A stretch of DNA of 64,000 bases from an uncultured bacterium. Its GTDB lineage: Bacteria > Patescibacteriota > Minisyncoccia > Phycocordibacterales > Phycocordibacteraceae. Within the stretch, counting starts at the first letter, position 1. Each line of letters begins with the position of its first letter. The notes below the pieces were generated by a model. It made no database searches, was not told where the DNA came from, and worked only from the letters and a program-made list of their open reading frames with translations. Position numbers and translations under genes: made by a program. Below, one piece after another: positions 1 to 64,000 of the stretch. The stretch is from the NCBI GenBank assembly GCA_963851445.1, contig CAWKPH010000002.1:102183-166182 (forward strand), given 5' to 3'.

Positions 1-1
1 C

Positions 2-811
2 CTAACGTACAGCGAACTCAACGAGAAGAAAGAACAAATCCTCAAAACACTTACTACCGAGGAGCAGAAATTCCGAAAAACACTTTCCCATGGCATGCGT
101 GAATTCGAAAAAATTGCAAAAGAAGGAAGAATTAGCGGCCATCATGCTTTTGTTCTGGCTTCAAGCTACGGATTCCCAATAGAAATTATTGATGAACTCG
201 CAAGTGAACGGAATATCGAAGTTGATATTGATGCATTTCGAAAGGAAATGGATGAGCATCAAGCGAAATCGCGTACAGCAGCTGAAGGTCGTTTCAAAGG
301 GGGCTTGGCTGATCATTCGGAAATTACGGTACGGTATCACACATCGCATCATCTTTTACTTGCAGCGCTACGCATGATCCTTGGTCCTGATGTACATCAG
401 CGGGGGAGCAACATCACGCAAGAACGGGTGCGATTGGATTTTTCATTTGAACGCAAATTGACACCTGAAGAAATACTTGAAGCTGAGCGTATAGTAAACG
501 AGAAAATTGATGAGGCGCTGCCAATTCATTGTACGGAAATGTCGAAAACTGACGCCGAGAAGCTTGGCGCCGAACAAGAGTTTGGTGTTAAGTATGGTGA
601 TACGGTTACGGTATACTCAATGGGTCCAAAAGAGGCAACGCCGCAAGATCCAAAATTTGAAAAATCATTCTCACTTGAATTCTGCGGAGGTCCCCATGTA
701 TCAAATACCAAAGAACTTGCGGGAGAAGATACTTCTAAGAAACGTTTCAGAATTGTGAAGGAAGAGTCGGTTGCAGCCGGTGTACGCCGCATTCGCGCGG
801 TGCTCGAATAG
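2..811 (+). CDS. alaS: Alanyl-tRNA synthetase, C-terminal portion (5' end truncated by window)
   Basis: Open frame from base 2 with no stop. Protein carries the HxxxH ...CGGPHV editing/zinc motifs typical of AlaRS. ORF track 95..811. Confidence 0.8.
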   Translation, partial: LTYSELNEKKEQILKTLTTEEQKFRKTLSHGMREFEKIAKEGRISGHHAFVLASSYGFPIEIIDELASERNIEVDIDAFRKEMDEHQAKSRTAAEGRFKGGLADHSEITVRYHTSHHLLLAALRMILGPDVHQRGSNITQERVRLDFSFERKLTPEEILEAERIVNEKIDEALPIHCTEMSKTDAEKLGAEQEFGVKYGDTVTVYSMGPKEATPQDPKFEKSFSLEFCGGPHVSNTKELAGEDTSKKRFRIVKEESVAAGVRRIRAVLE

Positions 812-859
812 TGCAATAGTTGGCACTCTACGTGTAAACTTTTTGCTATACTAATTGCA

Positions 860-2023
860 ATGGATCTTTTCAATGCTAGAAAGAAACACGCTCCTGTAGT
901 GCTTGTTGACATCGATGCATCGTCAATAGGAGCCGCCCTTGCAGAATTTTCGAAAAGTAGTCCCACTGTTTATTACACAATCCGTATACCCATAGATATA
1001 CGAAAGCATGAGGACGTTACGGAAGCGATGACACGTACGCTCGAGGAGGTTTGTCACGAACTTATAGCAAAAGGAGCCCCAGTTCTACGTAAGGCTGTTG
1101 GAAGTGGACATGTGCAGCAAATCATCGTGAGTGTGGGTGCTCCGTGGCAGAAAACGAAAGTGCGAACTGAGAGTATTCACCGTCCCAAACCATTTATATT
1201 CACACACACAATTCTTTCAGAGGTCACTCGTAAACCAATTGATATTCCGCAAGGGTTCTTACAGTCTGGAGAGTCAGTTATTGCGATACTGTTGAATGGA
1301 TATGAAATGCTCAATCCGTTTGGGAAACGTGCAACACGCGCTGATCTCATCGTACTTACCTCATGGCTTGAAAAATCAGCTGCGGATTCGATTGAACGTA
1401 CACTTCGCAAAACCTACCATACTCACGCATTAACCATAAGCGCGTTCGCGCCCATCGTATATAGAGCATTTCGTGATTTATTTGCTCATGAAAAAAATTA
1501 CCTTGTGATGCACGTATCAAGTCAGAAAACCGATATTGCATTTATTAAAGGAGGATTATTGGTGGACGTAATTTCAAGCGACGAAAGCTTGGGTGAATTA
1601 CTGAAACTACCTGACAGCACCCATCAAAATTCGAGTACACCTACAAAAAAGGATGCGGAGGTTACGCAAGATGCAGTTAGTGACACTTCTCGTAATATTT
1701 TATTTAATCTCGATGCAAAATCAACAGAAAAGGTATGGCTTGAGAAAATACGTACTACGCTAAGCGAACTCTCAATGAATCACGCGCTTCCGCGAACTAT
1801 ATTCTTACTTGCCGACAATTCAGTGCATGCGTATCTTTCTAGCCTTTTAAATGCGCCCGAACTCAGATCTCTTTGGCTAACTGACGAGCCGCTACGCATT
1901 ATCGCCTTGCTTCCTTCCCATGTTGCACCGTTTATCCAAATTCGAGGAGACGCGGAAAATGACCTCTCCTTAAGTCTACTAGCGCTCTTTGGTTCAAATA
2001 GCGACTTGGGGACGTCAAAATAG
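860..2023 (+). CDS. Hypothetical protein, possibly actin-like (ASKHA) ATPase fold
   Basis: 387-aa ORF. N-terminal VLVDIDASSIGAA and later IIVSVGAPW resemble ASKHA phosphate-binding loops. No firm family assignment. Confidence 0.35.
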   Translation: MDLFNARKKHAPVVLVDIDASSIGAALAEFSKSSPTVYYTIRIPIDIRKHEDVTEAMTRTLEEVCHELIAKGAPVLRKAVGSGHVQQIIVSVGAPWQKTKVRTESIHRPKPFIFTHTILSEVTRKPIDIPQGFLQSGESVIAILLNGYEMLNPFGKRATRADLIVLTSWLEKSAADSIERTLRKTYHTHALTISAFAPIVYRAFRDLFAHEKNYLVMHVSSQKTDIAFIKGGLLVDVISSDESLGELLKLPDSTHQNSSTPTKKDAEVTQDAVSDTSRNILFNLDAKSTEKVWLEKIRTTLSELSMNHALPRTIFLLADNSVHAYLSSLLNAPELRSLWLTDEPLRIIALLPSHVAPFIQIRGDAENDLSLSLLALFGSNSDLGTSK

Positions 2024-2119
2024 CCTAATAACAGGTGTATACCCAGGGACACCTTTTACATAGAGCGCACACTGGTATACTGAACGGCATACCCATTTCT
2101 GCCTATATAACTAAATTGC

Positions 2120-3403
2120 ATGCCTCGAACAATTGATGACATACTTCCGCCTTCTCGGCGCCGTGCGGCGAATGATAGTAAGGCGACCGATATCGATACC
2201 CCAGACACTGATACTTCAGACGATAACCGCGACAGATTCTCGGGCCACCGCACTCCACCCCGTGTGCGAATCAACACTGGACGTAGTTTTCCCTATGGTA
2301 CCGCAATAATTGCACTCCTTGTGATCGCAATATCAGCTGGAGCGCTTTATGCATTTGCTGGTGCAAAAGTGGAAATTCAACCCAAATCGCAATCTGTTCA
2401 AGTGAGCGGAAGCTTTAGCGCTACACAAGGAACGGGTAGCTTGCCTTTTACTTTGATAACCGTAAATAAAACTGCAAGTGCTTTTGTTCCTGCCGAGAGT
2501 ACAGAAACTGTAAACGATTCTGCACAGGGGACTATAACAGTGTCGAACACTCTTTCCACACCAGAAACGTTCGTCGCTAACACACGCTTTGAGACACCTG
2601 CGGGTCTTGTGTTTCGAGTTCATGCCCCAATAACCATACCTGCAGCTACCGCAAGTGGACCGGGAACAGTAAGCGCAATGGTCTACGCCGATCAACCAGG
2701 TCAGGAATACAATGTGGGACCTACCACGTTCACTGTTCCCGGCCTTATGAACTATGCAAGCGAATATAGTGCTATAACCGCGAGGTCGACGAATGCAATG
2801 ATAGGGGGATTTACGGGAACTCGAGCTTCGGTTGGTCAGTCAACCGACAGCAGCCAACAGTCAACTCTTCAATCGACACTTGCAACTGAACTACAGTCTG
2901 ATATCACATCTCAAATTCCTTCAGGGGACGTTTTGGTTCCTGGTAGTACTTTTACTTCTTATACTTCAGTACCTGATACTGCAACGACTACAACTACCGT
3001 CGAGGTGAGTGAGCAAGGAACGCTCACTGCGGTGGTGTTCCCGAACTCCGCGCTTGCTCAAGCGATTGCATATAAACAAGTTGGTACCTATGAGGGTGAG
3101 CCAGTTACTACTAACAGTGTCAATAGCCTCAATCTTTCGTCTGCAAGTACGACAGTCCCAACCTCAGGAACAGAAACCTTCAACTTTAACCTTTCGGGCT
3201 CGGCAACGATTGTCTGGACAGTTGATCCTTCCAAAATCGCAGGTGCTATCGCAGGAAAAACGCGCGATTCAGCACAATCAATTCTTGCGGGATTTCCTGA
3301 AGTTGACCAAGCGACCCTTTATTTACGACCTTTTTGGGCAAACACGTTTCCTGCAGACCCCTCTCGTATTCAAGTAGTTATTGAAAAGCCTGCTAATCAA
3401 TAA
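2120..3403 (+). CDS. Hypothetical membrane-anchored Thr/Ser-rich protein
   Basis: 427-aa ORF with a single N-terminal TM helix (IIALLVIAISAGALYAF) followed by a Thr/Ser-rich extracellular region. Confidence 0.4.
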   Translation: MPRTIDDILPPSRRRAANDSKATDIDTPDTDTSDDNRDRFSGHRTPPRVRINTGRSFPYGTAIIALLVIAISAGALYAFAGAKVEIQPKSQSVQVSGSFSATQGTGSLPFTLITVNKTASAFVPAESTETVNDSAQGTITVSNTLSTPETFVANTRFETPAGLVFRVHAPITIPAATASGPGTVSAMVYADQPGQEYNVGPTTFTVPGLMNYASEYSAITARSTNAMIGGFTGTRASVGQSTDSSQQSTLQSTLATELQSDITSQIPSGDVLVPGSTFTSYTSVPDTATTTTTVEVSEQGTLTAVVFPNSALAQAIAYKQVGTYEGEPVTTNSVNSLNLSSASTTVPTSGTETFNFNLSGSATIVWTVDPSKIAGAIAGKTRDSAQSILAGFPEVDQATLYLRPFWANTFPADPSRIQVVIEKPANQ

Positions 3404-3463
3404 CCACTACACACCAATGCATTGACGATATACGGCCTAGTTGCTAGAATGGCAAGGCTACAC

Positions 3464-3682
3464 ATGGCGGACACTACAGCTGAAGAGAACCCAACGGGCA
3501 CGGTAGAGGAGGTGCTCCCTAATTCTCTGTTTCGCGTCCGCATGGAATCAGGTGAGCTACTTCTGGCATATCTTGCTGGAAAAATGCGCTTGCACCGAAT
3601 CCGCGTGTTAGTGGGCGATCAAGTTGAACTCGTTACCGATCCATATGGAGGCCGAGCTCGAATTGTGCGACGTCTTACCTAA
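3464..3682 (+). CDS. infA: Translation initiation factor IF-1
   Basis: GTVEEVLPNSLFRVRMESGELLLAYLAGKMRLHRIRVLVGDQVELVTDPYGGRARIVRR matches the IF-1 S1-like fold consensus. Start chosen at an internal Met of ORF 3422..3682. Confidence 0.85.
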   Translation: MADTTAEENPTGTVEEVLPNSLFRVRMESGELLLAYLAGKMRLHRIRVLVGDQVELVTDPYGGRARIVRRLT

Positions 3683-3709
3683 TCTTATTCGCCTTCGTTA
3701 ATTTTATTC

Positions 3710-3826
3710 ATGAAAGTACGTGCATCGCTTAAGGTACAACAACCAGGAGATATTCTCGTTCGCCGTAACGGACGATTGTATCGAATCAATAAGCGTAATC
3801 CGCGCCGCAAGGCTCGGCAGGGTTAA
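3710..3826 (+). CDS. rpmJ: Ribosomal protein L36, zinc-independent (C-minus) form
   Basis: 38-aa [41 protein letters not shown], absent from the ORF track because it is under 60 aa. Canonical MKVRAS start and KxRQG end. No Cys or His residues. Confidence 0.8.
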
Positions 3827-3849
3827 ATCATCTCAATTTTCATAAATTT

Positions 3850-4230
3850 ATGCGTATAGCTGGAGTCACTCTTCCTGATAGTAAACAACTTCTGTATTCG
3901 TTACCGTTAATTAACGGTATTGGAATTTCGCGTGCGCGAGATATTTTGAAACAGGTTAAACTTTCCCCATCGACTAAGGGCACTGAGATTACTCCTGAAC
4001 AGGAGCAAGCGATCCGCACGCTTGCTGAGGGCTATACAATCGAAGGGGAACTTCGTCGCGAGGTCGCACAAAATATTAAGCGATTAAAGGATATTCGTTC
4101 AGCTCGCGGTATCCGTCACGAGCGCGGTCTTCCTGTTCGAAATCAGCGTACAAAAACAAATTCTCGAACACGTCGAGGTAATCAGCGAAAGACTATGGGA
4201 TCAGGACGCCGCACGCTCGAGAAGACATAA
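3850..4230 (+). CDS. rpsM: Ribosomal protein S13
   Basis: MRIAGVTLP...INGIG N-terminus and basic C-terminus typical of S13. Position is after infA-rpmJ. Confidence 0.9.
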   Translation: MRIAGVTLPDSKQLLYSLPLINGIGISRARDILKQVKLSPSTKGTEITPEQEQAIRTLAEGYTIEGELRREVAQNIKRLKDIRSARGIRHERGLPVRNQRTKTNSRTRRGNQRKTMGSGRRTLEKT

Positions 4231-4267
4231 AACAAGGCAATAACATCTCTCACCTCTCTAAACCATT

Positions 4268-4702
4268 ATGGGAAAAAAACGTATTATTAAGAAATCAGGA
4301 AGAAGTCTCGACCAGGGACGGCGAGAACGCGCCCTATCAAGAGTTGCTAAAAAGCGAATTGAACGCGGTATTCTTCATGTTGAAGCAACTTTTAATAATA
4401 CAAAGGCTGTTCTTACCGATGAAGCAGGTAACGCAATCATGTCATCCTCTTCAGGTGCACTTGGTTTCTCGGGTGCACGCAAATCAACTCCGTATGCGGC
4501 CGCAAAAGTTGGCGAACTTATCGGGGAAAAGGCAGCTGCCATTGGCCTTAAGGAAGCAAGCGTGGTCATACGCGGCGTTGGGGCCGGTCGCGAATCAGCA
4601 CTTCGTGCGTTTGCGGGTAAGGGTATCCAAATTCGTAGCATTAAGGATGCTACTCCTGTCCCACATAATGGCCCTCGACCGCCTAAGCCTCGTCGCGTAT
4701 AA
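4268..4702 (+). CDS. rpsK: Ribosomal protein S11
   Basis: GILHVEATFNNTKAVLTDEAGNAI...STPYAA motif of S11. Lies in the conserved S13-S11-S4 order. Confidence 0.9.
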   Translation: MGKKRIIKKSGRSLDQGRRERALSRVAKKRIERGILHVEATFNNTKAVLTDEAGNAIMSSSSGALGFSGARKSTPYAAAKVGELIGEKAAAIGLKEASVVIRGVGAGRESALRAFAGKGIQIRSIKDATPVPHNGPRPPKPRRV

Positions 4703-4723
4703 TCCTTCTTCATCATTTTATTT

Positions 4724-5335
4724 ATGAAAACAGGACCAAAATATAAAATTGCGAAGCGTCTGGGACCCTCTGTGTTTGAAAAAACCCAAACACAGAAATT
4801 TGCTATCGCTCAGGAACGTGCGGCTCGCACCAAAAAATCTCGTGGTCGTGGTGCGACCGAATATGGCAAGCAACTTCTCGAGAAGCAAAAGGTTCGTATG
4901 ACCTATGGTATTTCAGAGCGCCAATTTCGAAACCTTATTGAGGAAGCGATGGAAACTCATGATGCGAATCCTTCTGAAATTTTACATCGACTTCTAGAAC
5001 TGCGACTCGATAATGTTATTGCACGACTCGGCCTTGCGCCGACTCGACGCGCAGCTCGGCAAATGGTCTCCCATGGCCATGTGACGGTGAATGGCACTAA
5101 AACAACTATTCCGTCACGCAGGATGCATGTCGGGGACAAAATTGCCGTGCGTGAGGGCAGTAAAAATCGTGTGCTGTTTGAAAACCTCAGTGCTCGGCTT
5201 GAGGAGCGAACGCTTGGCAAGTGGCTCTCGTTTGATGCAAAGGCAATGAGCGGGAACATTGAATCGCTTCCAAGTCATGAGAGCACTGATACTGCAGGTG
5301 ATTTGGTTTCAGTTATTTCCTTCTATTCTCGATAG
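4724..5335 (+). CDS. rpsD: Ribosomal protein S4
   Basis: KYKIAKRLG N-terminus plus an S4 RNA-binding domain. Conserved cluster position. Confidence 0.9.
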   Translation: MKTGPKYKIAKRLGPSVFEKTQTQKFAIAQERAARTKKSRGRGATEYGKQLLEKQKVRMTYGISERQFRNLIEEAMETHDANPSEILHRLLELRLDNVIARLGLAPTRRAARQMVSHGHVTVNGTKTTIPSRRMHVGDKIAVREGSKNRVLFENLSARLEERTLGKWLSFDAKAMSGNIESLPSHESTDTAGDLVSVISFYSR

Positions 5336-5394
5336 AATGGAGAGAATTTGAAGCTATATCATTTTATTTAAAAGCTGGATAATTAGATTGCGTT

Positions 5395-6366
5395 ATGGAA
5401 TTCCACATTACACTACCGTCAAAACCACGTGTCATCGTTGAAGAAGGCATGCTTGGAGTTTATGAAATAGATTCACTGTACCCGGGATATGGCCAGACCC
5501 TTGGCAATTCACTCCGTCGTATTGTGCTTTCGTCGCTTCCGGGAGCAGCAGTGACTTCAGTTAAAATCGAAGATGTCACTCATGAATTTGCTACGATTGA
5601 GGGCGTTCGTGAATCAGTCATGGAGATACTGCTTAATTTAAAGCGTGTTCACTTTGCGCTTCATGGTGACGAGACTCAATTGATTCGACTTTCAGTAAAA
5701 GGCCCGAAGCAGGTTACCGCTGGTGATTTCTCGCTTCCAAGCCAGGTCACTATTACGAATCCTGACCAACACATTGGAGATATTTCTGGGAAAATAAACT
5801 TTGAGCTCGAAGCGACTATCGAACGTGGGCTTGGGTATGTACCTCGCGAAGTTCTCACCCGTGACAAAGTCGATATCGGAACAATTGCACTTGATGCAAC
5901 ATTTACGCCGATTCGTCGTGCAAACTATGAGGTCGAGGACATGCGCGTAGGTGACCGTACTGATTTCAATCGCCTTCGTTTTATCATTGAAACTAATGGG
6001 ACGATTACACCCCGAGAAGCGCTTGAGCGTTCGATTGAAGTTATGATTCACCAACTCAAGTCTATTGTCGGGTTTCAAGAGGAGGTTGAAATTCAGTCAC
6101 CTGCGAGCGACTATTCCGGTGATGGTTCAAGTGAGGAGGCAATGAGCGACAAGGAAGGAAGGGATCCTGCAAAAATGAAAATCGAGGAGCTTGAACTCTC
6201 AAATCGCATTTCTACAGCTCTTTCTGAAGCCGGCATACGCACAGTCGCTGGGCTCAGCCGTAAAACGGCATCTTCTCTTAAAGAACTCGATGGAGTTGGC
6301 GATAAGGCTATTGAAGAAATAAATGCCGCGCTTAGCGATCTGGGACTTTCACTTAAAGAGGGTTAA
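5395..6366 (+). CDS. rpoA: DNA-directed RNA polymerase alpha subunit
   Basis: [24 protein letters not shown] N-terminal domain signature and a C-terminal domain ([11 protein letters not shown]). Lies between rpsD and rplQ. Confidence 0.9.
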   Translation: [323 protein letters not shown]

Positions 6367-6406
6367 TTGACGAGAGCAATAAAAAACGTTACAGTATAAA
6401 GGTTAT

Positions 6407-6760
6407 ATGCGACACAGCGTTAAAGGACGATCGTTCAACCGGCCGAGCAATCAGCGGACTGCACTAATGCGCTCGCTCGCTCGCTCGCTCATACTACATG
6501 AGCGTATTTCGACGACCGAAGCGAAAGCTAAGGAACTCCGTCCTATGATCGAGAAAATCATTACGCACGGACGCGAGGACACCGTTGCAAATCGACGCCT
6601 TGTCTCAATGCGACTGGGTGGGGATGTTGAAGCAACCAAGAAAGTCTTCACGGCTCTTGCTCCTCGCTATGCAAGTCGTCCAGGGGGGTATACGCGCATC
6701 ATCAAGCGTTCGATAACCGCAACCGATGGTCGCAAGACCGCCTATATTGCTTTCGTGTAA
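6407..6760 (+). CDS. rplQ: Ribosomal protein L17
   Basis: MRHSVKGRSFNR...LITHERI consensus of L17. Confidence 0.9.
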   Translation: MRHSVKGRSFNRPSNQRTALMRSLARSLILHERISTTEAKAKELRPMIEKIITHGREDTVANRRLVSMRLGGDVEATKKVFTALAPRYASRPGGYTRIIKRSITATDGRKTAYIAFV

Positions 6761-6788
6761 TTCTTTCAAATCCCTATTCAACAACACC

Positions 6789-7190
6789 ATGCCTACGATT
6801 GCACAAAAAGTATCAAAACAGCGTACCCTTCAAGGGATTGAGGTTTTGAAGTACACGGTAGATGCTGAAGGACGTTCACTTGGACGCGTTGCAAGTGAAG
6901 CAGCTTCGGCGCTTCTTGGAAAAAAGTCTCCACACTTTGTGAAGAACCTTGTACTTCCTGTTGAAGTTACAATTAAGAATGTTTCAAAACTCTCGCTCCC
7001 TGAACGTCGCGTTGCTGGCAAGGCCTATCGTCACTATACGGGATACCCAGGAGGTCTTCGCGAGGTCACACTTACGGAATTGATTGCAAAAAAGGGTATC
7101 GGGGAAGCTATGAGAAAAGCAGTGGATGGTATGCTGCCACGCAATAAACTCCGCAAAGACCGCATGAAGCGCCTTGTTATTAACGACTAA
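6789..7190 (+). CDS. rplM: Ribosomal protein L13
   Basis: L13 consensus (TLQG...LGRVAS..A..LLGK, KAYRHYTGYPGG). Start moved to an internal Met of ORF 6726..7190 to avoid overlap with rplQ. Confidence 0.85.
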   Translation: MPTIAQKVSKQRTLQGIEVLKYTVDAEGRSLGRVASEAASALLGKKSPHFVKNLVLPVEVTIKNVSKLSLPERRVAGKAYRHYTGYPGGLREVTLTELIAKKGIGEAMRKAVDGMLPRNKLRKDRMKRLVIND

Positions 7191-7211
7191 CGTTCATATT
7201 TTTATATCTTT

Positions 7212-7622
7212 ATGGCAAACTCCTCAGATTCACTTCCATACACCGTTGCAGTAGGACGTCGTAAAACGGCCAGCGCTCGCGTACGTCTTACACCTGCGGG
7301 GAAAAGTTCGATTATGGTGAATGGCGTGCCTGCAGAGGAGTATTTCAAAACGAAAGAACGTACCTCGGTCACAGGAGACGCTTTTAGACTTGACGATGTT
7401 ACAGGTACCTATGAGGTCGTTGCAAAAGTTCAGGGGGGTGGTATTTCCGCTCAAGCTGATGCAGTGCGTCATGCAATCGCTCGAGCACTTATTAAAGGCG
7501 ATATTACCCTTCGTCCGCCACTCAAGAAGGCTGGATATCTTAAACGCGATCCCCGTGCCAAGGAGCGAAAGAAGCCAGGACTCCGCAAGGCTCGTAAGCG
7601 ACCACAATGGTCAAAGCGCTAA
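7212..7622 (+). CDS. rpsI: Ribosomal protein S9
   Basis: GRRKTASARV...GGGISAQADAVRHAIARAL and a C-terminal KKPGLRKARKRPQWSKR are typical of S9. Confidence 0.9.
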   Translation: MANSSDSLPYTVAVGRRKTASARVRLTPAGKSSIMVNGVPAEEYFKTKERTSVTGDAFRLDDVTGTYEVVAKVQGGGISAQADAVRHAIARALIKGDITLRPPLKKAGYLKRDPRAKERKKPGLRKARKRPQWSKR

Positions 7623-7648
7623 TTCAAGGATTCTGATTGAAGCATATT

Positions 7649-7680
7649 AACCGTCTATCATGGATAGACGGTTTTTCTTT
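7649..7680 (+). terminator. Rho-independent terminator after rpsI
   Basis: Hairpin AACCGTCTATC-ATG-GATAGACGGTT followed by TTTTTCTTT. Confidence 0.6.
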
Positions 7681-7700
7681 GTTTCTGTTACAATCTGCTA

Positions 7701-8594
7701 ATGAAAGACTTTGAGGTGCTCTTATTCTATAAGTACGTCACTATTGAAAATCCACAGGAGCTTGCGACTTGGGTTCGCAAACTATGCGAGCAGTATGCGC
7801 TTACAGGACGCGTTATCGTCGCTGAAGAGGGAATTAATGCCATTCTCGAGGGAAAAACTGCTAATACAAAGGCATTCCTAAGGAAATTTTTATCGGATGC
7901 ACGATTAAGCGACATAAAGATCAAGCGTAGTAAAGGTACTGGGACAGCATTTCCTAAGCTCTCCGTAAAAGTACGCAAAGAAATTGTGGGCACCCATTTT
8001 CCACAAGAGCAAATTGATCCACGCATAAAAACTGCGCCGTATATCAAAGCAAATGAACTTCGAAAAATGTACGAAAGTGATGATGATTTCGTAGTTGTAG
8101 ATATGCGTAATACCTATGAATATGCGTCAGGCCACTTTAAACATTCCGTTAATCCGGGTCTCGAGAACTCTCGTGATCTTCCGAAGATGCTTCCGAAACT
8201 CGAACCACTTAAACATAGGAAGGTTATCACTGTGTGTACAGGCGGTATTCGTTGCGAAAAGATGTCAGCACTTCTCCTAAGCAATGGATTTGAAGATGTG
8301 CATCAGCTTGAGGGTGGTATCCATGGCTATATGAAAAAATTTCCTGGAAAGGATTTTCTCGGAACGCTCTATACGTTCGATGGCCGCCTCACAGTCGATT
8401 TCGGCGGCAATCGCGAGGTCATCGGCAAATGCTACCTTTGCGATAATCCTACCGAAAGATACGTAAACTGTGCTAATCCAGCTTGCCATCTTCATTTTCT
8501 CGTCTGCGACTCCTGCGTAACTCCTGACGGAAATGCGTATTGTTCGAACGACTGTAAAAGGAGTATAGCGATTGCGATTACAATCGAAATTTGA
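7701..8594 (+). CDS. trhO: Rhodanese-domain tRNA U34 hydroxylase (UPF0176/YceA family)
   Basis: LLFYKY N-terminus, a rhodanese domain with active-site CTGGIRCEK, and a C-terminal Cys cluster. Confidence 0.7.
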   Translation: MKDFEVLLFYKYVTIENPQELATWVRKLCEQYALTGRVIVAEEGINAILEGKTANTKAFLRKFLSDARLSDIKIKRSKGTGTAFPKLSVKVRKEIVGTHFPQEQIDPRIKTAPYIKANELRKMYESDDDFVVVDMRNTYEYASGHFKHSVNPGLENSRDLPKMLPKLEPLKHRKVITVCTGGIRCEKMSALLLSNGFEDVHQLEGGIHGYMKKFPGKDFLGTLYTFDGRLTVDFGGNREVIGKCYLCDNPTERYVNCANPACHLHFLVCDSCVTPDGNAYCSNDCKRSIAIAITIEI

Positions 8595-8643
8595 ATATCA
8601 GGAACATTTTGACCCCTGCAATTATTTCAGGCATACTTTATTC

Positions 8644-9195
8644 ATGGATGAGGACGATGTAACCGTAGAGTCGGATACCGAGAATGGGTTTGTGGGAGAC
8701 GGGGATGAAACCATTGCTTCGGAAGATCGCGCTGAAACTAAACTTGCCAAACTTCGCAAGGAACTTGAGCAACTGCGAAAAGAAAAACAAGAGAATTTAG
8801 ACGGGTGGCAGCGATCGAAGGCGGATTATGTGAACGCGCTTCGACGTTTTGAGCAAGAGAAGAAATTAGCCATTGAACTAGGCAAAATAAAGACAGCTGA
8901 AGCCTTTATACCCGCTATGGATTCGCTAGAACGAGCCAAGGAGAATGGTGAATTGCCAGAAGGATTTATTGGAATTTTGAAGCAACTTGAAAGCGCCGCT
9001 AAATCTTTAGGACTTGTTCAATTTGGAACAAAAGGCGATCCATTCGATCCCATGCTTCACGAAGCACTGGGCAATGATGCTACGGAAAATGACGATGAGG
9101 ATAACACCGTTAGTGTTGTGCTTGAGCAGGGATGGAAAATGAACGATCAGATCATCAGGCCTGCCAAAGTACGTGTCGCTCACCTGCAGGTTTGA
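8644..9195 (+). CDS. grpE: Nucleotide exchange factor GrpE
   Basis: A coiled-coil region (LAKLRKELEQLRKE...) followed by the GrpE beta domain (VSVVLEQGWKMNDQIIRPAKV). Lies immediately upstream of dnaK. Start set at the Met after the trhO stop. Confidence 0.8.
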   Translation: MDEDDVTVESDTENGFVGDGDETIASEDRAETKLAKLRKELEQLRKEKQENLDGWQRSKADYVNALRRFEQEKKLAIELGKIKTAEAFIPAMDSLERAKENGELPEGFIGILKQLESAAKSLGLVQFGTKGDPFDPMLHEALGNDATENDDEDNTVSVVLEQGWKMNDQIIRPAKVRVAHLQV

Positions 9196-9302
9196 ACTCA
9201 GAAATAAAGAGGTGTAAAATGAGATCATCGGATCCAAGGTTTGATTGAATTTAAAATGGGTTGCAAGAGGGTGTATTTATAAAGATTTAACTATATTTGA
9301 CT

Positions 9303-11231
9303 ATGGCAAAGATTCTTGGCATTGACCTCGGTACCACCAACTCCGCCATGGCTATCATGGAGGGCGGGGAACCACGAGTTCTTGAAAATGCAGAGGGTGC
9401 ACGAACGACTCCTTCTGTTGTTGCAATTGCGAAAAATGGCGAACGCATGGTTGGCACACTTGCGCGTCGTCAATCAGTGACAAACCCCACAAATACTATT
9501 TACGGCATTAAGCGCTTTATGGGCCATCGTTTTAGCGACCCTGCAGTTCAACGGGATAAGGAAGTAGTTCCATATGAGGTAAAAACCGGTTCTGACGGAG
9601 GAGTACTCATACATCTAGGCGATAAGGATTATCGTCCGGAGGAAATTTCCGCGATGATCCTCTCAAAATTAAAGGCGGATGCGGAGGCAAAACTTGGAGA
9701 AAAAATTACTGAAGCCGTTATTACAGTACCGGCATACTTTGATGATGCACAACGGAGTGCAACGAAAGCAGCGGGACAGGTAGCAGGACTCGACGTTAAA
9801 CGCATTATCAACGAACCAACTGCAGCAGCACTTGCGTATGGATTTAATAAGAAAAAAGACGAAAAAATAGCGGTATTTGATTTTGGGGGGGGCACATTTG
9901 ATGTATCGGTGCTTGAGGTGGGAGACGACGTAATCGAGGTAAAGTCTACTGATGGCGATGCTCACATGGGTGGTCGCGATATTGATCAAAAAATTGTTCG
10001 CTACCTAGCCGATGAGTTCAAGAAACAGAGCGGGATAGACGTCACGAAGGATCCACTCGCACTCCAGCGTCTTGATGAGGCGGCAGAAAAAGCGAAGCTT
10101 GAGCTTTCAACCTCGATGGAAACTGAGGTAAATATTCCATTCATCACCATGGGCGCTGATAGCAACCCACAACACCTTCTCTTGAAACTCTCACGCGCAA
10201 CACTTGAATCTCTTTCTGACGAGTTTATTACTCGCTCTCTTGAGATCACAAAAAGAGCCCTTGAGGCAGCTGGAATAAAACCATCTGATATCAACGAACT
10301 CATCATGGTGGGTGGCCAAACCCGCATGCCAAAGATTCAGGAAGAGGTAAAGAAACTCTTCGGAAAGGAACCAAATCTCTCGGTGAACCCAGATGAGGTC
10401 GTAGCAGTTGGAGCAGCCATACAGGCGGGCATTCTCCAGGGGGACGTAAAGGACATATTACTTGTAGATGTTATTCCACTCTCACTTTCTATTGAAACAG
10501 CAGGAGGAGTTGCTACAAAACTCGTTGACCGCAATACAGCCATTCCAACATCACGCTCACAAACGTTCTCAACATATGCCGATAACCAAACATCGGTAGA
10601 GATTCACGTCACGCAGGGTGAACGAGCTATGGCTGCTGACAATAAGTCTCTTGGCAAGTTTATGCTCGACGGCATACCACCAGCACCCCGCGGCCTTCCG
10701 CAAGTTGAAGTTACCTTCGATGTGGATACGAACGGAATTCTGACCGTGAAGGCGAAAGAAAAAACCACAGGTAAGGAGCAATCGATTCGTATTGAGGGCT
10801 CGACTGGACTCTCCTCTGCTGACATCGAGAAGATGAAACAAGATGCAGAGGTTCATGCGGGAGAGGACGCTAAGCGCAAGGAAACGGCAGAAGTGAAAAA
10901 TCTTGCTGAGCAGATGGTATATACCGCCGAGAAGGCAGTTCGGGAAAACGGCGACAAGGTTGATGAAGATACTGTAAAGGATGTAAACGAGAAGATCGCG
11001 GCACTAAAACAGGCTCGTGAGGGGGAGGATGTACAAGCGATTAAATCAACTAGCGAAGCCCTTTCACAATCAATGTCGAAGATCGGGGAAATAATGATGC
11101 AACAGCAGTCACAAGCATCCCCTGAGTCTACACATACTAGCGACGAAAACACCGCTAGCGGGTCATCGCAGGAAGCTGCGCCAACTTCAGACGCCGATTT
11201 TACTGAAAAACCTACAGAAGAGAGTCCCTAG
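9303..11231 (+). CDS. dnaK: Chaperone DnaK (Hsp70)
   Basis: [18 protein letters not shown] and a complete Hsp70 architecture. 644-aa ORF. Confidence 0.95.
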
Positions 11232-11309
11232 AGACTGTTTCAGAGGCTCCAGGCCTCTCCTTATAGGACGACTTGCTAAGTTAAATCATACATGGTAAAA
11301 AGCTATCGT

Positions 11310-11834
11310 ATGATAAAAACAGCAATAATCCGTTTCGCGTCCTTGTGTGGGGGCTTGGCTCTTGGCGGTACCTTACTTGTAACTCCGGCATTTGCCTCAT
11401 ATCAGTATCAGACCTCGAATTTCTGCTATGGTTCGGGCTGTATGCAGAACCAAGGGTATTATGGTGAGCAGCAGCCAAATTACGACAATTCTAACTATGG
11501 CTACAACGGGTATCAGGAGTACCCATCGTACGGCCAACCATACCAGCTTCCGTATGCCTATAGTTATCAAAATCCAAATGGCTATGGTCAGCAGAACTAC
11601 AACAATTATCCGCAAAACTATCAGTACGGATATCAGCCTTCACAGCAGTATCAATCGTGGTATAGCCCGTGGAATCCGGCATATGAGAATTACACTCCAC
11701 ATGGCTATTCCTATCAGATACCGCCTACGTACTCGTACCAATATCATTACTCCTACTCTTACTCGTATTCCTATTCGTATCCACGATCGAATACGTGGTA
11801 TAGCTATCCAATGAGTTCAGGAGACCGTTGGTAA
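11310..11834 (+). CDS. Secreted Tyr/Gln/Asn-rich low-complexity protein
   Basis: Signal peptide MIKTAIIRFASLCGGLALGGTLLVTPAFA. The mature part is about one-third Tyr (YSYSYSYSYSY, GYQ/NYQ motifs) and is encoded with varied codons. It is inserted between dnaK and dnaJ. Confidence 0.5.
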   Translation: MIKTAIIRFASLCGGLALGGTLLVTPAFASYQYQTSNFCYGSGCMQNQGYYGEQQPNYDNSNYGYNGYQEYPSYGQPYQLPYAYSYQNPNGYGQQNYNNYPQNYQYGYQPSQQYQSWYSPWNPAYENYTPHGYSYQIPPTYSYQYHYSYSYSYSYSYPRSNTWYSYPMSSGDRW

Positions 11835-11862
11835 AAACTCCAAGGCTTGCCAGTTTAAATAG

Positions 11863-11898
11863 AAACCCCGGTCACTAAAGGCCGGGGTTTCTTGTTTT
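11863..11898 (+). terminator. Rho-independent terminator
   Basis: AAACCCCGG-TCACTAAAG-GCCGGGGTTT followed by CTTGTTTT. Confidence 0.6.
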
Positions 11899-11945
11899 AC
11901 AACCTTTTACTACTGACATCGTTTGCGCTATACTAGCCCTTATCT

Positions 11946-13034
11946 ATGGCAAAGAACTACTATGAAATCCTTGGGGTTGATAAAAAAGCAACAAAAGATG
12001 ACGTAAAGAAAGCGTTCCGGAAGCTTGCACAGAAATATCATCCTGATAAAGGGGGCAGTGAGGATAAATTCAAGGAGATAACGGAAGCGTACAGCATCCT
12101 CTCAGACGATAAAAAACGTCGTGAATATGATTCCTATGGACAGACATTCGCCGGTAGCGGGCAGGCTGGAGCCGGGTTTCAAGGTACGGGTGGTTTCGAC
12201 TTCTCGAATTTTCAAGGTTTCAATAACGGTGGCGTTGAGTTTGATATATCTGACCTTTTTGGTGGCTTTGGTGATATTTTCAGTCAGGGACAAGGACGTG
12301 GGAGAATGAAGCGTGGACGCGATATTTCGATGGATATCGAGATATCATTCAAAGATTCAATACTAGGAGTAAAGCGTTCGGTTCTCATCACTAAGGTAGG
12401 AAAATGCGATACCTGTGATGGATCAGGTGCAAAACCAGGCACTGAGATGGAGACCTGTAAAACCTGTAATGGTGCCGGACGCATACACGAAACCCGTGAC
12501 TCGATTCTTGGGGCCTTCTCCAGTGTGCGCTCATGTCCAACCTGTGAAGGCCTGGGGAAAGTTCCGAAGGAGAAATGTGCAACGTGTAGTGGACGAGGTG
12601 TAATTCGTAAAGAAGAGGAAATCAAGATTGGTATTCCTCGTGGCATTGATGATGGTGAGATGATTCGTATGCCCGGTCAGGGAGAGGCGGTTAAGGGCGG
12701 GCTTGCCGGGGATCTTTATATAAAGGTGCACGTGAAGCCCCATGCCTTGTTCCGTAAAGAGGGCGCAAATCTTATCATGAATCTCCCAATCAAACTTACG
12801 GATGCTCTTCTTGGCACAACGGTTTCGGTCACAACTATCGATGACAAAACACTTGAGGTGAAAGTACCGCAGATGACACATACTGAGGAGACACTACGTA
12901 TACGCGGAAAAGGAGTTGAGTATGCTGAGGGTGGTCACGGAGACCTTCTTATTCGCATCACCGCCAGTCTCCCACGAAAACTTTCAAGTAAAGCAAAGAA
13001 AGCAATTGAGGATCTTAAGAGCGAAGGATTATAG
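11946..13034 (+). CDS. dnaJ: Chaperone DnaJ
   Basis: J-domain (YYEILGV...HPDK), a G/F-rich region and four CxxCxGxG zinc-finger repeats. Confidence 0.9.
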
Positions 13035-13087
13035 TTTTATACACAGAGCATAATATCTAGGACTTGATAGTGAGTTAAGCTATAGGG

Positions 13088-13462
13088 ATGAACGGACTTG
13101 TTCTCTCGTTATATATCGGCTATGCCCTATATATTGTTTTCCCCTTTAAAAATGCACTCCTGGCAATGGGTGGGACTGATGCGATGCGGACAATTATCGC
13201 AATCGTACTGTATGTTGTCGCGGTAGGTTTCTCTCACTACTTGTTACGGAGTCTCGGTATGCATGCTCGGGGCCGCTCGGGTTTGCCAGCAGTGGTGCTT
13301 GGCGTGCTCGTGGTGGCATTTCTGCTTGCCCTCTGCTACCAACTATTTAATATTACCCAACTCATAATCTTGCCACCACTTGTCGTTGAGGTCTTTGGTC
13401 CATCCATGTATTTCTTCTGGTGGTTTATTGCACCGATTGTCGGCCTTTTCTTCCTCGGATAA
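13088..13462 (+). CDS. Hypothetical small membrane protein
   Basis: 124 aa with about 4 predicted TM helices. No recognisable motif. Confidence 0.35.
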   Translation: MNGLVLSLYIGYALYIVFPFKNALLAMGGTDAMRTIIAIVLYVVAVGFSHYLLRSLGMHARGRSGLPAVVLGVLVVAFLLALCYQLFNITQLIILPPLVVEVFGPSMYFFWWFIAPIVGLFFLG

Positions 13463-13486
13463 TTCTCCTTGTGATAGGGTGAAAGG

Positions 13487-15280
13487 ATGAGTCCTACTGA
13501 TGTAAAAGAGATATATACTCCTACTGAGAAGCGCGAGGCAATTCTGAGGCAATTGAAGCCCTATATGGGGACGTTTATCGTCCTTTCGTTACTAGGAATT
13601 GTCTCCGCAATAGCCAACGGGGCGACCCCCTATATTGTTGGTAAGTTCTTTGACGAACTCATCACGCCCACTTCAATCACGGTTCCCTGGTTTGGGGCTC
13701 AACCTTTTTGGGTAGTACTTCTTTCAGTGTGGCTTGCTGTTCAAATAGTCGCCAATGGTATTAGTTGGTTTATCGATCGCAAAACTCGTTTTCTTACGAC
13801 CGAACTTGAGGCCGGTATTCAGGCTAGGGCCTTCACACAACTTTTAACGCTTCCCATTTCTTTTCATAAACATGCGCGCACTGGTGAAATAACGAATACC
13901 GTGAGTAGAGCAGCGTGGATGCTTTCAAACATGGTTACGAATGTGCTCTCGCTTGCACCACAATTCCTGACGATCATTGTTGGCATCACGATATCGTTTG
14001 CAATTCGACCTTCGCTTGCGTATGTGCTCCTTGCAGGAGTTGCAGTATATCTCGTGGTGTTAGTGCGCGTACTTCCCTCTACCGCAAAATATCAGGAGGA
14101 GGGGTTTACGATTTGGAATCGTGCATATGGCGATGCAGCTGATGCGTATGCTAATTTTCAAACCGTAAAGCAAGCGGGCGCAGAAGAGTTTGAGGGCAAG
14201 CGCATTATGACTGGGTTTTATGACAACGCCGTGCCTATTTGGTATCGCATGGAGCGTGCATGGAGCAACTTAAACTTTTCACAGCGCATTATAGTAATGC
14301 TTACACAAGGGACGATATTTCTATTTTCCGTATTTCTTATACAAGAGAAAGAACTCACTATCGGCGGACTTATCGCCTTTAACGCGTATGCAGGCATGAT
14401 CATTGGCCCCTTTGTTTCTCTCGGCACACAGTGGCAGACCATACAGAATGGTCTTACCGCGGTAGCTCGTGCCGAGCGCATATTTGGTACCGATCCTGAA
14501 ATATATGATCCACCGAACGCTGTAGCACTTGGTGATTTGAAAGGAAATATAAACTTTAAGGACGTGCACTTTACGTATGAAGCGGGGCAGCCCGAAGTTT
14601 TGAAGGGTATTAATTTTTCAGTTAAGGCTGGGGAAGTTGTTGCGTTTGTTGGAGAAACAGGTGCGGGCAAATCTACAACTGCAGAGCTTATTTCTGGTTA
14701 TTACTTTCCGACACATGGGGAAGTAACAATAGACGGTCACAATATTCGAACAATTAGTCTTCGAGAGCTCAGAAGTTATATTGCCATTGTGCCTCAGGAA
14801 ATTGTTCTTTTTAATGGCACCCTCATGGATAACATTCGCTATGGCCGCCCTGATGCAACAGACGAAGAAGTTAAGAATGCCGTACAAAAAGCGCATGCCG
14901 AAACGTTTATTGATAAATTCCCACTGAAATATGAGCAAATTGTGGGTGAACGGGGTGTAAAGCTTTCGGTTGGGCAAAAACAACGCGTTGCAATTGCACG
15001 AGCAATTCTGCGAAACCCGCGGATACTCATTCTCGACGAACCTACGTCTGCACTTGATGCTGAGACCGAGAGTTACATTAGCAAATCACTTGAAGAACTT
15101 ATGTTTGGTCGCACGACATTTATCATTGCACACCGACTTTCGACCGTGCGACAGGCCGACAAAATCATCGTCCTAAAGAATGGTGTTGTGGCAGAAGAAG
15201 GAACACATGATCATTTAATTGAAATTTCGAACGGCCTTTATCGCCATTTATATGACCTAAATGTTGGGTTAAAGAAGTAA
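13487..15280 (+). CDS. ABC transporter, fused permease/ATPase (type I exporter, MsbA-like)
   Basis: Six-TM N-terminal domain, Walker A GETGAGKST, signature LSVGQKQRVAIARA, Walker B ILILDEPTSALD. Confidence 0.85.
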   Translation: MSPTDVKEIYTPTEKREAILRQLKPYMGTFIVLSLLGIVSAIANGATPYIVGKFFDELITPTSITVPWFGAQPFWVVLLSVWLAVQIVANGISWFIDRKTRFLTTELEAGIQARAFTQLLTLPISFHKHARTGEITNTVSRAAWMLSNMVTNVLSLAPQFLTIIVGITISFAIRPSLAYVLLAGVAVYLVVLVRVLPSTAKYQEEGFTIWNRAYGDAADAYANFQTVKQAGAEEFEGKRIMTGFYDNAVPIWYRMERAWSNLNFSQRIIVMLTQGTIFLFSVFLIQEKELTIGGLIAFNAYAGMIIGPFVSLGTQWQTIQNGLTAVARAERIFGTDPEIYDPPNAVALGDLKGNINFKDVHFTYEAGQPEVLKGINFSVKAGEVVAFVGETGAGKSTTAELISGYYFPTHGEVTIDGHNIRTISLRELRSYIAIVPQEIVLFNGTLMDNIRYGRPDATDEEVKNAVQKAHAETFIDKFPLKYEQIVGERGVKLSVGQKQRVAIARAILRNPRILILDEPTSALDAETESYISKSLEELMFGRTTFIIAHRLSTVRQADKIIVLKNGVVAEEGTHDHLIEISNGLYRHLYDLNVGLKK

Positions 15281-15337
15281 GAGGTTATTCTGTATAACCT
15301 CATGGATAATATACGGTAGGCGTGTTATATTCATCGC

Positions 15338-16399
15338 GTGACCAATCTTGAGAAGTTACCAGAGTTTGACGGCCACGAAATGGTACTCCGGATCCAGGAT
15401 AAGGCCACAGGTCTTCAGGGCTTTATTGCTGTGCATAATACTAATCTCGGACCTGCAGTGGGGGGTACCAGATACTGGTACTACAAAAATGAGGAAGAAG
15501 CGCTTCGCGATGCACTTCGTCTTTCGAGGGCAATGACCTATAAGTGCGCACTTGCCAAAGTTCCATACGGGGGAGGAAAGGCTGTACTTATGGCTCCCAA
15601 AGATCCTAAAGCGAGGGCGAAATTAAAGAGTGACTCATATCTCGTTGCCTACGCAAACCGTCTTTCGCTTCTTGATGGTCATTTTTTCACAGGTGAAGAT
15701 GTCGGGATCACCGAGCACGATATAGAGGTACTTGCGCGCAACTCAACAAGCATTATCGGGCGTCCGTCTATAGGAGGGCTTCCATCGCCACTTGCTGCGC
15801 AAAGTGTTTTTGAATCAATGCGTGCTGCGCTTCGTGTCGCCTATGACACTGAGTCATTTGAAGGCCGAAAGGTGGCTGTAAAAGGCCTTGGCAACGTAGG
15901 ATTCGATCTTGTAAAACTTCTTACAAAAGCAGGGGCCGCCGTTGTAGGAGCTGACGTAAACGAAGATCGCGTACGACTTGCTCAAAAACAATTTCCTGAT
16001 TTGAAAATAGTTTCACCTGCAGTCATTCATAAGCAAGTAGTGGATATTTATTCTCCCTGTGCCATGGGCAGTGACTTGACTTCACTGTGTATACAACAAC
16101 TTGCATGCAAAATTGTGTGTGGGTCGGCAAATAATCAACTCGCAACGCCTGCCGATAGTAATCGGCTCCTTAGACGCGGCATCGTGTATGTGCCTGATTA
16201 CGTTGCAAATGCAGGGGGGTTGATAACGGTAGTCGACGAACTTCATGCAGGAGGCTATGATCGGCGCAGAGTGCAAAGAAATGTTGGACAAGTAAAAGAA
16301 ACTGTCGCACATATTCTTATTGAGGCTAGGGAGAAAGGACTACCCACTGGGCAGGTCGCTGACTCTCTTGCGGAAAAACGTTTTCGAATCAAACGATAA
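15338..16399 (+). CDS. Leucine/phenylalanine-type amino-acid dehydrogenase (Glu/Leu/Phe/Val DH family)
   Basis: Catalytic Lys motif PYGGGKAV and Rossmann fold GLGNVG. Overall collinear with LeuDH. Starts with GTG. Confidence 0.8.
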   Translation: MTNLEKLPEFDGHEMVLRIQDKATGLQGFIAVHNTNLGPAVGGTRYWYYKNEEEALRDALRLSRAMTYKCALAKVPYGGGKAVLMAPKDPKARAKLKSDSYLVAYANRLSLLDGHFFTGEDVGITEHDIEVLARNSTSIIGRPSIGGLPSPLAAQSVFESMRAALRVAYDTESFEGRKVAVKGLGNVGFDLVKLLTKAGAAVVGADVNEDRVRLAQKQFPDLKIVSPAVIHKQVVDIYSPCAMGSDLTSLCIQQLACKIVCGSANNQLATPADSNRLLRRGIVYVPDYVANAGGLITVVDELHAGGYDRRRVQRNVGQVKETVAHILIEAREKGLPTGQVADSLAEKRFRIKR

Positions 16400-16401
16400 G
16401 T

Positions 16402-17919
16402 ATGAATTCAAATAAACTACTTTCCTCTTCCGCTGCAGCTGAAAGGGCGATACGTGTAAGCCAAAAGGCTGCGTCGTCTACTTACATGCGTAGACGAGAA
16501 AAAAATGCGCTCACACTGTTTCGAGACACAGTAAAAAGAGTTCCAGCCTACAGGACATTTCTTAAAGAGCATGATATTGATCCGGTTTCTATAAAAACAT
16601 GGACTGATTTCCAGAAAATTCCCTCTACGAACAAAGATACCTATTTGCGCAAATATCCGCTGGCCGAGCTCTGCTGGGACGGCACACTTGCGCGCTCGGG
16701 AGTATTTTCAGCAACGTCTGGCTCAACAGGAAAGCCTTTTTATTTTCAGAGATCTCAAAATCTTGAAGAGGAGTATTCAGAGATTGTGGAAATGTTTCTT
16801 TCGCAAGGTGCACATCCGCCAAGCACCAAATGTCCCACACTTGTAATTATCGGTTTTGGAATGGGAGTATGGATAGGAGGAATGCTGACCTATCGTGCAT
16901 ACGAAATCGCAAGCAGCCGTGGGTACCCCATGTCAATCATACCCGCAGGTGTAAATAAGGACGAAATACTTGGCGCACTTCGCGAACTTGCTCCTCAATT
17001 CAAGCAAACAATACTTATTGGGTATCCTCCATTTGTGAAAGATATACTGGATGAAGCAGAGCTTTCCGGCATCGATCTTAAGTCACTTAACTTGCGGCTC
17101 CAGTTTGCAGCAGAGTCATTTACGGAGCAATTTCGGGATTATCTTGGAAAGAAAGCCGAGATTTCAAACGTAGTACGCGATACCCTCAATATATATGGAA
17201 CTGCAGATATAGGCGCCATGGCTTTTGAAACCCCAACAGCTATTCTCATTCGTCGGCTAGCTATGAAAAATGAGAAGATATTTACTAGGCTATTTGGGGA
17301 CGCCAAAAAGACTCCTACACTCACGCAGTACAACCCAGCATTTATGACCTTCGAGGCAACTGATGAAGGCGAGATACTCTTAACAGGAAATAGTGCTATA
17401 CCTCTCATTCGATATGCAATAGGCGATCATGGAGGTGTACACTCTTTTGATCACATCAATACGATTTTGAAAGAAGAAAGCATCGACCTTGAGAAGGAAG
17501 CAAAAAAGCATGAGGTGCAGCTTTGTCAGCTACCATTCGTGTATGTCTATGCGCGTGTCGATCTCTCAACGAAATTATATGGCGCAATCGTCTATCCTGA
17601 ACATGCGCGTGAGGCACTCGAAGACGACGAGCTTTTAAAAAGTATCACTGGCAAATTCACGATGCAAACGCTCACCGATAAGGATCACAATCAGTTTCTT
17701 GAAATAAATCTTGAACTTCGTCCCGATGGTGTCCAATCAGCGAAACTTGAACGGCTTATTCAGGATAAAATACTGCAAAACCTCCTTCAAAAGAATAGCG
17801 AGTACCACAATAATTACAAATCGATGGGTGAGCGAGTACTGCCGCGTATTGTTCTCTGGCCCCATGCGGATGCAACCTATTTCAAACCAGGTATAAAGCA
17901 GCAGTGGGTTAAGAAGTAG
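16402..17919 (+). CDS. PaaK-like adenylate-forming enzyme (phenylacetate-CoA ligase / F390 synthetase family)
   Basis: AMP-binding P-loop SGSTGKPFYF. Length and motif spacing fit the PaaK/CapK/LuxE group. Confidence 0.6.
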   Translation: MNSNKLLSSSAAAERAIRVSQKAASSTYMRRREKNALTLFRDTVKRVPAYRTFLKEHDIDPVSIKTWTDFQKIPSTNKDTYLRKYPLAELCWDGTLARSGVFSATSGSTGKPFYFQRSQNLEEEYSEIVEMFLSQGAHPPSTKCPTLVIIGFGMGVWIGGMLTYRAYEIASSRGYPMSIIPAGVNKDEILGALRELAPQFKQTILIGYPPFVKDILDEAELSGIDLKSLNLRLQFAAESFTEQFRDYLGKKAEISNVVRDTLNIYGTADIGAMAFETPTAILIRRLAMKNEKIFTRLFGDAKKTPTLTQYNPAFMTFEATDEGEILLTGNSAIPLIRYAIGDHGGVHSFDHINTILKEESIDLEKEAKKHEVQLCQLPFVYVYARVDLSTKLYGAIVYPEHAREALEDDELLKSITGKFTMQTLTDKDHNQFLEINLELRPDGVQSAKLERLIQDKILQNLLQKNSEYHNNYKSMGERVLPRIVLWPHADATYFKPGIKQQWVKK

Positions 17920-17941
17920 TTCCATAGGATATACTGTACCC

Positions 17942-19126
17942 ATGACTGATATTAAGGAATATTTAGAGCATGCAGCCCTGAAGAAACAGCCTATCAAGCC
18001 AACTTTTTTTGATCTTTCAAAAGAATCTGATCAGAAGCAAGTACGAGAATTATTTGAGAAAGGCGAGATACAACACGTTACCAATGATTTTGAGGAGGAA
18101 TTACGAGAGCTGTACGCTATAAAAAATCCAACCAAAGTATATACCCCCGAGTTTACGACCCTCTTTGATGCGCACAGGAAAGAGCTTCAAACTAGTCTTC
18201 CCGAATGGCAACAAGGCCTTTGGGTATATTACCCTTGGCGATCTCTCCTAGCTCATATTCTCCCTGAGGAGGATTTTTACCTTGTACGTACGGCAAGAAA
18301 TAAAAATCTTATTACCGCTGGGGAACAGAGTAAATTCTACAACGCAACGGTAGGTATAGGAGGACTGAGCGTTGGCTCAAGCATTGCCTATGCACTTACC
18401 CTTCAGGGAGGTCCTAAGCGCATTAGACTTGCTGATATGGACCATCTTGCACTCTCAAACACAAATCGTGTCCTTGCTGGAGTTGATAGTCTTGGCGTGT
18501 TGAAAGTCGATATGGCTGCCAGACGAATTTACGAAGTGAACCCCTATGCTGAAGTTGAAATATTTCCTGAGGGGCTTACACCCGAGAATATAGGGACCTT
18601 TGCAGATGGGTTGGATATCCTCATTGATGAACTCGACAATATAGCAGTCAAATATCTCATACGCGTTGAGGCGAAAAAACGCTCAATTCCAGTGGTTATG
18701 GGTGCAGACAATGGCGATAATGCCGTTATTGATGTAGAGCGCTATGACCTTGATCCCGAAACAAAATTCTTTCACGGACGCTTGGGTGACGTCACTTACG
18801 AAGAACTGAGTAATCTCGACAAGTTTGGCATCGGCAAAACAATCACTAAGCATATAGGACCTGAAAATATTACTATTCGTATGCAGGAATCCTTGCTCGA
18901 AATGGGTAAGACGATTGTTTCATGGCCACAGCTTGGTGGCGCAGCGCTCGTCAATGGCGCAGCTGTGGCATACTGTGTTCGAAGGATTCTGAACGGTCAG
19001 GATGTGGTATCTAATCGAGAGCTTGTTTCGCTCGATGAAAAACTTGACCCCACCTACAACACTCCAGAAGAAGTTACCAAGCGTACAACGGCATCCGCTG
19101 CTTTTGCGAAAATGTTTGGTTTATAA
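17942..19126 (+). CDS. ThiF/MoeB/HesA (E1-like) family protein with ~130-aa N-terminal extension
   Basis: Rossmann ATVGIGGLSVGS and E1 adenylation motif DMDHLALSNTNR. No obvious catalytic Cys. The N-terminal extra domain is reminiscent of peptide-clamp domains of MccB/PaaA-type enzymes. Confidence 0.65.
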   Translation: MTDIKEYLEHAALKKQPIKPTFFDLSKESDQKQVRELFEKGEIQHVTNDFEEELRELYAIKNPTKVYTPEFTTLFDAHRKELQTSLPEWQQGLWVYYPWRSLLAHILPEEDFYLVRTARNKNLITAGEQSKFYNATVGIGGLSVGSSIAYALTLQGGPKRIRLADMDHLALSNTNRVLAGVDSLGVLKVDMAARRIYEVNPYAEVEIFPEGLTPENIGTFADGLDILIDELDNIAVKYLIRVEAKKRSIPVVMGADNGDNAVIDVERYDLDPETKFFHGRLGDVTYEELSNLDKFGIGKTITKHIGPENITIRMQESLLEMGKTIVSWPQLGGAALVNGAAVAYCVRRILNGQDVVSNRELVSLDEKLDPTYNTPEEVTKRTTASAAFAKMFGL

Positions 19127-19134
19127 TCAATACT

Positions 19135-20193
19135 ATGGATCCAGATATTCGCACCATCTTGGAGGCTGCCATTCAAGCCCCCTCAGGAGAGAATGTGCAA
19201 CCATGGCGATTCCGTGTCAACGGTAAAACTATCGAGTTACATCATGCTTCGGTTGATAGCGAGATCTATGATTGGGAGAGCCGAGTCTCTCTCATTGCGC
19301 ATGGAGCCGCTCTTGAAAACATGGTTCTTAGTGCCTCTGCTCTTGGTTACGAAACGAATGTAATTCTATTCCCAGATTCCGCTCGACCTACCTACATAGC
19401 ATCTCTGGCGCTTGGCGAGAAAAAACAGCCTGTGGAGAATGTTTTAGTAGAGGCAATTCCAAAGCGCGTCACAAACCGTAACTCTTATGAAGTTAAGCCT
19501 CTTGAGGAGACTGCAAGCAATAAACTCCAAGAAATCTCAGACGGGTCAAAAACGATTCGTTATCTGCGCGTTACCGAACGTGAAAAAATCCAGAAACTCG
19601 CAAGGGTTGGCAGCACGAATGAAGAAGTGATGTTGCAAAATAGAGTATTGCACGATTTCTTCTTTGATCATGTTACATGGACAAAAGAGGAAGACGAGCA
19701 AAAGAGAGTCGGCTTTTATATTAAAGCACTTGGCCTTCCACCTCCTGTGCAGGTCATGTTTAAATTATTTAAAAATTGGTCTGTGATGAACGTACTGAAA
19801 AAAGCAGGGTTTCCGGCTCAAGTGGGCAAGCAGAACGCTGCTACGTACAATTCCACTTCTGAAATGGGGATACTGAGTATTAGAGAGAATGCTCCCAAAA
19901 ATTATGTCGAGGCAGGAAGATTACTCCAAAGAATATGGCTCCAGACGACTGTAAACAACGTGGCCATGCAGCCAATCGCGGGAACCTTGTACATGGGTTT
20001 TTATCTTGCGGCACACCCGGGCTCAACAGAGGTTTTTTCGATACATGAGCGTTCTCTTGTAGAGAATGCGGTTAAGATGGCACGGGAAGTTGTTGGGGAT
20101 GGAAGTATTCCAGTGTTCATGTTTCGCCTTGGGTATGGAAAGCCACCTGAGGCACGATCAACGCGATTTCCGCTAGAGTATTTCCTCCTATGA
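19135..20193 (+). CDS. Two-lobed nitroreductase-family protein (SagB/McbC-like or Acg-like)
   Basis: N-terminal lobe QPWRFRV, C-terminal lobe ending RSTRFP. About 350 aa with duplicated nitroreductase halves. Confidence 0.6.
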   Translation: MDPDIRTILEAAIQAPSGENVQPWRFRVNGKTIELHHASVDSEIYDWESRVSLIAHGAALENMVLSASALGYETNVILFPDSARPTYIASLALGEKKQPVENVLVEAIPKRVTNRNSYEVKPLEETASNKLQEISDGSKTIRYLRVTEREKIQKLARVGSTNEEVMLQNRVLHDFFFDHVTWTKEEDEQKRVGFYIKALGLPPPVQVMFKLFKNWSVMNVLKKAGFPAQVGKQNAATYNSTSEMGILSIRENAPKNYVEAGRLLQRIWLQTTVNNVAMQPIAGTLYMGFYLAAHPGSTEVFSIHERSLVENAVKMAREVVGDGSIPVFMFRLGYGKPPEARSTRFPLEYFLL

Positions 20194-21788
20194 TAGTAGC
20201 TTTCAATACTGATCTCATTGTTCTTGGGACCGCCATTTCTGCTATTGCAATATTAGGATTTGTTGTTCTTTTCCAAGATCCAAAGAGTGATACGACCCGT
20301 GCGTTCTTTGTTTTTTCGCTTGCTGCCATCATATGGGGTGTAATAAATTATGCGAGTTATCACGCACCTACCGTATTTTTGACTCTCTGGCTATGTCGAC
20401 TAGTCATATTCGCTGCCGTATGGTTTTGTTTTTTCATTTTTCATCTTGCCTATGTATTTCCACAAAGAAAAACTGCTCTTTCAAAACGTTATAAATATAT
20501 CCTCATCCCTGTAGTCACCCTGTCTTCACTTCTTACACTCACTCCACTAGTCTTTTCAAACGTAACATTTTCATCAACTCAAGGAAGCGTTCCTGTAATT
20601 GTGCCTGGAATCGGCATTCCTATTTTTGGTCTAACAGTGCTCTGTCTTGTGTGCGCAGCGATATACGAATTCCTGAACAAGCAACGAAAAGGACAGACTG
20701 ATCAGAACTACCAGCTGGGATTTATTATGGGGGGCACGGCAATCACTTTTGCGCTTCTTATTCTTTGCAATCTCATTCTACCTATCGCCTTTGGCCAGTA
20801 TGTCTTCATACCGTTTGGCGCAGTCTTTATATTCCCATTCATTGCCTGCACGGCGTATGCCATTATTCGCTTTCACCTCTTTAGTGTGCGCGTCATCGCT
20901 ACAGAAATATTTGCATTTACACTTACTATTGCGACTCTGCTTCAGGTAGTCTTTTCTAGCACTGCGCCGGAGCTTATCTTTCGTATAGCGATATTCATAC
21001 TAGTACTTTCATTCGTTATACTTCTTATTCGAAGCGTTCTTAATGAAGTTCGACAGCGCGAGCACATACAGCTGCTTGCAGATCAGCTTGAGAAAGCTAA
21101 TAAGCAGCAAGTTGTTCTCATACATTTCATTACGCATCAGATCAAGGGTTTCGTTACAAAATCACGCAATCTCTTCTCGATGCTGCTTGAAGGCGATTAC
21201 GGCACTCTTCCAGACACCATGCGCCCTATGGTGGAGGAAGGGCTACGTTCTGATACGCAAGGCGTTGAGACAATTCAAGAGATACTGAATGCCTCCAATG
21301 TAAAAAGTGGCGCAGTCACGTATAACATGGCTTTGTTCGATTTTGGTCAACTTGTCGATGAGATCACAAACGGACTTCGTCCGAATGCTGAGACAAAGAA
21401 ACTTACGTTTACGGTAGATACTTCTGGAGGGCCGTATCAGGTAAATGGTGATCGCCTTGAACTTCAAAATGCGATTAAAAATATAGTTGATAACGCTATC
21501 AAATACACGCCATCAGGAAGTGTCTCTATCACGCTTAAAAAGGACAACGATAAACTTCGCTTTGAGGAAACTGATACGGGAGTAGGCATTACGGCTGAGG
21601 ATATGGCACATCTCTTCACTGAGGGTGGCCACGGCAAGGAATCTATAAAAGTTAATGTTGAGAGCACGGGCTTTGGGCTCTATATCGTAAAAAACATTAT
21701 TAACGCTCACAACGGCAAGGTTTGGGCAGAATCAGAAGGAGCTGGAAAGGGTTCGAAGTTTATTATAGAACTTCCACTTTCCCAGTAA
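20190..21788 (+). CDS. Sensor histidine kinase with multi-pass membrane N-terminal domain
   Basis: About 8 TM helices, H-box HFITHQIKG, HATPase_c (G-boxes DTGVGI, GFGLYIV). The start overlaps the upstream stop (ATGA). Confidence 0.75.
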   Translation: MIVAFNTDLIVLGTAISAIAILGFVVLFQDPKSDTTRAFFVFSLAAIIWGVINYASYHAPTVFLTLWLCRLVIFAAVWFCFFIFHLAYVFPQRKTALSKRYKYILIPVVTLSSLLTLTPLVFSNVTFSSTQGSVPVIVPGIGIPIFGLTVLCLVCAAIYEFLNKQRKGQTDQNYQLGFIMGGTAITFALLILCNLILPIAFGQYVFIPFGAVFIFPFIACTAYAIIRFHLFSVRVIATEIFAFTLTIATLLQVVFSSTAPELIFRIAIFILVLSFVILLIRSVLNEVRQREHIQLLADQLEKANKQQVVLIHFITHQIKGFVTKSRNLFSMLLEGDYGTLPDTMRPMVEEGLRSDTQGVETIQEILNASNVKSGAVTYNMALFDFGQLVDEITNGLRPNAETKKLTFTVDTSGGPYQVNGDRLELQNAIKNIVDNAIKYTPSGSVSITLKKDNDKLRFEETDTGVGITAEDMAHLFTEGGHGKESIKVNVESTGFGLYIVKNIINAHNGKVWAESEGAGKGSKFIIELPLSQ

Positions 21789-21879
21789 TGCCTTACTTTG
21801 ATGTTTGCTTCCTCGTTTAGGTGTTTAATTGCCATAGCCCCTCAATTATTGTTCAGCTAAATTCTGTTATACTCGGGAT

Positions 21880-23130
21880 ATGGACGTCGTAAAGGACCTA
21901 CAAGCGCGAGGGCTTGTTGAGCATAGCTCAGCTGAACTTGAGAAAATCCTCTCAAAAAGGCGTGTTGTATACTTTGGCGTGGATCCCTCGGCAGACTCTC
22001 TACAAATAGGGAATTTGGCAGCGCTACTCATACTTAAGCGTCTTGCGGTCGCCGGTCATAAAATCATTCTTCTCGTGGGTGGCGGCACAGGCATGATAGG
22101 AGACCCTCGAGAGGCTGGTGAGCGCCCACTTGTTGATAAAAAAGTGGTTGAGCGAAATAAAAAAATCATAAGAAACCAAATGCAGGACATCATTGGTACG
22201 CGTGTACAACTCGTAGATAACGCTGACTGGCTTCTTAAACTTAAATTTGTCGACTTTCTTCGCGATATTGGAAAGCATTTTACAGTGAACGAACTTATAA
22301 AACGCGACACAATTAAGCGTCGTCTTGAAACACCAGATGAAAGTATTTCGTACACTGAATTTGCGTACTCCCTACTGCAGGGCTATGACTTTATGGTTTT
22401 GAATGAAAAATATGGATGTGATTTACAAATAGGTGGATCAGATCAGTGGACGAACATTCTTTCAGGTGTCGAACTTATTCGCAGAAAACTTGGTAGGGAA
22501 GCATTTGCTCTTACCTGCCCGCTCGTCACGGATGCTAGCGGAAAAAAATTTGGTAAATCGGAAGGAAATGCGGTATGGCTTGATCCAAATAAAACCTCTC
22601 CTTTTAATTTCTTTCAATTCTGGTTGAATCAGCCTGACAAGGGAATTGCGAAATATTTCAAATTCTATACGTTTATGCAAACTACTGAAATTGATCTCCT
22701 CATTGAGATGCATAATCGCAATCCAGAAAAACGTGAGGCTCAGAAGATGCTCGCGCTATCCGTAACCGAAATTGTGCATGGAAAAGAGGCAGCCATGAAT
22801 GCAGCGGCAGTATCCGAGGTGCTCTTTGGCAAAAAACGTCTCTCAGAACTTACTAAAGATGAACAGGCTGCCTTACTGCGTGAAGCGCCCGTGTTTGGCA
22901 TTGAACGAAGCAAGATAGAAGCAGAGCATCCGATCATCGACGTCTTAGTCGACAGTGGCCTTGTGAATTCTAAATCTGATGCTCGCCGGCTTATCGAAGG
23001 AAAGGGAATTTCAATTAATGATGACCTGATTGAATCCCTTGATTCAAAGCTTACACTTCTCAATTTTATGCCCACTCTAGCGCTCCTCAAGCGTGGTAAA
23101 CAAGTTGTTGTGCTCTCGATTGAAAAATAA
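21880..23130 (+). CDS. tyrS: Tyrosyl-tRNA synthetase
   Basis: HIGH-type motif (LQIGNL), KFGKS (KMSKS variant), C-terminal S4-like domain. Confidence 0.9.
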   Translation: MDVVKDLQARGLVEHSSAELEKILSKRRVVYFGVDPSADSLQIGNLAALLILKRLAVAGHKIILLVGGGTGMIGDPREAGERPLVDKKVVERNKKIIRNQMQDIIGTRVQLVDNADWLLKLKFVDFLRDIGKHFTVNELIKRDTIKRRLETPDESISYTEFAYSLLQGYDFMVLNEKYGCDLQIGGSDQWTNILSGVELIRRKLGREAFALTCPLVTDASGKKFGKSEGNAVWLDPNKTSPFNFFQFWLNQPDKGIAKYFKFYTFMQTTEIDLLIEMHNRNPEKREAQKMLALSVTEIVHGKEAAMNAAAVSEVLFGKKRLSELTKDEQAALLREAPVFGIERSKIEAEHPIIDVLVDSGLVNSKSDARRLIEGKGISINDDLIESLDSKLTLLNFMPTLALLKRGKQVVVLSIEK

Positions 23131-23158
23131 GCTTCAAGCCGCTATAGTGCGTAGTATT

Positions 23159-23244
23159 GCGTCGGTGGTAGAGTGGTCAATTACAACAGGCTGTAAACCT
23201 GTCGGCTTCGGCCTACGGAGGTTCGAATCCTTCCCGGCGCACCA
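23159..23244 (+). tRNA. tRNA-Tyr (anticodon GTA), CCA encoded
   Basis: Cloverleaf with 7-bp acceptor (one G-U pair), anticodon loop CTGTAAA, long variable arm CGGCTTCGGCCTACG, T-loop GGTTCGAATCC, 3' ACCA. Lies immediately downstream of tyrS. Confidence 0.85.
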
Positions 23245-23275
23245 TATCTGTTAGTGAAACGCAGCATGGTATCGT

Positions 23276-24250
23276 ATGCAAATGAACCAAAGACCAATCT
23301 TGCTATCAGGAATCAAGCCAACCGGCGATCTCCATATTGGCAATTATTTTGGCGCTATGCGCCAGCAAGTTGAATTATTCAAATCAGAGAAATATCACTG
23401 CTATATCATGGTGGCTGACTACCACGCTCTTACCACTGTCCAGAACGCTGCTGAAATGTTGCAGCTTACACTTGATCTAGCAACTGCCTATATGGCCATA
23501 GGACTTGATCCGGAAGGATTGGTTCTCTTTAAACAGTCTGATGTTCCTTCTCACACTGAACTTACCTGGATATTCGATACCATTACAACAATGCCTTATC
23601 TAATGCGTGCCCATGCATTCAAAGATGCCGAGGCTAAGAATAAAGAGATAAGTGTTGGTGCTTTCAATTATCCAATGCTTATGGCAGCTGACATTCTCCT
23701 CTATGATACTGCAATTGTGCCAGTTGGGCAGGATCAGAAACAGCACATTGAATACGCACGCGATACTGCTGAGAAATTCAATCGTATTTTTGCAAAAGAT
23801 TCCGAAGGCATTTTCGCAATGCCAGAGCCATATATCATGCCTGAAGTCGCTATAGTTGCGGGCACTGATGGCAGAAAAATGAGTAAAAGCTACGGAAATG
23901 TAATTCCGCTCTTTGCCTCACGAGACGAAATTACAAAGGCGGTCATGAGCATTGTGACCGATTCATCAGGCGAAAGACCTGAGAATGTATACAAGATTCA
24001 TAATCTTCTTAAAACTGATGCAGAGCTTAAGCCGCTCTATAAGGAGCACAAAGGAAAATATAAAGAATTGAAACAGGCACTTATTGATGACTTAGACGAG
24101 TTCATTGGTCCGTTTCGAGAAAAATACGAGGAATTGAAGAACGAACCTGAGTTGGTGCAAGAGGTTCTTAGAAAGGGCGCTGCAACCGCCAGAGAGAAAG
24201 CGGAAGCAAAAATGATTAAGGTGCGAAAGGCAATTGGGGTCACTGAATAG
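23276..24250 (+). CDS. trpS: Tryptophanyl-tRNA synthetase
   Basis: Class I HIGH motif (GDLHIGNY) and KMSKS. Confidence 0.9.
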   Translation: MQMNQRPILLSGIKPTGDLHIGNYFGAMRQQVELFKSEKYHCYIMVADYHALTTVQNAAEMLQLTLDLATAYMAIGLDPEGLVLFKQSDVPSHTELTWIFDTITTMPYLMRAHAFKDAEAKNKEISVGAFNYPMLMAADILLYDTAIVPVGQDQKQHIEYARDTAEKFNRIFAKDSEGIFAMPEPYIMPEVAIVAGTDGRKMSKSYGNVIPLFASRDEITKAVMSIVTDSSGERPENVYKIHNLLKTDAELKPLYKEHKGKYKELKQALIDDLDEFIGPFREKYEELKNEPELVQEVLRKGAATAREKAEAKMIKVRKAIGVTE

Positions 24251-24308
24251 AACATATATTTCAGCCGCAGCTTCCTGACTCAATTTACCGCGCACTTTAT
24301 GGAATGGC

Positions 24309-25727
24309 ATGCTATTTTATAGCCATATGGAAGACCGAATCTTGATAGACGAGCTTGAGCAACATATAGGTGAAACGGTTGTGATCGCTGGCTGGGTAGA
24401 TGTTCGTCGAGATCAAGGCAAGCTTATTTTTTTTGATTTTCGCGATCGAACTGGCACCGCTCAAGGCGTTGTTCTACCTGGGGAAGAAGCGCTTATGGAA
24501 ATTGCCAAAGATATTCGTAACGAATACGTTGTACAAGTTTCAGGAATCGTTAATAAGCGTCCCGAAAAAAATGCACAGCCTGATAAACTAAACGGCGCTA
24601 TTGAACTGGAGGTTAGGGACATTAAGGTCCTTGCCGCTTCAGAACCACTTCCTTTTGATCTTACTGATACAAGTGACATTGACGAAAATGTACGTCTCAC
24701 CTATCGATACATCGATTTGCGTTCTCCACGCATGCAGAAGAATATTCGTTTGAGAAGTGAGTTCGTTAAACGTTGCCGTGAATTTCTTTTTAAAGAAGGT
24801 TTTACAGAAATAGAAACACCCTTGCTTACTGAATCAACACCCGAAGGTTCTCGTGATTTCGTTGTTCCTTCTCGGCTTAATCCCGGGAAATTCTACGCGC
24901 TACCACAATCTCCTCAGCAGTATAAGCAACTTCTTATGACCGCTGGATTTGAACGCTATTTCCAAATCGCTCGCGCTGTGCGTGATGAAGATCTTCGTGC
25001 TGACCGTGGATTTGAACATTCTCAAGTCGATATCGAGATGTCATTTGTAAATCGTGAGGCGGTTATGAATCTTGTTGAAAAAATGATTATAACAACGGTC
25101 GAAGGAATGGGTTTCAGTGTCAAAGAAAAGCCGTTTCCGCGCATTTCATACAAAGACTCTATGGAAAAGTATGGTGCTGACAAGTTTGATCTGCGAACTA
25201 AGGAAGAGAAAGAGAGTGGAATTCTAGCTTATGCATGGGTTATTGATTTCCCATTCTTTGAAAAAACCGATGAGGGCAAATGGACCTTTACTCATAACCC
25301 ATTTTCGATGCCCATTCCAGAACATCTTGAGTGGCTTATGAAGGGCGAACATTTGGAGGATATTCTCACTACACAATATGATCTAGTTTGCAATGGGTTC
25401 GAATCAGCCGGGGGAAGCATCCGCGCGCATCGCCCCGAAATCCTTGAAGCTACTTACCGCGCGATGGGGTATTCGTCTGAGGAAACAGAAGCAAGTATCG
25501 GGCACATGCTTAAGGCCTTCAAATATGGCACACCGCCTCATGGGGGTATTGCTTTGGGCATTGAGCGCAACCTAATGAACCTCACTGGAGAAAGCTATCT
25601 ACGAGAAGTACAGGCCTTTCCAATGACACGAGGCGGGCAAACTGCCGTTATGAAAGGACCAAAACCGCTTGAAGAAAAGCAGTTGAAAGAACTTGGTATA
25701 CGAATTGATTCACCAAAAGAAAAATGA
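24309..25727 (+). CDS. aspS: Aspartyl-tRNA synthetase (compact, lacks bacterial GAD insertion)
   Basis: Anticodon-binding OB fold and class II motifs (FRDEDLRADR, GGSIRAHRPE...GTPPHGGIALGIER). 472 aa. Confidence 0.9.
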   Translation: MLFYSHMEDRILIDELEQHIGETVVIAGWVDVRRDQGKLIFFDFRDRTGTAQGVVLPGEEALMEIAKDIRNEYVVQVSGIVNKRPEKNAQPDKLNGAIELEVRDIKVLAASEPLPFDLTDTSDIDENVRLTYRYIDLRSPRMQKNIRLRSEFVKRCREFLFKEGFTEIETPLLTESTPEGSRDFVVPSRLNPGKFYALPQSPQQYKQLLMTAGFERYFQIARAVRDEDLRADRGFEHSQVDIEMSFVNREAVMNLVEKMIITTVEGMGFSVKEKPFPRISYKDSMEKYGADKFDLRTKEEKESGILAYAWVIDFPFFEKTDEGKWTFTHNPFSMPIPEHLEWLMKGEHLEDILTTQYDLVCNGFESAGGSIRAHRPEILEATYRAMGYSSEETEASIGHMLKAFKYGTPPHGGIALGIERNLMNLTGESYLREVQAFPMTRGGQTAVMKGPKPLEEKQLKELGIRIDSPKEK

Positions 25728-27154
25728 AGCTTACATTTTCAAAAGACAGTATTACTAAAGCTCCAAAAACTTTTGCTCGCGTACGGATTACGAGTGAGCC
25801 AAAAGGAACGAAGCGTATTGTACGTGAGAAGGGAATTGAATGGATTGAAATTGGTGCCGGAAAGCCTAACGAAATGAGTCGTCGAAAATTTTTGCTCCTG
25901 TGCCGTGCAATCATCCGTATAGCCAAAGAAGCAAAATATAAGAAAATTGCAATTCAATTCGATCAAAATTCTGAATTCTTTAATGCACTTGAGGATACTT
26001 CTTTTAACGAAATTCTGTCACTTGCTACTCAGAATTTTGAGATGGCAAATTTTGAATTCAATGCCTTTAAAACAAAACCAAAAAACGGGTGGGATCAAGT
26101 TGAAGAGATTTCTCTACATGGGAAATGGAACGCTGGCCTTCAGGAAAGTGCGAAGCGAGGACAAATTATCGGCCAAGAGGTTAATAAGTGCCGATCCCTT
26201 TCTAATACACCTGGGGGAAGCATGACACCCCACAAGCTTGCAGAAGCTGCACGAGACGCCGTTAAAGGACTACCAGTTACCGTAAAGACTCTTGGACGAA
26301 AGGAAATAGTTTCAATGGGAATGGGACTTTTGGCTGGCGTTGGAAGTGGTTCCTCCGAAGAGCCAACGTTCACGATTATGGAATACAAGGGGGCTGGTAC
26401 GAGTAAAACAAAAGCTTTGAGAGCAATCGTTCTTGCTGGTAAAGGTATTACATTTGATAGCGGCGGTCTTAATCTTAAACCCTCGCAGCATATCTACGAG
26501 ATGCATATGGATATGTCAGGTGCTGCCTCGGTTATATTCGCTGTGGCTCTGGCTGCAAAACTGAAGTTGAAGAGAAATGTTATCGGACTTATACCCGCAT
26601 CTGAAAATATGCCAGGAAATAATGCGACCCGACCCGGTGACATTCTTACATCACTTTCTGGCAAGACGGTTGAGGTTGTTGATACAGATGCAGAGGGGCG
26701 GCTTGTGCTTGCCGATGCACTAACGTATGCAAAACGATTCAAGCCTGGTGTCGTAATTGATATTGCGACCCTTACGGGCGCTGCAGTCGTTGCACTTGGA
26801 CTCTATGCGTCCGGATTAATGACTCGTGACGATGCTCTTGCGAATCAACTTGAAGAGCTTGGCGAAGTAAGTGGGGACTATCTCTGCCGGTTGCCACTTT
26901 GGGACGAGTACGAGGAGGCGGTTAAGGGAGCCTTCGCAGACCTTGTGAATGTTCCCGTAACACGCGGAGGGGGAGGAGGCGCCACGAATGGGGGCATGTT
27001 TTTATGGCAATTTGCCAAGGAACTTGAGTGTCCCTGGGCACACCTGGATATTGCGCCGAGAATGACTGCGGCTCCTGGAGATGAGCTTTCCAAGGGGGCT
27101 GCGGGCGCTCCTGTTAGACTCCTGCTTGCCTTTATAGAGACCTGGCAAGGGTGA
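25724..27154 (+). CDS. pepA: Leucyl aminopeptidase (M17 family)
   Basis: NTDAEGRL signature, VLAGKGITFDSGG and the Lys/Asp metal ligands of M17. Confidence 0.85.
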   Translation: MKLTFSKDSITKAPKTFARVRITSEPKGTKRIVREKGIEWIEIGAGKPNEMSRRKFLLLCRAIIRIAKEAKYKKIAIQFDQNSEFFNALEDTSFNEILSLATQNFEMANFEFNAFKTKPKNGWDQVEEISLHGKWNAGLQESAKRGQIIGQEVNKCRSLSNTPGGSMTPHKLAEAARDAVKGLPVTVKTLGRKEIVSMGMGLLAGVGSGSSEEPTFTIMEYKGAGTSKTKALRAIVLAGKGITFDSGGLNLKPSQHIYEMHMDMSGAASVIFAVALAAKLKLKRNVIGLIPASENMPGNNATRPGDILTSLSGKTVEVVDTDAEGRLVLADALTYAKRFKPGVVIDIATLTGAAVVALGLYASGLMTRDDALANQLEELGEVSGDYLCRLPLWDEYEEAVKGAFADLVNVPVTRGGGGGATNGGMFLWQFAKELECPWAHLDIAPRMTAAPGDELSKGAAGAPVRLLLAFIETWQG

Positions 27155-27196
27155 GCAATGCGCGTTGTTACGGCCGGTACGAAGTATACTTAGAGC

Positions 27197-27988
27197 ATGG
27201 ACGAAACTTTCTCTGAACTAGTGGATGTGACGGACGTTGATCCTAAAGAGGAACATTCCGCAACAAGAAATCGCTTCCACATCCGCATGCCTTCATATGA
27301 GGGACCTTTTGAGCTTGTTCTCGAACTCATTGAGAAAAGAAAACTTTCCGTAAATGAACTGGCACTCGCACAAGTGACCGATGATTATATCCAGCACGTA
27401 CGAAGCCAGGCATCGTTTCCAATCGAGGATGCTGCAGATTTTATCGGAGTTGCAGCAATGCTCCTTCTTATCAAATCAAAATCACTTATACCAGAGCTCG
27501 AGCTTACCTCTGAGGAGGAGGGTGATGTTGAGGAGTTGAAGGATCGGTTGCGCCAGTATGAGGTGGCGCGTGAAGCTGCCAAGGAGCTTGGCAGGATTTT
27601 TGGACGACAAGTGATGATGCCTCCTGGAGAGCGTGATCCTGAGCCTGTATTCTCACCATCACGAGACCTTTCACTCGATGCGCTTGGTAAGGCGCTTGCA
27701 TATGCGCTTGCGGCACTCGAGAAAGAAGAGAAACTTCCTGAAGCTAAAGTGAGGCCAATGATAACGATTGAAGAGGTGATGGATCGCCTTGTTAATCGTA
27801 TGCAATCTGCGCTCACACTTTCATTCAAAGAATTTGCAGGGGACACCACAGAGCGCGTAGAGGTTATCGTCTCATTTCTTGCACTTCTCGAACTTGTGAA
27901 GCAAGGCATTGTTGAAACACAGCAATACGGGATGTTCACTGAGATCACGATCACAAATGCAGCTGCTTCAGTACCACACTATGGGTAA
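27197..27988 (+). CDS. scpA: Segregation and condensation protein A
   Basis: YEGPFELVLELIEKRKL N-terminal kleisin motif. C-terminal winged helix. Confidence 0.8.
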   Translation: MDETFSELVDVTDVDPKEEHSATRNRFHIRMPSYEGPFELVLELIEKRKLSVNELALAQVTDDYIQHVRSQASFPIEDAADFIGVAAMLLLIKSKSLIPELELTSEEEGDVEELKDRLRQYEVAREAAKELGRIFGRQVMMPPGERDPEPVFSPSRDLSLDALGKALAYALAALEKEEKLPEAKVRPMITIEEVMDRLVNRMQSALTLSFKEFAGDTTERVEVIVSFLALLELVKQGIVETQQYGMFTEITITNAAASVPHYG

Positions 27989-28019
27989 TTAATCCCCATA
28001 GCAGTGTTTGACCGATTAG

Positions 28020-28213
28020 CTTTTCATAGTACATTCATTCGTGGCTCCTTATGTCGGGAGTTGCTTTAGGGAATTGTGAGAATGTGCGAGAAACCCAAAG
28101 GGAAAAGCAACGGGGCGAAGACGAGAAAAGGGAGATTCCCAAAATTGAAAGCGGGGCGAAAACCGCAGCAAAGCGAGTAAGCAGACTAGCTTAGGATTCC
28201 ACTCTGGCCACAT
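28020..28213 (+). ncRNA. Candidate small RNA or purine-rich leader (alternatively a 47-aa highly charged ORF at 28051..28194)
   Basis: About 200 nt of strongly purine-rich sequence with a duplicated CGGGGCGAA box. It is inserted between scpA and scpB and ends at a strong intrinsic terminator. Confidence 0.25.
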
Positions 28214-28256
28214 GACGACTAGCGAACATTCGATTCGCTGGCCGTCTTTTTATTTT
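28214..28256 (+). terminator. Rho-independent terminator
   Basis: GACGACTAGCGAACATTCGATTCGCTGGCCGTC hairpin followed by TTTTTATTTT. Confidence 0.65.
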
Positions 28257-28310
28257 AGTGGGGAGGAGGTGCCTTCAGATTAGATAAGAAAATGGTAGTA
28301 TCAAGAATAT

Positions 28311-28862
28311 ATGGCCTTAGATCACCCTGCAAAGCTTGAGGCGTTACTGTTTTCTGCTGGAGAACCGCTTTCTAGAAAGCGGCTTTGTACGTTCCTTGGC
28401 ATATCACCTATGGAACTTCGTGACGTGGCCCTTTCCCTTCGTGAGCGCCTTTCGAACCGTGGTCTTTCACTCATAGAAACAGGAGATGAGCTTGAGTTAC
28501 GCACTGCTCCTGAGGCATCGTCTCTGATACAGAAGCTTCGCGAGAGCGAACTTTCCAGAGAGCTAGGTAAAGCAGGACTTGAAACGCTTGCTGTAATTAT
28601 GTATAGAGATGGCGCGACCAGAAGTGAAATCGATTGGGTGCGAGGAGTGAATTCAGCTACAACCGTTCGATCACTTCAACTGCGTGGGCTTATATCGCGA
28701 AATGAAGATGTTCATGACCGTCGCCGTATTCGCTATGTAGCAACGACTGAAGCACTTGCACATCTTGGTATTGAAAGCATTCGTGATCTTCCTCGATACG
28801 AAGAACTTACACGAGCACTCGCTGTAAGCGAACATAATTCAAATGAAGAAGCATCCGCGTAA
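28311..28862 (+). CDS. scpB: Segregation and condensation protein B
   Basis: LEALLFSAGEPLS N-terminus and tandem winged-helix domains typical of ScpB. Confidence 0.8.
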   Translation: MALDHPAKLEALLFSAGEPLSRKRLCTFLGISPMELRDVALSLRERLSNRGLSLIETGDELELRTAPEASSLIQKLRESELSRELGKAGLETLAVIMYRDGATRSEIDWVRGVNSATTVRSLQLRGLISRNEDVHDRRRIRYVATTEALAHLGIESIRDLPRYEELTRALAVSEHNSNEEASA

Positions 28863-29916
28863 CAGCCCTCATGCACACAGTATGCAAGTGCATGACATAC
28901 ATTCGCGGCACGAGTCGGCTATGCGACATGCACACGTTTCCTCATCCGTCCGTGGACAAGGGGGGAATAACGTAAGACGGTATCTTGTTCCAGCCGTTGC
29001 AGCTATTGTTGTAGTTATCGGAGGAGCTATTGGCGTAAGTGTGTTTGCTGCAAATTCTGCTCAAAAACTTCCGTCTACAGTTGTAGAAGCTCCAAAAATT
29101 GATCATGCACCGCCCTCAGGACCAAACGCTTATGCAAATATTTCGCTCATAGGAAAATCAGCGATTGTGTATGACCTTACAGATGGGCAGACGCTATATG
29201 CTCAGAATGCCTATACGCAACTTCCACTCGCTTCGATTACTAAACTACTGACCCTTTACGCAGCTTCGAGTGTACTTAGTCCTTCGTCGCCAGTTACCAT
29301 GACGCCCATTGCTCTTTCGCAGGACGGTGATGCCGCAGACATTGGATTTGCAAACGGTGAGACCTTTACATTTAGTGATCTTGCGCGACTTACGATAGCT
29401 GCTTCTTCAAATGATGGTGCTGAAGCGATAGCAGAAGCAGCGGATAGCGCTGAGTCTACCCAGACCACCTCTCTTCTAGCTAATGCAGCAGAAGCAGCAG
29501 GATTAGACCAGACTTATGCGGTGAACAGCAACGGGCTCGATGTAAGCACAACACAGTCTGGCGGATATGGTTCCGCCCATGATATTGCAGTGCTTGCGGG
29601 GAAACTACTAAAAAAGGCGCCTGGCATCGCACAGGCCACGACACAATCCTCTATTTCCGTCACTTCTCTTAGCGGCATTACACACACGTTTGCAAATACT
29701 GACCCTGATGTTGCCAAGTTCCCAGGCCTTCTTCTTTCAAAAACTGGGTATACTGATTTAGCTGGCGGCAATTTGGTAATTGTCTACGACGAAGCAATCG
29801 ACCATCCAATTGCCATCGTGGTGCTTGGTTCAACCGAGTCGGGACGTTTTACGGACGTTCAGACGCTTATGGCTGCAACACTCGCACATTTTGCCGGAAT
29901 CGCTCCTTCTTCATAA
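28843..29916 (+). CDS. D-alanyl-D-alanine carboxypeptidase (serine-type, PBP5/DacA-like, S11)
   Basis: SxxK (SITKLLT), SxN (SSND) and KTG (KTGYT) motifs. N-terminal TM anchor. True start may be an internal Met. Confidence 0.8.
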   Translation: MKKHPRNSPHAHSMQVHDIHSRHESAMRHAHVSSSVRGQGGNNVRRYLVPAVAAIVVVIGGAIGVSVFAANSAQKLPSTVVEAPKIDHAPPSGPNAYANISLIGKSAIVYDLTDGQTLYAQNAYTQLPLASITKLLTLYAASSVLSPSSPVTMTPIALSQDGDAADIGFANGETFTFSDLARLTIAASSNDGAEAIAEAADSAESTQTTSLLANAAEAAGLDQTYAVNSNGLDVSTTQSGGYGSAHDIAVLAGKLLKKAPGIAQATTQSSISVTSLSGITHTFANTDPDVAKFPGLLLSKTGYTDLAGGNLVIVYDEAIDHPIAIVVLGSTESGRFTDVQTLMAATLAHFAGIAPSS

Positions 29917-29921
29917 TTGCC

Positions 29922-31016
29922 ATGTTGACTCCTTATTTTTTTCCGACCGCAGCTCCGCTCTTCAATGCAGCGCGCGTCCTTATACCCTTCATCGTCGCAT
30001 TCGCAGTAGGAATATTGTTTGCACCTCTTCTCACACACTACCTCTATAAATATAAGGCGTGGAAAAAGAAAGCGGGAAAGGAAAAGGGTATGGGGGACGA
30101 CAACGGAACACCTCTTTTCAACGAGCTTCACAAGGACCGCGAAATCTCGGTACCACGCATGGGCGGTATTCTTGTATGGGGCGCCGTTGTTATAACTACT
30201 CTCGGTATCATGCTTCTAGGCATGATTTTTGGTGGGCCATTTATTCTTCTTAATTTCTTCAATCGTAGTCAGACCTGGCTTCCACTTGCCGCACTTGTCG
30301 TTGGAGGAATTACGGGGCTGATCGACGATACACTTGAAATCAATCGTAGTCGTGGCGGACTCTCCCTTTCGTGGCGTATTCTTATTGTCGCTCTGTTTGC
30401 GTGCTTTGCTGGCTGGTGGTTTTATACAAAACTTGGCGTATCAGGGATTGGCATGCCGTTTGTGGGCACCCTTCCGCTTGGACCGTTTTTCATTCCATTT
30501 TTCATACTCGTGACACTTGCACTCTATGCAAGCGGAGTTATCGATGGCATAGACGGGCTTGCGGGCGGCGTCTTTGCGATTATATTCCTCGCCTACGCGG
30601 GAATCGCCTTTGCGCAGAGTCAGGTGGCACTCGCGGGGTTTGCGGCGACCGTGTCAGGAGCGATATTCGCCTTTCTATGGTTCAATGTGCCACCCGCGCG
30701 CTTCTATCTTTCTGAGACAGGAAGTATGGCGCTCACACTTGCACTGGCGGTTACCGCTTTTTCAGCAGATACGCTCGGAGGAGGAGTTGGTGTTATTGTC
30801 CTTCCAATAATCGCTCTTCCGCTCACCATTACGGTTATTGCGAACATACTACAAGTATTCTGGAAGAAAGTTTTTAAGCGCAAACTTTTCCATATCGCCC
30901 CTATTCATCATCACTTTGAGACGCTCGGCTGGCCACCCTATAAGGTCACCATGCGCTACTGGATCATCACTATCATGGCTGGCGTATTCGGACTCGCAAT
31001 TGCTCTGTTAAAATAA
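29922..31016 (+). CDS. mraY: Phospho-N-acetylmuramoyl-pentapeptide transferase
   Basis: 10-TM protein with VPRMGG (TPTMGG-like) motif, DD and HHH conserved boxes. Confidence 0.9.
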   Translation: MLTPYFFPTAAPLFNAARVLIPFIVAFAVGILFAPLLTHYLYKYKAWKKKAGKEKGMGDDNGTPLFNELHKDREISVPRMGGILVWGAVVITTLGIMLLGMIFGGPFILLNFFNRSQTWLPLAALVVGGITGLIDDTLEINRSRGGLSLSWRILIVALFACFAGWWFYTKLGVSGIGMPFVGTLPLGPFFIPFFILVTLALYASGVIDGIDGLAGGVFAIIFLAYAGIAFAQSQVALAGFAATVSGAIFAFLWFNVPPARFYLSETGSMALTLALAVTAFSADTLGGGVGVIVLPIIALPLTITVIANILQVFWKKVFKRKLFHIAPIHHHFETLGWPPYKVTMRYWIITIMAGVFGLAIALLK

Positions 31017-31020
31017 AAGA

Positions 31021-32136
31021 ATGTTTAACCGTCTTTCGGGGGACCGGATCTTCGCGAGCATTGTTATTGCACTTGTGGTCGGTGGTCTTGCAGTTTTTGC
31101 ATCTGCAACGCTTGGCCTTCTTGCGCGTGCGGGTGAGTCACCTTGGCATGTTGCATTCGATCAAATTTTCTTAGGACTTATTCCCGGTACTATTGCGCTC
31201 ACTTTTCTTCGTTTCGCACCGCCGAAGTGGATCATGAAAGCCGTCTTTCCTTTCTACATTGCTTCAATCGTTTTCACACTGTTTGTGTTCATACCGCATG
31301 TGGGATATCACGCACTGGGCGCGAGCCGCTGGATTCAGATCGGATCGGCTACTATTCAGCCAGCGGAGTTCCTCAAGATTGCGGTGGTACTTATGCTTGC
31401 AGGATATCTTTCGGGTGTGAAAAAAGGTATAAGCGATATTAAACAAGGACTTCTCGTATTTATCGTAATTGTTGGAATTCCGTGCCTCATACTTATCGCA
31501 CAACCAAATACATCCACTACCCTTATCATTGGAGCTACCTGTGTGGCACTTTATTTCCTTGCGGGAGCACCGTGGCGCGACTTCGCCATAATCTTTGGAG
31601 GAGCAATCATTGGACTTACGATCTTGGTTGCTATTCGCCCCTACCTCCTCGGGCGCATACTGACGTATGTCGATCCCGCACGAGCGTCCCTTTCGAGCGG
31701 CTATCAAATCGAGCAGTCGTTAATTGCGGTGGGGTCAGGAAAACTAATCGGACGTGGATACGGGCAAAGTGTTCAGAAATTCAATTATCTTCCCGAGCCC
31801 AATAGTGATTCTGTATTTGCAGTGTACGGCGAGGAGTTTGGATTTCTGGGCACGGTAGCGTTGGTTTTTGCATATGTGCTATTTGCGGCACGCGGCTTTT
31901 ATATTGCAATCGAAGCATCCAATACCTTTGGCGCACTTACCGTTACCGGTCTTACGCTTCTTATCACACTCTCTGCATTTCTGAATATGGCAGCACTTCT
32001 TGGCATCCTGCCACTTACCGGATTACCGCTTCCATTCATTAGCCAAGGAGGCACAGCGCTCTTAGCGGCGCTTGCATCGGTGGGGATCATCCTAAATGTT
32101 GCGGCACATCGTACAAAAAAGACCCATCTCGCGTAG
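31021..32136 (+). CDS. ftsW: SEDS-family peptidoglycan glycosyltransferase (FtsW/RodA)
   Basis: 10-TM SEDS architecture. Conserved ...DSVFAV..EE.G..G and PLPFIS.GG motifs. Confidence 0.85.
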   Translation: MFNRLSGDRIFASIVIALVVGGLAVFASATLGLLARAGESPWHVAFDQIFLGLIPGTIALTFLRFAPPKWIMKAVFPFYIASIVFTLFVFIPHVGYHALGASRWIQIGSATIQPAEFLKIAVVLMLAGYLSGVKKGISDIKQGLLVFIVIVGIPCLILIAQPNTSTTLIIGATCVALYFLAGAPWRDFAIIFGGAIIGLTILVAIRPYLLGRILTYVDPARASLSSGYQIEQSLIAVGSGKLIGRGYGQSVQKFNYLPEPNSDSVFAVYGEEFGFLGTVALVFAYVLFAARGFYIAIEASNTFGALTVTGLTLLITLSAFLNMAALLGILPLTGLPLPFISQGGTALLAALASVGIILNVAAHRTKKTHLA

Positions 32137-32163
32137 TGCGTGTTATACTCGGCCTAAACGCTT

Positions 32164-33315
32164 ATGAAGATTGTGTTTACCGGCGGAGCCACAGGCGGCC
32201 ATTTTTATCCGCTGATCGCGGTTGCAGAGGCGATACACCAAGTGGTTGCTGAACGTCGTCTGTTAGAGCCAAAGCTCTTTTATATCGCTCCTACACCGTT
32301 CGATGAAGAAGCTCTTTTCGCAAATGCTATTACGTACGTACACAGTCCTGCAGGGAAGGTGAGGCGATATGTATCGGCACGTAATTTTACCGATGTCTTC
32401 GTAACGCTTAGCGGCACCCTTAGTTCGCTCATAACACTTTTCAAAATTTACCCTGATGTCGTATTCTCCAAAGGTGGTTTTGCGAGCGTCCCAACGGTGC
32501 TTGCGGCACATTTTTTAGGCATCCCTATTGTCATTCACGAGTCTGATTCGAAATTTGGTCGCGCGAATAAACTTGCCGCTCGGTATGCATACCGTATTGG
32601 TGTTGCCTTCGATAGCGCCGCTGAGGGTCTGCCGCCTAAACAGCGCGCAAAAGTGGCGCGCACCGGAATCCCTATACGTAGCGAGCTCGAACTTCCTGAA
32701 TCGGAAGGAGCAAAAAGTGCACTCGGTCTCGTTCCTCTTCTTCCAACAATACTCATTATGGGTGGCTCGCTTGGGTCGCAGCGCATCAACGAGATGATTT
32801 TGACTGCACTTCCGGAGCTTATTGCATTTGCGAATATCATTCACCAAACGGGTAAGGATAATTTTAAGGATGTCGAGGCTGAGGCAAGCGTTGTGCTTGA
32901 GGGCAACGCTAATCGCGATCGTTACCATGTATTTCCATATCTGAGCGCGCAGTCTATACGTCAAGCTGCAAGTGCGGCGGACCTGATCGTGTCGCGTGCG
33001 GGTACGGGTGCTATTGCTGAAATTTCACACTGGAAAAAGCCAGCCATACTCATTCCCATTCCCGAATCGGTGAGCCACGATCAGCGCACAAACGCGTATG
33101 CGTATGCCCATACCGGCGCTGCGATTGTACTCGAAGAAGCGAACATGACAGGACACGTACTTATGTCTGAAATCAAACGCCTTACCAGTGATCTTTCTCT
33201 TGCAAAGGAAATGGGAGAGAAAGGTGCGGCGTTCGGCTCTACAGATGCCGCGCGTGTCATTGCTGAGGAACTTCTTTCAATTGGACTGGCGCATGAACCA
33301 GCGCAGGGTGTATAG
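32164..33315 (+). CDS. murG: UDP-GlcNAc:undecaprenyl-PP-MurNAc-pentapeptide GlcNAc transferase
   Basis: N-terminal GGTGGH and a GT-B fold C-terminal motif. Confidence 0.9.
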   Translation: MKIVFTGGATGGHFYPLIAVAEAIHQVVAERRLLEPKLFYIAPTPFDEEALFANAITYVHSPAGKVRRYVSARNFTDVFVTLSGTLSSLITLFKIYPDVVFSKGGFASVPTVLAAHFLGIPIVIHESDSKFGRANKLAARYAYRIGVAFDSAAEGLPPKQRAKVARTGIPIRSELELPESEGAKSALGLVPLLPTILIMGGSLGSQRINEMILTALPELIAFANIIHQTGKDNFKDVEAEASVVLEGNANRDRYHVFPYLSAQSIRQAASAADLIVSRAGTGAIAEISHWKKPAILIPIPESVSHDQRTNAYAYAHTGAAIVLEEANMTGHVLMSEIKRLTSDLSLAKEMGEKGAAFGSTDAARVIAEELLSIGLAHEPAQGV

Positions 33316-33329
33316 GGAGAAACAGTACC

Positions 33330-34817
33330 ATGACCATACGTACACGATTCGCCCCAAGCCCAACCGGATTTCTCCATGTAGGTAGCGCACGCACGGCCCT
33401 CTATGCATGGCTCTATGCACGTAAATATGGGGGGCAGTTCATTCTACGCATTGAGGACACGGACAAGGAGAGGGAAGTTGAAGGATCGATCGGCCACATC
33501 ATGGAATGCCTACGTTGGCTTGGCCTTATGTGGGATGAGGGGCCAAATATCGATGGCCCCTATGCGCCCTATGTACAGTCCGCACGACTTGAACTCTACA
33601 AGGAATATGCACGTAAGCTTCTTGCAGCGGGTTTTGCATATCCCGATCCCTATACATCCGAAGAAATTGAAGTGCTTCGCCAGCAAGCGATAGGTGAGAA
33701 ACGAGCATTCTTGTATCGCGAGCATCGCCCTCACATGGCTACAAAATGGGACGGTACACAACCGCTTCGTTTTCGCGTTCCCGCGCTAAAGCGTTACGAA
33801 TGGGTTGATCTTGTTCGGGGACCTCTCTCCGCAGGTGAAGAGGCACTCGACGATTTCATACTTATGAAGGGTGACGGATTCCCGACCTATAACTTTTGTC
33901 ATGTGGTCGACGATATAGAAATGAAAGTAACCCATGTTATGCGAGGCGAGGAATTTATTTCTTCCACGCCAAAATTTCTTTCGCTGTATGAAGCTCTCAA
34001 AACCGCGCCACCACAATTTGCTACGTTACCGCCCATACTTGGGGAGACTGGCACAAAGAAATTGAGTAAACGAGATGGTGCTAAAGACATTCTCGATTAC
34101 CGGGCAGAGGGGTATTTGCCTGAAGCGCTTGTGAATTTTCTTGCGCTTCTTGGGTGGAATCCTGGTACTGAACAAGAGGTCTTTAGCATGGAGGCTCTTA
34201 TCGCACATTTCGACCTCGCTCGCGTGCAACGATCCGGTGCAATGTTCGACGACAACAAGTTGCTTTTCATAAACCAACAATGGATGCGTGGGCTCTCCGA
34301 TGAAGAATTCCTTATGCAAGGTCAACTGGTTGCGCCTGAAGCAGTACCCAAATCGCACGTACAAGAAAATGCTACCGAAAATCAAATACGGCTCCTGAAA
34401 TCAGTACCGCTTCTTAAGGAACGGGCCCACACATTTTCTGAGGCACAGGATATGCTTACTGGCGAGCTATCGTGCTTATTTACAGACCCCAACCCAGAGA
34501 AGACTCCTTTGCTTGCCAAGGAGCCGAAAAACAACCCTCCAGGTCTCACAAAAACAAGCCTCACAGAGCTTTTAGAGCATATTCAAGCATTGTCTCAAAG
34601 CACCTTCGAATCTGGCCCAGAGGCCCTAAAAACAGCTCTTATGGGCTATGCGGATGCCAATCCTAAAGAACAGGGAGGTAGGGGGGCAATTCTCTGGCCG
34701 CTTCGCTACGCGCTCTCGGGAAAGGAGCATTCTCCAGATCCGTTTTCTCTTATCTATATATTAGGCAAAGATGAAAGCATATTTCGCATCCAAACGGCAC
34801 TTGCTATACTGGATTAA
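33330..34817 (+). CDS. gltX: Glutamyl-tRNA synthetase
   Basis: RFAPSPTGFLHVGSAR (HIGH motif) and KLSKR. Confidence 0.9.
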   Translation: MTIRTRFAPSPTGFLHVGSARTALYAWLYARKYGGQFILRIEDTDKEREVEGSIGHIMECLRWLGLMWDEGPNIDGPYAPYVQSARLELYKEYARKLLAAGFAYPDPYTSEEIEVLRQQAIGEKRAFLYREHRPHMATKWDGTQPLRFRVPALKRYEWVDLVRGPLSAGEEALDDFILMKGDGFPTYNFCHVVDDIEMKVTHVMRGEEFISSTPKFLSLYEALKTAPPQFATLPPILGETGTKKLSKRDGAKDILDYRAEGYLPEALVNFLALLGWNPGTEQEVFSMEALIAHFDLARVQRSGAMFDDNKLLFINQQWMRGLSDEEFLMQGQLVAPEAVPKSHVQENATENQIRLLKSVPLLKERAHTFSEAQDMLTGELSCLFTDPNPEKTPLLAKEPKNNPPGLTKTSLTELLEHIQALSQSTFESGPEALKTALMGYADANPKEQGGRGAILWPLRYALSGKEHSPDPFSLIYILGKDESIFRIQTALAILD

Positions 34818-36193
34818 TGAAACGTGTTCTGATATTTGCGTCTGTAGTATTCGTTGCAATTGTTCTCACAAGTGTCACTCCTGCATTGTCGTACGCACAA
34901 ACCGCTTCGGGCACTCCCGCTAATGCCTCAGCAATCGAATCTCAAATTGATCAAAATACACAGCAGATTTCTTCAATCCAAAAAGATATTGACGCCTATA
35001 CGCAACAACTTAATACGCTTAGTACGAAGAAGCAGACCTTGCAGTCAACAATTAGTTCCATAGATTTGAATAAAGAAAAGACAACTGATGAGATAAATCA
35101 AACCGAAGACCAAATACAAACGGCAAATCTTACCCTGAATCAACTCGGGAGCCAGATCACTCTTAAACAAGCTGCGATTAATCTTGATCAACAGGCGCTG
35201 GCAGCATCACTTAGACAAATTCAAGGCGATGATCAGGTACCGTTTGTCGCAGCACTTTTTTCTGCATCTAGTTTCGCAAACGTATGGGAGGATATTGGCA
35301 TAGAAACACAGCTTAGTGAGTCACTTCAATCAAATGCCGCAAATCTCTCTGATGATAAAGTTCAACTCACTAGTCAACAGCAACAAGTGGCAAACACAAA
35401 AACGTCTTTAGTATCCGATACAACGAATCTTCAAACTCAAAGCGGGGAGCTTGCTGCAACCGAGGAAGCAAAACAAGAGCTTCTCGCGCAAACGAATTCT
35501 CAGCAAAGTACTTATCAGACTCTGCTTACCGAAAAGAAAGCTGAGGAGGCCCAATTTGAGAGCGAGCTTACAAGCCTTCAGAACAGCCTCAAGGGAATCT
35601 CCCCCTCTGCGGTACCCGTAGCGGGGCAGGGAATTCTGAATTGGCCTTTTGCCGATTCAATCATGCAGAATTGTGTAGGGAAGCAGGGCGCTCTGGGCAA
35701 TCCCTACTGTATTACACAATATTTTGGTAACACCCCATTTGCGACTGCAAACCCGGCTATTTATAGCGGTATGGGGCATGATGGTGTTGATATTGGGGTA
35801 CCCATTGGCACACCGGTAGAAGCAGCTCTTGACGGCGTTGTTGCGGGCACGGGAGACACCGATCTTATTCACAATGCTGCAGGCAATCAATGTTACTCAT
35901 TTGGTAAATGGATCATGATCCAGCATCCGAACGGACTTAATACCATGTACGCACACCTTTCCGTTATAGGGGTTACGAAAGGGGAGCAGGTTACTACCGG
36001 GCAAGTCATAGGATACTCGGGCATGACTGGCTATGCGACAGGTCCTCACCTACACTTTGGTGTGTATGCCACCGCAGGTGTGCAGTATACGACCTTAGGC
36101 GCTTTCCACGGTACTGACACGCCCTGCTCGGATGCAACCATGCCCGTTGCACCTGAGGATGCCTATCTCAATCCGCTTTCGTATCTTTTGTGA
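34817..36193 (+). CDS. M23-family metallopeptidase with N-terminal coiled coil (EnvC/murein-hydrolase-activator-like)
   Basis: Signal/TM anchor, long Gln-rich coiled coil, C-terminal LytM domain (HxxxD ...HLHFGVY). Confidence 0.8.
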   Translation: MKRVLIFASVVFVAIVLTSVTPALSYAQTASGTPANASAIESQIDQNTQQISSIQKDIDAYTQQLNTLSTKKQTLQSTISSIDLNKEKTTDEINQTEDQIQTANLTLNQLGSQITLKQAAINLDQQALAASLRQIQGDDQVPFVAALFSASSFANVWEDIGIETQLSESLQSNAANLSDDKVQLTSQQQQVANTKTSLVSDTTNLQTQSGELAATEEAKQELLAQTNSQQSTYQTLLTEKKAEEAQFESELTSLQNSLKGISPSAVPVAGQGILNWPFADSIMQNCVGKQGALGNPYCITQYFGNTPFATANPAIYSGMGHDGVDIGVPIGTPVEAALDGVVAGTGDTDLIHNAAGNQCYSFGKWIMIQHPNGLNTMYAHLSVIGVTKGEQVTTGQVIGYSGMTGYATGPHLHFGVYATAGVQYTTLGAFHGTDTPCSDATMPVAPEDAYLNPLSYLL

Positions 36194-36210
36194 TGTCGTA
36201 TAGTTGAGGT

Positions 36211-36399
36211 ATGATCCGCATCATCTTTTGGATTATCATCATAGTGTTCATTCTTTCAGCGCTAGGTATATCACTCCATTCGCTTATCAATTCTCCTCTA
36301 ACCCAGGCAAACTTCTCTTATTTGTGGCAACTGGTGGTATCAATTGTACAAACCATCTGGCACGCACTTACTGCTCTCGTGAATAGACATACGGGATGA
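36211..36399 (+). CDS. Hypothetical small membrane protein
   Basis: 62 aa with 2 hydrophobic helices. Confidence 0.3.
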   Translation: MIRIIFWIIIIVFILSALGISLHSLINSPLTQANFSYLWQLVVSIVQTIWHALTALVNRHTG

Positions 36400-36692
36400 C
36401 CTATTTAAAATCTGCTATATTGTACCTATGAGAAAAACAGACGCGGTCACCATTCTACAGATAACAAACAATGTTAATACCGTATTCGGCCTAGGATCAG
36501 ATCAAAATATATACCAATGGAATATGCTCGATTCTTCATGGCATATGTTTATTGTAGAAAAAGAGAAAAATCCCGGGAATTAAATAATACTGTAGGCGTT
36601 ATTCAACGACGATTCTTGCGCAGCGGTTTCAGAGAGCTATAGTTATAGTAGTAGTTCTCTAGGGTCTTTTACCAGGCCTAACCCCCAATCCT

Positions 36693-36887
36693 ATGTGGCA
36701 ACACGCGGTAAATATCGTTTTAGGAATCTGGATCATTGGCGTTTCGCTCTACGTGCTCCAGTCTATTGGTCACACTCTTGGCTGGATGCTCATCATTCCA
36801 GGAGTTCTAATAGTTGCTGTTGCATTTTGGGGTCTTGCCGAAGAATTAGATTTGTATTCACATACGCGTAAAGACAATGGCATGTAG
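36693..36887 (+). CDS. Hypothetical small membrane protein
   Basis: 64 aa with 2 TM helices. Confidence 0.3.
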   Translation: MWQHAVNIVLGIWIIGVSLYVLQSIGHTLGWMLIIPGVLIVAVAFWGLAEELDLYSHTRKDNGM

Positions 36888-37005
36888 TGGTAGTAGACAT
36901 AAATGTTTAGTTAATTTCGCGAAGAAATCCACTATTCGGTCGTGCAGAAATGTTTTGCACCGTTTTCTCTAGGGCTTTCGTATAGTATAGAAACCTTATT
37001 CTTCA

Positions 37006-37434
37006 ATGTCCTTATTACCTCGCAAGAAAGGGAAATCAGAGTCCCTCGGTTCGGATGTGTCTACTGTTCCGGCGATACTTTTGGGTGATATTCGAGTGCC
37101 CGTTGAGGTAGTCTCTACCCCTGAGGCTATACAGAAGGGGCTTTCTGGACGTAGGGAACTTCCAGAATCTCATGGTATGCTGTTCATATTCGACCATTCG
37201 GCGCAGTTCAGATTCTGGATGCGGCGAATGTATTTCCCACTGGACATGATTTGGATAAGTGACGCTAAGAAGATAGTCGACATAACGAAGAACGTCCCGC
37301 CTCTCTCCTTTTTTTCAAAAGCAGTCTTCTATAGTCCAAAGACTTTTGCTCGGTATGTGCTTGAGGTAAATGCGAATTTTTGCGACACTCACCATATCAC
37401 GATTGATACCCCTGTTCAGTTTGTTTCGCTATAG
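37006..37434 (+). CDS. DUF192-family protein
   Basis: GLSGRRELPESHGMLFIF...FWMRRMYFPLDMIW...YVLEV matches the DUF192/COG1430 pattern. Confidence 0.65.
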   Translation: MSLLPRKKGKSESLGSDVSTVPAILLGDIRVPVEVVSTPEAIQKGLSGRRELPESHGMLFIFDHSAQFRFWMRRMYFPLDMIWISDAKKIVDITKNVPPLSFFSKAVFYSPKTFARYVLEVNANFCDTHHITIDTPVQFVSL

Positions 37435-37436
37435 GT

Positions 37437-38501
37437 ATGGAAATTGCGCCGCTAGCCGAGAAAGATCGTTCGGAGTGGAATACATTTGTAGCTGAACAAT
37501 TTCCACCAGTGGGCGCATTTCTCCAAAGTTGGGAATGGGGGACATTCAAGGGAATTCTGCACGAGAAGGTTATACGTTTTGCTATACGAGACGGAGATAT
37601 GTGGATCGGGTGTTTTCAGCTTGAAATACATGCACTTCCCGCGGGTTTTAAATATGGCTATGCGCCACGCGGGCCGGTGCTACGAAAGGAGCTATGGTCG
37701 GACTCTATACGAGTGAGCGAAATATTTGCTGAGATAATCAATTATCTTCGAAAGAATTATCCTTCGCTTATTTTTGTGCGCCTCGAGCCTCCCCATAAAG
37801 AGCAATTCGATTTTTACTTTAGGAGACCGTTTAGAAAACTACCCCAGTATCTGCAACCTAGGTTCAATCAGCTTATACGGCTTGATGACGCGGATGAGCT
37901 TCTGAAAACATTCGTATCTGATGTTCGGCACGATATTCGAGCTGCGCAGCGGCTCGGTATTGTGGTAACAAATAGTGAACGGCTTAGCCCAGAGGATACC
38001 CAGGCATTTGAGGAAATGAAGGCTCAAACCGGTGCGCGTAGTGGAAAGAATATTTTTCCCTCAAACGACTATTTCTTACATTTTCTTGATTCCTTTAAAG
38101 AGGGCACCAGCACGAGAAAATCGGAACCCTCTCTACGATATTTTATAGCTCGCAACAAGGAGGGGGTTCCGGTCGCAATCAATTTAAATCTTTTGTTTGC
38201 TGATACGCACACGTATCTCTACGGTGCTTCCTATTCAGGCGCACGTTCAAAACGCGCTCCTGCGTACCTACATTTTCAGACCATGCTACACGCGCGAGAG
38301 GATGGGTATGAATATTACGACCTTGGGGGTGTTGATCCACAGCTATGGCAAGGGCTTACGTACTTTAAGCAACAATTCGGGGGCGAAATGACCGAATATA
38401 TTGGTACGCTTGATGTCGTGATGAAACCTTCGCTCTATGCTCTCTACTGCACCGCTAAAAACACCTTTAGAACCTCGCTCCATCTTGGCGATGATAAGTG
38501 A
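37437..38501 (+). CDS. FemAB-family peptidoglycan interpeptide-bridge aminoacyltransferase (FemX/MurM-like)
   Basis: SWEWG and YGYAPRGP motifs and a GNAT-like tandem fold typical of FemAB. Confidence 0.75.
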   Translation: MEIAPLAEKDRSEWNTFVAEQFPPVGAFLQSWEWGTFKGILHEKVIRFAIRDGDMWIGCFQLEIHALPAGFKYGYAPRGPVLRKELWSDSIRVSEIFAEIINYLRKNYPSLIFVRLEPPHKEQFDFYFRRPFRKLPQYLQPRFNQLIRLDDADELLKTFVSDVRHDIRAAQRLGIVVTNSERLSPEDTQAFEEMKAQTGARSGKNIFPSNDYFLHFLDSFKEGTSTRKSEPSLRYFIARNKEGVPVAINLNLLFADTHTYLYGASYSGARSKRAPAYLHFQTMLHAREDGYEYYDLGGVDPQLWQGLTYFKQQFGGEMTEYIGTLDVVMKPSLYALYCTAKNTFRTSLHLGDDK

Positions 38502-38514
38502 TACTATTTTTGTA

Positions 38515-39645
38515 ATGCAGCATCATAAAAAGAAGAAAAGAGCGAAACGCTTGCCGCACTATTCATTTCTTGCGCCAACTCTGGGCGTTGTGGTGCTTGG
38601 TGTGGTAGTTTTGATCCTCTCACGCCATAGCGTGACGCAGTATATCCAGAACCAGAATAGTGATACGAGCACGATTGCGATCACTGCACCGGTGGTTAGC
38701 ACATCATCGCTTCCTGTCGCCAAAGAACTTGAGGATGGATACTATGTTTCGCAAACACGAAATAACTGTGGGCCTTCAGCGCTTTCCATGGATTTTTCCT
38801 TTTATGGAGTACATGTAAGTCAGGAGACTCTTGCAGATGATCTACGTCCTACACATAGCGAGGTGGGGAATGACGACAAATCCACAACCCCTGAGGAACT
38901 GGTCGCAGAAATTCAAAAATATGGCTTTACCGCCTACTACCGCCCCAATGGATCCATTCAGGAGCTCAAGGAATTTGTTGCGAACGGCATCCCTGTAATG
39001 ACGCGCACGCTCTTCATTCCGACCGAGGATTTTGGTCACTACCGCGTGATCAAGGGATACGATGATACGACTGGTCAGATTATTGATGAGGATGGTTTTC
39101 AGGGTCCTGAAATTCATTACTCGTATTCCGATTTCATGTCGCTCTGGGAAGAGTACAACTACGAGTACATCGTAATTGTTCCTCCGGGCAAGGAAGCTTT
39201 AGTTCAATCAATCATCGGCGCCGATGTTAGCACGACCACTGCCTGGCAGAATGCTCGAACAGTGGCACAAGCTGCATACACCTCAAATCCTTCAGACTTC
39301 CGAGCCGGCTTTAATCTTTCAGTCGCTGATTACTACCTCGGGAACTATGCTGATTCTGTTGCAGAATTTCAACAAGTTCAGTCACAGATTCCACAACATA
39401 CGCTTTGGTATCAGTTGGAGCCTATCGAGTCCTACTATGAGCTCGGTGACTATAGTGAAGTTTTCTCACTTGCTAACAGCATATTAAATAATGGTGACCC
39501 AGTGTATCCCGAGCTTTTGGTACTCGAAGGAGAGGCATATCAAAAACAGGGTGACGTCGTTCAGGCAAAAGCAGCGTATGAACTTGCACTTGTGTATAAC
39601 AAAAATTTAGTGAGTGCACAGCAAGCTCTGGCAGGCGTAAGTTAA
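38515..39645 (+). CDS. Membrane-anchored C39-like (BtrH-type) cysteine peptidase domain protein with C-terminal TPR-like region
   Basis: Basic N-terminus plus TM helix. Cys box NNCGPSAL and His box GHYRVIKGYDD. C-terminal helical repeats. Start set after the femAB stop. Confidence 0.55.
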   Translation: MQHHKKKKRAKRLPHYSFLAPTLGVVVLGVVVLILSRHSVTQYIQNQNSDTSTIAITAPVVSTSSLPVAKELEDGYYVSQTRNNCGPSALSMDFSFYGVHVSQETLADDLRPTHSEVGNDDKSTTPEELVAEIQKYGFTAYYRPNGSIQELKEFVANGIPVMTRTLFIPTEDFGHYRVIKGYDDTTGQIIDEDGFQGPEIHYSYSDFMSLWEEYNYEYIVIVPPGKEALVQSIIGADVSTTTAWQNARTVAQAAYTSNPSDFRAGFNLSVADYYLGNYADSVAEFQQVQSQIPQHTLWYQLEPIESYYELGDYSEVFSLANSILNNGDPVYPELLVLEGEAYQKQGDVVQAKAAYELALVYNKNLVSAQQALAGVS

Positions 39646-39649
39646 TCCA

Positions 39650-39715
39650 CATCGACATATGGGGCGAGATTCTGTTTAGTATAAAAACTGAGACCGCCTT
39701 GTTAGGGGCGGTCTC
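39650..39715 (+). repeat. Accessory-array repeat copy R1 (motif + terminator hairpin) at core/accessory boundary
   Basis: CATATGGGGCGAGATTCTGTTTAGTATAAAAACTGAG followed by hairpin GAGACCGCC-loop-GGCGGTCTC. On the - strand this is hairpin + AGTTTTTATAC, a terminator for the gene at 39744..40160. Confidence 0.55.
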
Positions 39716-39743
39716 GGGGAAAGTTTGAAAGAACGAGAGGCGA

Positions 39744-40160
39744 TTATTTCGCCTTCGAAGTCCGCACCGCCTTGAGGTATCTGCTATCTTCGCCGCGGGC
39801 CTCGCGATTCTTCGCGAGCTTCCGGCGTGCCGTGGCGACCTCGTCGGACGTACGCGCCCGGCGAACCACCTTCTTGGGAGGCAGCAGGATGTCATAGCCC
39901 TGCTGCGTATTGACCGAGATCTTGCCGGCCATGCTGGCCCGGAACAGAAGCACTTCGGCGCCTTTGGCGTAGGGACCTTTCCAGGCCACCTCGTCGAGGA
40001 GTCGATTGATGACCTCATCGATGACGCCCTGGTCTTTCGTGGCATGGGGGCCGAAAAGCTCGTAGGGGGCCATCGTCTGGACGACCCACTGGGAGCCCAT
40101 CTCACGCGGGGTGAGTTTGGTCTCGATGGGGTCGGTAGTGGGTACGTACGCGAGTGACAT
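39744..40160 (-). CDS. Hypothetical protein (GC-rich, Lys-rich C-terminus)
   Basis: 138-aa ORF in a visibly GC-rich segment. No recognisable motif. Confidence 0.45.
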   Translation of the reverse strand: MSLAYVPTTDPIETKLTPREMGSQWVVQTMAPYELFGPHATKDQGVIDEVINRLLDEVAWKGPYAKGAEVLLFRASMAGKISVNTQQGYDILLPPKKVVRRARTSDEVATARRKLAKNREARGEDSRYLKAVRTSKAK

Positions 40161-40320
40161 GGGAGGTTCTCCGCGATGCTGTCCTAAAAGGACGGTTTAT
40201 CCTGCATATAGACTAGCACGATTACTAAATATTGTCAAGCCTTGCCTTTCAATGCTTCTGCTTGAATGCTATAAAAAAGTCGCTGGGCGTACCCACCGAC
40301 TCTAACACTCACTGATAAAA

Positions 40321-41439
40321 CTATTCGCCAGGAGGCTCAAGCGTCATATCATTCATTGGGCCGAAGATGGTTTTACGTTCACCATCCTCAACGCGCCCGA
40401 CTTCGTGGGCTTCGTATCCCGTTATTTGTGCGATTCGTATGACCCTCTCGACTTCGCTTGCCGGAACGAAGATATAGTAACCGATGCCCCAGTTAAAGGT
40501 CGTCACGCAATCCCTGTCCGAGACACCAATTTCCTGCATGAAGCGGAAGAGCGTCGGCACTTCGGGCCAGGTATGGATGCGATAGGTGTGCGGGCGATGG
40601 TCAAACGAGATTTTAGCCACACCACTTCCAGTTCCCGGCAGAAGTGCGTGAATATCAATTTCCATCGTGAGCAGAGTTTCGACGAGTCTCACATAGCAGC
40701 GTGTCGGGATAAGCGCCTCTTCACCGAGCGTATTGCCGTTGGGCAATTTTGTAAGGAATTTGTCGGGCAACCCCAGTGCTCGTTTGATGACAAGCGATAC
40801 GCCATTAGCGTGAAGTCCGGAAGAGGTAACGCCAACGATTCGATCGCCTGTCGAAAGCTTCGTGCCATCGATAAGATTCCTGTTCGGCGCGATGAGGCCG
40901 GTGACACAACCACTAAGTGATGGGGCACTTGTGACGGGTTCCTGCGCTCGAATCAGATATTTGAGTGCAGGGGATTCACCAGCGACGAGCGCCATACCGG
41001 ACATCTCGCAGGCATCGTAGAAACCCTGAGCAAGATCTTCGGCGCGCTTTACATCCTGGAACCATTCGCTGTCTCCTGCAGCCACCTCGTCGACGTACGC
41101 AACAGGCATGGCGCCTTGAGCGATACAATCGTTGACCGCCATCATCGCGGTATCGATGCCGATGCCGCGATAGCGAGGATTGCCAGTCCCGTCGAATTGA
41201 TACATCCATTCGGCAATCCAGTTCTTGTTGCCGAGACCTTCGAGGGTATTGCACCAAGAATGAGAATGCCCGCCTTCGTACCGGAAGATTCCTCCATGCG
41301 AATGGAGCGCACTTGTATTTATGAACACCTGGCGGGCCCTCGGGAAGTGGGCAGTACGCCTGGCGGTCGCGATCATCGCAGCCTTGAAGGGCCCGATTTT
41401 GTCATAATCGACTCCTGCGTTCGCATATTCGCCTTGCAT
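40321..41439 (-). CDS. purM: Phosphoribosylformylglycinamidine cyclo-ligase (AIR synthetase)
   Basis: N-terminal YANAGVDYDKIGPF (YKDAGVDID-like) and C-terminal SSGLHANGVSLVIK (GLHSNGFSLVRK-like). PurM-length. Confidence 0.85.
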   Translation of the reverse strand: MQGEYANAGVDYDKIGPFKAAMIATARRTAHFPRARQVFINTSALHSHGGIFRYEGGHSHSWCNTLEGLGNKNWIAEWMYQFDGTGNPRYRGIGIDTAMMAVNDCIAQGAMPVAYVDEVAAGDSEWFQDVKRAEDLAQGFYDACEMSGMALVAGESPALKYLIRAQEPVTSAPSLSGCVTGLIAPNRNLIDGTKLSTGDRIVGVTSSGLHANGVSLVIKRALGLPDKFLTKLPNGNTLGEEALIPTRCYVRLVETLLTMEIDIHALLPGTGSGVAKISFDHRPHTYRIHTWPEVPTLFRFMQEIGVSDRDCVTTFNWGIGYYIFVPASEVERVIRIAQITGYEAHEVGRVEDGERKTIFGPMNDMTLEPPGE

Positions 41440-41613
41440 TTTCGCTCTCCTCTAGGGGTTGGTGGACTAATTTGTGCGATCTTGGCTTATCCTACAGAAG
41501 CTCACAAAGATAACAAGCGATTAACGTTTATCCATGGTAGGTTATTCCTAGACGAGCACCTTTGCGGGTGCTTTGTTGTTTGTCAATCTGCAGCCAATAG
41601 AGGAGATGCTGCC

Positions 41614-42645
41614 ATGTTGATCCGACTCTATCGTCGACTCCCTGGTCAGTACGACCTCGAGGAATGCTTCTATTTTGAATTCGCGGAGATGCCCGAACCT
41701 TCTGAGCTTGCGCTCTTGAGGTGGCTCATCGCTGAATCTTCGGAAGATGTCAGACATCATTCACACCTTCAAGGTGACGTGGTCGAGGTCGGTCCGCGGC
41801 TGTCAGTCGAGACCCCATTCTCTTCGAATGCGGTCGGCATCTGTCAGTCGATGGGCGTTCCCGTGCTACGGATCGAAAAATCTACACGGTATCCGGCTCA
41901 CAAGCCTGACTCTGTGAAGATCGATCCGCTCACGCAAGAAATCTATCCCGAGCCACTCACTACGTTTGGTTTGGGACACGACCCCGAACCCGTGCTCATC
42001 ATTCCGATTCTCCAAGACGGTGAGAAGGTGCTCGTCGCCGCAAACATCGTTCTGGGTCTTGGTATGGATACGGAAGACATCAAGTACTACACTCAGATGT
42101 TCCTCGGGCTCGGCCGCAACCCAACCGATGTCGAATTATTCCAGATCGGCAACGGAAACTCCGAACATAGTCGTCACCATTTTTTCCGCGGCATTCAAAT
42201 TATCGACGGTGTCCGGATGTCTGAGAGCTTGATGGATATTGTGAAAGCGGCCTGGAAAGCAAATCCGAACAATAGCCTGGTCGCGTTCCATGACAACAGC
42301 GGCGTGATTGAGGGGTGCGAGGTGCCCGTTCTGCTTCCGAGTAGACCTGGTCATCCTTCCTCCTTCTACATCGCGCCTATCATGCTCCACAAAACTATCA
42401 CCGCGGAGACACACAACCATCCAACGCTCATCGCACCATTCCCCGGTGCCAACACTGGCAGTGGGGGACGAATTCGCGATAACCGTGCGGTCGGTCGACA
42501 TCTCGCTATGATGCCGCATCCTGAACGGTGTTTCCTCCCGTGGCAGTGGCCATGGATGCCTGAAACGTGGCGTGCCACAATGAAGGTCTCTCCATGGTTG
42601 CAGATGTTCCAAAATGCGCGTACCTGGTGCCTTGAGCACTCGTAA
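41614..42645 (+). pseudogene. purL: FGAM synthase (purL, large type), in-frame internal deletion remnant
   Basis: The N-terminal ~330 aa is collinear with large PurL through NSEHSRHHFF and ETHNHPTLIAPFPGANTGSGGRIRD. It is then fused directly to the extreme C-terminus (MMPHPERCF...SPWLQMFQNARTW), so about 900 aa are missing. The 41116..41613 part of the track ORF is antisense to purM. Confidence 0.7.
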
Positions 42646-42732
42646 GTGTAAATGCCCCCGTCCGATTCGTTGGACGGGGGTTTCTTTAATAACAGTCGAT
42701 GTACATGAAATTGAAACTGATACACTAACTCT

Positions 42733-43230
42733 ATGCTTATCCTCCTCACGGGTCTTCCTGGTACTGGCAAGAGCACCATAGCGAATCTGCTTGCCGAAAA
42801 AACAGGAGGGTTAGTTATAAACTCAGATACTCTTCGTAAGGAGTTATTTCCAGTTAAAAGAACCTACTCTTCGATTGAAACTGGTATCGTCATTCAGGAA
42901 ACCGAGCGACTCGTTAGAGAAGCTCTCTTAGAAAACAAGACCGTCATTCTCGATGCGCTGTTCACTAAACAGGATGCACGCGATAAATATCAAAAATTGG
43001 CTCAAGAGTTGAAGGTTAGTTTTAAAGTGATTCTTGTCGGGGCACCTGAATCTCTTATCAAAGAGAGGTTGGATGAACGTTCCTTAGTCAATGACTCAAG
43101 TGAAGCAACCTTTGAAATCTATCTTGATAGAAAGAAGCATTTTGAAGCAGTGAATGGGGAACACCTAACTATTACAAACGAGGGAAGCCTCGAAGACCTG
43201 CGCACAAAGGTTGATGGTTTGAAAGTATAA
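42733..43230 (+). CDS. P-loop NTPase/kinase (AAA_33 / nucleoside-nucleotide kinase-like)
   Basis: Walker A GLPGTGKST at the N-terminus. 165 aa. Confidence 0.6.
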   Translation: MLILLTGLPGTGKSTIANLLAEKTGGLVINSDTLRKELFPVKRTYSSIETGIVIQETERLVREALLENKTVILDALFTKQDARDKYQKLAQELKVSFKVILVGAPESLIKERLDERSLVNDSSEATFEIYLDRKKHFEAVNGEHLTITNEGSLEDLRTKVDGLKV

Positions 43231-43267
43231 AAAGAAACCACCTCCTTCGCACGAGACGAAGGAGGTG
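43225..43267. terminator. Bidirectional terminator between convergent genes
   Basis: GTATAAAAAG-AAA-CCACCTCCTTCG...CGAAGGAGGTG. Read on the - strand it is hairpin + TTTCTTTTTATAC. Confidence 0.55.
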
Positions 43268-43299
43268 TTCCTTTCGTCTCGCCGAAGTGGCGGTTAGTG

Positions 43300-43686
43300 T
43301 TACTTCAGCTCCGCGGGCGGCGGTGCAACCTCGCACATTCCGCCCTCGCTTCCTGGCTCATCCTGCGCCCGCATGAGTCCCGTGCAGGCAAAAGGGAGAG
43401 AAGGCACCGGCGTCGATGAGTTGACGCTGGTGTCGAAGACGGCGCCGTGGACGACGTCGTACGTCGAGTGGGTGCCACTGGAACTCGTCACGTTGATGGT
43501 GAGGGTGCAGGGGTCGAAGCGGTTTTGGCATGCGCCGAGGATGAACGCGTCCGTGGCAGCTGTCTCGGCCGCGGCTCGGGCTGCGGTGGCAACCTTGGTG
43601 GCTTGGTAGCTTTCGATCGAAAAGCCGCCCGCCCCGCCGACGATGACCCCGATCACGAGGGCTGCAGCGATATTTCGGTTATTCAT
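43300..43686 (-). CDS. Hypothetical secreted/membrane-anchored protein (GC-rich)
   Basis: Start set at MNNRNIAAALVIGVIVGG (signal/TM). 128 aa. Confidence 0.4.
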   Translation of the reverse strand: MNNRNIAAALVIGVIVGGAGGFSIESYQATKVATAARAAAETAATDAFILGACQNRFDPCTLTINVTSSSGTHSTYDVVHGAVFDTSVNSSTPVPSLPFACTGLMRAQDEPGSEGGMCEVAPPPAELK

Positions 43687-43805
43687 CTGGAAACCTCTTT
43701 CTGGTGGGAACAAAAAATACTTCAAAAACAAGTTAACATGAATGTATAAAATTGTCAAGTTATCGACAACCCGAGAGCGGCTTTGGTTGTAATAAAAGAG
43801 AAATG

Positions 43806-43836
43806 AATATAAAAAAGAGGCAGTTCGAAAACTGCC
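43806..43836 (+). repeat. Degenerate array repeat R3 (A-tract + hairpin = - strand terminator for the NUDIX gene)
   Basis: AATATAAAAAAGAG followed by GGCAGTT-CGAA-AACTGCC. Confidence 0.4.
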
Positions 43837-43878
43837 CCTGTGCTCTTGATCGCAAACGATTCTCGCGGAGCCGCTGAA

Positions 43879-44403
43879 CTAGGCGAAGAGTAGTACACCT
43901 CGCTCTTCGAGCATCTGTCGATGCTTAGCCATAAATTCCCGACTCCGTACCAGCTCGTAAAATTTACCGACGGTGAAGAAAGTTGGTTCCTCACCTTCAT
44001 TCTCAGGGTGATATGAGTTCATCCAGTCACGTTCAGATTCGGTTATGCTTGCGATGAACAGAATGTCCCAGTACGGGCCGTCACGCCCATGCCGCTGCCA
44101 GCTCCCTGCGTATTCCAATTGCTCAGGGGTGGCATGAATACCTGTTTCGCCCTCAAGCTCCCTTAGGGCAGTTTGAAGCGGATTTTCATGTGGCTTTTTG
44201 TGCCCGGCCGCGAGCTTGTACTTCGGGTCGGGCCGCTCTGGTTCGATGACGAGTACGTACCCGCAGGGTAGAAAACTGGTCTCCTCCTCGGATATGACCC
44301 CCAGAGGCGAAGAGCGGTTGTCCGGGTAGACCCGGACAAATATAAGAGAACTCCAGGCATCCTCTGGGCGGATGCCATAGCTCTCATAATCAAAGTTAGT
44401 CAC
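43879..44403 (-). CDS. NUDIX hydrolase
   Basis: Nudix box GHKKPHENPLQTALRELEGETGI. Confidence 0.75.
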   Translation of the reverse strand: MTNFDYESYGIRPEDAWSSLIFVRVYPDNRSSPLGVISEEETSFLPCGYVLVIEPERPDPKYKLAAGHKKPHENPLQTALRELEGETGIHATPEQLEYAGSWQRHGRDGPYWDILFIASITESERDWMNSYHPENEGEEPTFFTVGKFYELVRSREFMAKHRQMLEERGVLLFA

Positions 44404-44555
44404 CTCGCACCTCCGTGCTTTTCATTACGAAGCGCAAATGTCTGCTTCTGAATTTACTATGCAGTATTTCTCAATTAAAGTCAAATTCAGAGGCAATGAA
44501 CAGCATTTGGACTTGAAATAAGTCTGATACCAAATTACAACCCACATCTAATCAC

Positions 44556-44583
44556 TTGACAAGGGGTGCATACCATGTAATGA
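44556..44583 (+). promoter_or_regulatory. Sigma70-like promoter (TTGACA-16-TAATGA)
   Basis: TTGACAAGGGGTGCATACCATGTAATGA sits upstream of a GC-rich unit with no credible ORF. Confidence 0.4.
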
Positions 44584-44589
44584 TGCTGA

Positions 44590-44852
44590 GGCACGTTGCC
44601 TGCCGATCGAATCGTCGCGCCCGAACAGGCGCTTGTCGGCTCGCTGGGGGCGTGCTGCACCGCCGGGCCTTAGGAAACTGTGGCCCAAAAATCAACAGCG
44701 CTCATTGCGCTAGCTCATTTAGGGATCTGTATCCGGTGATCATCGTGTGAGTCTGAACACCAGAACTCACCATGGCAGTGAACATCCAAAATTGCGAGGC
44801 ATAGGCCGGAGAAGATCACAACTCGATCCTCCGGCCTTTCGCATTTGTTTTA
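44590..44852 (+). ncRNA. Candidate structured ncRNA (promoter to terminator, no credible ORF)
   Basis: About 260 nt of GC-rich sequence between the promoter above and the terminator GGCCGGAG...CTCCGGCC+TTTCGCATTTGTTTT (44805..44852). The only ORF (44556..44750) is Arg-rich and implausible. Confidence 0.25.
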
Positions 44853-44883
44853 ATAAAATACGTTCTTGTATACGGTACTCGAC

Positions 44884-45309
44884 CTATTTCTTTGCAACCA
44901 CGCTGTTATGAATTTCTTCGGTTAGATCGTTATTAATCTTGATTAATCGATGAAGTTCGTCTTGTATTTTTAGAAGCGACTCAGCATCTTTATAGGTTTG
45001 CAAGGCCTGTTTGTCTGAGGCTCGCGCCGCAATCATCTGTCCAACAATAATTATTGGTAAAAGAACGAGCTGAAGAAAATTTGATGAGAGCCAATTAATA
45101 AAGACCGTGAAGGAATGAGCACCTATCGCCTGTGGAAGGGCAACAAATGCTATCAAGGCAAAAATGTATGCACAATACATCGTCCCGACAGCGTTCGTTA
45201 TGAACATTGCGACACGGCCATTAAAACCAAGCTGCTCATGCCTGGTGAGGTGGGGTCCTGATTTCTCTCGCTCTGCGATCCTAGGATTTGGTATATGTTC
45301 AGTTTTCAT
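44884..45309 (-). CDS. DUF1003-family membrane protein
   Basis: Pattern GRVAMFITNAVGTMYCAYIF...QLVLLPIIIVGQMIAARASDKQALQ...LHRLI fits DUF1003. Confidence 0.65.
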   Translation of the reverse strand: MKTEHIPNPRIAEREKSGPHLTRHEQLGFNGRVAMFITNAVGTMYCAYIFALIAFVALPQAIGAHSFTVFINWLSSNFLQLVLLPIIIVGQMIAARASDKQALQTYKDAESLLKIQDELHRLIKINNDLTEEIHNSVVAKK

Positions 45310-45415
45310 ACACCTAATGATATACCGAAAATACTCCTAGTTTGTGAGAAAAATTCACACTTGGTATAAAAGAAGAAGCTTACGTCCCTGTGGATTTCAG
45401 CTTCTCATTTGGCGT

Positions 45416-45700
45416 TCAACCAGCGGGCACATATGCGGCGATGATTTTGTGGTTGGGGTCATCAGGATTGCTCATGACACGATCGAAAGTGCGCATTGCA
45501 TCTCGTTGAACAAAGGCTTGTCCTGCGGCGTCCACCAGTGTTCGTCCATACCCACAAATGTCAGCAGTGCCGGAATTCATCTTGTCGATATAGCCCTTCT
45601 TTCCTGGAAGACGGACTAGGAAGGGGCTAAGGCAGTTGGGATTGTGCTCAACGACATAAGTGCTCTGGGTGAGTCTTTCAAGTACTTCTGGCTCTGTCAT
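45416..45700 (-). CDS. Hypothetical protein
   Basis: 94-aa ORF with no recognisable motif. Confidence 0.4.
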   Translation of the reverse strand: MTEPEVLERLTQSTYVVEHNPNCLSPFLVRLPGKKGYIDKMNSGTADICGYGRTLVDAAGQAFVQRDAMRTFDRVMSNPDDPNHKIIAAYVPAG

Positions 45701-45780
45701 TTCAAAATTCCTTCAGGTCAAACTCTAATGACATAGTATATAAAACCAAAAGAAATACTACTTTTTCGCTGGCCCCGCGT

Positions 45781-45843
45781 CGCGTATGAGCTTAGAACTT
45801 ATTTGCTATAAAAAGAGCTGACATGCGGACGAAGACTCGTCGT
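45781..45843 (+). repeat. Array repeat R4 (motif + hairpin)
   Basis: CGTATGAGCTTAGAACTTATTTGCTATAAAAAGAG followed by hairpin GACGA-AGAC-TCGTC. Lies 3' of the - strand gene at 45867..46160. Confidence 0.55.
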
Positions 45844-45866
45844 TATGCCAGCCCTGCTAATGCCGT

Positions 45867-46160
45867 TTACTCAACCACTCGTAGAGGGGGCCGCGGAACA
45901 TCTTCAGCCACGCTGCCTTTGCCCCATTCGAGGTGAAAGTAGAACTCCCGAGTGTCGTCCACGGGCTTCCCCTGAAATACGAAGACGCCGTGCCTTCCGT
46001 CGTATTTCAGGCACCACCCGTTTGCAAATACTCTGCGCTCGGGCAGACCGCCAGCCACCGTGAAGCAATTGGTTTCAACAGGTGGTGTGAACTGATAATC
46101 CCGCCCCGGAACGAATCTCTCTTGGATGGGTCCGTCTTTTTCGGTAGCCATGAAATACAA
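45867..46160 (-). CDS. Hypothetical protein
   Basis: 97-aa ORF. Confidence 0.4.
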   Translation of the reverse strand: MYFMATEKDGPIQERFVPGRDYQFTPPVETNCFTVAGGLPERRVFANGWCLKYDGRHGVFVFQGKPVDDTREFYFHLEWGKGSVAEDVPRPPLRVVE

Positions 46161-46524
46161 CCTCCTTTGAGCTAATCATATTAAACCTAATTGACTTGTA
46201 TGTGTCAAGATTCTGGCATGATGTTACGCCGCGTTTAACTCAGGAATGAGTGCCATCGCAAGGCCCAAGATCTTCTCGAGATATTCGCTCAGCAAACAAA
46301 ACCTCCCCCTGTTCATCATAAAAAATCTTATCGACTGAGTATCGATGATATACTGCCATTGCATTCAAGGACTCTCTCGCTCTGTGATCCGTCCTCATGG
46401 ATCTCTAGTATCTCAAGTTCTAGGTTTCGGTATGCCGGCGGTCTTTCGCCACCTTCATTACTCTCTTTCAATGGTTGTTTGGGAAGTCCCTCAGATATAG
46501 AATCACTTTAACATTGAATCTTAG

Positions 46525-46550
46525 TGTGTATGAGGTTAGAATTTTGATAC
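46525..46550 (+). repeat. Array repeat R5 (5' half of motif, degenerate 3' half)
   Basis: GTGTATGAGGTTAGAATTTTGATAC in a divergent intergenic region. Confidence 0.45.
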
Positions 46551-46679
46551 AAACGGAGCACACAACGCTGCCCTCTACTCAAGGATTATTTAGGGTTAAA
46601 TATATTTTGACAAAATAGATTAAATGTATTATTTTGCTGCCAGAGAATCAACCCTGGACCAAGCATGGAAGGCTAAACA

Positions 46680-47612
46680 ATGGGGCTCGAAATAGTCATT
46701 GCTACTGCAATTGTATTGTTTCTCGTTTTGATTTTTTCACACATTTTGAGTCGGAAGAAGAAGCCCACAAAAAGCTCATCCGGCCAACTTGAGCCGTACG
46801 TTCAACGTGCTGAACTTGCGCCTCTTCCGCCACCCCGAGTTCTGGCATCGGCGTCCGCACCTGCTGCCCCGGCGATTTCACTGAACGAGGAACCATCCAC
46901 CAAGTCTGATGTGACCGAACAGGAATTGAGAAATCGTCTCTTCCGCGCAACAACGGAGGAGGAGTGTGCCGAGATCTACCACCAAGCCCCTTACGGGAGT
47001 GCTCTCGAGCGTGATGCCGTGAAGCGTCTCGACGGCTTCCTGCTGCAGCGTCTTGCAGCAGCCACTACGGTGGATGAGTGCGAGGAGATATGGAAAGATC
47101 ACCTCTCGGACGACAGCTCCATCGAAACTAGGGTTGACGACATGATCATTGCAATCCTCACGGGCGATCTCGCAACCGCAACGACGGTGGATGAGTGCGA
47201 GGAAATCTACGAACGCATTCCCAGCGACAACTTCGAGGAAAAGGGAAGTCTGGGCAAAAGCGTTGTCCTCAAAATGCTTGAACTTTCGACGACTAACGAG
47301 ATGTGCATCGATCTTTTCAACTACCTCGAAAATGACGAGATCGACAACGAGTTGTATGACAAGATTCTTCGAAAGGCGCTCGAGCTTGCCGAAACTTCGG
47401 ACGAATGTGGCGAAGTTGAAGCTCACTCATCGGAAGATTTTGGACCAGACGAGGATGAAGTTGGCCAACGCAAAGTCGAACTGGCGGAAACGCTCGAAGA
47501 ATGTATCGACATCTGGGAAGCCTGCGACGACACTGACAGTGTTGTGTATCGGGCAGCAATCTGCAAAGCGGCTGATATGATCCGAGCTGAGCAGGCAAAT
47601 ACAAAACAGTAA
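46680..47612 (+). CDS. Membrane-anchored acidic repeat protein (TT-x-DEC-EEI-Y/W repeats)
   Basis: N-terminal TM helix followed by about 6 imperfect ~30-aa repeats. Each carries an ATTVDECEEIW/Y-like Cys-containing box. Confidence 0.5.
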   Translation: MGLEIVIATAIVLFLVLIFSHILSRKKKPTKSSSGQLEPYVQRAELAPLPPPRVLASASAPAAPAISLNEEPSTKSDVTEQELRNRLFRATTEEECAEIYHQAPYGSALERDAVKRLDGFLLQRLAAATTVDECEEIWKDHLSDDSSIETRVDDMIIAILTGDLATATTVDECEEIYERIPSDNFEEKGSLGKSVVLKMLELSTTNEMCIDLFNYLENDEIDNELYDKILRKALELAETSDECGEVEAHSSEDFGPDEDEVGQRKVELAETLEECIDIWEACDDTDSVVYRAAICKAADMIRAEQANTKQ

Positions 47613-47814
47613 TTAATCGCATTGAACAATTGGTTGATGCGAGAAATATACGCGACCGCCTCTCAAATTAGGGGCGGTTTTCTTTAATAAAAACAGCAAA
47701 TTTTGCAATACACTCCGATATTGACATAGCACCTATATATGTGTTATTTTTTTGGCACTCTGGAATCGTCTGGAGAGCTCTTACTCAACATAGAATCAAC
47801 AAAGGATTTGCTCA

Positions 47815-49716
47815 ATGCAGCAGTTCATCGACGCGACACTCCCCTGGGGAGGGCTGGCGATCGCCTTACTGGTAATCGTCCTCCTCTGGAGGTTCGTCGC
47901 ACGCCTGTTCGGCGTCATCATCGTCTCCAAGAACCAACTCGCTATCGTCACCAAGAAGTTCCGTCTGTTCGGCGTCAATCGAATCTTGCCTGACGGCAAG
48001 CTGATCGCTCTGAACGGCGAAGCCGGCATCCAGGCCGACACCCTCGCGCCGGGGCTCTATATGGGCTACTGGCCGTGGCAGTACGAGATCGAAATGCGCG
48101 AGGTCATCACCATCGGCGCCGGCCAAGTCGGCGTCGTGGAAGCTCGCGACGGCAAACCGATCACGAACGGCCGCATCTTCGCGAGCCGCGTCGAGTCGGA
48201 CTCGTTCCAGAGCGCTGCTCTCTTTCTCAAAAACGGAGGTCAGCGCGGGCCACAGATCGACATTCTGACTCCAGGAACCTGGCGCATCAATACCCAGCTC
48301 TTCACGGTCAAGCTCGCCGGCGCGGTTCACATTCCCGACAAGATGGTCGGCATCGTGACTACCCAGGACGGCGAGCCTCTCCCGACCGGCGAAATTGCCG
48401 GCAGGGAAGTGCCAGGGCATCACAGCTTCCAAGACGCGCAAGCGTTCGTGGATGCGCGTGGCAACAAGGGTCTCCAGGAGCAGGTGCTCCTCGCGGGCTC
48501 CTACTACCTCAATCCTGACTTTGTCACGGTCGAGGTGGTGCCGATGACCGAAGTTCCCATCGGCTACGTGGGCGTCGTCATCGCCCGTGTCGGCGCCGCT
48601 CCTTCGGCCTCAGAACAGGAAGATGGGGTTCAGGCCGGACACGCCAACATCGTCCGCAAGGGCGAGAAGGGCGTGTGGGATACCCCATACGATCCGGGAC
48701 TCTATCCTATCAACCCGGACACGCACGTGGTCAGGCTCGTTCCGACGACGAACATCGTTCTGCAGTGGGCCAATACGAAATCCGCTGCACACGATCTCGA
48801 CAAGGAGCTTTCGCCGATCACCGTGCGTTCGGGCGACGGCTTCACGTTCAGTCTGGACGTCGGTCAGATGATTCATATCTCGCCGTCGAAGGCCTCAGCG
48901 GTCATCGCCCGGTTCGGGAGCATGGAGAATCTGGTCACACAAGTTCTGGAGCCCCTCGTCGGGAACTACTTCAGGATCAGCGCCCAGAAGTCGGACGTCA
49001 TCGAGTTCCTGCGGAATCGTTCAGAACGTCAGAGCGAGGCCAACCAGGCCATCGTCACGGCGCTTGCTGGACACCACGTGGAGGCAGGCGATACGTTCAT
49101 CGGCGACATCGTTCCTCCGGCGGAACTGATGGCTACGCTCACCGCCCGAAAGGTCGCTGAGCAGCAAACCATCACGTACGGCATCGAAAAGGATGCGGAG
49201 ACCGCTCGCCAGGATCTGACCGAGGCTACTGCTTTGGCCGACACTCGTGCGTCTGTGGTTACGGCCCAGCGCGGCGTGGAAATCGCCGAGCTTGACGCCC
49301 AGTCCGCGGTGAAGAAGGCGGGTGGTCAAGGACAGTCGATGATCATCGTCGCCGACGCCAACGCCCACGTCACGAAAGTGACCGGCGAAGCCGAAGCCGG
49401 CAAGATCCAAGCCATCGGCACCGCCGAGGCCTCGGTTCAGACGGCTAAGGTGGAGAGTATCGGCGCTGAGCCCTACGCTCGGATCATGGTGGCCACGCAA
49501 CTTGCCGAACACGGGATCAAACTCGTGCCGGAAATCATGGTCGCTGGTGGTGGCGATGCACAAGGCAGTGGCGGCATCATCGCCGCCCTGATCGGCACTA
49601 TGCTGAAGGACAGGCTTGCTGAGCGCCCTGGCTCCGCTTCGACTTCCGAACCTGCTCCGGCAGCTTCGATCGCCCCAGCGACGCCCGCCAGTGCCGACAG
49701 GTCCACGGGCAACTAA
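47815..49716 (+). CDS. Flotillin-like SPFH/Band-7 protein (very GC-rich)
   Basis: N-terminal TM, SPFH domain, then an Ala/Glu-rich coiled coil (EA repeats). G+C visibly far above the window average. Confidence 0.8.
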   Translation: MQQFIDATLPWGGLAIALLVIVLLWRFVARLFGVIIVSKNQLAIVTKKFRLFGVNRILPDGKLIALNGEAGIQADTLAPGLYMGYWPWQYEIEMREVITIGAGQVGVVEARDGKPITNGRIFASRVESDSFQSAALFLKNGGQRGPQIDILTPGTWRINTQLFTVKLAGAVHIPDKMVGIVTTQDGEPLPTGEIAGREVPGHHSFQDAQAFVDARGNKGLQEQVLLAGSYYLNPDFVTVEVVPMTEVPIGYVGVVIARVGAAPSASEQEDGVQAGHANIVRKGEKGVWDTPYDPGLYPINPDTHVVRLVPTTNIVLQWANTKSAAHDLDKELSPITVRSGDGFTFSLDVGQMIHISPSKASAVIARFGSMENLVTQVLEPLVGNYFRISAQKSDVIEFLRNRSERQSEANQAIVTALAGHHVEAGDTFIGDIVPPAELMATLTARKVAEQQTITYGIEKDAETARQDLTEATALADTRASVVTAQRGVEIAELDAQSAVKKAGGQGQSMIIVADANAHVTKVTGEAEAGKIQAIGTAEASVQTAKVESIGAEPYARIMVATQLAEHGIKLVPEIMVAGGGDAQGSGGIIAALIGTMLKDRLAERPGSASTSEPAPAASIAPATPASADRSTGN

Positions 49717-49841
49717 GTCCTTTCGTTCTACTTGTTTGAAGTGTTCTTTTGGGCGGTTTGCAATATTTGCAGACCGCCCTTTTTCTTTTCTATTAATTCT
49801 TTGAAAGCTTACTAATACTTCCAGCTACCACTAAAATCTTT

Positions 49842-49876
49842 TGTGAGGTTAGAATCTGGGTGGTATAAGAATTGAC
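49842..49876 (+). repeat. Array repeat R6
   Basis: TGTGAGGTTAGAATCTGGGTGGTATAAGAATTGAC. The 3' end overlaps a -35 box. Confidence 0.5.
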
Positions 49877-49900
49877 AAATCTACCATATTAGTGTATAAA
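49872..49900 (+). promoter_or_regulatory. Sigma70-like promoter TTGACA-17-TATAAA
   Basis: TTGACAAATCTACCATATTAGTGTATAAA is followed by an AAGGAG RBS and the ATG at 49946. Confidence 0.5.
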
Positions 49901-49945
49901 GCACCTGTCCTCGTACGTTGCCATTTCAACCAACCAAAGGAGCCC

Positions 49946-50296
49946 GCAATGGGCATTAATTTTTCTATTCAAGTCGTCAGTCTCGTTGATGACCAGGAGA
50001 GCCCGATCGTGTGGGCGTATCCATTCTTTGATCTGTACGAGAAGTGGACCTCACTTGCTCGGCAGCTTAAAGAGCTTCGCCAAGAAGCTCCTACCCACTA
50101 CCAGTGGAGCAGAAATGGAAGTCATCAACCGATTCGCAAGTATGTTGGGGATCGGAATCTAATCCGACCCGAACAACTCGCAAATCTCGACTTTGGAGGC
50201 GCGAGTAACGCTTTCATCGACATCCTACGAACCATCGCAAGGTGGTCTGGAGAGGAGTACGCTCTCATTGTGGGATTCGACGACGAACAGAATTAA
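49946..50296 (+). CDS. Hypothetical protein
   Basis: ATG with an AAGGAG RBS. The track ORF 49892..50296 begins at an upstream GTG inside the promoter. Confidence 0.4.
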   Translation, partial: AMGINFSIQVVSLVDDQESPIVWAYPFFDLYEKWTSLARQLKELRQEAPTHYQWSRNGSHQPIRKYVGDRNLIRPEQLANLDFGGASNAFIDILRTIARWSGEEYALIVGFDDEQN

Positions 50297-50446
50297 CCGT
50301 TATGGTGATCCAGGGAAGCGGTGACGCTCCCTGGACTCTCCAAAACTGGCATCAGTACTTTTTATTGAATTTGGCACAGGACATGGACACAAGGGGACGA
50401 GGCGCTAATACAGCGACTCGTCCCCTTTCTCGTCCCGTGTATGAAT

Positions 50447-51589
50447 TTAGAACTGGAAAAATCTATTTCTTACTCGAGCTAGGGCAACGTGTCGTAGAAA
50501 GTTCCCGGCAGCTTCAATTTCCTCAAATTCTTTATCGTAACTTTTTGGAAAATCGTCCATGCCACTATCGAAATGAAAAGACTGAATCACCTCTTTTGCC
50601 TTATCGGGGTCTGCAGTAAGATCAAACATTCCACCTGGCCGCTGCGCCTGTATTCTCTTTACGAGCGCGCTCTCAAACAGTGCACTGAGCATTGCTTCGG
50701 GTAAGCGTTTCTCACTATAAGGGCTCTTAAAAATAAAATCCGAAGAAAGGCCAAACATGTGGTTATCTCTCAGCGTGGTTGCATTCTGGAAGACCAGATT
50801 TAGAGGATCTGTCTCAAGCTGCAACCACTCATCTTGCATCCCTCCGCGTGGGGGAATTATAGAAACTGCAGGAAACACCGGAGCAAGGTGGGGAAAGTAG
50901 ATATTCGGATATACATCAGCTTTCCAGTATGATTCTGCAACTGTAGCAAACTCAGTAAAATCTTCTATGTTTTTTATTGGTGCAGAATCAATATGAGGAT
51001 GAAATACTACGGGCGGCTTAGTTCTATCAACGGTATCATTTGCGACATCCAAAATTGCGTTGCCAATTTGTATAGCATTTTGAAAATATACTCCCTTATC
51101 GACTCCCCAGAATCCATGCATAACGCCTCCTTGTCGTACGAAATTCTTTAAAGCCTGGAGGCCCGGCTGACTTCTATCGTGCATTTGTCCGTGAAGTTTT
51201 TCAATCACCGCAACAGTAATATCACCGCACATTCCTTCAGGGTATTTTCTATCCCAGAAACGCATAGCGGCTCGAATTTCGGGATCCTTAAGTAAATCCC
51301 TATCAACTTCTTTTCTTATCCCCGCCACATCCTCAACGATTGCTTCTTGGTACGGTAACACCCATCGTTCGGTAAGTCCTTTTTGTGTTTCGTCTGGAAT
51401 GATTAGTCTACTTTCTAGATGAGAATCCGAATTTTTGACGATATTTCTCCACATAGATCTTTCCATGGACATGACAAGATTATAACCCGATAGATCAATA
51501 TATGGCTTCGTATGAGAAACGACTTTAGAAAGTGTGTGGTATGAAAAAACCGCAGGCGAGAGGTTAGACCTCACACCTGCGGCACACAT
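50447..51589 (-). CDS. Hypothetical protein (AT-rich)
   Basis: 380-aa ORF with no recognisable motif. Confidence 0.45.
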   Translation of the reverse strand: MCAAGVRSNLSPAVFSYHTLSKVVSHTKPYIDLSGYNLVMSMERSMWRNIVKNSDSHLESRLIIPDETQKGLTERWVLPYQEAIVEDVAGIRKEVDRDLLKDPEIRAAMRFWDRKYPEGMCGDITVAVIEKLHGQMHDRSQPGLQALKNFVRQGGVMHGFWGVDKGVYFQNAIQIGNAILDVANDTVDRTKPPVVFHPHIDSAPIKNIEDFTEFATVAESYWKADVYPNIYFPHLAPVFPAVSIIPPRGGMQDEWLQLETDPLNLVFQNATTLRDNHMFGLSSDFIFKSPYSEKRLPEAMLSALFESALVKRIQAQRPGGMFDLTADPDKAKEVIQSFHFDSGMDDFPKSYDKEFEEIEAAGNFLRHVALARVRNRFFQF

Positions 51590-51603
51590 GAGTCGTAAAG
51601 ACT

Positions 51604-51771
51604 CTAATCACTGTCGCTATTCAGCGTAACTTCAATTTCTGCCTCGAAATCGCCCACGAGCCTGTCGATATTTTCTCTCAGGCTCCAGTGCCAGTCGAGG
51701 ATATCGATCGCACTCGAGAGCATTAAGAGAATTCCTGCGATGATTGCAAAAGTGGCCATATCGTTATTCAT
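51604..51771 (-). CDS. Putative small membrane protein (55 aa)
   Basis: MNNDMATFAIIAGILLMLSSAIDILDWHW... Its start overlaps the stop of the upstream small ORF (ATGA). Not in the track because it is under 60 aa. Confidence 0.2.
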   Translation of the reverse strand: MNNDMATFAIIAGILLMLSSAIDILDWHWSLRENIDRLVGDFEAEIEVTLNSDSD

Positions 51772-51929
51772 GTGCGTATCTCCTGGCGTTGCCCCAGTGC
51801 TGCAGACCTCTTGAGCTCTTCATCAATTTGCTTAAGCCGTAGTTGTAAGAGCAAAAAGAGTGCCAAGCTGATCAAATCGAGAAACCACGTGAAAGAGCTC
51901 TTTACACAGTCTTGTGCACTAAAGAACAT
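51768..51929 (-). CDS. Putative small membrane protein (53 aa)
   Basis: MFFSAQDCVKSSFTWFLDLISLALFLLLQL..., translationally coupled to the ORF above. Confidence 0.2.
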   Translation of the reverse strand: MFFSAQDCVKSSFTWFLDLISLALFLLLQLRLKQIDEELKRSAALGQRQEIRT

Positions 51930-51992
51930 GAGCTTTGTTCCCTTTGTTTAGCTAGCGTAACTTTAGCATCAAAACCTGATTTGTCAGTCGAT

Positions 51993-52078
51993 TCGTGTAT
52001 GAGGTTAGAACCTATGTATAAAAAGAAAACCACCCCTCCGTCGAAACGAAGAAGTGATCTTCGAATCGGTGAGGTGGC
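51993..52078 (+). repeat. Array repeat R7 (motif + long hairpin)
   Basis: TCGTGTATGAGGTTAGAACCTATGTATAAAAAGAAAACC followed by CCACCCCTCCG...CGGTGAGGTGG. Lies 3' of the receiver-domain gene. Confidence 0.6.
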
Positions 52079-52080
52079 AG

Positions 52081-52461
52081 TTATGTGAGAATTCTCTTGA
52101 TGGTCGAGGCGAGCTCGGAATCATCACCGGGGATATCTTTATGGACGTAGGTCATCCACGGGAATACCTTAAGCAACATCTCCAGCTCTTTTGGAGCCTC
52201 CGACGTGTGCAATATCGTCGGCGGTCTCTCACTCAGACGACGGTTCATGTACTGAAGCAACTCAATCCCGGCATCAGAAATGCGATGCATGTTGTTGTCG
52301 GTGATCACAAGAGAAAAAGTCTCATTCTCAAGCTGTTGAGTAGCTTGATGAAGATCTTTCGCCATGACAGGGATGTGCCCGCAGGCTGTAACCGCGGCGC
52401 ATGCCCGGTCCAGCCAATGCTGCTCATCGTCAACGACGAGAACGTGTTTTGGAACGGTCAT
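52081..52461 (-). CDS. Stand-alone response-regulator receiver domain (CheY-like)
   Basis: VLVVDDE, ITDNNM (phospho-acceptor Asp), conserved Thr/Lys positions. 126 aa with no output domain. Confidence 0.7.
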   Translation of the reverse strand: MTVPKHVLVVDDEQHWLDRACAAVTACGHIPVMAKDLHQATQQLENETFSLVITDNNMHRISDAGIELLQYMNRRLSERPPTILHTSEAPKELEMLLKVFPWMTYVHKDIPGDDSELASTIKRILT

Positions 52462-52533
52462 GATTTCCTCGCAAGTTCAGAGTAACCTTGTATATAATAC
52501 ATATATCTTTGCATTTGTCAAATCAGGCTTCAT

Positions 52534-52593
52534 CTCTTAGAGGACGTTAGAACGTGAGTGGTATGAAAAGAGTCCTGGGTTTTGTCCAGGACT
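52534..52593 (+). repeat. Array repeat R8 (motif + hairpin)
   Basis: CTCTTAGAGGACGTTAGAACGTGAGTGGTATGAAAAGAG followed by AGTCCTGG-GTTTTG-TCCAGGACT. Lies 3' of purD. Confidence 0.6.
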
Positions 52594-52606
52594 CAGTAGT
52601 GGAACC

Positions 52607-53887
52607 TCACTCGACATCTTTGGCGATATCGGTGCGGTTCTCCTTGTTATTGTAGTAGATTTGATCAGCGGCGGCATATGCGGTCTTTCGCGCGTCGGCA
52701 ATGGCTGGACCCATACCAACAACACTGAAGACACGGCCGCCGGTGGTCTTGGTAAGGAACGAAAGCGGTTTAGTACCAGCATGCAGGATGGTGGCATTCG
52801 GAAACTCGGTTGTGTCACCCGATACCCACATACCCGTCTCGTATTTGCCAGGATATCCTCTGGAAGCCAGGACAACACATACGGCTGCCTCAGGACTGAC
52901 TTCAAGAGGAGGAAGTTCGGCGAGACCTCCAACCTCAAGCGTCCCCAACATGTACGGAAGGATGTCGGAAGTCGTGCGCGCGAGAATCACCTGGGTTTCA
53001 GGGTCGCCGAAGCGCACATTGAACTCCATCAATTTCGGACCCTTTGCGGTCAGCATCAAGCCTGCGTAGAGCAAGCCTCGAAAGGGAAGGCTCTCCTGAT
53101 GTTTGAATGCAAGAAGCACACGAAGGATAATCTCGTTCTTGATACGCTCAAGGAGTGCGTCATCGACATCGGACAACGGTGAGTATGAACCCATGCCGCC
53201 CGTGTTTGGACCTTCGTCCCCGTCATACGCCCGTTTGTAGTCACGCGCTGGGGGAAGAAGAATCGCATTCTCACCATCACAGAATGCCATGACAGAGCAC
53301 TCGAGCCCCTCAAGACGTTCTTCGACGACAATGACATCACCAGCCTTTCCATGCACGCCGTTCACAAGCATGTCTTCAGCCGCATCGATAGCTTGTGCGT
53401 GGGACTTTGCAACTACAACCCCTTTCCCCGCACAAAGACCATCAGCCTTTATTACGGGGGGAGTATCGAAAGAATGAATGGCCCGAAGTGCGTCCTCCAT
53501 TGAACTAGCGACATGAAACGGTGCTGTTGGAATCCAGTAAGCTTTGCACAGACGCTTCGTGAAGGCCTTGCTACCTTCAAGAACTGCCATTCTTGCGGTC
53601 GGTCCGAACGCCGCAATGCCATGTTCGGCAAGACGATCGACGAGACCATTCACTAGCGGGACTTCAGGACCAATGACGACCAGGTCGACGCTCTCGTCGA
53701 GCGCGAGCTGTACGATGCCGTCCATGTCGGTAACTGCCACGTCGTGGATCTGTCCGCTACGGAAGCCACCATTGCCAGGACTGCAGAGGACTCTACTGAC
53801 TTTCGGACTCGTCTCCAGCTTTTTTGCGAGCGCATGTTCACGCGCTCCGCTGCCGATGATGAGGATCGTCATGTCTTCAGTACGCAT
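52607..53887 (-). CDS. purD: Phosphoribosylamine--glycine ligase
   Basis: ILIIGSGAREHALA N-terminus, ATP-grasp core, full-length PurD collinearity. Confidence 0.9.
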   Translation of the reverse strand: MRTEDMTILIIGSGAREHALAKKLETSPKVSRVLCSPGNGGFRSGQIHDVAVTDMDGIVQLALDESVDLVVIGPEVPLVNGLVDRLAEHGIAAFGPTARMAVLEGSKAFTKRLCKAYWIPTAPFHVASSMEDALRAIHSFDTPPVIKADGLCAGKGVVVAKSHAQAIDAAEDMLVNGVHGKAGDVIVVEERLEGLECSVMAFCDGENAILLPPARDYKRAYDGDEGPNTGGMGSYSPLSDVDDALLERIKNEIILRVLLAFKHQESLPFRGLLYAGLMLTAKGPKLMEFNVRFGDPETQVILARTTSDILPYMLGTLEVGGLAELPPLEVSPEAAVCVVLASRGYPGKYETGMWVSGDTTEFPNATILHAGTKPLSFLTKTTGGRVFSVVGMGPAIADARKTAYAAADQIYYNNKENRTDIAKDVE

Positions 53888-53967
53888 TGTTGCCTCCTTA
53901 AGGCTCTTAACTCGGTTGGTACATCTCCAAGTAACCTACGCTAAGGAGTGTATAAGTCAAAACTGTA

Positions 53968-54010
53968 GCTGTTAGAGGAAGCTAGAACGTGCTTTATGCA
54001 AAAGGCTATA
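53968..54010 (+). repeat. Array repeat R9 (variant)
   Basis: GTTAGAGGAAGCTAGAACGTGCTTTATGCAAAAGG in the divergent region between purD and the NUDIX gene. Confidence 0.45.
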
Positions 54011-54018
54011 CTTAAAAA

Positions 54019-54435
54019 ATGGATTTCAGTGGCACTAAAATAGCTCTCCTATACGACGACAAACTAGTTATGTCGCTTCGCGATAATAAACCTGGTCTTC
54101 GCTTTGCCAACATGTGGGACTTTGCAGGGGGAGGTAGAGAAGGGGAGGAAACTCCTATAGAGTGCTCAGTACGAGAAATAGAAGAAGAGCTTGGCATAAC
54201 GCTAAAGCCAGAATCATTTATCTGGCAGAAAGAATATCCAGCCATGCATGATCCAAGCCTCACAGCTCACTTCCTAGTGGCACGAGTTTCAAAAGCTGAA
54301 GTGGATGCTATTACGTTTGGAGACGAAGGACAGCGATGGGATCTGATGGATATAAAAACCTTCTTTGACTCAGAAGATGTAGTACCTCTTCTAAAGGGAA
54401 GATTTCAGGACTATTTGGATCAAGCACCTTCCTAA
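54019..54435 (+). CDS. NUDIX hydrolase
   Basis: Nudix box GGGREGEETPIECSVREIEEELGI. Confidence 0.75.
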   Translation: MDFSGTKIALLYDDKLVMSLRDNKPGLRFANMWDFAGGGREGEETPIECSVREIEEELGITLKPESFIWQKEYPAMHDPSLTAHFLVARVSKAEVDAITFGDEGQRWDLMDIKTFFDSEDVVPLLKGRFQDYLDQAPS

Positions 54436-54471
54436 ACTTGCTTGGAAACATGCACAACGTTCATATGTTCA

Positions 54472-54522
54472 CCGTTAAGATGAGAACCTGTTTGGTATGA
54501 AAAAGACGCATCCGAAGATGCG
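54472..54522 (+). repeat. Array repeat R10 (motif + hairpin)
   Basis: CCGTTAAGATGAGAACCTGTTTGGTATGAAAAAGAC followed by GCGCATC-CGAA-GATGCGC. Confidence 0.5.
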
Positions 54523-54794
54523 CCGAAAGGACGGGGGAAGGATGGAAAGACTGCGTCCCGCCCCCTGGTGTCATAATCGAGAAGAAGCAGAATAACTGTG
54601 CCAGCAGTCCTCTCATTTGAGAGACGTTCCTTGGGAGACGAAACGTATCCTGTTCTCGATCAAAGCGCCGGAATGACCGACACCTGGCAGGTTTGACAAC
54701 CTATCTTTCGCCCAACAGAGAAAGACTATCAAACCCACACTTGGTGTCAATTGCTCTCTGTTGGAGAGCCGGATCTGTTTGTAAGAAAAGCCGC

Positions 54795-55121
54795 CTACGC
54801 TCCAGTTGGAGAGGCGGCTTGCGACCGAACAGTGACCCACGAGAGAGGAGGATGCTCCCGTTCTAGGGAGAGAAATTCTTTATTACGATAGCCACATCCG
54901 CAAAGTAGGTACACTGAGCCACACACCACAGAAATGACCCACTCATGACTGAAGAGCGCGGCAATACCCATGAGTAGAAATGCCAGTCCCCAAAACCAAA
55001 TCAACTTGCGGTATTTATAGATATAGAGTTCCTTGGGAGTACTCGGCTCTTCATAGGACGTAAAGAACGGAATGAAGATCCAGAATAGCCACTTGAGGAA
55101 GAGAACCGAGATTTTGCGCAT
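54795..55121 (-). CDS. Hypothetical membrane protein
   Basis: 108 aa with 2-3 TM helices. Stop lies within the terminator hairpin AAGCCGCCTACGCTCCAGTTGGAGAGGCGGCTT. Confidence 0.4.
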   Translation of the reverse strand: MRKISVLFLKWLFWIFIPFFTSYEEPSTPKELYIYKYRKLIWFWGLAFLLMGIAALFSHEWVISVVCGSVYLLCGCGYRNKEFLSLEREHPPLSWVTVRSQAASPTGA

Positions 55122-55132
55122 TGCATCTCCTC

Positions 55133-55507
55133 TCAGATTATGAGCTTCGAACCTTCACCTCTCCAGAACCCCTGCGCGGGATTGAATGGATAGATGAAGC
55201 ACTCGACGGTTGCTTTCGGGAACAGCTGTCCCACGGCCATTCCCAAGTGCCACGCCAGTCGTTCACGAACGCTCGCAGTACGTTCCGGTTTCTCGAAAAG
55301 GCCGGTGACTTCCACGATGATTTCCGACCCGAGGCCGTATTTCATCAGATCAGGTGGGAACAGACAGGTCATGTCGTTCTCGTCCTTAAACCCGAGCTCC
55401 GTTACGCCGACGACTGCGGCTACGATGGCTTGATGCAGCTCGTTAAGCTTATTTTCGCGTTTCCCCTCCTCTATATTAGGGAGGCACCATACTTTGATGA
55501 CGGGCAT
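55133..55507 (-). CDS. Putative tautomerase-superfamily protein
   Basis: Internal start gives an MPVIKVW... N-terminus (Pro1 after Met removal), the hallmark of 4-OT/MIF tautomerases. Weak call. Confidence 0.35.
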   Translation of the reverse strand: MPVIKVWCLPNIEEGKRENKLNELHQAIVAAVVGVTELGFKDENDMTCLFPPDLMKYGLGSEIIVEVTGLFEKPERTASVRERLAWHLGMAVGQLFPKATVECFIYPFNPAQGFWRGEGSKLII

Positions 55508-55562
55508 AGCCACGTCTCCTCTCTGTTGATCCGAGGGCACTATATCACATAAACACAGGGCG

Positions 55563-56399
55563 TCATTTTAGAGCATAGAAATCGGCGAAGTACTCCTGGT
55601 ACCACGGCACATCTTTAAAGATGTCGAATTTAAGTAGAAAACCACCTGTTCTGATAATGGCAAAAGGAAGAGTAGCAATGAGAATAATGAGAAAGACATA
55701 AAAGATACTCGGCACGTGGAGGTATGAAGCTACTAATACAGCAAGCGAGATTGCTACTGTTTCAATCCCTACTCGTACGAAATAGAAGACGAAAAGACGC
55801 GAAAAATTCTTCCACCGATAAGCGATACGCACCATGTCGAGTTTCTGGGCTGTATTCACATGTGAGTTACAAATGACGGAGCCTGTCGCAAGAAGCATAT
55901 ACCACGTTGGATAGCCAACAGTCACCAGGACGACAAGCAAGAGAGCGCCAGTAAGGCCGGTCAAACCGAGCGGGAAAACAACAAGGTATACAAGGCCGAG
56001 AAAGACAAAGGCAAAGATAGCACTCACCATCACTTCGAGGATAAAATACTGAACGGCTCTAAGCGTAAAGACGGCGCGTAGTCCTCGTAGGAGCGGACGA
56101 TCTTTTTTGGCAAAGATAGTGAAATTCGCTTCAACTTCAAAAATCGTAATGGCAGCAGCACCAATGAGGCTCAGCGAGTCGAGGAATATTCCAAGCGGAG
56201 TAAGAAGCAGATGAATTAATAACAGGAGCGTATTCCATATCGAACTCGCCTGAGTCCAAGCCACATGAACGTTTTGAAGTATCGAACTGCTCCCCGCGAA
56301 CTGGTTATAGACAATTAAGATGATGACGAGAACCAGAATCACGGGATTGCGAACGGCCCACGAAAGACCATTCTTAAGGAGATGCCAAATCCATTGCAT
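55563..56399 (-). CDS. Hypothetical multi-pass membrane protein
   Basis: About 8 TM helices. Start trimmed from the track ORF (to 56561) to an internal Met to avoid overlap with the + strand gene. Confidence 0.45.
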   Translation of the reverse strand: MQWIWHLLKNGLSWAVRNPVILVLVIILIVYNQFAGSSSILQNVHVAWTQASSIWNTLLLLIHLLLTPLGIFLDSLSLIGAAAITIFEVEANFTIFAKKDRPLLRGLRAVFTLRAVQYFILEVMVSAIFAFVFLGLVYLVVFPLGLTGLTGALLLVVLVTVGYPTWYMLLATGSVICNSHVNTAQKLDMVRIAYRWKNFSRLFVFYFVRVGIETVAISLAVLVASYLHVPSIFYVFLIILIATLPFAIIRTGGFLLKFDIFKDVPWYQEYFADFYALK

Positions 56400-56433
56400 G
56401 TTGTGCAGTATAGCTCGTTGGTATATTTTCTCT

Positions 56434-56796
56434 ATGCCCGATCTCGACGACCTCCTTAAGGCGTATGAAAAAGCGAATAACTCCCACGACTGGAAGCAGG
56501 TAGAACCTTTTGTCCATTCCAATGCCTCATACTTCTTCACCGATGGAACCTTCAATGGCATCGAAGAAATTAAAGAGGCAGTTACCGCTACCTTTGAGAA
56601 AATCCAAGAGGAGACTTATACCGTGAGCAACATACGCTGGGTTGTTGCGGACGATACGGTGGCTGTCTGCACATACGATTTTCACTGGAAGGGAGTAGTC
56701 GAAGGGAAACCCAAAGAGAGTAGTGGTAGAGGAACGAATGTGTGGGTGAATCAAGAAAAGGGTTGGCAGATTATTCATGAGCATTTGAGTGCGTAG
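56434..56796 (+). CDS. SnoaL/NTF2-like (DUF4440-type) protein
   Basis: C-terminal GRGTNVWVNQEKGWQIIHEHLS is typical of NTF2-like/ketosteroid-isomerase-like folds. Confidence 0.55.
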   Translation: MPDLDDLLKAYEKANNSHDWKQVEPFVHSNASYFFTDGTFNGIEEIKEAVTATFEKIQEETYTVSNIRWVVADDTVAVCTYDFHWKGVVEGKPKESSGRGTNVWVNQEKGWQIIHEHLSA

Positions 56797-56808
56797 GATA
56801 GCTATCTC

Positions 56809-57416
56809 ATGATAAAGGCTATTATTTTCGATTCAGATGGCATGCTTACTCTCGATACGAGATTCAGTTCTGTGTACGCTAATGAATACGGTATCTCAGT
56901 CGATGAAATGACCCCCTTCTTTGTGGGTCCTTTCAAAGATTGCTTGGTCGGTAAAGCTGACCTCAAAGAAGAACTGCAGAAAGGGTGGCTTGCCAAGTGG
57001 GGTTGGGATAAATCTGCTGATGAGTTATTGAAATATTGGTTCTCCGTAGGCAGTGCTCCTGATCCTGCAATTCTCGCCACTATTCTTGAGTTGCGAGATA
57101 GAGGCATCATTTGCGTGCTTGCAACTAATCAAGAAAAGTACCGTACCGACCACATGCTCAAAGAATTCGGCTACGCGGAGGTGTTTGATAAGGTTTTCTC
57201 CTCTGCCTATGTCGGTCACAAGAAGCCATCACGCGAGTTCTTTGACGAAGTGATGAGCTATCTTCAAAGCAAAGATCGACTATCACGAAAGAAGAAGTAA
57301 TGTTTTGGGATGACGATATTGGGAATGTTGAAGGAGCTAAAGAATTTGGCTTTGATGCGAACCAGTTTCTTGATGTTGAGAAGTACGAACAAACAATAAA
57401 TTCAAGAGCTAACTGA
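56809..57416 (+). pseudogene. HAD-superfamily hydrolase, apparently frameshifted
   Basis: Motif I IFDSDGML, motif II LATNQ and motif III Lys (HKKP) lie in frame 1, which ends at 57300. Motif IV EEVMFWDDDIGNVEGAKEFG continues in another frame from about 57279, implying a 1-nt indel near 57270-57280. Confidence 0.5.
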
Positions 57417-57417
57417 T

Positions 57418-57738
57418 ATGGAAAAACGATACAAGATTGTCGTCTACGTTCCTGAAAGCCATGCAGACAAACTCCGTGAAGCAATGGGTATCGCGGAAGC
57501 AGGGAAGATAGGTAACTATTCTCATTGTACCTTCAGCATCAAAGGCACCGGTCGTTTTAAGCCTCAGGAAGACTCACACCCGACGATTGGAGAAGTTGGA
57601 AAGCTTGAGGAAGTCTCTGAGGAACGCATTGAAACAGTATGCGAAGGTAGCAAGCTCCAAGAAATACTGAGAGCGATTCGTAAGGTGCATCCGTATGAGG
57701 AACCCGCGACCGATGTATATCTGCTTGAAAACATATGA
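57418..57738 (+). CDS. CutA/PII-like small protein (tentative)
   Basis: 106 aa. N-terminal beta-strand YKIVVYVPESHADKL and C-terminal HPYEEP resemble the CutA1 HPYEVPE motif. Confidence 0.35.
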   Translation: MEKRYKIVVYVPESHADKLREAMGIAEAGKIGNYSHCTFSIKGTGRFKPQEDSHPTIGEVGKLEEVSEERIETVCEGSKLQEILRAIRKVHPYEEPATDVYLLENI

Positions 57739-58310
57739 ACACAACCTGCATCATCATCCATGGCTGTCCTTCAAACGTCGAGAAAGCCATGGACCCCGAG
57801 ACACGGACATACGACAAGCACTGGATTCCATGGACGAAGAAAACTCTAACAGAGCTCGGCATCCCCACTGAAACCCCACTCATGCCTGATCCATGGGAAC
57901 CCTCGTATGAGAAGTTCAAAGCAGAGTTCGAGAAATACGAAGTAAACGAAGCAAGTATTCTCATAGGCCATAGCTGTGGGACAACGTTTCTTCTTCGATG
58001 GCTTGGGGAGTCAAAGCAGAAGATCGCCAAACTCATTCTTGTTGCACCATGGGCTATTGCTGATAAGGATGACGAAGCTCGCCGCAAGTTCTACGAACAT
58101 CCAATTGATCCATCTATCAAAGAAAGAGTCGGAGAAATTGTTCTTTTTACTGCAGACGACGAAGACCCCGATGGCAAAGAGAGTCTCAAGATAATTCATG
58201 ACGTTATAGGTGGCAAAATCATCGAACTCCCTCACCATGGCCACTACACCATGGATGATATGGGAACAGTGGAGTTTCCCGAGCTTATTAAAGAAGTTGT
58301 AGAAGTCTAA
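57735..58310 (+). CDS. Alpha/beta-fold serine hydrolase (RBBP9/YdeN-like)
   Basis: GHSCG nucleophile elbow with downstream Asp/His. 191 aa. Confidence 0.65.
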   Translation: MNTTCIIIHGCPSNVEKAMDPETRTYDKHWIPWTKKTLTELGIPTETPLMPDPWEPSYEKFKAEFEKYEVNEASILIGHSCGTTFLLRWLGESKQKIAKLILVAPWAIADKDDEARRKFYEHPIDPSIKERVGEIVLFTADDEDPDGKESLKIIHDVIGGKIIELPHHGHYTMDDMGTVEFPELIKEVVEV

Positions 58311-58751
58311 ATATGAGCAGCCAACCACAAAACGCACCACAGGAGGTACTCGATGACGGTAGCGGCGGGACCACAGTCATTGATCCTGCGGCGCAGGTTC
58401 AGGGTGTAGCGGCCAATGCCGCAGCCGCTGGCCAATTCATCGCCGCCATGGCCGGATTTGCTGGAATGCATGGGAGCGGTCTGGCCGGCAGCTCTTTCGA
58501 GACCTGGCGCGGCGTGCAAGTCGGCCTGGCGGTGCCGAGGATTCAGGAAGCCTGAAGCTTCCCTCAAAACGGCGGTGCTCCTGCCCGGATTCGTCTGAAC
58601 TCTTCGGTGACTCGGATGTTGAGCGGTTGTCCCCGCCGCATCACTGACGAGTTCCTACTCTCGTCTTTGCCATTCTCTCCGTTATACAATAATCCAGCGA
58701 ATGGTATAATAAAATATAGTGAAAGAAAAAAACAGTCTCGCGTTCTATCTG

Positions 58752-59036
58752 ATGATATCCCTTCCGGCGGTCGTGATTATTTATGTCTACATCAGCGCTA
58801 TATTGGCTGATTTTTCTAACCTACAAGTGTGGCTCCCATCTACAGATCAACTTGGATATATATATTATATATTCGCCGGACTTATCGTTTCAATTGTAAA
58901 CTTTGTTAGATCTGGACTCCGCATATTCCTATTCAGCTTGCTTGCCATCCCGATCGGGCTGTTCGCTGTCTTCGTCATGGAACAGGTGCTTATAATTATA
59001 CAAGTAATGCTGACGATCGCATTGCAGGGGCCATAA
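58752..59036 (+). CDS. Hypothetical small membrane protein
   Basis: Three TM helices. Preceded by TTATAC-17-TATAAT. The track ORF begins at an upstream GTG (58719). Confidence 0.35.
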   Translation: MISLPAVVIIYVYISAILADFSNLQVWLPSTDQLGYIYYIFAGLIVSIVNFVRSGLRIFLFSLLAIPIGLFAVFVMEQVLIIIQVMLTIALQGP

Positions 59037-59298
59037 CCAGACTCTAGGGCTTTGGCCATCGGCCATAGGACGTCGACGCACCAGTCAGTCTTCCGGGGCC
59101 GCCTTCAAGGACTCCCTCCGCGGCGGAGCGTTTTATGCCCGATCATTTCGTCCCGACCATGCGATAGGGGATAAGTCGAACGGGCACGTCGAGGCCCGCG
59201 ACAAGCAGGGCCGCTCTCAGTGAAGAGGCGCTCGACGAGGTGATGGAGCAGAACCGCGACCGGTACTGCGGCACACTTGACGATGTGGTCGGCTTTGA

Positions 59299-59778
59299 TT
59301 TTTCACCCGAAGCGACGGCCGAAGCGCCGACGACGGCCAGACAAGCAAGCCCGCCCTCGTCATACGAGGCCGTGCCGACGAGCGGGCAATCGCCGAATCG
59401 CTGGAGGGCGCGGCAGCAAAGATCGAAACCGAGCTACGGGAGCTAACCGGCCTTCGCCTTCGCGCCGTCATTTCGGATGAGGAATTCTTGGACGAGCGAC
59501 GACGGCTTGCGATGGAGCGGGCGTTGCTGACGGAAAAGTTGGCGAACGCGGCTAAATCACATTCTCGGTTCGAACCCGCACAGGCCCTCATCTCGTTCAG
59601 CAACCAGGCCGTCGATTGGTTTTCGCGTGGCGATGACCGTGTTCGCCGCCTCATCATGGAAATCGTCGGTTCGAACCCCGTGCTGAAAGGCCAAATCCTC
59701 AGCGTTCAAGCGGCGAAACCGTTCACGCTCGCGAGCCATTTTACGCTCTGTCCAGACCCGTATGATAGAGGAGGTTAG
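59299..59778 (+). pseudogene. Possible C-terminal remnant of a large serine recombinase (DUF4368-like coiled-coil domain)
   Basis: Open frame without a proper start. LRLRAVISDEEFLDERRRLAMERALL ... RRLIMEIVGSNPVLKGQILSV resembles the recombinase C-terminal domain. No catalytic or zinc-ribbon region present. It reads into repeat R11. Confidence 0.3.
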
Positions 59779-59841
59779 AACGTGGATGGTATAAAAAGAG
59801 CGCCCCAGACACATAGTCCGAGGCGGCTTTACTTACGGGGC
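59756..59841 (+). repeat. Array repeat R11 (full consensus + hairpin)
   Basis: CCCGTATGATAGAGGAGGTTAGAACGTGGATGGTATAAAAAGAG followed by CGCCCC...GGGGCG. Confidence 0.65.
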
Positions 59842-60438
59842 GAAAAACTCGATCAAGTATTCGTCATCAATTCGACTGGCAGCAGCGTGCAAGAAAGCTC
59901 GCACGACCAGAGGTTCGCTACGCTTGGTTACATAGCGCAGAGACGAGAGAAGTCGAGGCTCATGAATCAGAGATTGGCTTAGGGTCGTCCGAAGACATTC
60001 CCGCAAACTCTTTTGCTCGCTCTCTGTAAGGCGGACTTTCTTCAAAAGAGCGCGAGTGAAAATGTTGTCATTACTGCAACCCCGAACGGATGCTCGAATA
60101 ATTGGTTGCCAAAGAGCAGCACGAGTAGTAGGGAAGCCGCCGTTTTTCGGAATCTCGTCTCCTTTTGCGGGCCTGGGGATTTCCGGGACGAGCGCGAGAA
60201 GCTCGATGGCTTTTTGTCCCTGAACGAAATTGCGATCGTCTCCGTCCTCATCGGTTGCGAAACTCACTCCTCGCAGTTGCTCAAGACGCAATACCTTGTC
60301 GAGTAGGATGGGAACATATCCTGCAATACGAGCGTCACTTGCATAACGACGCTTGAGATCTTTTTCGAACGCTGTTTGGAGTACTTGATACTCCTGACTC
60401 GCTGCTTCCAGTAGAGCAGGGTCAATTTGTTTCAACAT
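59833..60438 (-). CDS. Hypothetical protein
   Basis: 201-aa ORF. Preceded by TTGTGA-17-TACTGT and a GAAAGGG RBS. Confidence 0.45.
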   Translation of the reverse strand: MLKQIDPALLEAASQEYQVLQTAFEKDLKRRYASDARIAGYVPILLDKVLRLEQLRGVSFATDEDGDDRNFVQGQKAIELLALVPEIPRPAKGDEIPKNGGFPTTRAALWQPIIRASVRGCSNDNIFTRALLKKVRLTESEQKSLRECLRTTLSQSLIHEPRLLSSLRYVTKRSEPLVVRAFLHAAASRIDDEYLIEFFAP

Positions 60439-60543
60439 GATAAAACCCTTTCAATTCTTCCGTGGAAAAGGACCGGTGATCCTTGGACAATGTCCTCGTG
60501 AACAGTATCACCCCTATATGACGCTCACAACCTTCACCAGCTC

Positions 60544-60610
60544 CATATGATAGAGGACTTAGAACCTATGTGACGGCATAAGAAAACAGCGCGATCTTCG
60601 CAGATCGCGC
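60544..60610 (+). repeat. Array repeat R12 (motif + hairpin)
   Basis: CATATGATAGAGGACTTAGAACCTATGTGACGGCATAAGAAAACAG followed by CGCGATCT-TCGC-AGATCGCG. Confidence 0.65.
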
Positions 60611-60628
60611 CGTAGGGAGGGGTCAGAA

Positions 60629-61231
60629 TTAATCAAAGAGCCACGCGTTCGGATTCAGAACTCGGTACTCATCTGGGCTGATGATCACCGTGAACGCCGA
60701 CAGAATCGCTTGGGCGATAATTGATTCGCGGTCGAGCACCCCCTTAGAGAGAAACTTGTGCGGATCCTTCTCGCCGCCACCAGCCCGTTCTTGGACGATC
60801 ACGCCAAGCTCGGAGTCTTGTTCTTTCACCGCTCTAACCATCGAGGTTGGTACGGGTAGGGCTGCGCCAAGGGAAAGCCCTAAGACCTGCCAGCGTGGAT
60901 AGACAATAGCGACTGCGGGGGGATCAAACCAGTTGGGTCGATGCTCGTTAAGCGATACGCTAAAGAGACCGTTTTCGATCCCGATGCCAATGTGGGCATC
61001 ATGAGCTTCACGAGCTGCTTTGGCGCGGTTAAGAGCGCCAGTAAACATCTGTTCAAGGCCGAATGGTTGAGAGGGTATACCCGACTCGGTCTCGCCAGTG
61101 TGTAACTCGTATGCTGAAAGAGCGAGGTCGCCAAGATGAGTTATGCCACGCTCTTGCAATTGGCTGAGTGCCGACTCAACCGCACGGATTTTAAGGGCAC
61201 TTTTCGTACCCACTGCGATGACGATGGTCAT
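60629..61231 (-). CDS. Non-canonical purine NTP pyrophosphatase, YjjX family (inosine/xanthosine triphosphatase, DUF84)
   Basis: GIPSQPFGLEQMFTGALNRAKAAR and IGIENG align with YjjX [24 protein letters not shown] and VAIEAG. Confidence 0.7.
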   Translation of the reverse strand: MTIVIAVGTKSALKIRAVESALSQLQERGITHLGDLALSAYELHTGETESGIPSQPFGLEQMFTGALNRAKAAREAHDAHIGIGIENGLFSVSLNEHRPNWFDPPAVAIVYPRWQVLGLSLGAALPVPTSMVRAVKEQDSELGVIVQERAGGGEKDPHKFLSKGVLDRESIIAQAILSAFTVIISPDEYRVLNPNAWLFD

Positions 61232-61293
61232 TCCTAATCCCCTGGATGTAACTGTGATCTGTTCGGTACTATGCCATGGATAGAGAATAAACG

Positions 61294-61360
61294 CACGATA
61301 GAGGATGTTAGAACGTGGATGGTATAAAAAGAGCGCCCGGCCAGTTGCCTGGTCGAGCGC
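61294..61360 (+). repeat. Array repeat R13 (full consensus + hairpin)
   Basis: CACGATAGAGGATGTTAGAACGTGGATGGTATAAAAAGAG followed by CGCCCGGCCAG-TTGC-CTGGTCGAGCG. A GATAGAG half-copy lies just upstream (61279-61287). Confidence 0.65.
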
Positions 61361-61378
61361 TAGATTGTCGTCGGACTC

Positions 61379-61858
61379 CTAGGAGTCCTTAACGTAATCG
61401 TCACCATGGTCACCCACGATGGGAGGAATCTGGACAGAGAGGAAGTACAGGATGCCGCCAGCCTCCACCCTGAAGCCATGGATCTCGCCCGCACGAATCA
61501 AGACGGTAGCTCCAACACTGAGTGGACGCCACAGCCCCATGAGGAAAACGGAAGCATTGCGTGGTGGCTCGAAGTCCCATTCTGGTCCCAGAACGATAAC
61601 AGCGGCATCGCTCTGGTTGTGATGGTGTAGTTCATTCGACAAATCCTTTTTCACGCGGATAATCTCCGCCTGACAGAGGTCGACGTTGAAATCGTAAGGT
61701 GCCACCAAGGGTTCGAGAGCATCTGCTTCCAAGCTCCACTTCTCGAACCCATGATAGTTTGCGTATGGAAGCCAGTCGAGATTTCTCATCCCTGGCCGGC
61801 TGCATAGAGCAGCGTGTAGCTGTCCCGCCAAGAGCAAGACTTCTTCGGTGTATCTCAT
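61379..61858 (-). CDS. Hypothetical protein, possibly cupin fold
   Basis: 159 aa. His cluster LHHHNQSD followed by beta-rich sequence. Its stop sits in the perfect palindrome GGACTCCTAGGAGTCC. Confidence 0.35.
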   Translation of the reverse strand: MRYTEEVLLLAGQLHAALCSRPGMRNLDWLPYANYHGFEKWSLEADALEPLVAPYDFNVDLCQAEIIRVKKDLSNELHHHNQSDAAVIVLGPEWDFEPPRNASVFLMGLWRPLSVGATVLIRAGEIHGFRVEAGGILYFLSVQIPPIVGDHGDDYVKDS

Positions 61859-61913
61859 CCCAAGCTCCGATGTGGTTGAAGCGATCTAAAATAGTTATAC
61901 TTAAAGATAGATC

Positions 61914-61985
61914 TTGTGTCAAATCAGGCTCCGCCTTGTGTATATAAATAAAAAAGCCGCCTTCTGCTGTTGCTTCAGGCGACAT
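61914..61985 (+). repeat. Degenerate array repeat R14
   Basis: TTGTGTCAAATCAGGCT...GTGTATATAAATAAAAAAG followed by GCCGCC...GGCGAC. On the - strand this is hairpin + TTTTTTATTTATATAC, a terminator for the gene at 62004..62270. Confidence 0.4.
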
Positions 61986-62003
61986 TGATCCTGTGGGATC
62001 GCA

Positions 62004-62270
62004 CTACTTCGGAGAGAACTCCTCGAACAATTCATCTAGAGTGAGAGATAGGGTGAGAGAATGGACTTTCCCTTCGGATTCAAGTCGCAGCACATTGGCC
62101 ACGACCATGCAGCGACGGTCGAATGCTCTAACTCGCTCCTTAAGACTAGGCGGCTGTTTGTCGCCTGTCATCCACTCTAGCCACTCAAGATCGTTACCGT
62201 CGCTCCAGAAACCACTGAGCCAGACTCTCTGACCAGTTTCAGCCTCTAAAGCACTGGCTCTCTCAAGCAA
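62004..62270 (-). CDS. Hypothetical protein
   Basis: 88-aa ORF. Confidence 0.35.
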   Translation of the reverse strand: MLERASALEAETGQRVWLSGFWSDGNDLEWLEWMTGDKQPPSLKERVRAFDRRCMVVANVLRLESEGKVHSLTLSLTLDELFEEFSPK

Positions 62271-62355
62271 CGCTGCACAGCCCTCAAATCCTCGTTTCCG
62301 AAGATCCTCAGCACTGTGCTCTACACGATTTGGGATTGGGACATGCTATCCTCCT

Positions 62356-62628
62356 GTGTCTAAAGCTGCCCGAAATTATTATAACATTAGCTCCGTCTCG
62401 TGTGGCGGCTTTACATATAAATCTTGTAAACCAGGATATACTTTCAGTATGAAAAGCTTCATCAACGAAGTTGGTAATAAAATCAGCGTTGAAGTTACCG
62501 AACAGGTGATTAATGGAGTAGATGGAATCTTAATCGCCATAGAGGGCCCAACCTCACAGACTGAGATTCATATCACACGCATGGAGGCCAAGATTCTCTT
62601 GGAGCAGTTGGGTGATCTATTAAAGTGA
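62356..62628 (+). CDS. Hypothetical protein
   Basis: 90-aa ORF. An internal Met at 62449 is an alternative start. Confidence 0.3.
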   Translation: MSKAARNYYNISSVSCGGFTYKSCKPGYTFSMKSFINEVGNKISVEVTEQVINGVDGILIAIEGPTSQTEIHITRMEAKILLEQLGDLLK

Positions 62629-62631
62629 CAG

Positions 62632-63123
62632 CTACTTAGAGTTTTTGTAGAAAGGTTCTCGAGGGTGTTCACTCATTAATTTTTCAATACGTTCCGAGAG
62701 CCATTGGAAGTATTCACCCATATACGGGTCGTACTCACGGATTTCACTAAAAACAGTCTGGTATTTCTTCCAGGTTACTGTAACCCAAGCGCCGAGGGTT
62801 TTCTCCACGAGGCTAAGGCTTATGAGATTGCTCGCCACAAGCATACCCAGCGATTCCATCTGCTGCGCAAATTGTGTGAACTTGATCCGGTCGGTCTCAG
62901 AAAGTGCTCCTAGTTCATCTCTAGTCGTAGGCATATTCTTTGACATGACAAAATATAAAAGCTCAGAGAATTCCCGAGTTTGAAAGGTACGCAACGCATC
63001 GAGCGTCACATTCGTCCTTCTGTCGCGCGCAGCTCCTCGTATCTGCGCAATACCAAATACGAGCGCTACAACAACCGAAAGCGCCAACGAGAGGTTAGCA
63101 ATGTTTGTAATGAGATCGCTCAT
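62632..63123 (-). CDS. Hypothetical membrane-anchored protein
   Basis: N-terminal TM (IANLSLALSVVVALVFGIAQI) followed by a soluble helical domain. 163 aa. Confidence 0.4.
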   Translation of the reverse strand: MSDLITNIANLSLALSVVVALVFGIAQIRGAARDRRTNVTLDALRTFQTREFSELLYFVMSKNMPTTRDELGALSETDRIKFTQFAQQMESLGMLVASNLISLSLVEKTLGAWVTVTWKKYQTVFSEIREYDPYMGEYFQWLSERIEKLMSEHPREPFYKNSK

Positions 63124-63175
63124 GATGTCAGGATTCTATCACAGGTCTTTTTTATAAGAATTTCCTTGGTTCCCC

Positions 63176-63247
63176 TCGTGTATGAACTTATAACGTGGGT
63201 GACATGAAAAAAACCGCAGGAAAGGGAATCGGACCCTTGTCCCGCGG
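63176..63247 (+). repeat. Array repeat R15 (variant + hairpin)
   Basis: CTCGTGTATGAACTTATAACGTGGGTGACATGAAAAAAACC followed by CCGCAGG...CCCGCGG. Lies 3' of the gene at 63275..63997. Confidence 0.5.
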
Positions 63248-63274
63248 CTAAAGTACTAAACTGTGGCGTGCTTA

Positions 63275-63997
63275 TCACTGTGTCTGCAGTTCGTGTTGGC
63301 GCTTGAGAGCCTCGGCGAAAAGCTCAGCCTTGACATCGTCCCGGCTGCTCGTATACCTGCTACCTACCCAGGCCAAAACAAAGTCGGGGTGGGTGAGTAG
63401 GTACCCGAACTCGCCGAAGCTCATGATCCAGGGGCTTGTAAGGTTATAGGTACCGCCATAGCCGCCGATCACGCTTCCACCGACTTTGTCGTCGAAGACC
63501 ACCGTGAGATGATCTTCACCCTTCACGACCTCGCCGAGGACGAATTCTTTTTCGGTCTCCCGGTTACGCTCTTGGCCGACGTAGCACACAACGCGTTCGC
63601 CAACTTTATAGGGTAGATCACAGAAGTTGCGGCGATCTGGGGTGAGCGGCTTGACTTCAGCCTGCTTGGCGAGCGAAAGCAGAGTTCTGATTTTGCGATC
63701 CTCGATCTTCTTTCGCCTCACTACCTTATCTCGCGCTCGCGCTATAGCGGCTCGCATTTTATCGAACTGCTCCGACGTCATGGTCTTGAAGATACAAGGC
63801 GAGTTGAACTGCCGCGTCTGGCCTTTGCCCATCTCGAACCTGCAGGTCGGCTTGAACATGTAATCGTAGCCGCACCGCCCGAGACTTGATGAACCGTGTT
63901 CGCACCACCCACAAAAGTTGAAGGTCGTGGCGCCACATTTCCGTTTGATCGACTCTGCGTCGAACGGCTCGGGATAGCGGTCTCCCCGCTCAATCAT
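63275..63997 (-). CDS. Hypothetical protein with Cys-rich N-terminal region (possibly zinc-binding); may extend past window end
   Basis: 240 aa. N-terminal CGATTFNFCGWCEHG...CGYDYMFKPTCRF...SPC cluster. The ORF start is 3 nt from the window edge. Confidence 0.45.
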   Translation of the reverse strand: MIERGDRYPEPFDAESIKRKCGATTFNFCGWCEHGSSSLGRCGYDYMFKPTCRFEMGKGQTRQFNSPCIFKTMTSEQFDKMRAAIARARDKVVRRKKIEDRKIRTLLSLAKQAEVKPLTPDRRNFCDLPYKVGERVVCYVGQERNRETEKEFVLGEVVKGEDHLTVVFDDKVGGSVIGGYGGTYNLTSPWIMSFGEFGYLLTHPDFVLAWVGSRYTSSRDDVKAELFAEALKRQHELQTQ

Positions 63998-64000
63998 GTC

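What the first reader, a model, noticed from the sequence alone, without database searches (positions are those of the whole stretch)
11292..11900. Signal-peptide-bearing protein that is about one-third tyrosine, inserted between dnaK and dnaJ
The mature ~150-aa product is dominated by Y, Q, N, S and P (GYQ, NYQ, YSY runs, YSYSYSYSYSY) and has two Cys. It is encoded with mixed codons, so it is not a slippage artefact. It has its own terminator.

It splits the otherwise universal grpE-dnaK-dnaJ arrangement. Secreted Tyr-rich low-complexity proteins of this kind could form cross-linked (dityrosine) surface matrices or adhesive fibres. Heat-shock co-regulation is implied by the position.
Basis: seen in the sequence. 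Interest (0 to 1): 0.55.

Follow-up and report, generated by a model that had tools for sequence, protein, structure and literature searches.

The report
Secreted tyrosine-rich disordered protein family
The gene between dnaK and dnaJ is real: it belongs to a small, undescribed family of exported, tyrosine-rich, disordered proteins found in one clade of ultra-small Patescibacteria, always at this position, and probably forming a sticky or self-assembling surface material.

Summary
ORF 11292-11834 (likely true start 11310, 174 aa) has a Sec-type signal peptide ending AFA|S, one Cys-x4-Cys loop and a 130-residue tail. The mature protein is 26% Tyr, about a quarter rather than a third, and 85% Y/Q/N/S/G/P/T. 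A strong terminator follows the gene.

It is not an orphan. Profile searches recover about 38 relatives, 33 clusters at 50% identity among 1.84 billion representatives. None has a Pfam, NCBIfam, PHROG or PDB match.

- All 15 members with genomic context lie directly after dnaK, and dnaJ follows in the 14 whose contig continues.
- The 14 genomes placed on a DnaJ tree form one clade. Sister clades lack the gene.
- dN/dS is 0.12-0.15.
- Mature Cys counts are always even, and the C-terminal residue is Tyr in 31 of 38.
- Tyr alternates with S/Q/N/G at period 2.
- AlphaFold gives no fold.

Relatives carry their own TTGACA-N17-TATAxx promoter 6-8 nt before the ATG, implying a leaderless mRNA. dnaJ has its own promoter, and no CIRCE element is present. 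Co-regulation with dnaK is therefore possible only by read-through.

Most likely this is an exported, disulfide-looped, self-associating envelope or adhesive protein. Its function is inferred, not shown.

The parts
9297..11231 (+). dnaK (Hsp70), upstream neighbour
   Evidence: 644-aa ORF. It is 73-85% identical to DnaK of Paceibacteria relatives. The corresponding gene in relatives hits Pfam HSP70.
11232..11291 (+). dnaK-to-gene spacer without a convincing terminator
   Evidence: MFE -13.0 kcal/mol, z = -0.23 against shuffles, and no T-run. Read-through from dnaK is not excluded.
11273..11301 (+). Promoter-like site TTGCTA-N17-TAAAAA, 8 nt before ATG 11310. It is weaker than in relatives.
   Evidence: Read from the sequence. 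Seven relatives have TTGACA-N17-TATAxx/TAGTAT/TAATAC followed by 6-8 nt and the ATG. The consensus scanner did not report the window site, because the last base of the -10 hexamer is not T.
11310..11834 (+). Coding sequence of the Tyr-rich secreted protein, 174 aa from the likely start. The longest ORF starts at 11292 (180 aa).
   Evidence: ORF list. P0001 is a 174-aa gene call. The N-terminus MIKTAIIRF aligns with MKTAIIRL/F of P0016 and P0021. The family HMM hits only this frame.
11310..11396 (+). Sec-type signal peptide, residues 1-29, with predicted cleavage AFA|S
   Evidence: K3 and R8, then hydrophobic residues 9-24 (11-residue Kyte-Doolittle means up to 1.7), then TPAFA. The [AT]P-A-[FHL]-A motif is conserved in all 38 members. 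No dedicated predictor was available.
11424..11441 (+). Cys-x4-Cys loop (C39..C44), a shortened version of the family's C-x-[GS]-R-[YF]-D-P-x-C module
   Evidence: Both Cys columns are invariant in the 22-sequence alignment. Mature Cys counts are even in 38 of 38 members.
11442..11831 (+). Tyr/Gln/Asn/Ser/Pro/Gly low-complexity tail, including YSYSYSYSYSY at 11748-11780
   Evidence: Composition. Tyr is enriched at i+2, i+4, i+6 and i+8 and depleted at i+1. AlphaFold pLDDT is 37-50 with no secondary structure.
11861..11898 (+). Intrinsic terminator
   Evidence: 13-bp stem with 8 GC pairs, then TGTTTT. Free energy -26.3 kcal/mol, z = -5.47. Equivalent hairpins follow the gene in 10 of 12 loci examined.
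11906..11934 (+). Promoter-like site of dnaJ (TTTACT-17-TATACT)
   Evidence: Consensus scan. A -10-like TATAGT/TATAAT lies after the terminator in relatives.
11946..13034 (+). dnaJ (Hsp40), downstream neighbour
   Evidence: 362-aa ORF. It is up to 80% identical to DnaJ of the GTDB representatives and 86% identical to DnaJ of L082.

Best explanation
This is a real, vertically inherited gene. It is specific to one clade of Kaiserbacteria-like Paceibacteria (Patescibacteria/CPR).

Inferred pathway of the product:
- The precursor is exported through Sec and cut by signal peptidase I after AFA.
- The mature ~145-aa product carries a small disulfide-closed loop near its N-terminus.
- The rest is an almost uncharged, intrinsically disordered tail. 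In it Tyr alternates with Ser, Gln, Asn or Gly.
- I propose that this tail self-associates outside the cell, through a Tyr-faced amphipathic beta-strand, cross-beta or condensate-type assembly.
- That would make it an envelope-matrix or adhesive protein. The conserved N-terminal loop would act as an anchoring or targeting module.

Transcription: the gene appears to be transcribed from its own sigma-70-type promoter as a leaderless mRNA and ends at its own terminator. Read-through from dnaK is possible.

Its position between dnaK and dnaJ is best explained by a single insertion in the clade ancestor that has been kept ever since. A demonstrated functional coupling to the chaperones is not needed to explain it.

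Shown here: gene reality, family, synteny, purifying selection, sequence periodicity and transcription signals.

Inferred, not shown: export, the disulfide, and self-assembly or adhesion.
For: Family:
- 22 hits in the 5.8-billion-protein search.
- 34 clusters at 50% identity among 1.84 billion representatives, one of them spurious.
- Members share one architecture.

Position:
- All 15 members with genomic context lie directly after dnaK, and dnaJ follows in the 14 whose contig continues.
- An HMM search of all ORFs of all loci and the window finds members nowhere else.

Phylogeny: the 14 gene-bearing genomes placed on a DnaJ NJ tree form one clade, and sister clades lack the gene.

Selection: dN/dS is 0.15 and 0.12 in the two closest pairs, including in the low-complexity tail (0.14-0.21). 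For dnaK it is 0.024.

Export features: a conserved n-region, h-region and AxA signal peptide, an even number of mature Cys in 38 of 38 members, and very few charged residues.

Assembly-prone features:
- Tyr at i+2 is 0.39 against 0.28 expected (+9.6 sd).
- Tyr at i+1 is 0.08 (-17 sd).
- The residue X in YXY is S, Q, N or G.
- The C-terminal residue is Tyr in 31 of 38 members (P = 1e-11).

Disorder: mean pLDDT is 46.5 and 46.1 with a 22-sequence alignment. Only the signal-peptide helix and one short helix after the Cys loop are predicted.

Transcription:
- Promoter alignment.
- Terminators.
- A -10 box 5-10 nt before the start codon in 21 of 56 window ORFs, against 3.6 expected.
Against: - There is no expression, localisation or biochemical evidence of any kind.
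- No signal-peptide predictor could be run.
- The window copy has a degenerate Cys loop (C-x4-C in place of C-x-GRYDPx-C). Its promoter match is weaker than in relatives.
- It scores lowest among true members against the family profile (56 bits).
- AlphaFold's lack of structure fits amyloid-like assembly. It fits equally well a protein that stays disordered or binds a partner.
- dS in the dN/dS pairs is near saturation (1.4-2.8), and alignments of low-complexity sequence are uncertain.
Confidence: 0.45

Rival explanations
1. Dedicated chaperone client. The gene sits between hsp70 and hsp40 because the aggregation-prone precursor needs DnaK/DnaJ to stay export-competent. E. coli CsgA and CsgB behave this way. 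The arrangement would ensure co-production by read-through from dnaK.
For: [quoted passage not shown]
- The window signal peptide starts M-I-K-TAII-R-F, a basic-hydrophobic-basic stretch. That is the kind of motif the paper describes as a DnaK site.
- There is no terminator between dnaK and the gene.
- The position is invariant in all 15 members with genomic context.
Against: - The invariant position is fully explained by one ancestral insertion plus vertical descent.
- The gene has its own strong promoter in relatives, and dnaJ has a separate one.
- The slot accepts unrelated genes in sister lineages and even within the clade, such as AHSA1 and a 127-aa ORF.
- A basic-hydrophobic n/h-region is a feature of any signal peptide.
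Confidence: 0.2
2. Covalently cross-linked surface matrix. Tyr-x-Tyr motifs would be oxidised to dityrosine or isodityrosine, as in plant extensins, resilin or spore coats, giving an insoluble protective sheath.
For: There are 16 YxY motifs in the window protein. YSY, YQY, YNY and YGY are the four commonest tripeptides of the family tails. The protein is predicted to be extracellular.
Against: - No tyrosinase, laccase, peroxidase or other oxidase domain was found among the ORFs of the 64-kb window that were scanned against Pfam.
- None appears in the flanks of related loci.
- Many Patescibacteria live in anoxic groundwater, which would not favour oxidative cross-linking. This point rests on general knowledge and was not tested.
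- The rest of the genome was not available.
Confidence: 0.1
3. Glycan-directed protein. The Tyr face would stack on sugars of peptidoglycan, an S-layer glycan or a host cell wall. Alternatively, the many Tyr/Ser/Thr residues would be O-glycosylation sites of an envelope glycoprotein.
For: The protein has an aromatic-plus-polar composition and almost no charge. The window encodes peptidoglycan synthesis genes MraY, FtsW and MurG, so a wall is present. Aromatic platforms in carbohydrate-binding modules and Tyr-linked S-layer glycans are established knowledge. They were not tested here.
Against: There is no similarity to any carbohydrate-binding or cell-wall-binding family. There is no adjacent glycosyltransferase. 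The predicted disorder is unlike folded CBMs.
Confidence: 0.12
4. Secreted antimicrobial or signalling peptide precursor. The N-terminal YG...C-x-C loop would correspond to that of sec-dependent class IIa bacteriocins.
For: There is a superficial resemblance: a signal peptide, then Y-G and a short disulfide loop near the mature N-terminus.
Against: There is no YGNGV motif and no Pfam bacteriocin hit even at E <= 10. The mature length of 100-165 aa and the 25% Tyr tail are unlike class II bacteriocins. No immunity gene is adjacent. The ABC transporter two genes downstream has no C39 peptidase domain.
Confidence: 0.04
5. Spurious ORF in a compositionally odd spacer.
For: Low-complexity DNA opens long ORFs in other frames too, for example 11392..11814, 140 aa.
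Against: - The frame, signal peptide, Cys pair and C-terminal Tyr are conserved across about 38 diverged sequences despite many indels.
- dN/dS is 0.12-0.15.
- A promoter and a terminator bracket exactly this ORF.
Confidence: 0.02

Closest known systems
Curli subunit CsgA (E. coli functional amyloid)
   Same: Both are small (~13-16 kDa mature) and Sec-exported. Both have a short N-terminal module followed by a polar Q/N/G/S/Y-rich aggregation-prone region. Both end in Tyr (for CsgA this is from my own knowledge). There is also a known dependence on DnaK before export (PMC6123696).
   Different: There is no sequence similarity and no Curlin repeat, and the S-X5-Q-X-G-X2-N-X5-Q motif is absent. 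There are no csg partner genes nearby. The host is thought to have no outer membrane or CsgG channel. Tyr content is far higher here.
Prion-like and FUS-type low-complexity domains (Sup35 N, FUS LC)
   Same: The composition is dominated by Y, Q, N, S and G with almost no charge or aliphatic residues. There are 7 [G/S]Y[G/S] motifs. The protein is predicted to be disordered. Tyr acts as the 'sticker' in such domains (established knowledge).
   Different: This protein is exported, whereas those are cytoplasmic or nuclear. Q+N reaches 28 per 80 residues, just under the classical threshold of 30, which only 2 of 38 members meet. Tyr at 26% is about twice that of those domains. A strict period-2 Tyr pattern is present.
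Mussel foot and other Tyr-rich underwater adhesive proteins
   Same: They are secreted, small, Tyr-rich (>10 mol%) low-complexity proteins used for sticking to surfaces (PMC4220933).
   Different: Those proteins are also Lys-rich and depend on conversion of Tyr to DOPA. The window protein has 0 Lys and 2 Arg, and no tyrosinase is in view.
Plant extensins and Bacillus CotC/CotU spore-coat proteins (Tyr cross-linked walls)
   Same: Both have abundant Y-x-Y motifs in an extracytoplasmic structural protein. For extensins and CotC/CotU this is from my own knowledge.
   Different: There are no Ser-Pro4 repeats. CotC and CotU lack signal peptides and are Lys/Asp-rich. There is no homology.

Membership tests
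Sec / signal peptidase I substrates | Basic n-region, a hydrophobic h-region of 10-15 residues, and small residues at -3 and -1 (AxA) | tested here: met
   K3 and R8, hydrophobic residues 9-24, then A-F-A|S. [AT]P-A-x-A is conserved in 38 of 38 members. This was judged by inspection only, without SignalP.
Bacterial lipoproteins | Lipobox [LVI][ASTVI][GAS]C at the end of the signal peptide | tested here: not met
   The only signal-peptide Cys is in A-S-L-C, with Leu at -1. It is not conserved in homologues.
Curli CsgA/CsgB | Five imperfect repeats S-X5-Q-X-G-X2-N-X5-Q (Pfam Curlin_rpt) | tested here: not met
   Regex search found 0 matches. There was no Pfam hit at E <= 10.
Curli CsgA/CsgB | Encoded with csgBAC/csgDEFG secretion partners | tested here: not met
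   The neighbours are grpE, dnaK, dnaJ, a small membrane protein and an ABC transporter.
Q/N-rich prion-like domain (Michelitsch-Weissman criterion) | At least 30 Q+N in 80 consecutive residues | tested here: not met
   The window protein reaches 28 of 80. Only P0006 and P0016 reach 30.
Functional amyloid (any) | Cross-beta fibrils, with dye binding and a 4.7 A reflection | not testable with these tools
   Only indirect evidence is available: the period-2 Tyr pattern and no monomer fold.
Mussel-foot-type adhesives | High Tyr together with high Lys, and Tyr converted to DOPA | tested here: not met
   Tyr is 26% but Lys is 0 and Arg is 2. The criteria are as summarised in PMC4220933. DOPA conversion cannot be tested here.
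Extensin-like Tyr cross-linked wall proteins | Ser-(Hyp/Pro)3-5 repeats with YxY cross-link motifs | tested here: not met
   There are 16 YxY motifs but 0 SPPP.
Class IIa (pediocin-like) bacteriocins | YGNGV box with a C-x4-C disulfide, and a mature peptide under 60 aa | tested here: not met
   There is no YGNG. C-x4-C is present, but the mature protein is 145 aa. There was no Pfam hit.
HrcA/CIRCE heat-shock operon member | CIRCE inverted repeat TTAGCACTC-N9-GAGTGCTAA upstream of the operon | tested here: not met
   0 matches in the 64-kb window with up to 3 mismatches.
The new family itself (Tyr-rich protein of the dnaK-dnaJ slot) | Signal peptide ending AxA, then an invariant Cys pair, then a tail of at least 14% Tyr ending in an aromatic residue, encoded between dnaK and dnaJ | tested here: met
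   The window protein scores 56 bits, E = 4.5e-10, against the family profile in the 1.84-billion library. It shows all of these features. Its Cys loop is 2-3 residues shorter than in the other members.

The most novel reading that the evidence does not exclude
In one clade of ultra-small, probably host-attached bacteria, a conserved exported protein with prion-like composition is the main self-assembling adhesive or sheath material. It would be a genuine built-in client of the Hsp70/Hsp40 pair that flanks its gene. In that case this would be a new type of bacterial functional amyloid or condensate, with a dedicated chaperone-client gene module.
Probability: 0.1. Interest if true: 0.75.

Novelty: new variant of a known kind. 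Interest (0 to 1): 0.45.

Why it matters
Almost nothing is known about how Patescibacteria (CPR) build their surface or attach to hosts, and most of their small secreted proteins are unannotated. Here there is a clade-defining exported protein. It has been retained in every sampled member and is under purifying selection. Its sequence grammar, alternating Tyr with small polar residues, is the one that drives amyloid and condensate formation elsewhere.

It is a concrete and cheap candidate for expression, fibril or condensate assays, and localisation. The mature window protein has no Lys and only two Arg, so standard tryptic metaproteomics would have missed it.

The analysis also shows that a gene lying between dnaK and dnaJ need not be a heat-shock gene. 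In this lineage each gene carries its own leaderless promoter.

Tried and rejected
- Single-sequence homology search found only the protein itself. The family appeared only after syntenic ORFs from relatives were aligned.
- The exact-sequence contig look-up of P0001 returned nothing.
- The Pfam, NCBIfam and PHROG scans and the PDB profile search gave no meaningful hit. The only hits were weak signal-peptide-driven matches to DUF4179 and similar.
With a tighter alignment it matched 36 stretches, but none passed tblastn confirmation. I suspect low-complexity masking.
- Two AlphaFold runs gave pLDDT of about 46. I did not run fold search, because matches from such models are meaningless.
- The CIRCE search was negative.
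- I looked for decayed remnants of the gene in the dnaK-dnaJ spacers of ten sister genomes and found none.
- P0031 (1229 aa) in the representative search is a repetitive artefact, not a member.
- The lipoprotein, curli, class IIa bacteriocin, mussel-adhesive, extensin and spurious-ORF readings were each tested and rejected (see membership tests).
- I considered a composition comparison with the Sup35 and FUS sequences. I did not compute it because I could only recall those sequences from memory.

Full report
**1. The observation**

The window carries rpoA-rplQ-rplM-rpsI, a rhodanese-family gene, grpE (8572-9195), dnaK (9297-11231), an ORF at 11292-11834 and dnaJ (11946-13034), all on the + strand. 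The ORF translates to 180 aa.

- After a signal-peptide-like N-terminus ending TPAFA|S, the remaining 145 residues are Y 38, S 20, Q 20, N 15, P 14 and G 12, with two Cys.
- Tyr is therefore 26% of the mature protein and 21.7% of the precursor. That is a quarter, not a third.
- Background Tyr in the long ORFs of the window is 2.9%, so the excess is far beyond chance (P = 2e-25). No other ORF of the window comes close to this density.
- Codon use is mixed (TAT 26, TAC 13). Tandem Repeats Finder reports only a weak 6-nt array at 11748-11773. The bias is therefore at the protein level and is not a DNA repeat.
- A 13-bp GC-rich hairpin followed by TGTTTT lies at 11861-11898. Its free energy is -26.3 kcal/mol, z = -5.5.

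**2. The organism**

DnaJ is at most 80% identical to the GTDB species representatives, all of them Patescibacteria labelled Kaiserbacteria, Paceibacteria or Parcubacteria. It is 86% identical to DnaJ of L082. G+C is 47.7%.

**3. It is a family, not an orphan**

The protein alone finds only itself among 5.8 billion sequences. It has no Pfam, NCBIfam or PHROG match.

When I listed the ORFs lying between dnaK and dnaJ in related genomes, four of them (L001, L002, L003, L010) had a signal-peptide-bearing Tyr-rich ORF of 138-184 aa at the same place. A profile built from these recovered 22 proteins. A profile of those found 34 clusters at 50% identity among 1.84 billion representatives, one of them a repetitive artefact. 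All members are unnamed or 'hypothetical'. The family profile has no relative of solved structure.

**4. Shared anatomy**

- A signal peptide ending [AT]-P-A-[FHL]-A.
- A conserved N-terminal module, Y-G-A-x-P-x-Y-N...(V)-C-x-[GS]-R-[YF]-D-P-x-C-[IL]-x-K-E-x-N-Y. Its two Cys are invariant.
- A tail of 70-165 residues with a mean of 25.6% Tyr (range 14-32%), 23% Q+N and only 1-5 Lys+Arg.
- A YQYQYSY-like block near the end.
- A C-terminal residue that is Tyr in 31 of 38 members, Trp in 2 and Phe in 1 (P = 1e-11 for Tyr).
- A second Cys pair near the C-terminus in 12 members. The number of mature Cys is even in all 38, as expected for disulfides in an exported protein.

The window protein is a divergent member. 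Its loop is C-x4-C (FCYGSGCMQ) and it scores 56 bits against the family profile.

**5. The tail has a grammar**

Given a Tyr at position i, another Tyr follows at i+2 with frequency 0.39, against 0.28 in shuffles (+9.6 sd). Frequencies at i+4, i+6 and i+8 are 0.355-0.365. At i+1 the frequency is only 0.08 (-17 sd). The residue between two Tyr is S, Q, N or G.

This is the periodicity of a beta-strand with one aromatic face and one small-polar face. AlphaFold with the 22-sequence alignment gives mean pLDDT of 46.5 (window protein) and 46.1 (canonical member P0010). It predicts only the signal-peptide helix and one short helix after the Cys loop, with tail pLDDT of 34-43. The monomer is thus predicted to be disordered.

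**6. It is a gene under selection**

- The reading frame, signal peptide, Cys pair and C-terminal Tyr survive many indels.
- An HMM search of every ORF of at least 50 codons in all fetched loci and the window hits only this frame in this slot.
- Nei-Gojobori dN/dS is 0.15 (L081 vs L086) and 0.12 (L084 vs L085), and 0.14-0.21 in the tail alone. For dnaK in the same pairs it is 0.024.
- dS is close to saturation, so these values are rough. Even so, pN (0.19-0.27) is far below pS (0.64-0.73).
- The protein evolves roughly ten times faster than the chaperones, as surface proteins often do.

**7. Position and history**

- All 15 members for which flanking DNA could be read lie directly after dnaK, and dnaJ follows in the 14 whose contig continues. 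In L090 the upstream gene is cut at the contig end and carries no annotation.
- In some, an extra gene shares the slot: an AHSA1/SRPBCC gene in L081 and L086, and a 127-aa ORF in L086.
- On a neighbour-joining tree of DnaJ, the 14 gene-bearing genomes placed on it form a single clade. The sister clades lack the gene.
- Those sister clades carry instead other small secreted or membrane proteins, a 4.3-kb insert, or nothing in a 70-230-nt spacer.
- The simplest history is one insertion in the clade ancestor followed by retention in every sampled descendant. This explains the invariant position without any functional link to the chaperones. It also indicates that the gene is useful.

**8. Transcription**

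- Seven relatives have TTGACA, 17 nt, then TATAxx, TAGTAT or TAATAC, often with an upstream TG, and then only 6-8 nt before the ATG. That is a near-consensus sigma-70-type promoter producing a leaderless mRNA.
- The window has a weaker version: TTGCTA (11273-11278), 17 nt, TAAAAA (11296-11301), 8 nt, then ATG 11310. Together with the homologues' N-termini, this makes 11310 the likely start.
- Leaderless architecture is general in this genome. A TAnnnT box lies 5-10 nt before the start in 21 of 56 ORFs, against 3.6 expected, while Shine-Dalgarno-like motifs are rare.
- A strong hairpin follows the gene in 10 of 12 loci, and a -10-like box for dnaJ follows the hairpin.
- The dnaK-to-gene spacer of the window has no significant structure (z = -0.23), so read-through from dnaK is possible.
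- No CIRCE operator occurs in the window.

The gene is therefore its own transcription unit. It may also be reached from dnaK, and it is insulated from dnaJ. Heat-shock co-regulation is not implied by the position.

**9. Mechanism**

I commit to the following, with steps marked.

- Export by Sec and cleavage after AFA. This is inferred from conserved signal-peptide features.
- A disulfide-closed N-terminal loop. This is inferred from the invariant, always-even Cys counts.
- A disordered, uncharged tail that self-associates outside the cell into a beta-rich, amyloid-like or condensate-like material, or sticks to surfaces. This is inferred from the composition and the period-2 pattern, by analogy with curli, prion-like and FUS-type domains and Tyr-rich adhesives.
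- The conserved N-terminal module would anchor or target the protein, as the N-terminal segment of mature CsgA does. This is speculation.

The chaperone-client idea is a live rival. [quoted passage not shown] However, nothing here requires that explanation.

Oxidative Tyr cross-linking cannot be excluded. No oxidase was found among the window ORFs that were scanned against Pfam or in the related flanks.

**10. Comparison with known systems**

The protein works most like a curli-type or prion-like self-assembling protein, but it is a member of none of them.

- The curli repeat motif, the Q/N threshold (28 of 80 against the 30 required), the Lys content of mussel adhesives, the Ser-Pro repeats of extensins, the YGNGV box of class IIa bacteriocins and the lipobox were each tested and not met.
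- Full-text searches found no paper linking tyrosine-rich proteins with Patescibacteria or Kaiserbacteria, and no relevant paper linking prion-like proteins with CPR.

**11. Verdict**

The specific function is untested, and the heat-shock inference is weak.

This is an undescribed, clade-restricted family of a broadly familiar kind. It is interesting mainly as a tractable candidate surface or adhesive protein in a group whose envelope biology is largely unknown.

Noticed in passing
L012:1669-6001: In this relative a 4.3-kb insert separates dnaK from dnaJ. It includes a ThiF/E1-like ORF (4222-4893) and an ORF with a JAB/MPN-like HSHxxxxxxxSxxD motif (3214-4209). This suggests a ubiquitin-like conjugation cassette in the same slot.
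   Followed up: no
L008:5390-5917 and L011:5407-5937: Sister-clade genomes carry an unrelated 175-aa signal-peptide protein rich in Cys and Arg between dnaK and dnaJ. Other relatives (L005, L013, L016) have small membrane proteins there. The slot is a recurrent landing site for small envelope proteins.
   Followed up: partly
L081:5503-5928 and L086:4485-4910: An AHSA1/SRPBCC-domain gene (Aha1-like fold, 141 aa) lies between the Tyr-rich gene and dnaJ in two members of the clade.
   Followed up: no
window, all intergenic regions (for example 845-859, 7686-7700, 21865-21879, 34802-34816): A TAnnnT -10-like box lies 5-10 nt upstream of the start codon in 21 of 56 ORFs, against 3.6 expected. Shine-Dalgarno-like motifs are rare. 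Leaderless mRNAs seem to be the norm in this genome.
   Followed up: partly
window:8572-8650: The longest grpE ORF starts at a TTG at 8572, but a promoter-like site (TTGACC-17-CATACT, 8609-8637) lies inside it. The real start is probably the downstream Met of MDEDD....
   Followed up: no
window:16402-21788: A 505-aa protein with no Pfam match is followed by a ThiF-family protein, a nitroreductase-like protein and a 7TM-sensor histidine kinase. The first three could form a peptide-modification (azoline-type) cassette.
   Followed up: no
window:21880-24250: Tyrosyl-tRNA synthetase, a tRNA gene (23159-23241) and a second class Ib synthetase (probably TrpRS) lie together, 10 kb downstream of the Tyr-rich gene.
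   Followed up: no
window:41116-42645: A 509-aa ORF matches only fragments of FGAR amidotransferase domains (N, linker and the last 45 residues of GATase_5). It may be a degraded or rearranged purL. A complete purD lies at 52607-53887.
   Followed up: no
window:38437-39645: A C39-like peptidase domain fused to TPR repeats, preceded by a basic and hydrophobic N-terminus.
   Followed up: no
window:13088-15280 and the same position in L082, L085-L090: dnaJ is followed throughout the clade by a small protein with no Pfam match (124-185 aa; membrane-like in the window) and an ABC exporter with ABC_membrane and ABC_tran domains. Whether this pair relates to the Tyr-rich protein is unknown.
   Followed up: no

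Follow-up and report, generated by a model that had tools for sequence, protein, structure and literature searches.

We propose that five adjoining genes in the tiny genome of a Patescibacteria (CPR) member constitute a variant, of a Patescibacteria type, of the oxazolone (azlactone) pathway known from other bacteria, and that this pathway is linked to a two-component sensor; we judge this reading moderately probable. The genes occupy positions 15338-21788 of the 64,000-nucleotide stretch of DNA analyzed here, called the window (Table 1). If the kinase at the end of the operon senses the product, the cassette would both synthesize a signal and sense it. We found no description of such a ligase-based Patescibacteria oxazolone cassette in the literature.

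Table 1. The five-gene operon and features immediately upstream of it in the window
Feature	Position	Strand	Length	Basis or remark
ABC exporter, fused permease/ATPase	13487..15280	+		ABC_membrane + ABC_tran; 57 bp upstream of operon
Hairpin	15281-15301			Between exporter and dehydrogenase; frequency not above shuffled sequence
Promoter-like site	15303-15331			Between exporter and dehydrogenase; frequency not above shuffled sequence
NAD(P)-dependent amino-acid dehydrogenase, Glu/Leu/Phe/Val (ELFV) family, Leu/Phe/Trp type	15338..16399	+	353 aa, GTG start	Pfam, NCBIfam
PaaK-fold adenylate-forming ligase	16402..17919	+	505 aa	Profile search, AlphaFold model, Foldseek, ANL motifs
ThiF-like ATP-dependent cyclase (putative), similar to the N-terminal half of TrzS (Rv1355c) and to TyzB	17942..19126	+	394 aa	NF005901, BLASTP
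Two-lobed Acg-like FMN-dependent oxidase (putative), similar to the TrzS C-terminal half and to TyzC	19135..20193	+	352 aa	NF005901, BLASTP, PDB
Membrane sensor histidine kinase, polytopic 7TM-type N-terminal sensor + HATPase_c	20190..21788	+	532 aa	Pfam, hydropathy

An ORF check of the window returned all five co-directional genes. The first four are spaced by 2, 22, and 8 bp, and the nitroreductase and kinase ORFs share an ATGA at 20190-20193, read directly from the sequence, so the preliminary description of five tightly coupled genes with an overlapping last pair is confirmed. The arrangement is more than chance because it recurs, with order and similarly tiny gaps kept, in about 80 other genomes, all Patescibacteria for the order PaaK-like ligase, ThiF, nitroreductase, 7TM kinase. 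Specifically, ThiF is accompanied by the ligase in 64 of 67 loci, by the nitroreductase in 55 of 65, and by the kinase in 51 of the 60 that have at least 3 kb of downstream sequence; the median gaps are 18 (ligase–ThiF), 5, and 3 bp. A ThiF::nitroreductase fusion occurs inside an otherwise identical cassette, and in groundwater contigs a full operon with overlapping genes runs from receiver and lyase through ligase and ThiF to nitroreductase and kinase. Together, the recurring gene order and the fusions mark the cassette as a functional unit.

The chemistry of the pathway is suggested by the ThiF and nitroreductase proteins. The ThiF protein matches NF005901, the Rv1355c family model, at 332 bits (residues 14-380; model positions 7-351 of 722), and all other ThiF-type models score at most 75 bits, the runner-up being an NCBIfam model at 74.5 bits. 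The nitroreductase matches the remainder of NF005901 (186 bits, model positions 377-715). Taken alone, each protein lies below the whole-protein cutoff of 476 bits; together they cover the model wholly, which points to a specialized pathway of the oxazolone rather than the azoline/RiPP family. Rv1355c is TrzS, an experimentally characterized tryptazolone synthase whose substrates are N-acyl amino acids rather than peptides (PMC12856293), and TrzS, TyzB/TyzC, and OxzB have been demonstrated biochemically to cyclize and desaturate N-acyl amino acids into oxazolones (PMC12856293, PMC10404671, bioRxiv 10.1101/2020.06.11.147165). By BLASTP, a 708-aa Mycolicibacterium Rv1355c-family protein aligns with ThiF (39% identity, E = 1e-67), and the nitroreductase aligns with the C-half of the Mycolicibacterium family protein (E = 1e-15).

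The ThiF domain spans residues 129-255; therefore, the N-terminal extension of ~130 aa remarked on earlier is real, but it is common to the whole Rv1355c/TrzS-type clade and not peculiar to this protein. ATP-site residues are invariant in the ThiF alignment (A1), namely G138xGGxxG145, D165, D167, N173-R176, K188, and D229-E230-x-D232-N233, and by motif position we equate the invariant ATP-site Asp with TrzS D217. One clade holds ThiF::nitroreductase forms of both kinds, split and fused, intermixed; it includes a fused relative (P0243) with 51% identity to ThiF. The nitroreductase is two-lobed, as first described, and Acg-like: it matches PRK14851 at 188 bits and the Acg family NF047509 at 156 bits, and among PDB entries its sequence matches Acg (2ymv) best. 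PRK14851, a fused ThiF–nitroreductase model that may represent the proteobacterial OxzB type, matches ThiF at only 60 bits. The nitroreductase motifs APSGxNxQPW, R111-x-T-N-R115, G193, G261, W268, R331, and R344 are kept in CPR, fused, and actinobacterial forms. The protein is divergent: it shares about 23% identity with the C-halves of actinobacterial TrzS and ~32% with members of its clade. The position provisionally mapped to TrzS R540 (motif DRIRF) is non-Arg in the CPR type (NEEVML), and thus substrate or chemistry may differ.

Two other roles for this pair have to be weighed. ThiF-like and nitroreductase-superfamily proteins cooperate in azoline-forming RiPP systems, and the adjacency of the two genes here recalls such partners. 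The preliminary description accordingly pointed to SagB/SagC-type RiPP or bacteriocin maturation, in which a SagC-like E1 and a SagB-like dehydrogenase would act on a ribosomal peptide and the ligase and amino-acid dehydrogenase would serve as tailoring enzymes. That proposal fails. Neither TIGR03605 (SagB-type) nor TIGR03693 (Ocin_ThiF-like) is matched at E <= 0.01, and the Rv1355c family is matched instead. The same description was right that YcaO and a precursor peptide are missing: neither YcaO nor any other TOMM protein turned up in a scan of 40 window ORFs, the intergenic gaps (2-22 bp) are too short for a precursor gene, and clustering of ORFs of at least 90 aa from 80 related loci gave no conserved small ORF family. 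RiPP/TOMM-like maturation is thus largely refuted, and we regard it as exceedingly improbable. Likewise very improbable is a role for ThiF in activating a sulfur-carrier or ubiquitin-like protein, in the manner of MoeB/ThiF/E1 enzymes, or in dehydrating tRNA t6A as TcdA does, with the nitroreductase an unrelated redox enzyme. By sequence, the best solved-structure matches of ThiF are TcdA (E = 1e-13), then Uba4, MoeB, and ThiF; PADLOC gives weak E1-E2 matches (<= 33 bits); and tyrS, tRNA-Tyr, and trpS lie just downstream of the operon. However, TcdA, MoeB, and ThiF models score only 43-63 bits, against cutoffs of 159-449, and ThiF has a single Cys (C345), hence neither a CxxC zinc site nor a catalytic Cys. 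The operon contains no ThiS/MoaD-like gene, and relatives fuse ThiF to the nitroreductase or, in the same kind of cassette, to an aromatic ammonia-lyase (P0288). The aaRS neighbors represent housekeeping synteny (dnaK-dnaJ ... trpS-aspS-like) that is missing from many loci. Rather than plain MoeB/ThiF cofactor biosynthesis beside a generic NfsB-type enzyme, the operon thus presents a co-conserved set of genes, as befits the uncharacterized small-molecule activation/oxidation pathway suggested at the outset. As a whole, the initial interpretation is partly supported.

One feature that sets this cassette apart from known oxazolone pathways is the ligase. It has no Pfam match and matches the PaaK model TIGR02155 weakly (59 bits, PaaK N-terminal; cutoff 646 bits). 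A profile search of the PDB retrieved PaaK 2y4o (E = 1e-13). The AlphaFold (AF2) model (pLDDT 88) resembles PaaK1 2y27 in Foldseek (E = 1e-21; TM-score 0.80 normalized to PaaK1, 0.68 to the query), and further Foldseek matches include NatL2 and ClxA (E about 1e-15 to 1e-16, 15-17% identity). The ANL motifs TSGSTGKP (105-112), YGTAD (265-269), GD (341-342), and a C-terminal K499 are invariant in the ligase alignment (A3). The modeled fold and intact adenylation motifs agree with the earlier designation as a PaaK-like adenylating enzyme. Members of this ligase subfamily were seen here only in Patescibacteria and metagenome sequences. Identity among ligases is ~52% inside a partner-enzyme class and 31-33% between lyase-linked and 2-oxo-acid-linked classes, whereas ThiF identity stays at 60-64% across all classes; by these comparisons, ligase subfamilies track the type of upstream enzyme and ThiF does not. 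NatL2 (PMC7204872) and ClxA (PMC12519233) are PaaK-fold enzymes that form ester or amide bonds without CoA. We propose that the ligase does the work that an acyl-CoA N-acyltransferase performs in known oxazolone pathways, linking an acid to an amino acid through the latter's amino group; the amine-acceptor step is one that we purely infer. Outside the CPR, relatives have extra terminal domains fused to ThiF::nitroreductase, with motifs that, judged by eye, resemble N-acyl-amino-acid synthases.

The ligase could alternatively be an ordinary aryl- or 2-oxoacyl-CoA ligase, with ThiF and the flavoenzyme still of the oxazolone type. Its CoA thioester could then be consumed by an unlinked acyltransferase, or ligase and dehydrogenase could serve a separate amino-acid fermentation that shares the operon. 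The structures nearest the ligase are indeed true CoA ligases (PaaK1/2 and BT_0428, by PDB profile search and Foldseek). Tyrosine ammonia-lyase and CoA ligase form a classic pair, e.g., flexirubin FlxA/FlxY; the ligase shows a weak FlxY match (33.6 bits), and the FlxA-like tyrosine ammonia-lyases of related loci score 577-620 bits. Nonetheless, we consider this reading unlikely. The operon encodes no N-acyl-amino-acid-synthase acyltransferase, and no acyltransferase family is conserved across 80 loci; no other gene is linked to ThiF as tightly as the ligase (immediately 5' in 57 of 67 loci, median gap 18 bp); both the PaaK and FlxY equivalog scores fall far under cutoff; and, to our knowledge, Patescibacteria generally lack CoA-dependent lipid metabolism. 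We give a somewhat lower probability to the idea that the same building blocks yield another heterocycle or activated product, for example, an acyl-adenylate-derived amide that ThiF cyclizes otherwise or the flavoenzyme reduces, with the kinase a general envelope or nutrient sensor. The divergence of the nitroreductase and its non-Arg residue at the provisional R540 position fit such a scheme, as do variable accessory genes in related loci (a 307-aa methyltransferase-like family, SDR, and alanine-racemase-like) and, in other lineages, ThiF + GNAT pairs that lack a nitroreductase. Against it stand the strong conservation and specifically TrzS-like character of ThiF and the ThiF::nitroreductase fusions in the same clade.

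The dehydrogenase matches ELFV_dehydrog_N (PF02812, 76 bits) and ELFV_dehydrog (PF00208, 62 bits), in agreement with its previous assignment to the Leu/Phe type, and contains the catalytic-region motif KVPYGGGK. Its top NCBIfam match is the tryptophan dehydrogenase ScyB (294 bits, below the 600-bit cutoff). An ELFV dehydrogenase occurs in 20 of ~80 related loci; in others, its position is occupied by a tyrosine-ammonia-lyase-like gene or an aminotransferase. Directly 5' of the ligase, 31 of 61 loci have a dehydrogenase, an FlxA-like tyrosine ammonia-lyase, or a hisC-like or class-IV aminotransferase, while no deaminating enzyme was found within the fetched sequence of 25. We propose that the dehydrogenase is an accessory, exchangeable module that supplies a 2-oxo acid, i.e., a deaminated amino acid.

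The oxazolone pathway could proceed as follows. From its context, the ELFV dehydrogenase would strip the alpha-amino group from an amino acid, probably aromatic or branched, to give a 2-oxo acid, the equivalent step in sister cassettes falling to the tyrosine-ammonia-lyase-like enzyme or the aminotransferase. The PaaK-fold ligase would adenylate the deaminated acid (probably aromatic) and use it to acylate a free amino acid on the alpha nitrogen, yielding an N-acyl amino acid and dispensing with acyl-CoA and an N-acyl-amino-acid-synthase-type acyltransferase. By homology to TrzS, TyzB, and OxzB, ThiF would then adenylate the carboxylate of the N-acyl amino acid, and attack by the amide oxygen would close the 5(4H)-oxazolone ring. 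Finally, the Acg-like FMN enzyme, as a homologue of TyzC and of the TrzS oxidase domain, would desaturate the C-alpha/C-beta bond, producing a conjugated 4-ylidene (4-alkylidene or 4-arylidene) oxazolone. TrzS and TyzC use O2, which counts against the model; many Patescibacteria inhabit anoxic settings.

Several parts of this scheme have characterized counterparts. TrzA/TrzS (Rv1356c/Rv1355c) form the N-acyl tryptazolone pathway of Mycobacterium tuberculosis, M. smegmatis, and Rhodococcus, in which TrzS is a fused ThiF-cyclase/flavin-oxidase (PMC12856293). The window proteins likewise pair a ThiF-like cyclase with an Acg-like flavin oxidase, span the TrzS-family model including the N-terminal extension, and conserve the ATP-site Asp and FMN core motifs. 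Unlike TrzS, they are separate genes; the host is a Patescibacteria member, the residue provisionally equivalent to R540 differs, a conserved 7TM histidine kinase closes the cassette, and a PaaK-fold ligase and amino-acid dehydrogenase stand in place of the TrzA-type acyl-CoA:amino-acid N-acyltransferase. Split genes, for a ThiF-homologous cyclase and an Acg-like nitroreductase-superfamily oxidase (monomeric TyzC), are also found in the N-acyl tyrazolone pathway TyzA/TyzB/TyzC of M. tuberculosis (Rv2336-Rv2338c), but there TyzA acylates with lauroyl-CoA (PMC10404671), and TyzB, 318 aa and annotated MoeW, is unlike the window ThiF, which is nearer the TrzS type. The oxazolone synthetase OxzA/OxzB of Pseudoalteromonas rubra, which turns N-acyl aromatic amino acids into oxazolones, also has a ThiF + nitroreductase pair, and OxzB was the first ThiF-family enzyme demonstrated on a small molecule (de Rond, Asay & Moore; bioRxiv 10.1101/2020.06.11.147165). 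In contrast to the window proteins, OxzB is a fused di-domain protein that works with the N-acyltransferase OxzA and is reported from proteobacteria only. For the ligase, the precedents are the non-thioesterifying PaaK-fold enzymes of benzoxazole pathways, NatL2/BomJ and ClxA (PMC7204872, PMC12519233), which transfer an acyl adenylate to a second small-molecule nucleophile without CoA, the activity proposed here. Their substrates are aminohydroxybenzoates, and CoA-free coupling by the distantly related CPR ligase is putative.

The sensor kinase matches HisKA_7TM (34 bits, cutoff 28.6) and HATPase_c (92 bits) in Pfam, and shows 8-9 hydrophobic segments and the H-box HFITHQIKG (H316). Its membership in the operon is borne out by its place as the conserved last gene, which in 31 loci follows straight after the nitroreductase (median gap 3 bp). 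The preliminary description called it an orphan, and indeed no response regulator adjoins the operon in the window, but relatives often pair the kinase with a CheY-like, single-domain receiver beside the cassette (17 loci and L087). Conserved synteny suggests that the kinase possibly senses the product or a related ligand, or regulates the pathway.

The 57-bp-distant ABC exporter is a possible product exporter, although its membership in the operon is doubtful, with an orthologue close to the cassette in just 4 related loci. CqsA/CqsS and LuxM/LuxN are pairs of autoinducer synthases and polytopic histidine-kinase receptors, and the window operon similarly sets biosynthetic genes directly beside a multi-pass membrane histidine kinase. 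Unlike those systems, its enzymes have no sequence relationship to CqsA or LuxM, ligand sensing by its kinase is putative, and the cassette regulator, where present, is receiver-only. Signaling genes also adjoin the Trz pathway, where they are c-di-GMP turnover genes in mycobacteria and, beside the Rhodococcus plasmid copy, a GGDEF gene. The authors of the Trz study point out that oxazolones resemble acyl-homoserine-lactone signals (PMC12856293).

The ThiF protein and the nitroreductase of the five-gene operon match the two halves of one fused protein family. Specifically, the ThiF protein matches the NCBIfam model NF005901, "Rv1355c family protein," at 332 bits over model positions 7–351 of 722, and the nitroreductase matches the same model at 186 bits over positions 377–715. 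Together, the two proteins tile the entire fused model, including the part that precedes the ThiF fold. A plasmid-encoded Rv1355c-family member from Mycolicibacterium shares 39% identity with the window ThiF protein (E = 1e-67), and its C-terminal half matches the window nitroreductase (E = 1e-15). The nitroreductase also scores 156 bits against the NCBIfam Acg family model. The tight packing of five co-directional genes noted in the preliminary description is borne out by the ORF listing and by direct reading of the sequence: the first four ORFs are separated by 2, 22, and 8 bp, and the nitroreductase and kinase ORFs share an ATGA overlap.

Features of the operon and its downstream flank (window coordinates)
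Feature	Coordinates	Strand	Basis or remark
ELFV amino-acid dehydrogenase ORF, 353 aa, GTG start	15338-16399	+	ORF listing, Pfam/NCBIfam
PaaK-like ligase ORF, 505 aa	16402-17919	+	ORF listing; no Pfam domain
ThiF ORF, 394 aa	17942-19126	+	ORF listing; ThiF fold begins at about residue 129 (Pfam/NCBIfam)
Nitroreductase ORF, 352 aa, Acg-like, two-lobed	19135-20193	+	ORF listing, Pfam/NCBIfam
Kinase ORF, 532 aa, HisKA_7TM + HATPase_c	20190-21788	+	ORF listing, Pfam/NCBIfam
tyrS, tRNA-Tyr(GTA) (23159-23244), trpS, class II (Asp/Asn/Lys-type) aaRS	21880-25727		Downstream of operon

A HMMER search with the ThiF protein returned 962 clusters (50% identity) at E <= 1e-30. Split (~350–410 aa) and fused (~690–790 aa) forms are intermixed when ranked, and both align through the N-terminal extension, which makes the extension a clade character. 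Thus, the extension reported earlier is real, but it is not peculiar to the window gene. The ATP site (GxGGxxG, D165, D167, NTNR, K188, and DExDN, containing D232) is invariant across 18 sequences, and by motif position D232 is taken as the counterpart of D217 of TrzS(Msmeg). The nearest solved-structure sequence is TcdA, an ATP-dependent cyclodehydratase, a match that fits a common cyclodehydration-type chemistry. For the nitroreductase, the nearest solved-structure sequence is Acg, which has likewise been reported as a structural neighbor of the TrzS oxidase domain. Aligned together, the candidate phyla radiation (CPR), fused, and actinobacterial forms have in common the FMN-core motifs APSGxNxQPW and RxTNR and, farther on, invariant Gly, Trp, and Arg residues. 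Mutagenesis has shown that residues R540 and Q651 of the TrzS(Msmeg) oxidase matter. By approximate offset mapping through the Mycolicibacterium homolog, the presumed R540 site (DRIRF) reads NEEVML in the CPR type, with no Arg, and at the presumed Q651 site stands Q279 (MQP), either retained or changed to His.

Characterized members of this family make oxazolones. TrzS (Rv1355c), a ThiF cyclase fused to a flavin oxidase, carries out ATP-dependent cyclization and then O2-dependent desaturation of N-acyl tryptophan to yield N-acyl tryptazolones (Kleetz et al., PMC12856293). The split pair TyzB (ThiF) and TyzC (oxidase) makes tyrazolones (PMC10404671), and OxzB of Pseudoalteromonas is the founding oxazolone synthetase (bioRxiv 10.1101/2020.06.11.147165). 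On the strength of sequence homology, we consider it likely that the window ThiF protein and flavoenzyme perform oxazolone-type chemistry. A related but different heterocycle may be made instead: the divergence of the flavoenzyme speaks for this alternative, and the invariant ThiF ATP site and the shared FMN core sit with oxazolone formation. The N-terminal extension is also present in ThiF proteins (36% identical to the window protein) encoded at L083 5920-7718, on Streptomyces plasmid NZ_CP109451.1, and at the related locus L090 1317-3478. Both genes are directly followed by a GNAT/Acetyltransf_1 gene, and a nitroreductase is absent; this arrangement may be another variant, pairing an acyltransferase and a cyclase without a desaturase.

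The preliminary description had read the ThiF–nitroreductase pair as a SagB/SagC-type system for maturation of RiPPs or bacteriocins. That reading is rejected. Neither TIGR03605 (SagB-type) nor TIGR03693 (Ocin_ThiF-like) gave an NCBIfam match at E <= 0.01, the two proteins matching the Rv1355c model instead. Its remark that YcaO and a precursor are lacking stands: there is no YcaO among the scanned window ORFs, and the operon gaps leave no space for a precursor gene. Nor does the ThiF protein look like an activator of a sulfur carrier or ubiquitin-like protein. MoeB and ThiF models score 43–63 bits against NCBIfam cutoffs of 159–449, and MoeB, ThiF, TcdA, and SAMP-E1 models all remain at <= 75 bits, far under their cutoffs. 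The protein has a single cysteine and thus neither the zinc site nor the catalytic Cys of sulfur-transfer E1 enzymes, and the operon holds no small carrier gene of the ThiS/MoaD/Ubl type. Identity with TcdA as tRNA ct6A dehydratase is not supported by score (51 bits for the equivalog NF011696; cutoff 304), and an E1/E2 or CBASS-like antiphage role is set aside because PADLOC gave generic E1-fold matches only (<= 33 bits). The preliminary description had also allowed for a plain MoeB/ThiF protein whose neighbors are not conserved with it; we find a protein outside those families whose neighbors are co-conserved.

More than 2000 database entries are related to ThiF. The top 120 are ~394 aa long without exception, with 63–76% identity, and those that bear names are Patescibacteria or Parcubacteria. 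Scanning one genome per species yielded 80 loci; tblastn confirmed 120. Taxa among the loci include Adler-, Kaiser-, Taylor-, Nomura-, Lipton-, and Uhrbacteria, Paceibacterota, and Saccharibacteria, and all informative titles are Patescibacteria. A CPR bacterium of the Paceibacteria/Parcubacteria type is thus the almost certain source of the window. Gene-neighborhood conservation, counted on the 80 loci by tblastn and de novo ORF clustering with loci having enough flank as denominators, is extensive. The PaaK-like ligase lies upstream of ThiF in 64 of 67 loci (immediately adjacent in 57; median gap 18 bp), and the nitroreductase lies downstream in 55 of 65 (immediately adjacent in 45; median gap 5 bp). 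The 7TM kinase is present in 51 of the 60 loci with at least 3 kb of downstream sequence, in 31 directly after the nitroreductase, with a median gap of 3 bp.

What lies directly upstream of the ligase differs among loci, and in 31 of 61 it is a gene for an amino-acid-deaminating enzyme. Specifically, this enzyme is an ELFV dehydrogenase of the window type (13 loci), an aromatic amino acid lyase (10 loci; Pfam, 516 bits), a hisC-like class I/II aminotransferase (6 loci), or a class IV aminotransferase (2 loci, assigned by eye with no profile search). The best NCBIfam model for the lyases is the flexirubin tyrosine ammonia-lyase FlxA (577–620 bits). For the window dehydrogenase, the top named model is the tryptophan dehydrogenase ScyB (294 bits, under cutoff). 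A chorismate-mutase-like ORF, recognized by eye, lies upstream of the ligase in one locus.

Gene fusions join members of the cassette. Protein P0243 is a ThiF::nitroreductase fusion (51% identity) on contig L086, which carries, in this order, lyase, ligase, ThiF::nitroreductase, methyltransferase, and kinase genes. Protein P0288 is a ThiF::aromatic-lyase fusion on contig L085, ordered ThiF::lyase, ligase, nitroreductase, and 7TM kinase. In this 924-aa protein (L085 153-2927), a complete aromatic amino acid ammonia-lyase bearing an ASG MIO motif is joined to a TrzS-type ThiF cyclase, a pairing for which we came across no earlier description. On groundwater contigs where ThiF identity is only 40%, the receiver, lyase, ligase, ThiF, nitroreductase, and kinase genes form one operon and overlap throughout. 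In 11 loci (e.g., L003 5363-6286), a ~307-aa family with a DLGAGG motif and no Pfam or NCBIfam match lies between the nitroreductase and the kinase; the same slot of L086 (5378-6136) holds a recognizable SAM methyltransferase. The ~307-aa family is probably a tailoring methyltransferase.

The match of the ligase to the PaaK model TIGR02155 is weak and N-terminal (59 bits; cutoff 646), and a profile of the CPR ligase family matches PaaK structures over the N-domain (E = 1e-13). An AlphaFold model built with 36 homologs (pLDDT 88, pTM 0.83) matches PaaK1 (2y27) in Foldseek with E = 1e-21 and a TM-score of 0.80 normalized to PaaK1 and 0.68 normalized to the query. The ANL adenylation motifs and the C-terminal lysine are invariant in the ligase alignment (A3). 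Fold and motifs fit PaaK; the score far under cutoff and the absence of paa catabolic genes from the window and related loci do not fit the specific identity of phenylacetate-CoA ligase. NatL2 and ClxA are further matches of the model; both have the PaaK fold and, with no need for CoA, join an acyl adenylate straight to another small molecule (PMC7204872, PMC12519233).

Ligase classes follow the upstream partner enzyme. Ligases of one class share ~52% identity; those linked to a dehydrogenase share ~47% with those linked to an aminotransferase, and both groups share only 31–33% with the lyase-linked ligases. ThiF identity is 60–64% in every partner-class comparison. That the ligase tracks the partner class and ThiF does not is as expected if the acid substrate of the ligase is the product of the upstream enzyme. 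The dehydrogenase and aminotransferase would feed 2-oxo acids to the ligase, and the lyase would feed aryl-acrylates. No acyltransferase of the OxzA/TyzA/TrzA type occurs in the window ORFs scanned or among the gene clusters of the 80 loci; the position upstream of ThiF is held by the PaaK-fold ligase instead. In some non-CPR relatives, the ThiF::nitroreductase protein carries extra terminal domains whose motifs, by eye, resemble those of N-acyl-amino-acid synthases.

We propose the following pathway. Judging from gene context and covariation, the dehydrogenase (elsewhere a lyase or an aminotransferase) would supply a deaminated, probably aromatic, amino acid, which the PaaK-fold ligase would adenylate and use to acylate the amino group of another amino acid. 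This route would replace acyl-CoA chemistry in making the N-acyl amino acid. By homology, ThiF would then cyclize the N-acyl amino acid to a 5(4H)-oxazolone in an ATP-dependent step, and the flavoenzyme would desaturate it to a 4-ylidene oxazolone. Finally, as synteny suggests, the 7TM kinase, with the receiver-only regulator where present, may sense the product or control the pathway. We regard an oxazolone-type pathway with a sensor kinase as the best explanation overall, with confidence somewhat better than even. That the ligase acts as the acylase, a role to which context and covariation point, is a serious possibility to which we give slightly less than even weight. The rival arrangement, a conventional CoA ligase working with an unlinked acyltransferase, would suit the PaaK fold, and we judge it improbable; the 80 loci show no conserved acyltransferase family, and acyl-CoA chemistry is probably absent from these reduced genomes.

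The kinase has 8–9 hydrophobic segments by hydropathy, an H-box at His316, and its core. The preliminary description called it an orphan. That holds in the window, where no response regulator lies next to the operon, but not in some relatives: a ~136-aa receiver-only response regulator (Pfam Response_reg) adjoins the cassette in 17 loci and in the related locus L087. About 30 kb from the operon, a receiver-like 126-aa ORF (52081-52461, minus strand; VLVVDDE ... ITDNNM) aligns weakly with the cassette-linked regulators (tblastn, E = 9e-4) and has no NCBIfam match; it may be the regulator that the kinase otherwise lacks, or it may have nothing to do with the kinase. The notion that the kinase senses the product, which synteny brings to mind, is tentative, and we think it rather unlikely. 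The authors of the Trz study noted that oxazolones resemble signals of the acyl-homoserine-lactone type and that trzAS adjoins c-di-GMP genes (PMC12856293). On a Rhodococcus qingshengii plasmid (L082 2808-7010), an Rv1355c-family gene lies next to a GGDEF gene and a divergent gene for a 252-aa hypothetical protein, echoing the c-di-GMP neighborhood reported for M. tuberculosis trzAS.

What is new lies in the precursor logic, the phylum, and the conserved kinase; the enzyme pair itself is of a kind that is known and was discovered recently. Oxazolone biosynthesis (OxzAB, TyzACB, and TrzAS) was discovered only in 2020–2025, and its discoverers suspect a signaling role. Our literature searches for ThiF and nitroreductase in Patescibacteria or Parcubacteria, and for oxazolone, ThiF, and histidine kinase, found nothing; a single review (PMC8597712) came up for oxazolones in the CPR. 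The cassette would extend the oxazolone pathway to the CPR, in at least 120 species-level genomes, and proposes a CoA-independent route to the N-acyl amino acid precursor, with a ligase that may be a PaaK-family enzyme of a new, amide-forming kind. It also provides the first consistently co-encoded membrane sensor kinase for oxazolone-type genes, which makes the idea of oxazolones as signals directly testable. Patescibacteria are commonly seen as nearly devoid of specialized metabolism, and this would be among very few conserved small-molecule pathways in host-dependent organisms with ~1 Mb genomes, which bears on how such cells communicate with or manipulate partners. We speculate, with considerable doubt, that CPR cells make an oxazolone signal wholly from scavenged amino acids and sense it through the 7TM kinase and a CheY-like receiver. 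If so, the product would define a chemically new class of bacterial autoinducer or of symbiont–host signal, and natural oxazolones would gain their first physiological role.

Profile searches of the window place grpE-dnaK-dnaJ and an ABC exporter upstream of the operon. The upstream dnaK/dnaJ and the downstream trpS and class II aaRS recur around the cassette in a subset of related loci, which indicates vertical inheritance at a housekeeping locus and not a mobile island. Since Tyr and Trp are the precursors of known oxazolones, a functional link to tyrS, tRNA-Tyr, and trpS is appealing; we leave these genes out of the system, as they seem to reflect conserved synteny of housekeeping genes (dnaK-dnaJ ... 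trpS-aspS-like) seen in a subset of loci. The exporter is near the cassette in only 4 related loci, so its membership is doubtful. Promoter and terminator scans of the window gave counts no higher than the shuffled expectation. Directly after the exporter stop codon (15281-15331) lies a perfect 8-bp-stem hairpin, GAGGTTAT-TCTGT-ATAACCTC, and beyond it TGGATA-17-TATATT, which resembles a promoter, has an extended -10, and stops 7 bp short of the dehydrogenase GTG; together they may mark an operon boundary with a near-leaderless transcript.

Elsewhere, the window includes aaRSs and cell-wall genes, and up to ~40 kb nearly every gene lies on one strand; this gene content agrees with a CPR source. 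No Pfam match was obtained for ORFs (310–427 aa) at 860-3403, 46680-47612, 50447-51589, and 55563-56561. Downstream of a cell-wall block (MraY-like, FtsW, MurG), a FemAB-family peptidyltransferase is followed by a Peptidase_C39-like/TPR protein (37437-39645). After ~40 kb, composition and strand usage shift, with GC up to 0.59 at 48–50 kb. At 40321-42645 and 48000-50000, purine-synthesis fragments overlap on opposite strands (AIRS/AIRS_C on the minus strand; FGAR-AT N, linker, and GATase_5 on the plus strand), which may represent either decayed or unusual PurL/PurM genes or a join made in assembly.

Follow-up and report, generated by a model that had tools for sequence, protein, structure and literature searches.

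A 24-kb stretch of the chromosome of a bacterium of the candidate phyla radiation (CPR; Patescibacteria) is built of small, self-contained gene units separated by one conserved box of 40-45 bp that always points in the same direction and that also marks similar arrays in distant CPR lineages. The arrangement looks like a gene-cassette collection system but not a classical integron, and no enzyme responsible for it was identified. With moderate confidence, we consider the box most likely to be the double-strand, site-specific recombination junction of an integron-like accretion system, although no recombination event was shown.

A directional box confined to the accessory array

We analyzed a stretch of 64,000 nucleotides (the window; positions are counted from its first base), in which a preliminary description had reported at least 12 co-oriented copies of a repeat of about 40 bp, each followed by a different hairpin, within a cassette-like region. 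That observation is real. Seventeen copies or half-copies of one box lie at 39664-63212, all on the + strand, with none in the 39-kb housekeeping part. The full form is GCTCC-N6-[ATAGAGGAnG or GTGTATGAGG]-TTAGAAC-nTGnnTGGTATRAAAAG. An nhmmer profile recovered all 12 of the copies originally listed, returning 12 hits with E<1.3 at 45781-63212 and R1 at E 2.6, all on the + strand, and nothing better than E 16 anywhere in 1-39000 or on the - strand. The consensus as first written proved too strict, only 2 copies falling within 3 mismatches of its 22-mer, because the left part of the box comes in two subtypes, GTGTATGAGG and ATAGAGGAnG. R1, first placed at 39650, is degenerate and sits at 39664-39690. 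Copies not listed previously are a full one at 51509-51548, a left half at 50437-50454, and right halves at about 40267, 43223 and 45362. The boxes and the associated features are as follows.

38437-39645 (+), last housekeeping-side gene (C39 peptidase-TPR), marking the left boundary of the array; its orthologues in relatives have other downstream genes and no boxes
39664-39690 (+), box R1, degenerate (GGGGCGAGATT, a 5-nt gap, CTGTTTAGTATAAAAAC), starting about 20 nt after the stop of the last core gene and followed by a bidirectional terminator hairpin at 39691-39716
40255-40279 (+), right-half box (TGCTATAAAAAAG), followed by the terminator hairpin of the - strand gene 40321-41439
43211-43236 (+), right-half box (AAGTATAAAAAG; probably the degenerate copy first designated R3), followed by the terminator hairpin of the - strand gene 43300-43758
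45350-45375 (+), right-half box (TGGTATAAAAGA), followed by a hairpin downstream of the - strand gene 45416-45700
45776-45816 (+), box R4, followed at about 45814-45853 by the terminator hairpin of gene 45867-46160 (-)
46525-46560 (+), box R5, without a terminator, followed by a sigma-70-type promoter (TTGACA-17-TATTTT, 46607-46635) of the + strand gene 46680-47612
49837-49873 (+), box R6, abutting the promoter TTGACA-17-TATAAA of the + strand gene at about 49949-50296
50437-50454 (+), left half plus core only (GTGTATGAATTTAGAAC); the stop codon of the - strand gene 50447-51589 overlaps the core
51509-51548 (+), full box, followed at about 51548-51581 by the terminator hairpin of gene 51604-51771 (-)
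51993-52027 (+), box R7, with a 3-nt deletion, followed by the terminator at 52025-52062 of the response-regulator gene 52081-52461 (-)
52531-52571 (+), box R8, followed by the terminator at 52570-52594 of purD 52607-53887 (-); the promoter of the next gene lies at 52521-52494 on the - strand
53968-54004 (+), box R9, without a terminator, followed by the + strand NUDIX gene 54019-54435
54469-54505 (+), box R10, followed by a terminator at 54505-54524 (-)
59756-59799 (+), box R11, followed by the terminator at 59801-59825 of gene 59833-60438 (-)
60544-60583 (+), box R12, with a 1-nt deletion in the core, followed by the terminator at 60586-60613 of the NTPase_I-T gene 60629-61231 (-)
61289-61332 (+), box R13, 41 of 42 nt identical to R11, followed by the terminator at about 61331-61360 of gene 61379-61858 (-)
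62632-63173 (-), DUF4760 cassette (promoter plus gene)
63169-63212 (+), box R15, followed by the terminator at about 63213-63248 of the 331-aa gene that runs off the window; the left edge of this box is where homology with the relative L026 begins

The array continues past the end of the window, since contig L001 shows a further box about 270 nt beyond base 64000. Gene G+C in the array ranges from 42 to 62%, against 46% for the core, and, counting against the cassette reading, a box-free stretch of 5.3 kb (54.5-59.7 kb) holds eight genes.

Terminators and promoters at the junctions

Thirteen of the 17 copies are followed by a different stable hairpin that ends in the T-run on the - strand and is the intrinsic terminator of a - strand gene; five of these are among the six best-ranked - strand sites of a terminator scan. 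R5, R6, R9 and the copy at 50437 have no such hairpin and are followed by + strand genes or by a gene end. The promoter of the next gene follows, so that each module is its own transcription unit. The hairpins are ordinary terminators belonging to the cassette genes and are not part of the repeat. A "second box" previously noted upstream of some copies, TTGTCAAATCAGG, is the -35 hexamer (TTGACA / CTGACA on the - strand) of predicted promoters of the next gene; it is inverted between R7 and R8 and is hence not a second directional element.

These features bear on the possibility, named in advance as the outcome that would overturn a cassette reading, that the box is a generic REP/BIME/MITE-like repeat providing terminators throughout the genome. 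Its association with hairpins and T-runs, and the inclusion of the terminator T-run in the conserved right half, would agree with that view. However, the hairpins are all different and only the flank is conserved, four window copies have no hairpin at all, orientation is uniform within each array, and no copies occur in the 39-kb core or in about 60 kb of relatives' chromosome, the remainder of the genome not having been scanned. We regard this explanation as very unlikely.

Occurrence of the box in other CPR lineages

The same box, 92-100% identical over 31-39 nt, marks direct-repeat arrays of small unrelated genes in other CPR contigs (Yanofskybacteria, Saccharibacteria and others). Between contigs L005 (a Yanofskybacteria MAG) and L007 (a Saccharibacteria MAG) 37/39 positions are identical, between L010 and L020 32/32, and between L007 and L013 35/38, while the flanks are unrelated. 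In these contigs the boxes are again direct repeats between small unrelated genes, with 5 in 3 kb in L010, 3 in L012/L020, 3 in L007 and 4 in L026; the genes include methyltransferases, Fic, TspO, His_Phos, NYN, TauE, HIT and 2-thiouracil desulfurase. By contrast, the box is absent from about 60 kb around the orthologous C39-TPR gene in three closer relatives (L016, L018 and L019). The strict pattern was found in only 3 real genome contigs among 185,579 species representatives and in about 6 metagenome contigs, which fits a rare accessory system rather than a general signal.

Comparison among copies shows that homology breaks right after GTTAGAAC: three L010 copies share the left arm and core but carry another common right flank. 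Module-wise variation between related genomes had been proposed as a test of the cassette reading, and one cassette recurs in a relative with different neighbours. The DUF4760 cassette is 85% identical in nucleotides to L026 6933-7473, where both neighbours are different genes, and homology starts about 14 nt from the box core, at the GTTCC/GCTCC motif. Only this one boundary coincides with a box, however, the other lying at the stop codon, and the 14 nt between GCTCC and the core are not shared either. At least one array gene (50447-51589) has a homologue next to the C39-TPR gene in a relative, so the content is not all foreign.

Search for a recombinase

No recombinase or transposase domain was found in the array ORFs that were scanned (30 with Pfam, 10 each with NCBIfam and PHROGs, and 3 against PDB sequences), tblastn with a Xer-like query found nothing in the window, and none was found in most related contigs. 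A recombinase beyond the window end, with an adjacent attI-like site, had been anticipated; sequence there was not read for one, and the absence of an IntI integrase, a tyrosine recombinase with the IntI-specific extra domain, within the window leaves undecided whether one adjoins the array. In L020/L012 the array starts with a Xer-like tyrosine recombinase that has its own palindromic dif-like site, followed by direct half-sites GTCGCACAATGTTAAC that share ATGTTA and a GTT..AAC core with the box. The L020 recombinase scores 209 bits with XerC/XerD models, whereas the IntI model TIGR02249 scores 90 bits against a cut-off of 265. It belongs to a highly conserved CPR Xer-like family of about 8000 proteins (the top 120 at 76-82% identity), whose use of the box was not assayed. 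The family is ubiquitous in CPR and often not next to boxes: L022 has only weak box-like hits (E 0.68 and above), and L024 has a single divergent box about 8.6 kb downstream of the recombinase gene. The link of this family to the box is therefore circumstantial.

The box as a probable recombination junction

The preliminary interpretation, that of a site-specific cassette array with one conserved recombination or insertion site regenerated per module, is supported in part. The boxes are directional and confined to the array, each lies between the terminator of one unit and the promoter of the next, the modules are small, functionally unrelated and compositionally mixed, the geometry is not that of attC, and no integrase lies in the window; the conservation of the box in distant lineages and the recurrence of one cassette, with homology starting at the box, add support. 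Each module is a complete transcription unit, with its own promoter, one or a few genes and its own intrinsic terminator, and consecutive modules are joined through one asymmetric double-strand site, most likely of att type. In the mechanism that we propose, a Xer/IntI-family tyrosine recombinase supplied in trans would bind the conserved left arm (..TGGACGAT / ..GAGGAnG) and exchange strands in or next to the quasi-palindromic core GTT-AG-AAC; recombination between two direct boxes would release a circle carrying one box, and recombination of that circle with any resident box would insert it and regenerate a box on each side. The analysis itself documents the repeat, its polarity, its confinement to arrays, its position between terminator and promoter, its conservation across CPR lineages, the break of homology at the core, and one cassette shared between two different contexts, whereas that recombination happens, where crossover occurs and which enzyme acts are our inferences. 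No circular or empty-site form was seen.

Sequence resemblances offer further support. The core GTTAGAA fits the integron core GTTRRRY at 6 of 7 positions; GTTAGAA(C) is found in most copies, with the variants GTTAGAAT, CTTAGAAC, GTTCGAAC (L026) and GTTAAC (the second family in L020). ACGATGTTA equals the IntI1-binding repeat CGATGTTAC of attI1, and attC(aadA7) ends in GCGTTAGAC, these sequences being read from primers in PMC2811028. The XerD arm TTATGTTAAAT of E. coli dif is similar. Against this, the box has no dyad symmetry of the kind a tyrosine-recombinase core site usually shows: in the consensus TGGACGAT-GTTAGAAC-CTGTTTGG only GTT/AAC is symmetric.

A coding imprint in the box

The box also reads like the C-terminal codons of a gene (L-R/P-x-L-D/N-D-V-R-T-C-L-V-stop), a property that is unexplained. 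In its + orientation second codon positions are the least variable (0.24 against 0.33 and 0.37; permutation p = 0.024). The Thr codon appears as ACC, ACG or ACT; the Arg codon as AGA or CGA (L026), and as CGG, CGA or CGC further upstream; the stop is TAA or TGA; Val changes to Leu, Ile, Phe or Met by first-position changes; and the deletion in R7 is of 3 nt. This imprint suggests that the site originally overlapped the 3' end of a gene, as many integrase attachment sites do.

An alternative that we consider unlikely is that the boxes are inert scars, displaced copies of the last 40-45 nt of a protein-coding target gene left by serial integration of elements that each carried a replacement 3' end, as phages 21 and e14 do at icd, and that have since decayed to their cargo genes; the array would then record past events without being a working cassette system. 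The degenerate copies and half-sites, as well as the imprint, agree with this. However, no copy out of about 40 has a long in-frame ORF upstream, and no protein with this C-terminus was found among 5.8 billion proteins (E up to 10), in PDB sequences, or in IMG/VR by back-translated patterns. No array whose proximal end is visible starts with such a gene (C39-TPR in the window, an HtrA-like gene in L010, Xer in L020). Modules of 0.5-1.5 kb without any integrase remnant are unusually small for decayed integrative elements, and 92-100% conservation of the box between phylum-level lineages is hard to reconcile with neutral scars.

It is improbable, but was also considered, that the repeat is conserved because it encodes a functional micro-peptide of 8-17 codons, for example MDDVRTCLV, MNDVRTCLV, MIEEVRTWMV, MYEVRTYV or MLSILLHWLEEVRTCFV. 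Beyond the same imprint, by our count about three quarters of the copies have ATG, GTG or CTG two to four codons upstream of VRT, and two L026 copies give 17-codon ATG ORFs. Yet the start position and start codon are not conserved (ACG, GCG, CGG, TGG and TTT also occur), no ribosome-binding site is present, in most CPR copies the box lies between two terminators with no room for a promoter, and some copies have premature stops (R8) or read on without a stop (R9, L014-536).

A possible polar protein-binding site

A further possibility, which we hold doubtful, is that the box is a polar protein-binding site not involved in recombination, such as a replication-fork barrier (Ter-like), or an insulator or regulatory site separating transcription units in a terminus-proximal accessory region. 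The site is asymmetric, all copies in an array face the same way, and it is always intergenic, between a terminator and the next promoter. The array in the window begins where gene orientation switches from all + (33 of the 35 ORFs of at least 150 aa listed in 39 kb are on +, and the 2 on - lie inside + strand ORFs) to mostly -; cumulative GC skew stops rising at about 28 kb, well before the array starts at 39.6 kb. In L020 and L024 boxes lie on the same contig stretch as a dif-like site and a Xer gene, within 3.4-6.2 kb downstream of the gene in L020 and about 8.6 kb downstream in L024, and in L026 the core sits a fixed 23-24 nt upstream of the -35 hexamer of the next gene in three of four boxes. 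The core GTTAGAAC resembles the GTTGTAAC core of E. coli Ter sites; this is the only basis for a Tus-Ter comparison, which was not tested, no complete genome with an array having been examined. A fork barrier of that type is defined by a Ter consensus bound by a Tus or RTP protein, with sites flanking the terminus in opposed orientation. Contrary to this reading, the box is rare among CPR genomes and so is not a housekeeping function, L006 has boxes in both orientations within 100 nt, and spacing to promoters is not constant in the window (24 nt at R8, 16 nt at R7), other boxes (R5, R6) abutting promoters on the opposite side. Nor does it explain why homology between contexts starts at the box or why the right flank can be swapped (L010), and no Tus-like or other candidate binding protein is known for CPR.

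Comparison with known systems

Chromosomal integron cassette arrays and CALINs (attC clusters lacking an integrase) likewise have one directional site between consecutive small modules of mostly one gene, with unrelated functions and mixed composition, in an array starting at a core/accessory boundary; the lack of an integrase inside 24 kb is as in a CALIN or a long sedentary array, the sequence beyond the window not having been read for one. However, no attC, defined as an imperfect palindrome R''-L''...L'-R' of 57-141 nt that folds as a single strand, was found, and the box has no R''/L'' partner. The best match to the reverse complement of the core and arm is no better in 25-170 nt upstream than downstream (8-10 of 15 in both), and MFE folds of either flank leave the box unpaired in about 30 of 32 copies, the exceptions being L006 (two inverted boxes) and L012-8449. 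The site is instead a simple asymmetric duplex of about 45 bp, with conservation extending 20 nt or more on both sides of the core. Integron cassettes are mostly promoterless, co-oriented and read from Pc, whereas these cassettes carry their own sigma-70-type promoters and terminators, both gene orientations occur, and most genes are on the strand opposite to the one the GTTRRRY orientation would predict. The only recombinase seen at the head of a related array is Xer-like.

Xer-dependent modules, namely the pdif modules of Acinetobacter plasmids and IMEX arrays at dif (CTX/TLC, gonococcal island), are comparable in that gene modules without their own recombinase are bounded by short sites used by a host-encoded Xer recombinase, direct dif-like repeats accumulate at one locus, and an ATGTTA half-site is present; in L020, L022 and L024 a palindromic dif-like site and direct half-sites flank a CPR Xer gene. 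The box nevertheless lacks the two inverted 11-bp arms around a 6-8-bp centre that form a 28-30-bp site of this type, pdif sites alternate in orientation whereas the boxes are all direct, no Xer gene and no CPR dif-like site is present in the window, and the box and the CPR dif-like half-sites are distinct families.

Island accretion at the 3' end of a tRNA, tmRNA or protein gene (tycheposon islands of Prochlorococcus; phage 21 and e14 at icd) similarly gives arrays of direct repeats that are copies of a gene's 3' end, with cargo genes between them, and the box repeat carries a coding imprint. Here, however, ARAGORN and Rfam found no tRNA or tmRNA similarity at or near any box, no intact target gene was found at any array end, no integrases lie between the repeats, and the modules are far smaller. 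REP/BIME and uptake-sequence terminators are also short conserved sequences associated with intrinsic terminators in intergenic regions, but in the array described here the hairpin is variable and the flank conserved, and the copies are confined to arrays and co-oriented.

Organization of the repeat and its boundary with the chromosomal core

The window, from a CPR bacterium, divides into a housekeeping part and an accessory array, with gene orientation changing at the start of the latter. In the core, 33 of the 35 ORFs of at least 150 aa listed are on the + strand, and the two on the - strand lie inside + strand ORFs; in the array most genes are on the - strand. Cumulative GC skew stops rising at about 28 kb, and the array may lie at or near the replication terminus. 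Array genes range from 42 to 62% G+C, against 46% for the core. The features to which we refer are as follows.

1-39645: housekeeping genes, including dnaK, Asn/Asp- and Glu-tRNA synthetases, leucyl aminopeptidase, an ABC exporter, a histidine kinase and an M23 peptidase, with one tRNA-Tyr
38437-39645: last gene on this side, a C39 peptidase-TPR protein whose named homologues come from Candidatus Paceibacterota, Wolfebacteria, Sungbacteria and "Patescibacteria group"; the identical protein sits on a contig of 174,784 bp
39744-64000: the array side, over which genes are mostly on the - strand
About 40267, 43223 and 45362 (+): right halves of the repeat
40321-42645: purL-like pieces on opposite strands (G+C 54%), namely an AIRS/AIRS_C protein of 372 aa on the - strand and a + strand ORF in which the FGAR-AT N-terminal and linker domains are joined to only the last ~45 residues of the GATase_5 domain; either a rearranged purL or an unusual split arrangement
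46937-47206, inside ORF 46680-47612: three in-frame copies of a 39-nt segment spaced 114-117 nt apart (repeat family D5), indicating a repeat-domain protein with no database match
50437 (+): left half of the repeat
50447-51589 (-): unannotated array gene, 68% identical in nucleotides over 696 nt to a gene (8927-9900 of the related contig L018) directly upstream of the C39-TPR orthologue in a relative, so that part of the array content is native to the lineage or has been relocated
51509 (+): full copy of the repeat

The repeat reported in the preliminary description is real: a repeat search and an nhmmer profile built from the copies recovered every copy listed there, with 12 hits at E<1.3 between 45781 and 63212 and the copy at the core boundary (R1) at E 2.6. 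All are on the + strand, and nothing comparable appears in 1-39000 or on the - strand. The full unit, here termed the box, is GCTCC-N6-[ATAGAGGAnG or GTGTATGAGG]-TTAGAAC-nTG-nn-TGGTAT(A/G)AAAAG. Relaxed searches added the full copy and the left and right halves itemized here, again all on the + strand, for a total of 17.

Thirteen copies are followed by a stable hairpin, different each time, that ends exactly at the T-run when read on the - strand, and five of these are among the six best-ranked - strand sites of a terminator scan. Each of these hairpins lies just downstream of a - strand gene, examples being purD, a response regulator, an NTPase_I-T protein and DUF4760. Three copies (R5, R6 and R9) have no hairpin and are followed by + strand genes whose sigma-70-type promoters abut the box. 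A second short box, described initially as recurring upstream of the repeat, proved to be the -35 hexamer of the promoter of the next gene, and is inverted between copies R7 and R8. Beyond base 64000 the sequence was examined only through the identical short Logan contigs L001 and L027 from sample ERR11630394; L001, which is identical to the window end, shows a further box about 270 nt past that base.

Distribution of the box in other lineages

An exact-pattern scan of one genome per species gave six contigs, of which three are chance matches in coding DNA. Two of these (L002 and L003), together with L008 from a metagenome scan, are gammaproteobacterial matches falling in what we read, by resemblance to the N-terminus of E. 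coli LpxK, as the N-terminal coding region of lpxK-like genes (WLERVWYKNG); matches in contigs L004 and L009 are also taken as occurring by chance in coding DNA. The other three contigs, from a Yanofskybacteria MAG, a Saccharibacteria MAG and a MAG labelled Bdellovibrionales, are real: each has two or three copies, and the conservation extends beyond the pattern. The metagenome scan gave six more real contigs, and later look-ups added the contigs L020, L024, L025 and L026. No match was found in phage and plasmid collections, and a literature search revealed nothing on CPR integrons or on this motif.

In these contigs the unit reads [terminator-like hairpin]-N~10-GCTCC-N6-TGGACGAT-GTTAGAAC-CTGTTTGGTATAAAAAAG-[terminator of a gene on the other strand]. 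Between contigs of different lineages similarity is confined to the box: the Yanofskybacteria contig L005 against the Saccharibacteria contig L007 is 37/39, L010 against L020 is 32/32, and L007 against L013 is 35/38. The boxes are again direct repeats between small unrelated genes, with five in 3 kb in L010, three in L012/L020, three in L007 and four in L026. The terminator-like hairpin to the left of the box is itself a recurring sequence in L010, L011, L012/L020, L014, L015 and L024, where ACCAAAAAACCGCC-TTCTT-GGCGATTTTTTT and AAAAACTGCCCAGCGATGGGCGTTTTT occur several times per contig. In L026, a relative, the box core is the perfect palindrome GTTCGAAC at 4930, 5700 and 6480, a constant 23-24 nt upstream of the TTGACA/TTGACT -35 hexamer of the next gene.

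Scattering of copies over unrelated loci had been specified at the outset as the result that would indicate a generic REP/MITE-like terminator repeat. It was not observed in the DNA examined: besides the lack of comparable hits in 1-39000, the orthologous C39-TPR neighborhoods of three relatives (L016, L018 and L019) have no box in about 60 kb. The box is therefore not a general CPR intergenic signal but is rare and confined to arrays, and we consider a REP-like repeat very improbable.

Alternative identities considered for the box

Several other attributes were examined and rejected. The box does not correspond to a canonical attC site, since no inverse-core partner is found on either side beyond chance, and folding of either flank leaves the box unpaired in all but two of 32 copies. 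ARAGORN and Rfam searches revealed no tRNA, tmRNA, RNase P or other RNA gene fragment at or near any box; these searches included a GC-rich non-coding stretch of 470 nt just before the box in L025. Nor is the box a promoter for a downstream gene in a fixed orientation, because genes lie on either strand relative to it; phage-specific, sigma-54, ECF and archaeal-type promoters were ruled out by spacing and orientation, the box pointing on the + strand into the 3' end of convergent genes.

A hidden recombinase among unannotated array ORFs was also sought. No array ORF that was scanned matches a recombinase or transposase in Pfam, NCBIfam, PHROGs or PDB sequences (their structures were not predicted, for lack of alignments), and tblastn with a Xer-like query is negative, in agreement with the initial statement that no integrase lies inside the window.

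Evidence bearing on recombination

Several lines of evidence bear on whether the box is a recombination junction. First, homology breaks at the core: three copies in L010 keep the left arm and GTTAGAAC but continue with a different shared 40 nt. These copies form a 66-nt repeat (2100-2165, 3013-3079 and 3982-4047), 89-94% identical, that consists of the box left arm plus core joined to a different right flank, reads as (M)GHIVDDVRTKIMEAGEVYVPDL.. and follows three different genes.

Second, one cassette recurs in another context. A 90%-identity cluster mate of the DUF4760 protein lies on L026, from another sample. Nucleotide homology is 85% over 541 nt and covers exactly the promoter plus gene (window 63173-62633), starting about 14 nt from the box core at the GTTCC/GCTCC motif and ending at the stop codon, and the genes on both sides differ. 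Only one boundary is at a box, so this observation is suggestive rather than proof.

Third, a recombinase heads one related array. In L020/L012 the order is housekeeping genes, a palindromic site GTCGCACAATGTAGGTTAAGCGAC, a 337-aa Xer-like recombinase, direct half-sites GTCGCACAATGTTAAC, cassettes, and then three boxes. In NCBIfam this recombinase scores 209 bits for XerC/XerD and only 90 bits for IntI. The same palindrome lies just upstream of the orthologous recombinase in two further contigs, L022 and L024, an arrangement that recalls the dif site beside the recombinase gene of some single-Xer bacteria, and similar half-sites lie downstream, resembling elements integrated at dif. Across these three unrelated contigs (L020 8570-8593, 9747-9762 and 12155-12170; L022 9623 and 11151; L024 9931, 11236 and 19526) the dif-like palindrome precedes the gene and direct half-sites GTCGCACAAT(G/A)TTAAC downstream flank accessory or phage-like genes, which looks like a single-recombinase Xer/dif module with elements integrated at dif. 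Phage structural genes also lie a few kb from boxes or dif-like sites in L025 (500-11800 and 14706-14732), where they include terminase, portal, capsid and adaptor genes, and in L024 (1-9200), which has a tail tube gene and a NUMOD3-domain (homing-endonuclease-type) gene.

Fourth, the recombinase family is very conserved, the top 120 hits being 76-82% identical across Nealsonbacteria and Wildermuthbacteria among others. That would fit an equally conserved site; however, the family is widespread and is not always next to boxes. Finally, the box resembles recognized recombinase-binding sequences. It shares ATGTTA and a GTT..AAC core with the half-sites of L020/L012; its ACGATGTTA equals the IntI1-binding repeat of attI1; and its GTTAGAA fits the integron core, attI1 having AAAGTTAGGC and attC(aadA7) having GCGTTAGAC (PMC2811028). 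This points to a Xer/IntI-type enzyme as a lead, rather than constituting a test.

A coding imprint within the box

In its + orientation the box reads as the end of a protein, L-(R/P)-x-(L/I/M)-(D/N/E)-(D/E)-V-R-T-(C/W/Y)-(L/M/F)-(V/T)-stop, a feature for which we have no explanation. Second codon positions are the least variable (0.24 against 0.33 and 0.37; permutation p = 0.024 in the core). Thr is encoded by ACC, ACG or ACT; Arg by AGA or CGA, and by CGG, CGA or CGC at the upstream Arg; the stop is TAA or TGA; Val changes to Leu, Ile, Phe or Met; and copy R7 lacks exactly three bases.

Yet no copy has a long ORF upstream, and no protein with this tail was found. In a search for a gene ending in ..DDVRTCLV, a concatenated 184-aa query gave nothing at E up to 10, PDB gave only chance hits, and two back-translated scans of IMG/VR gave nothing. 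The box does not represent the 3' end of the neighboring C39-TPR gene, as the C-termini of 114 homologues do not match, nor that of the CPR Xer gene, whose C-termini are ..NKRLRDIHRQFHSGKNLKE. The simplest reading is that the site descends from an attachment site overlapping the 3' end of a gene, although the further proposition that the boxes are merely inert att scars seems to us unlikely. A translated micro-ORF is less likely still, and we regard it as improbable, because most CPR copies lie between two terminators.

Interpretation and relationship to known systems

CPR/Patescibacteria have tiny genomes, depend on hosts, and are thought to gain functions mainly by gene transfer, yet very little is known about how they capture genes. 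The array described here stacks nucleotide-metabolism genes (purD, purL-like pieces, two NUDIX hydrolases, an ITPase-like NTPase and a kinase) and many unknown genes behind one conserved site, which recurs in Yanofskybacteria-, Saccharibacteria- and Paceibacteria-type contigs. If this short and well-defined site is a recombination junction, it defines a gene-cassette system outside the attC/IntI paradigm, and would give a simple sequence tag for finding the mobile gene pool of CPR bacteria in metagenomes.

A more far-reaching possibility, which we offer only tentatively, is that CPR bacteria possess a previously undescribed cassette-capture system, in which complete promoter-gene-terminator units would be exchanged between lineages as box-bearing circles and stacked head to tail at a ~45-bp double-strand site with an integron-like GTTAGAA core. 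In this view the recombinase would be supplied in trans, possibly by the very conserved CPR Xer-like enzyme, with no attC folding involved, and the system would be a functional analogue of the integron that annotation tools based on attC and IntI cannot see.

The preliminary interpretation of the locus as a site-specific cassette array is supported in part. The arrangement of the boxes and modules was observed directly, whereas the mechanism that joins them is our inference, in which we place only about even confidence; among the alternatives, a polar protein-binding or fork-barrier site is regarded as unlikely, less so than a micro-ORF or a REP-like repeat but more so than inert scars. The architecture is that of a cassette-accretion array joined by one directional site. 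It differs from an integron in having no attC, no IntI in the window, and cassettes that are not promoterless; from a dif-type site in the absence of dyad arms; and it likewise does not satisfy the criteria for a tRNA-island array.
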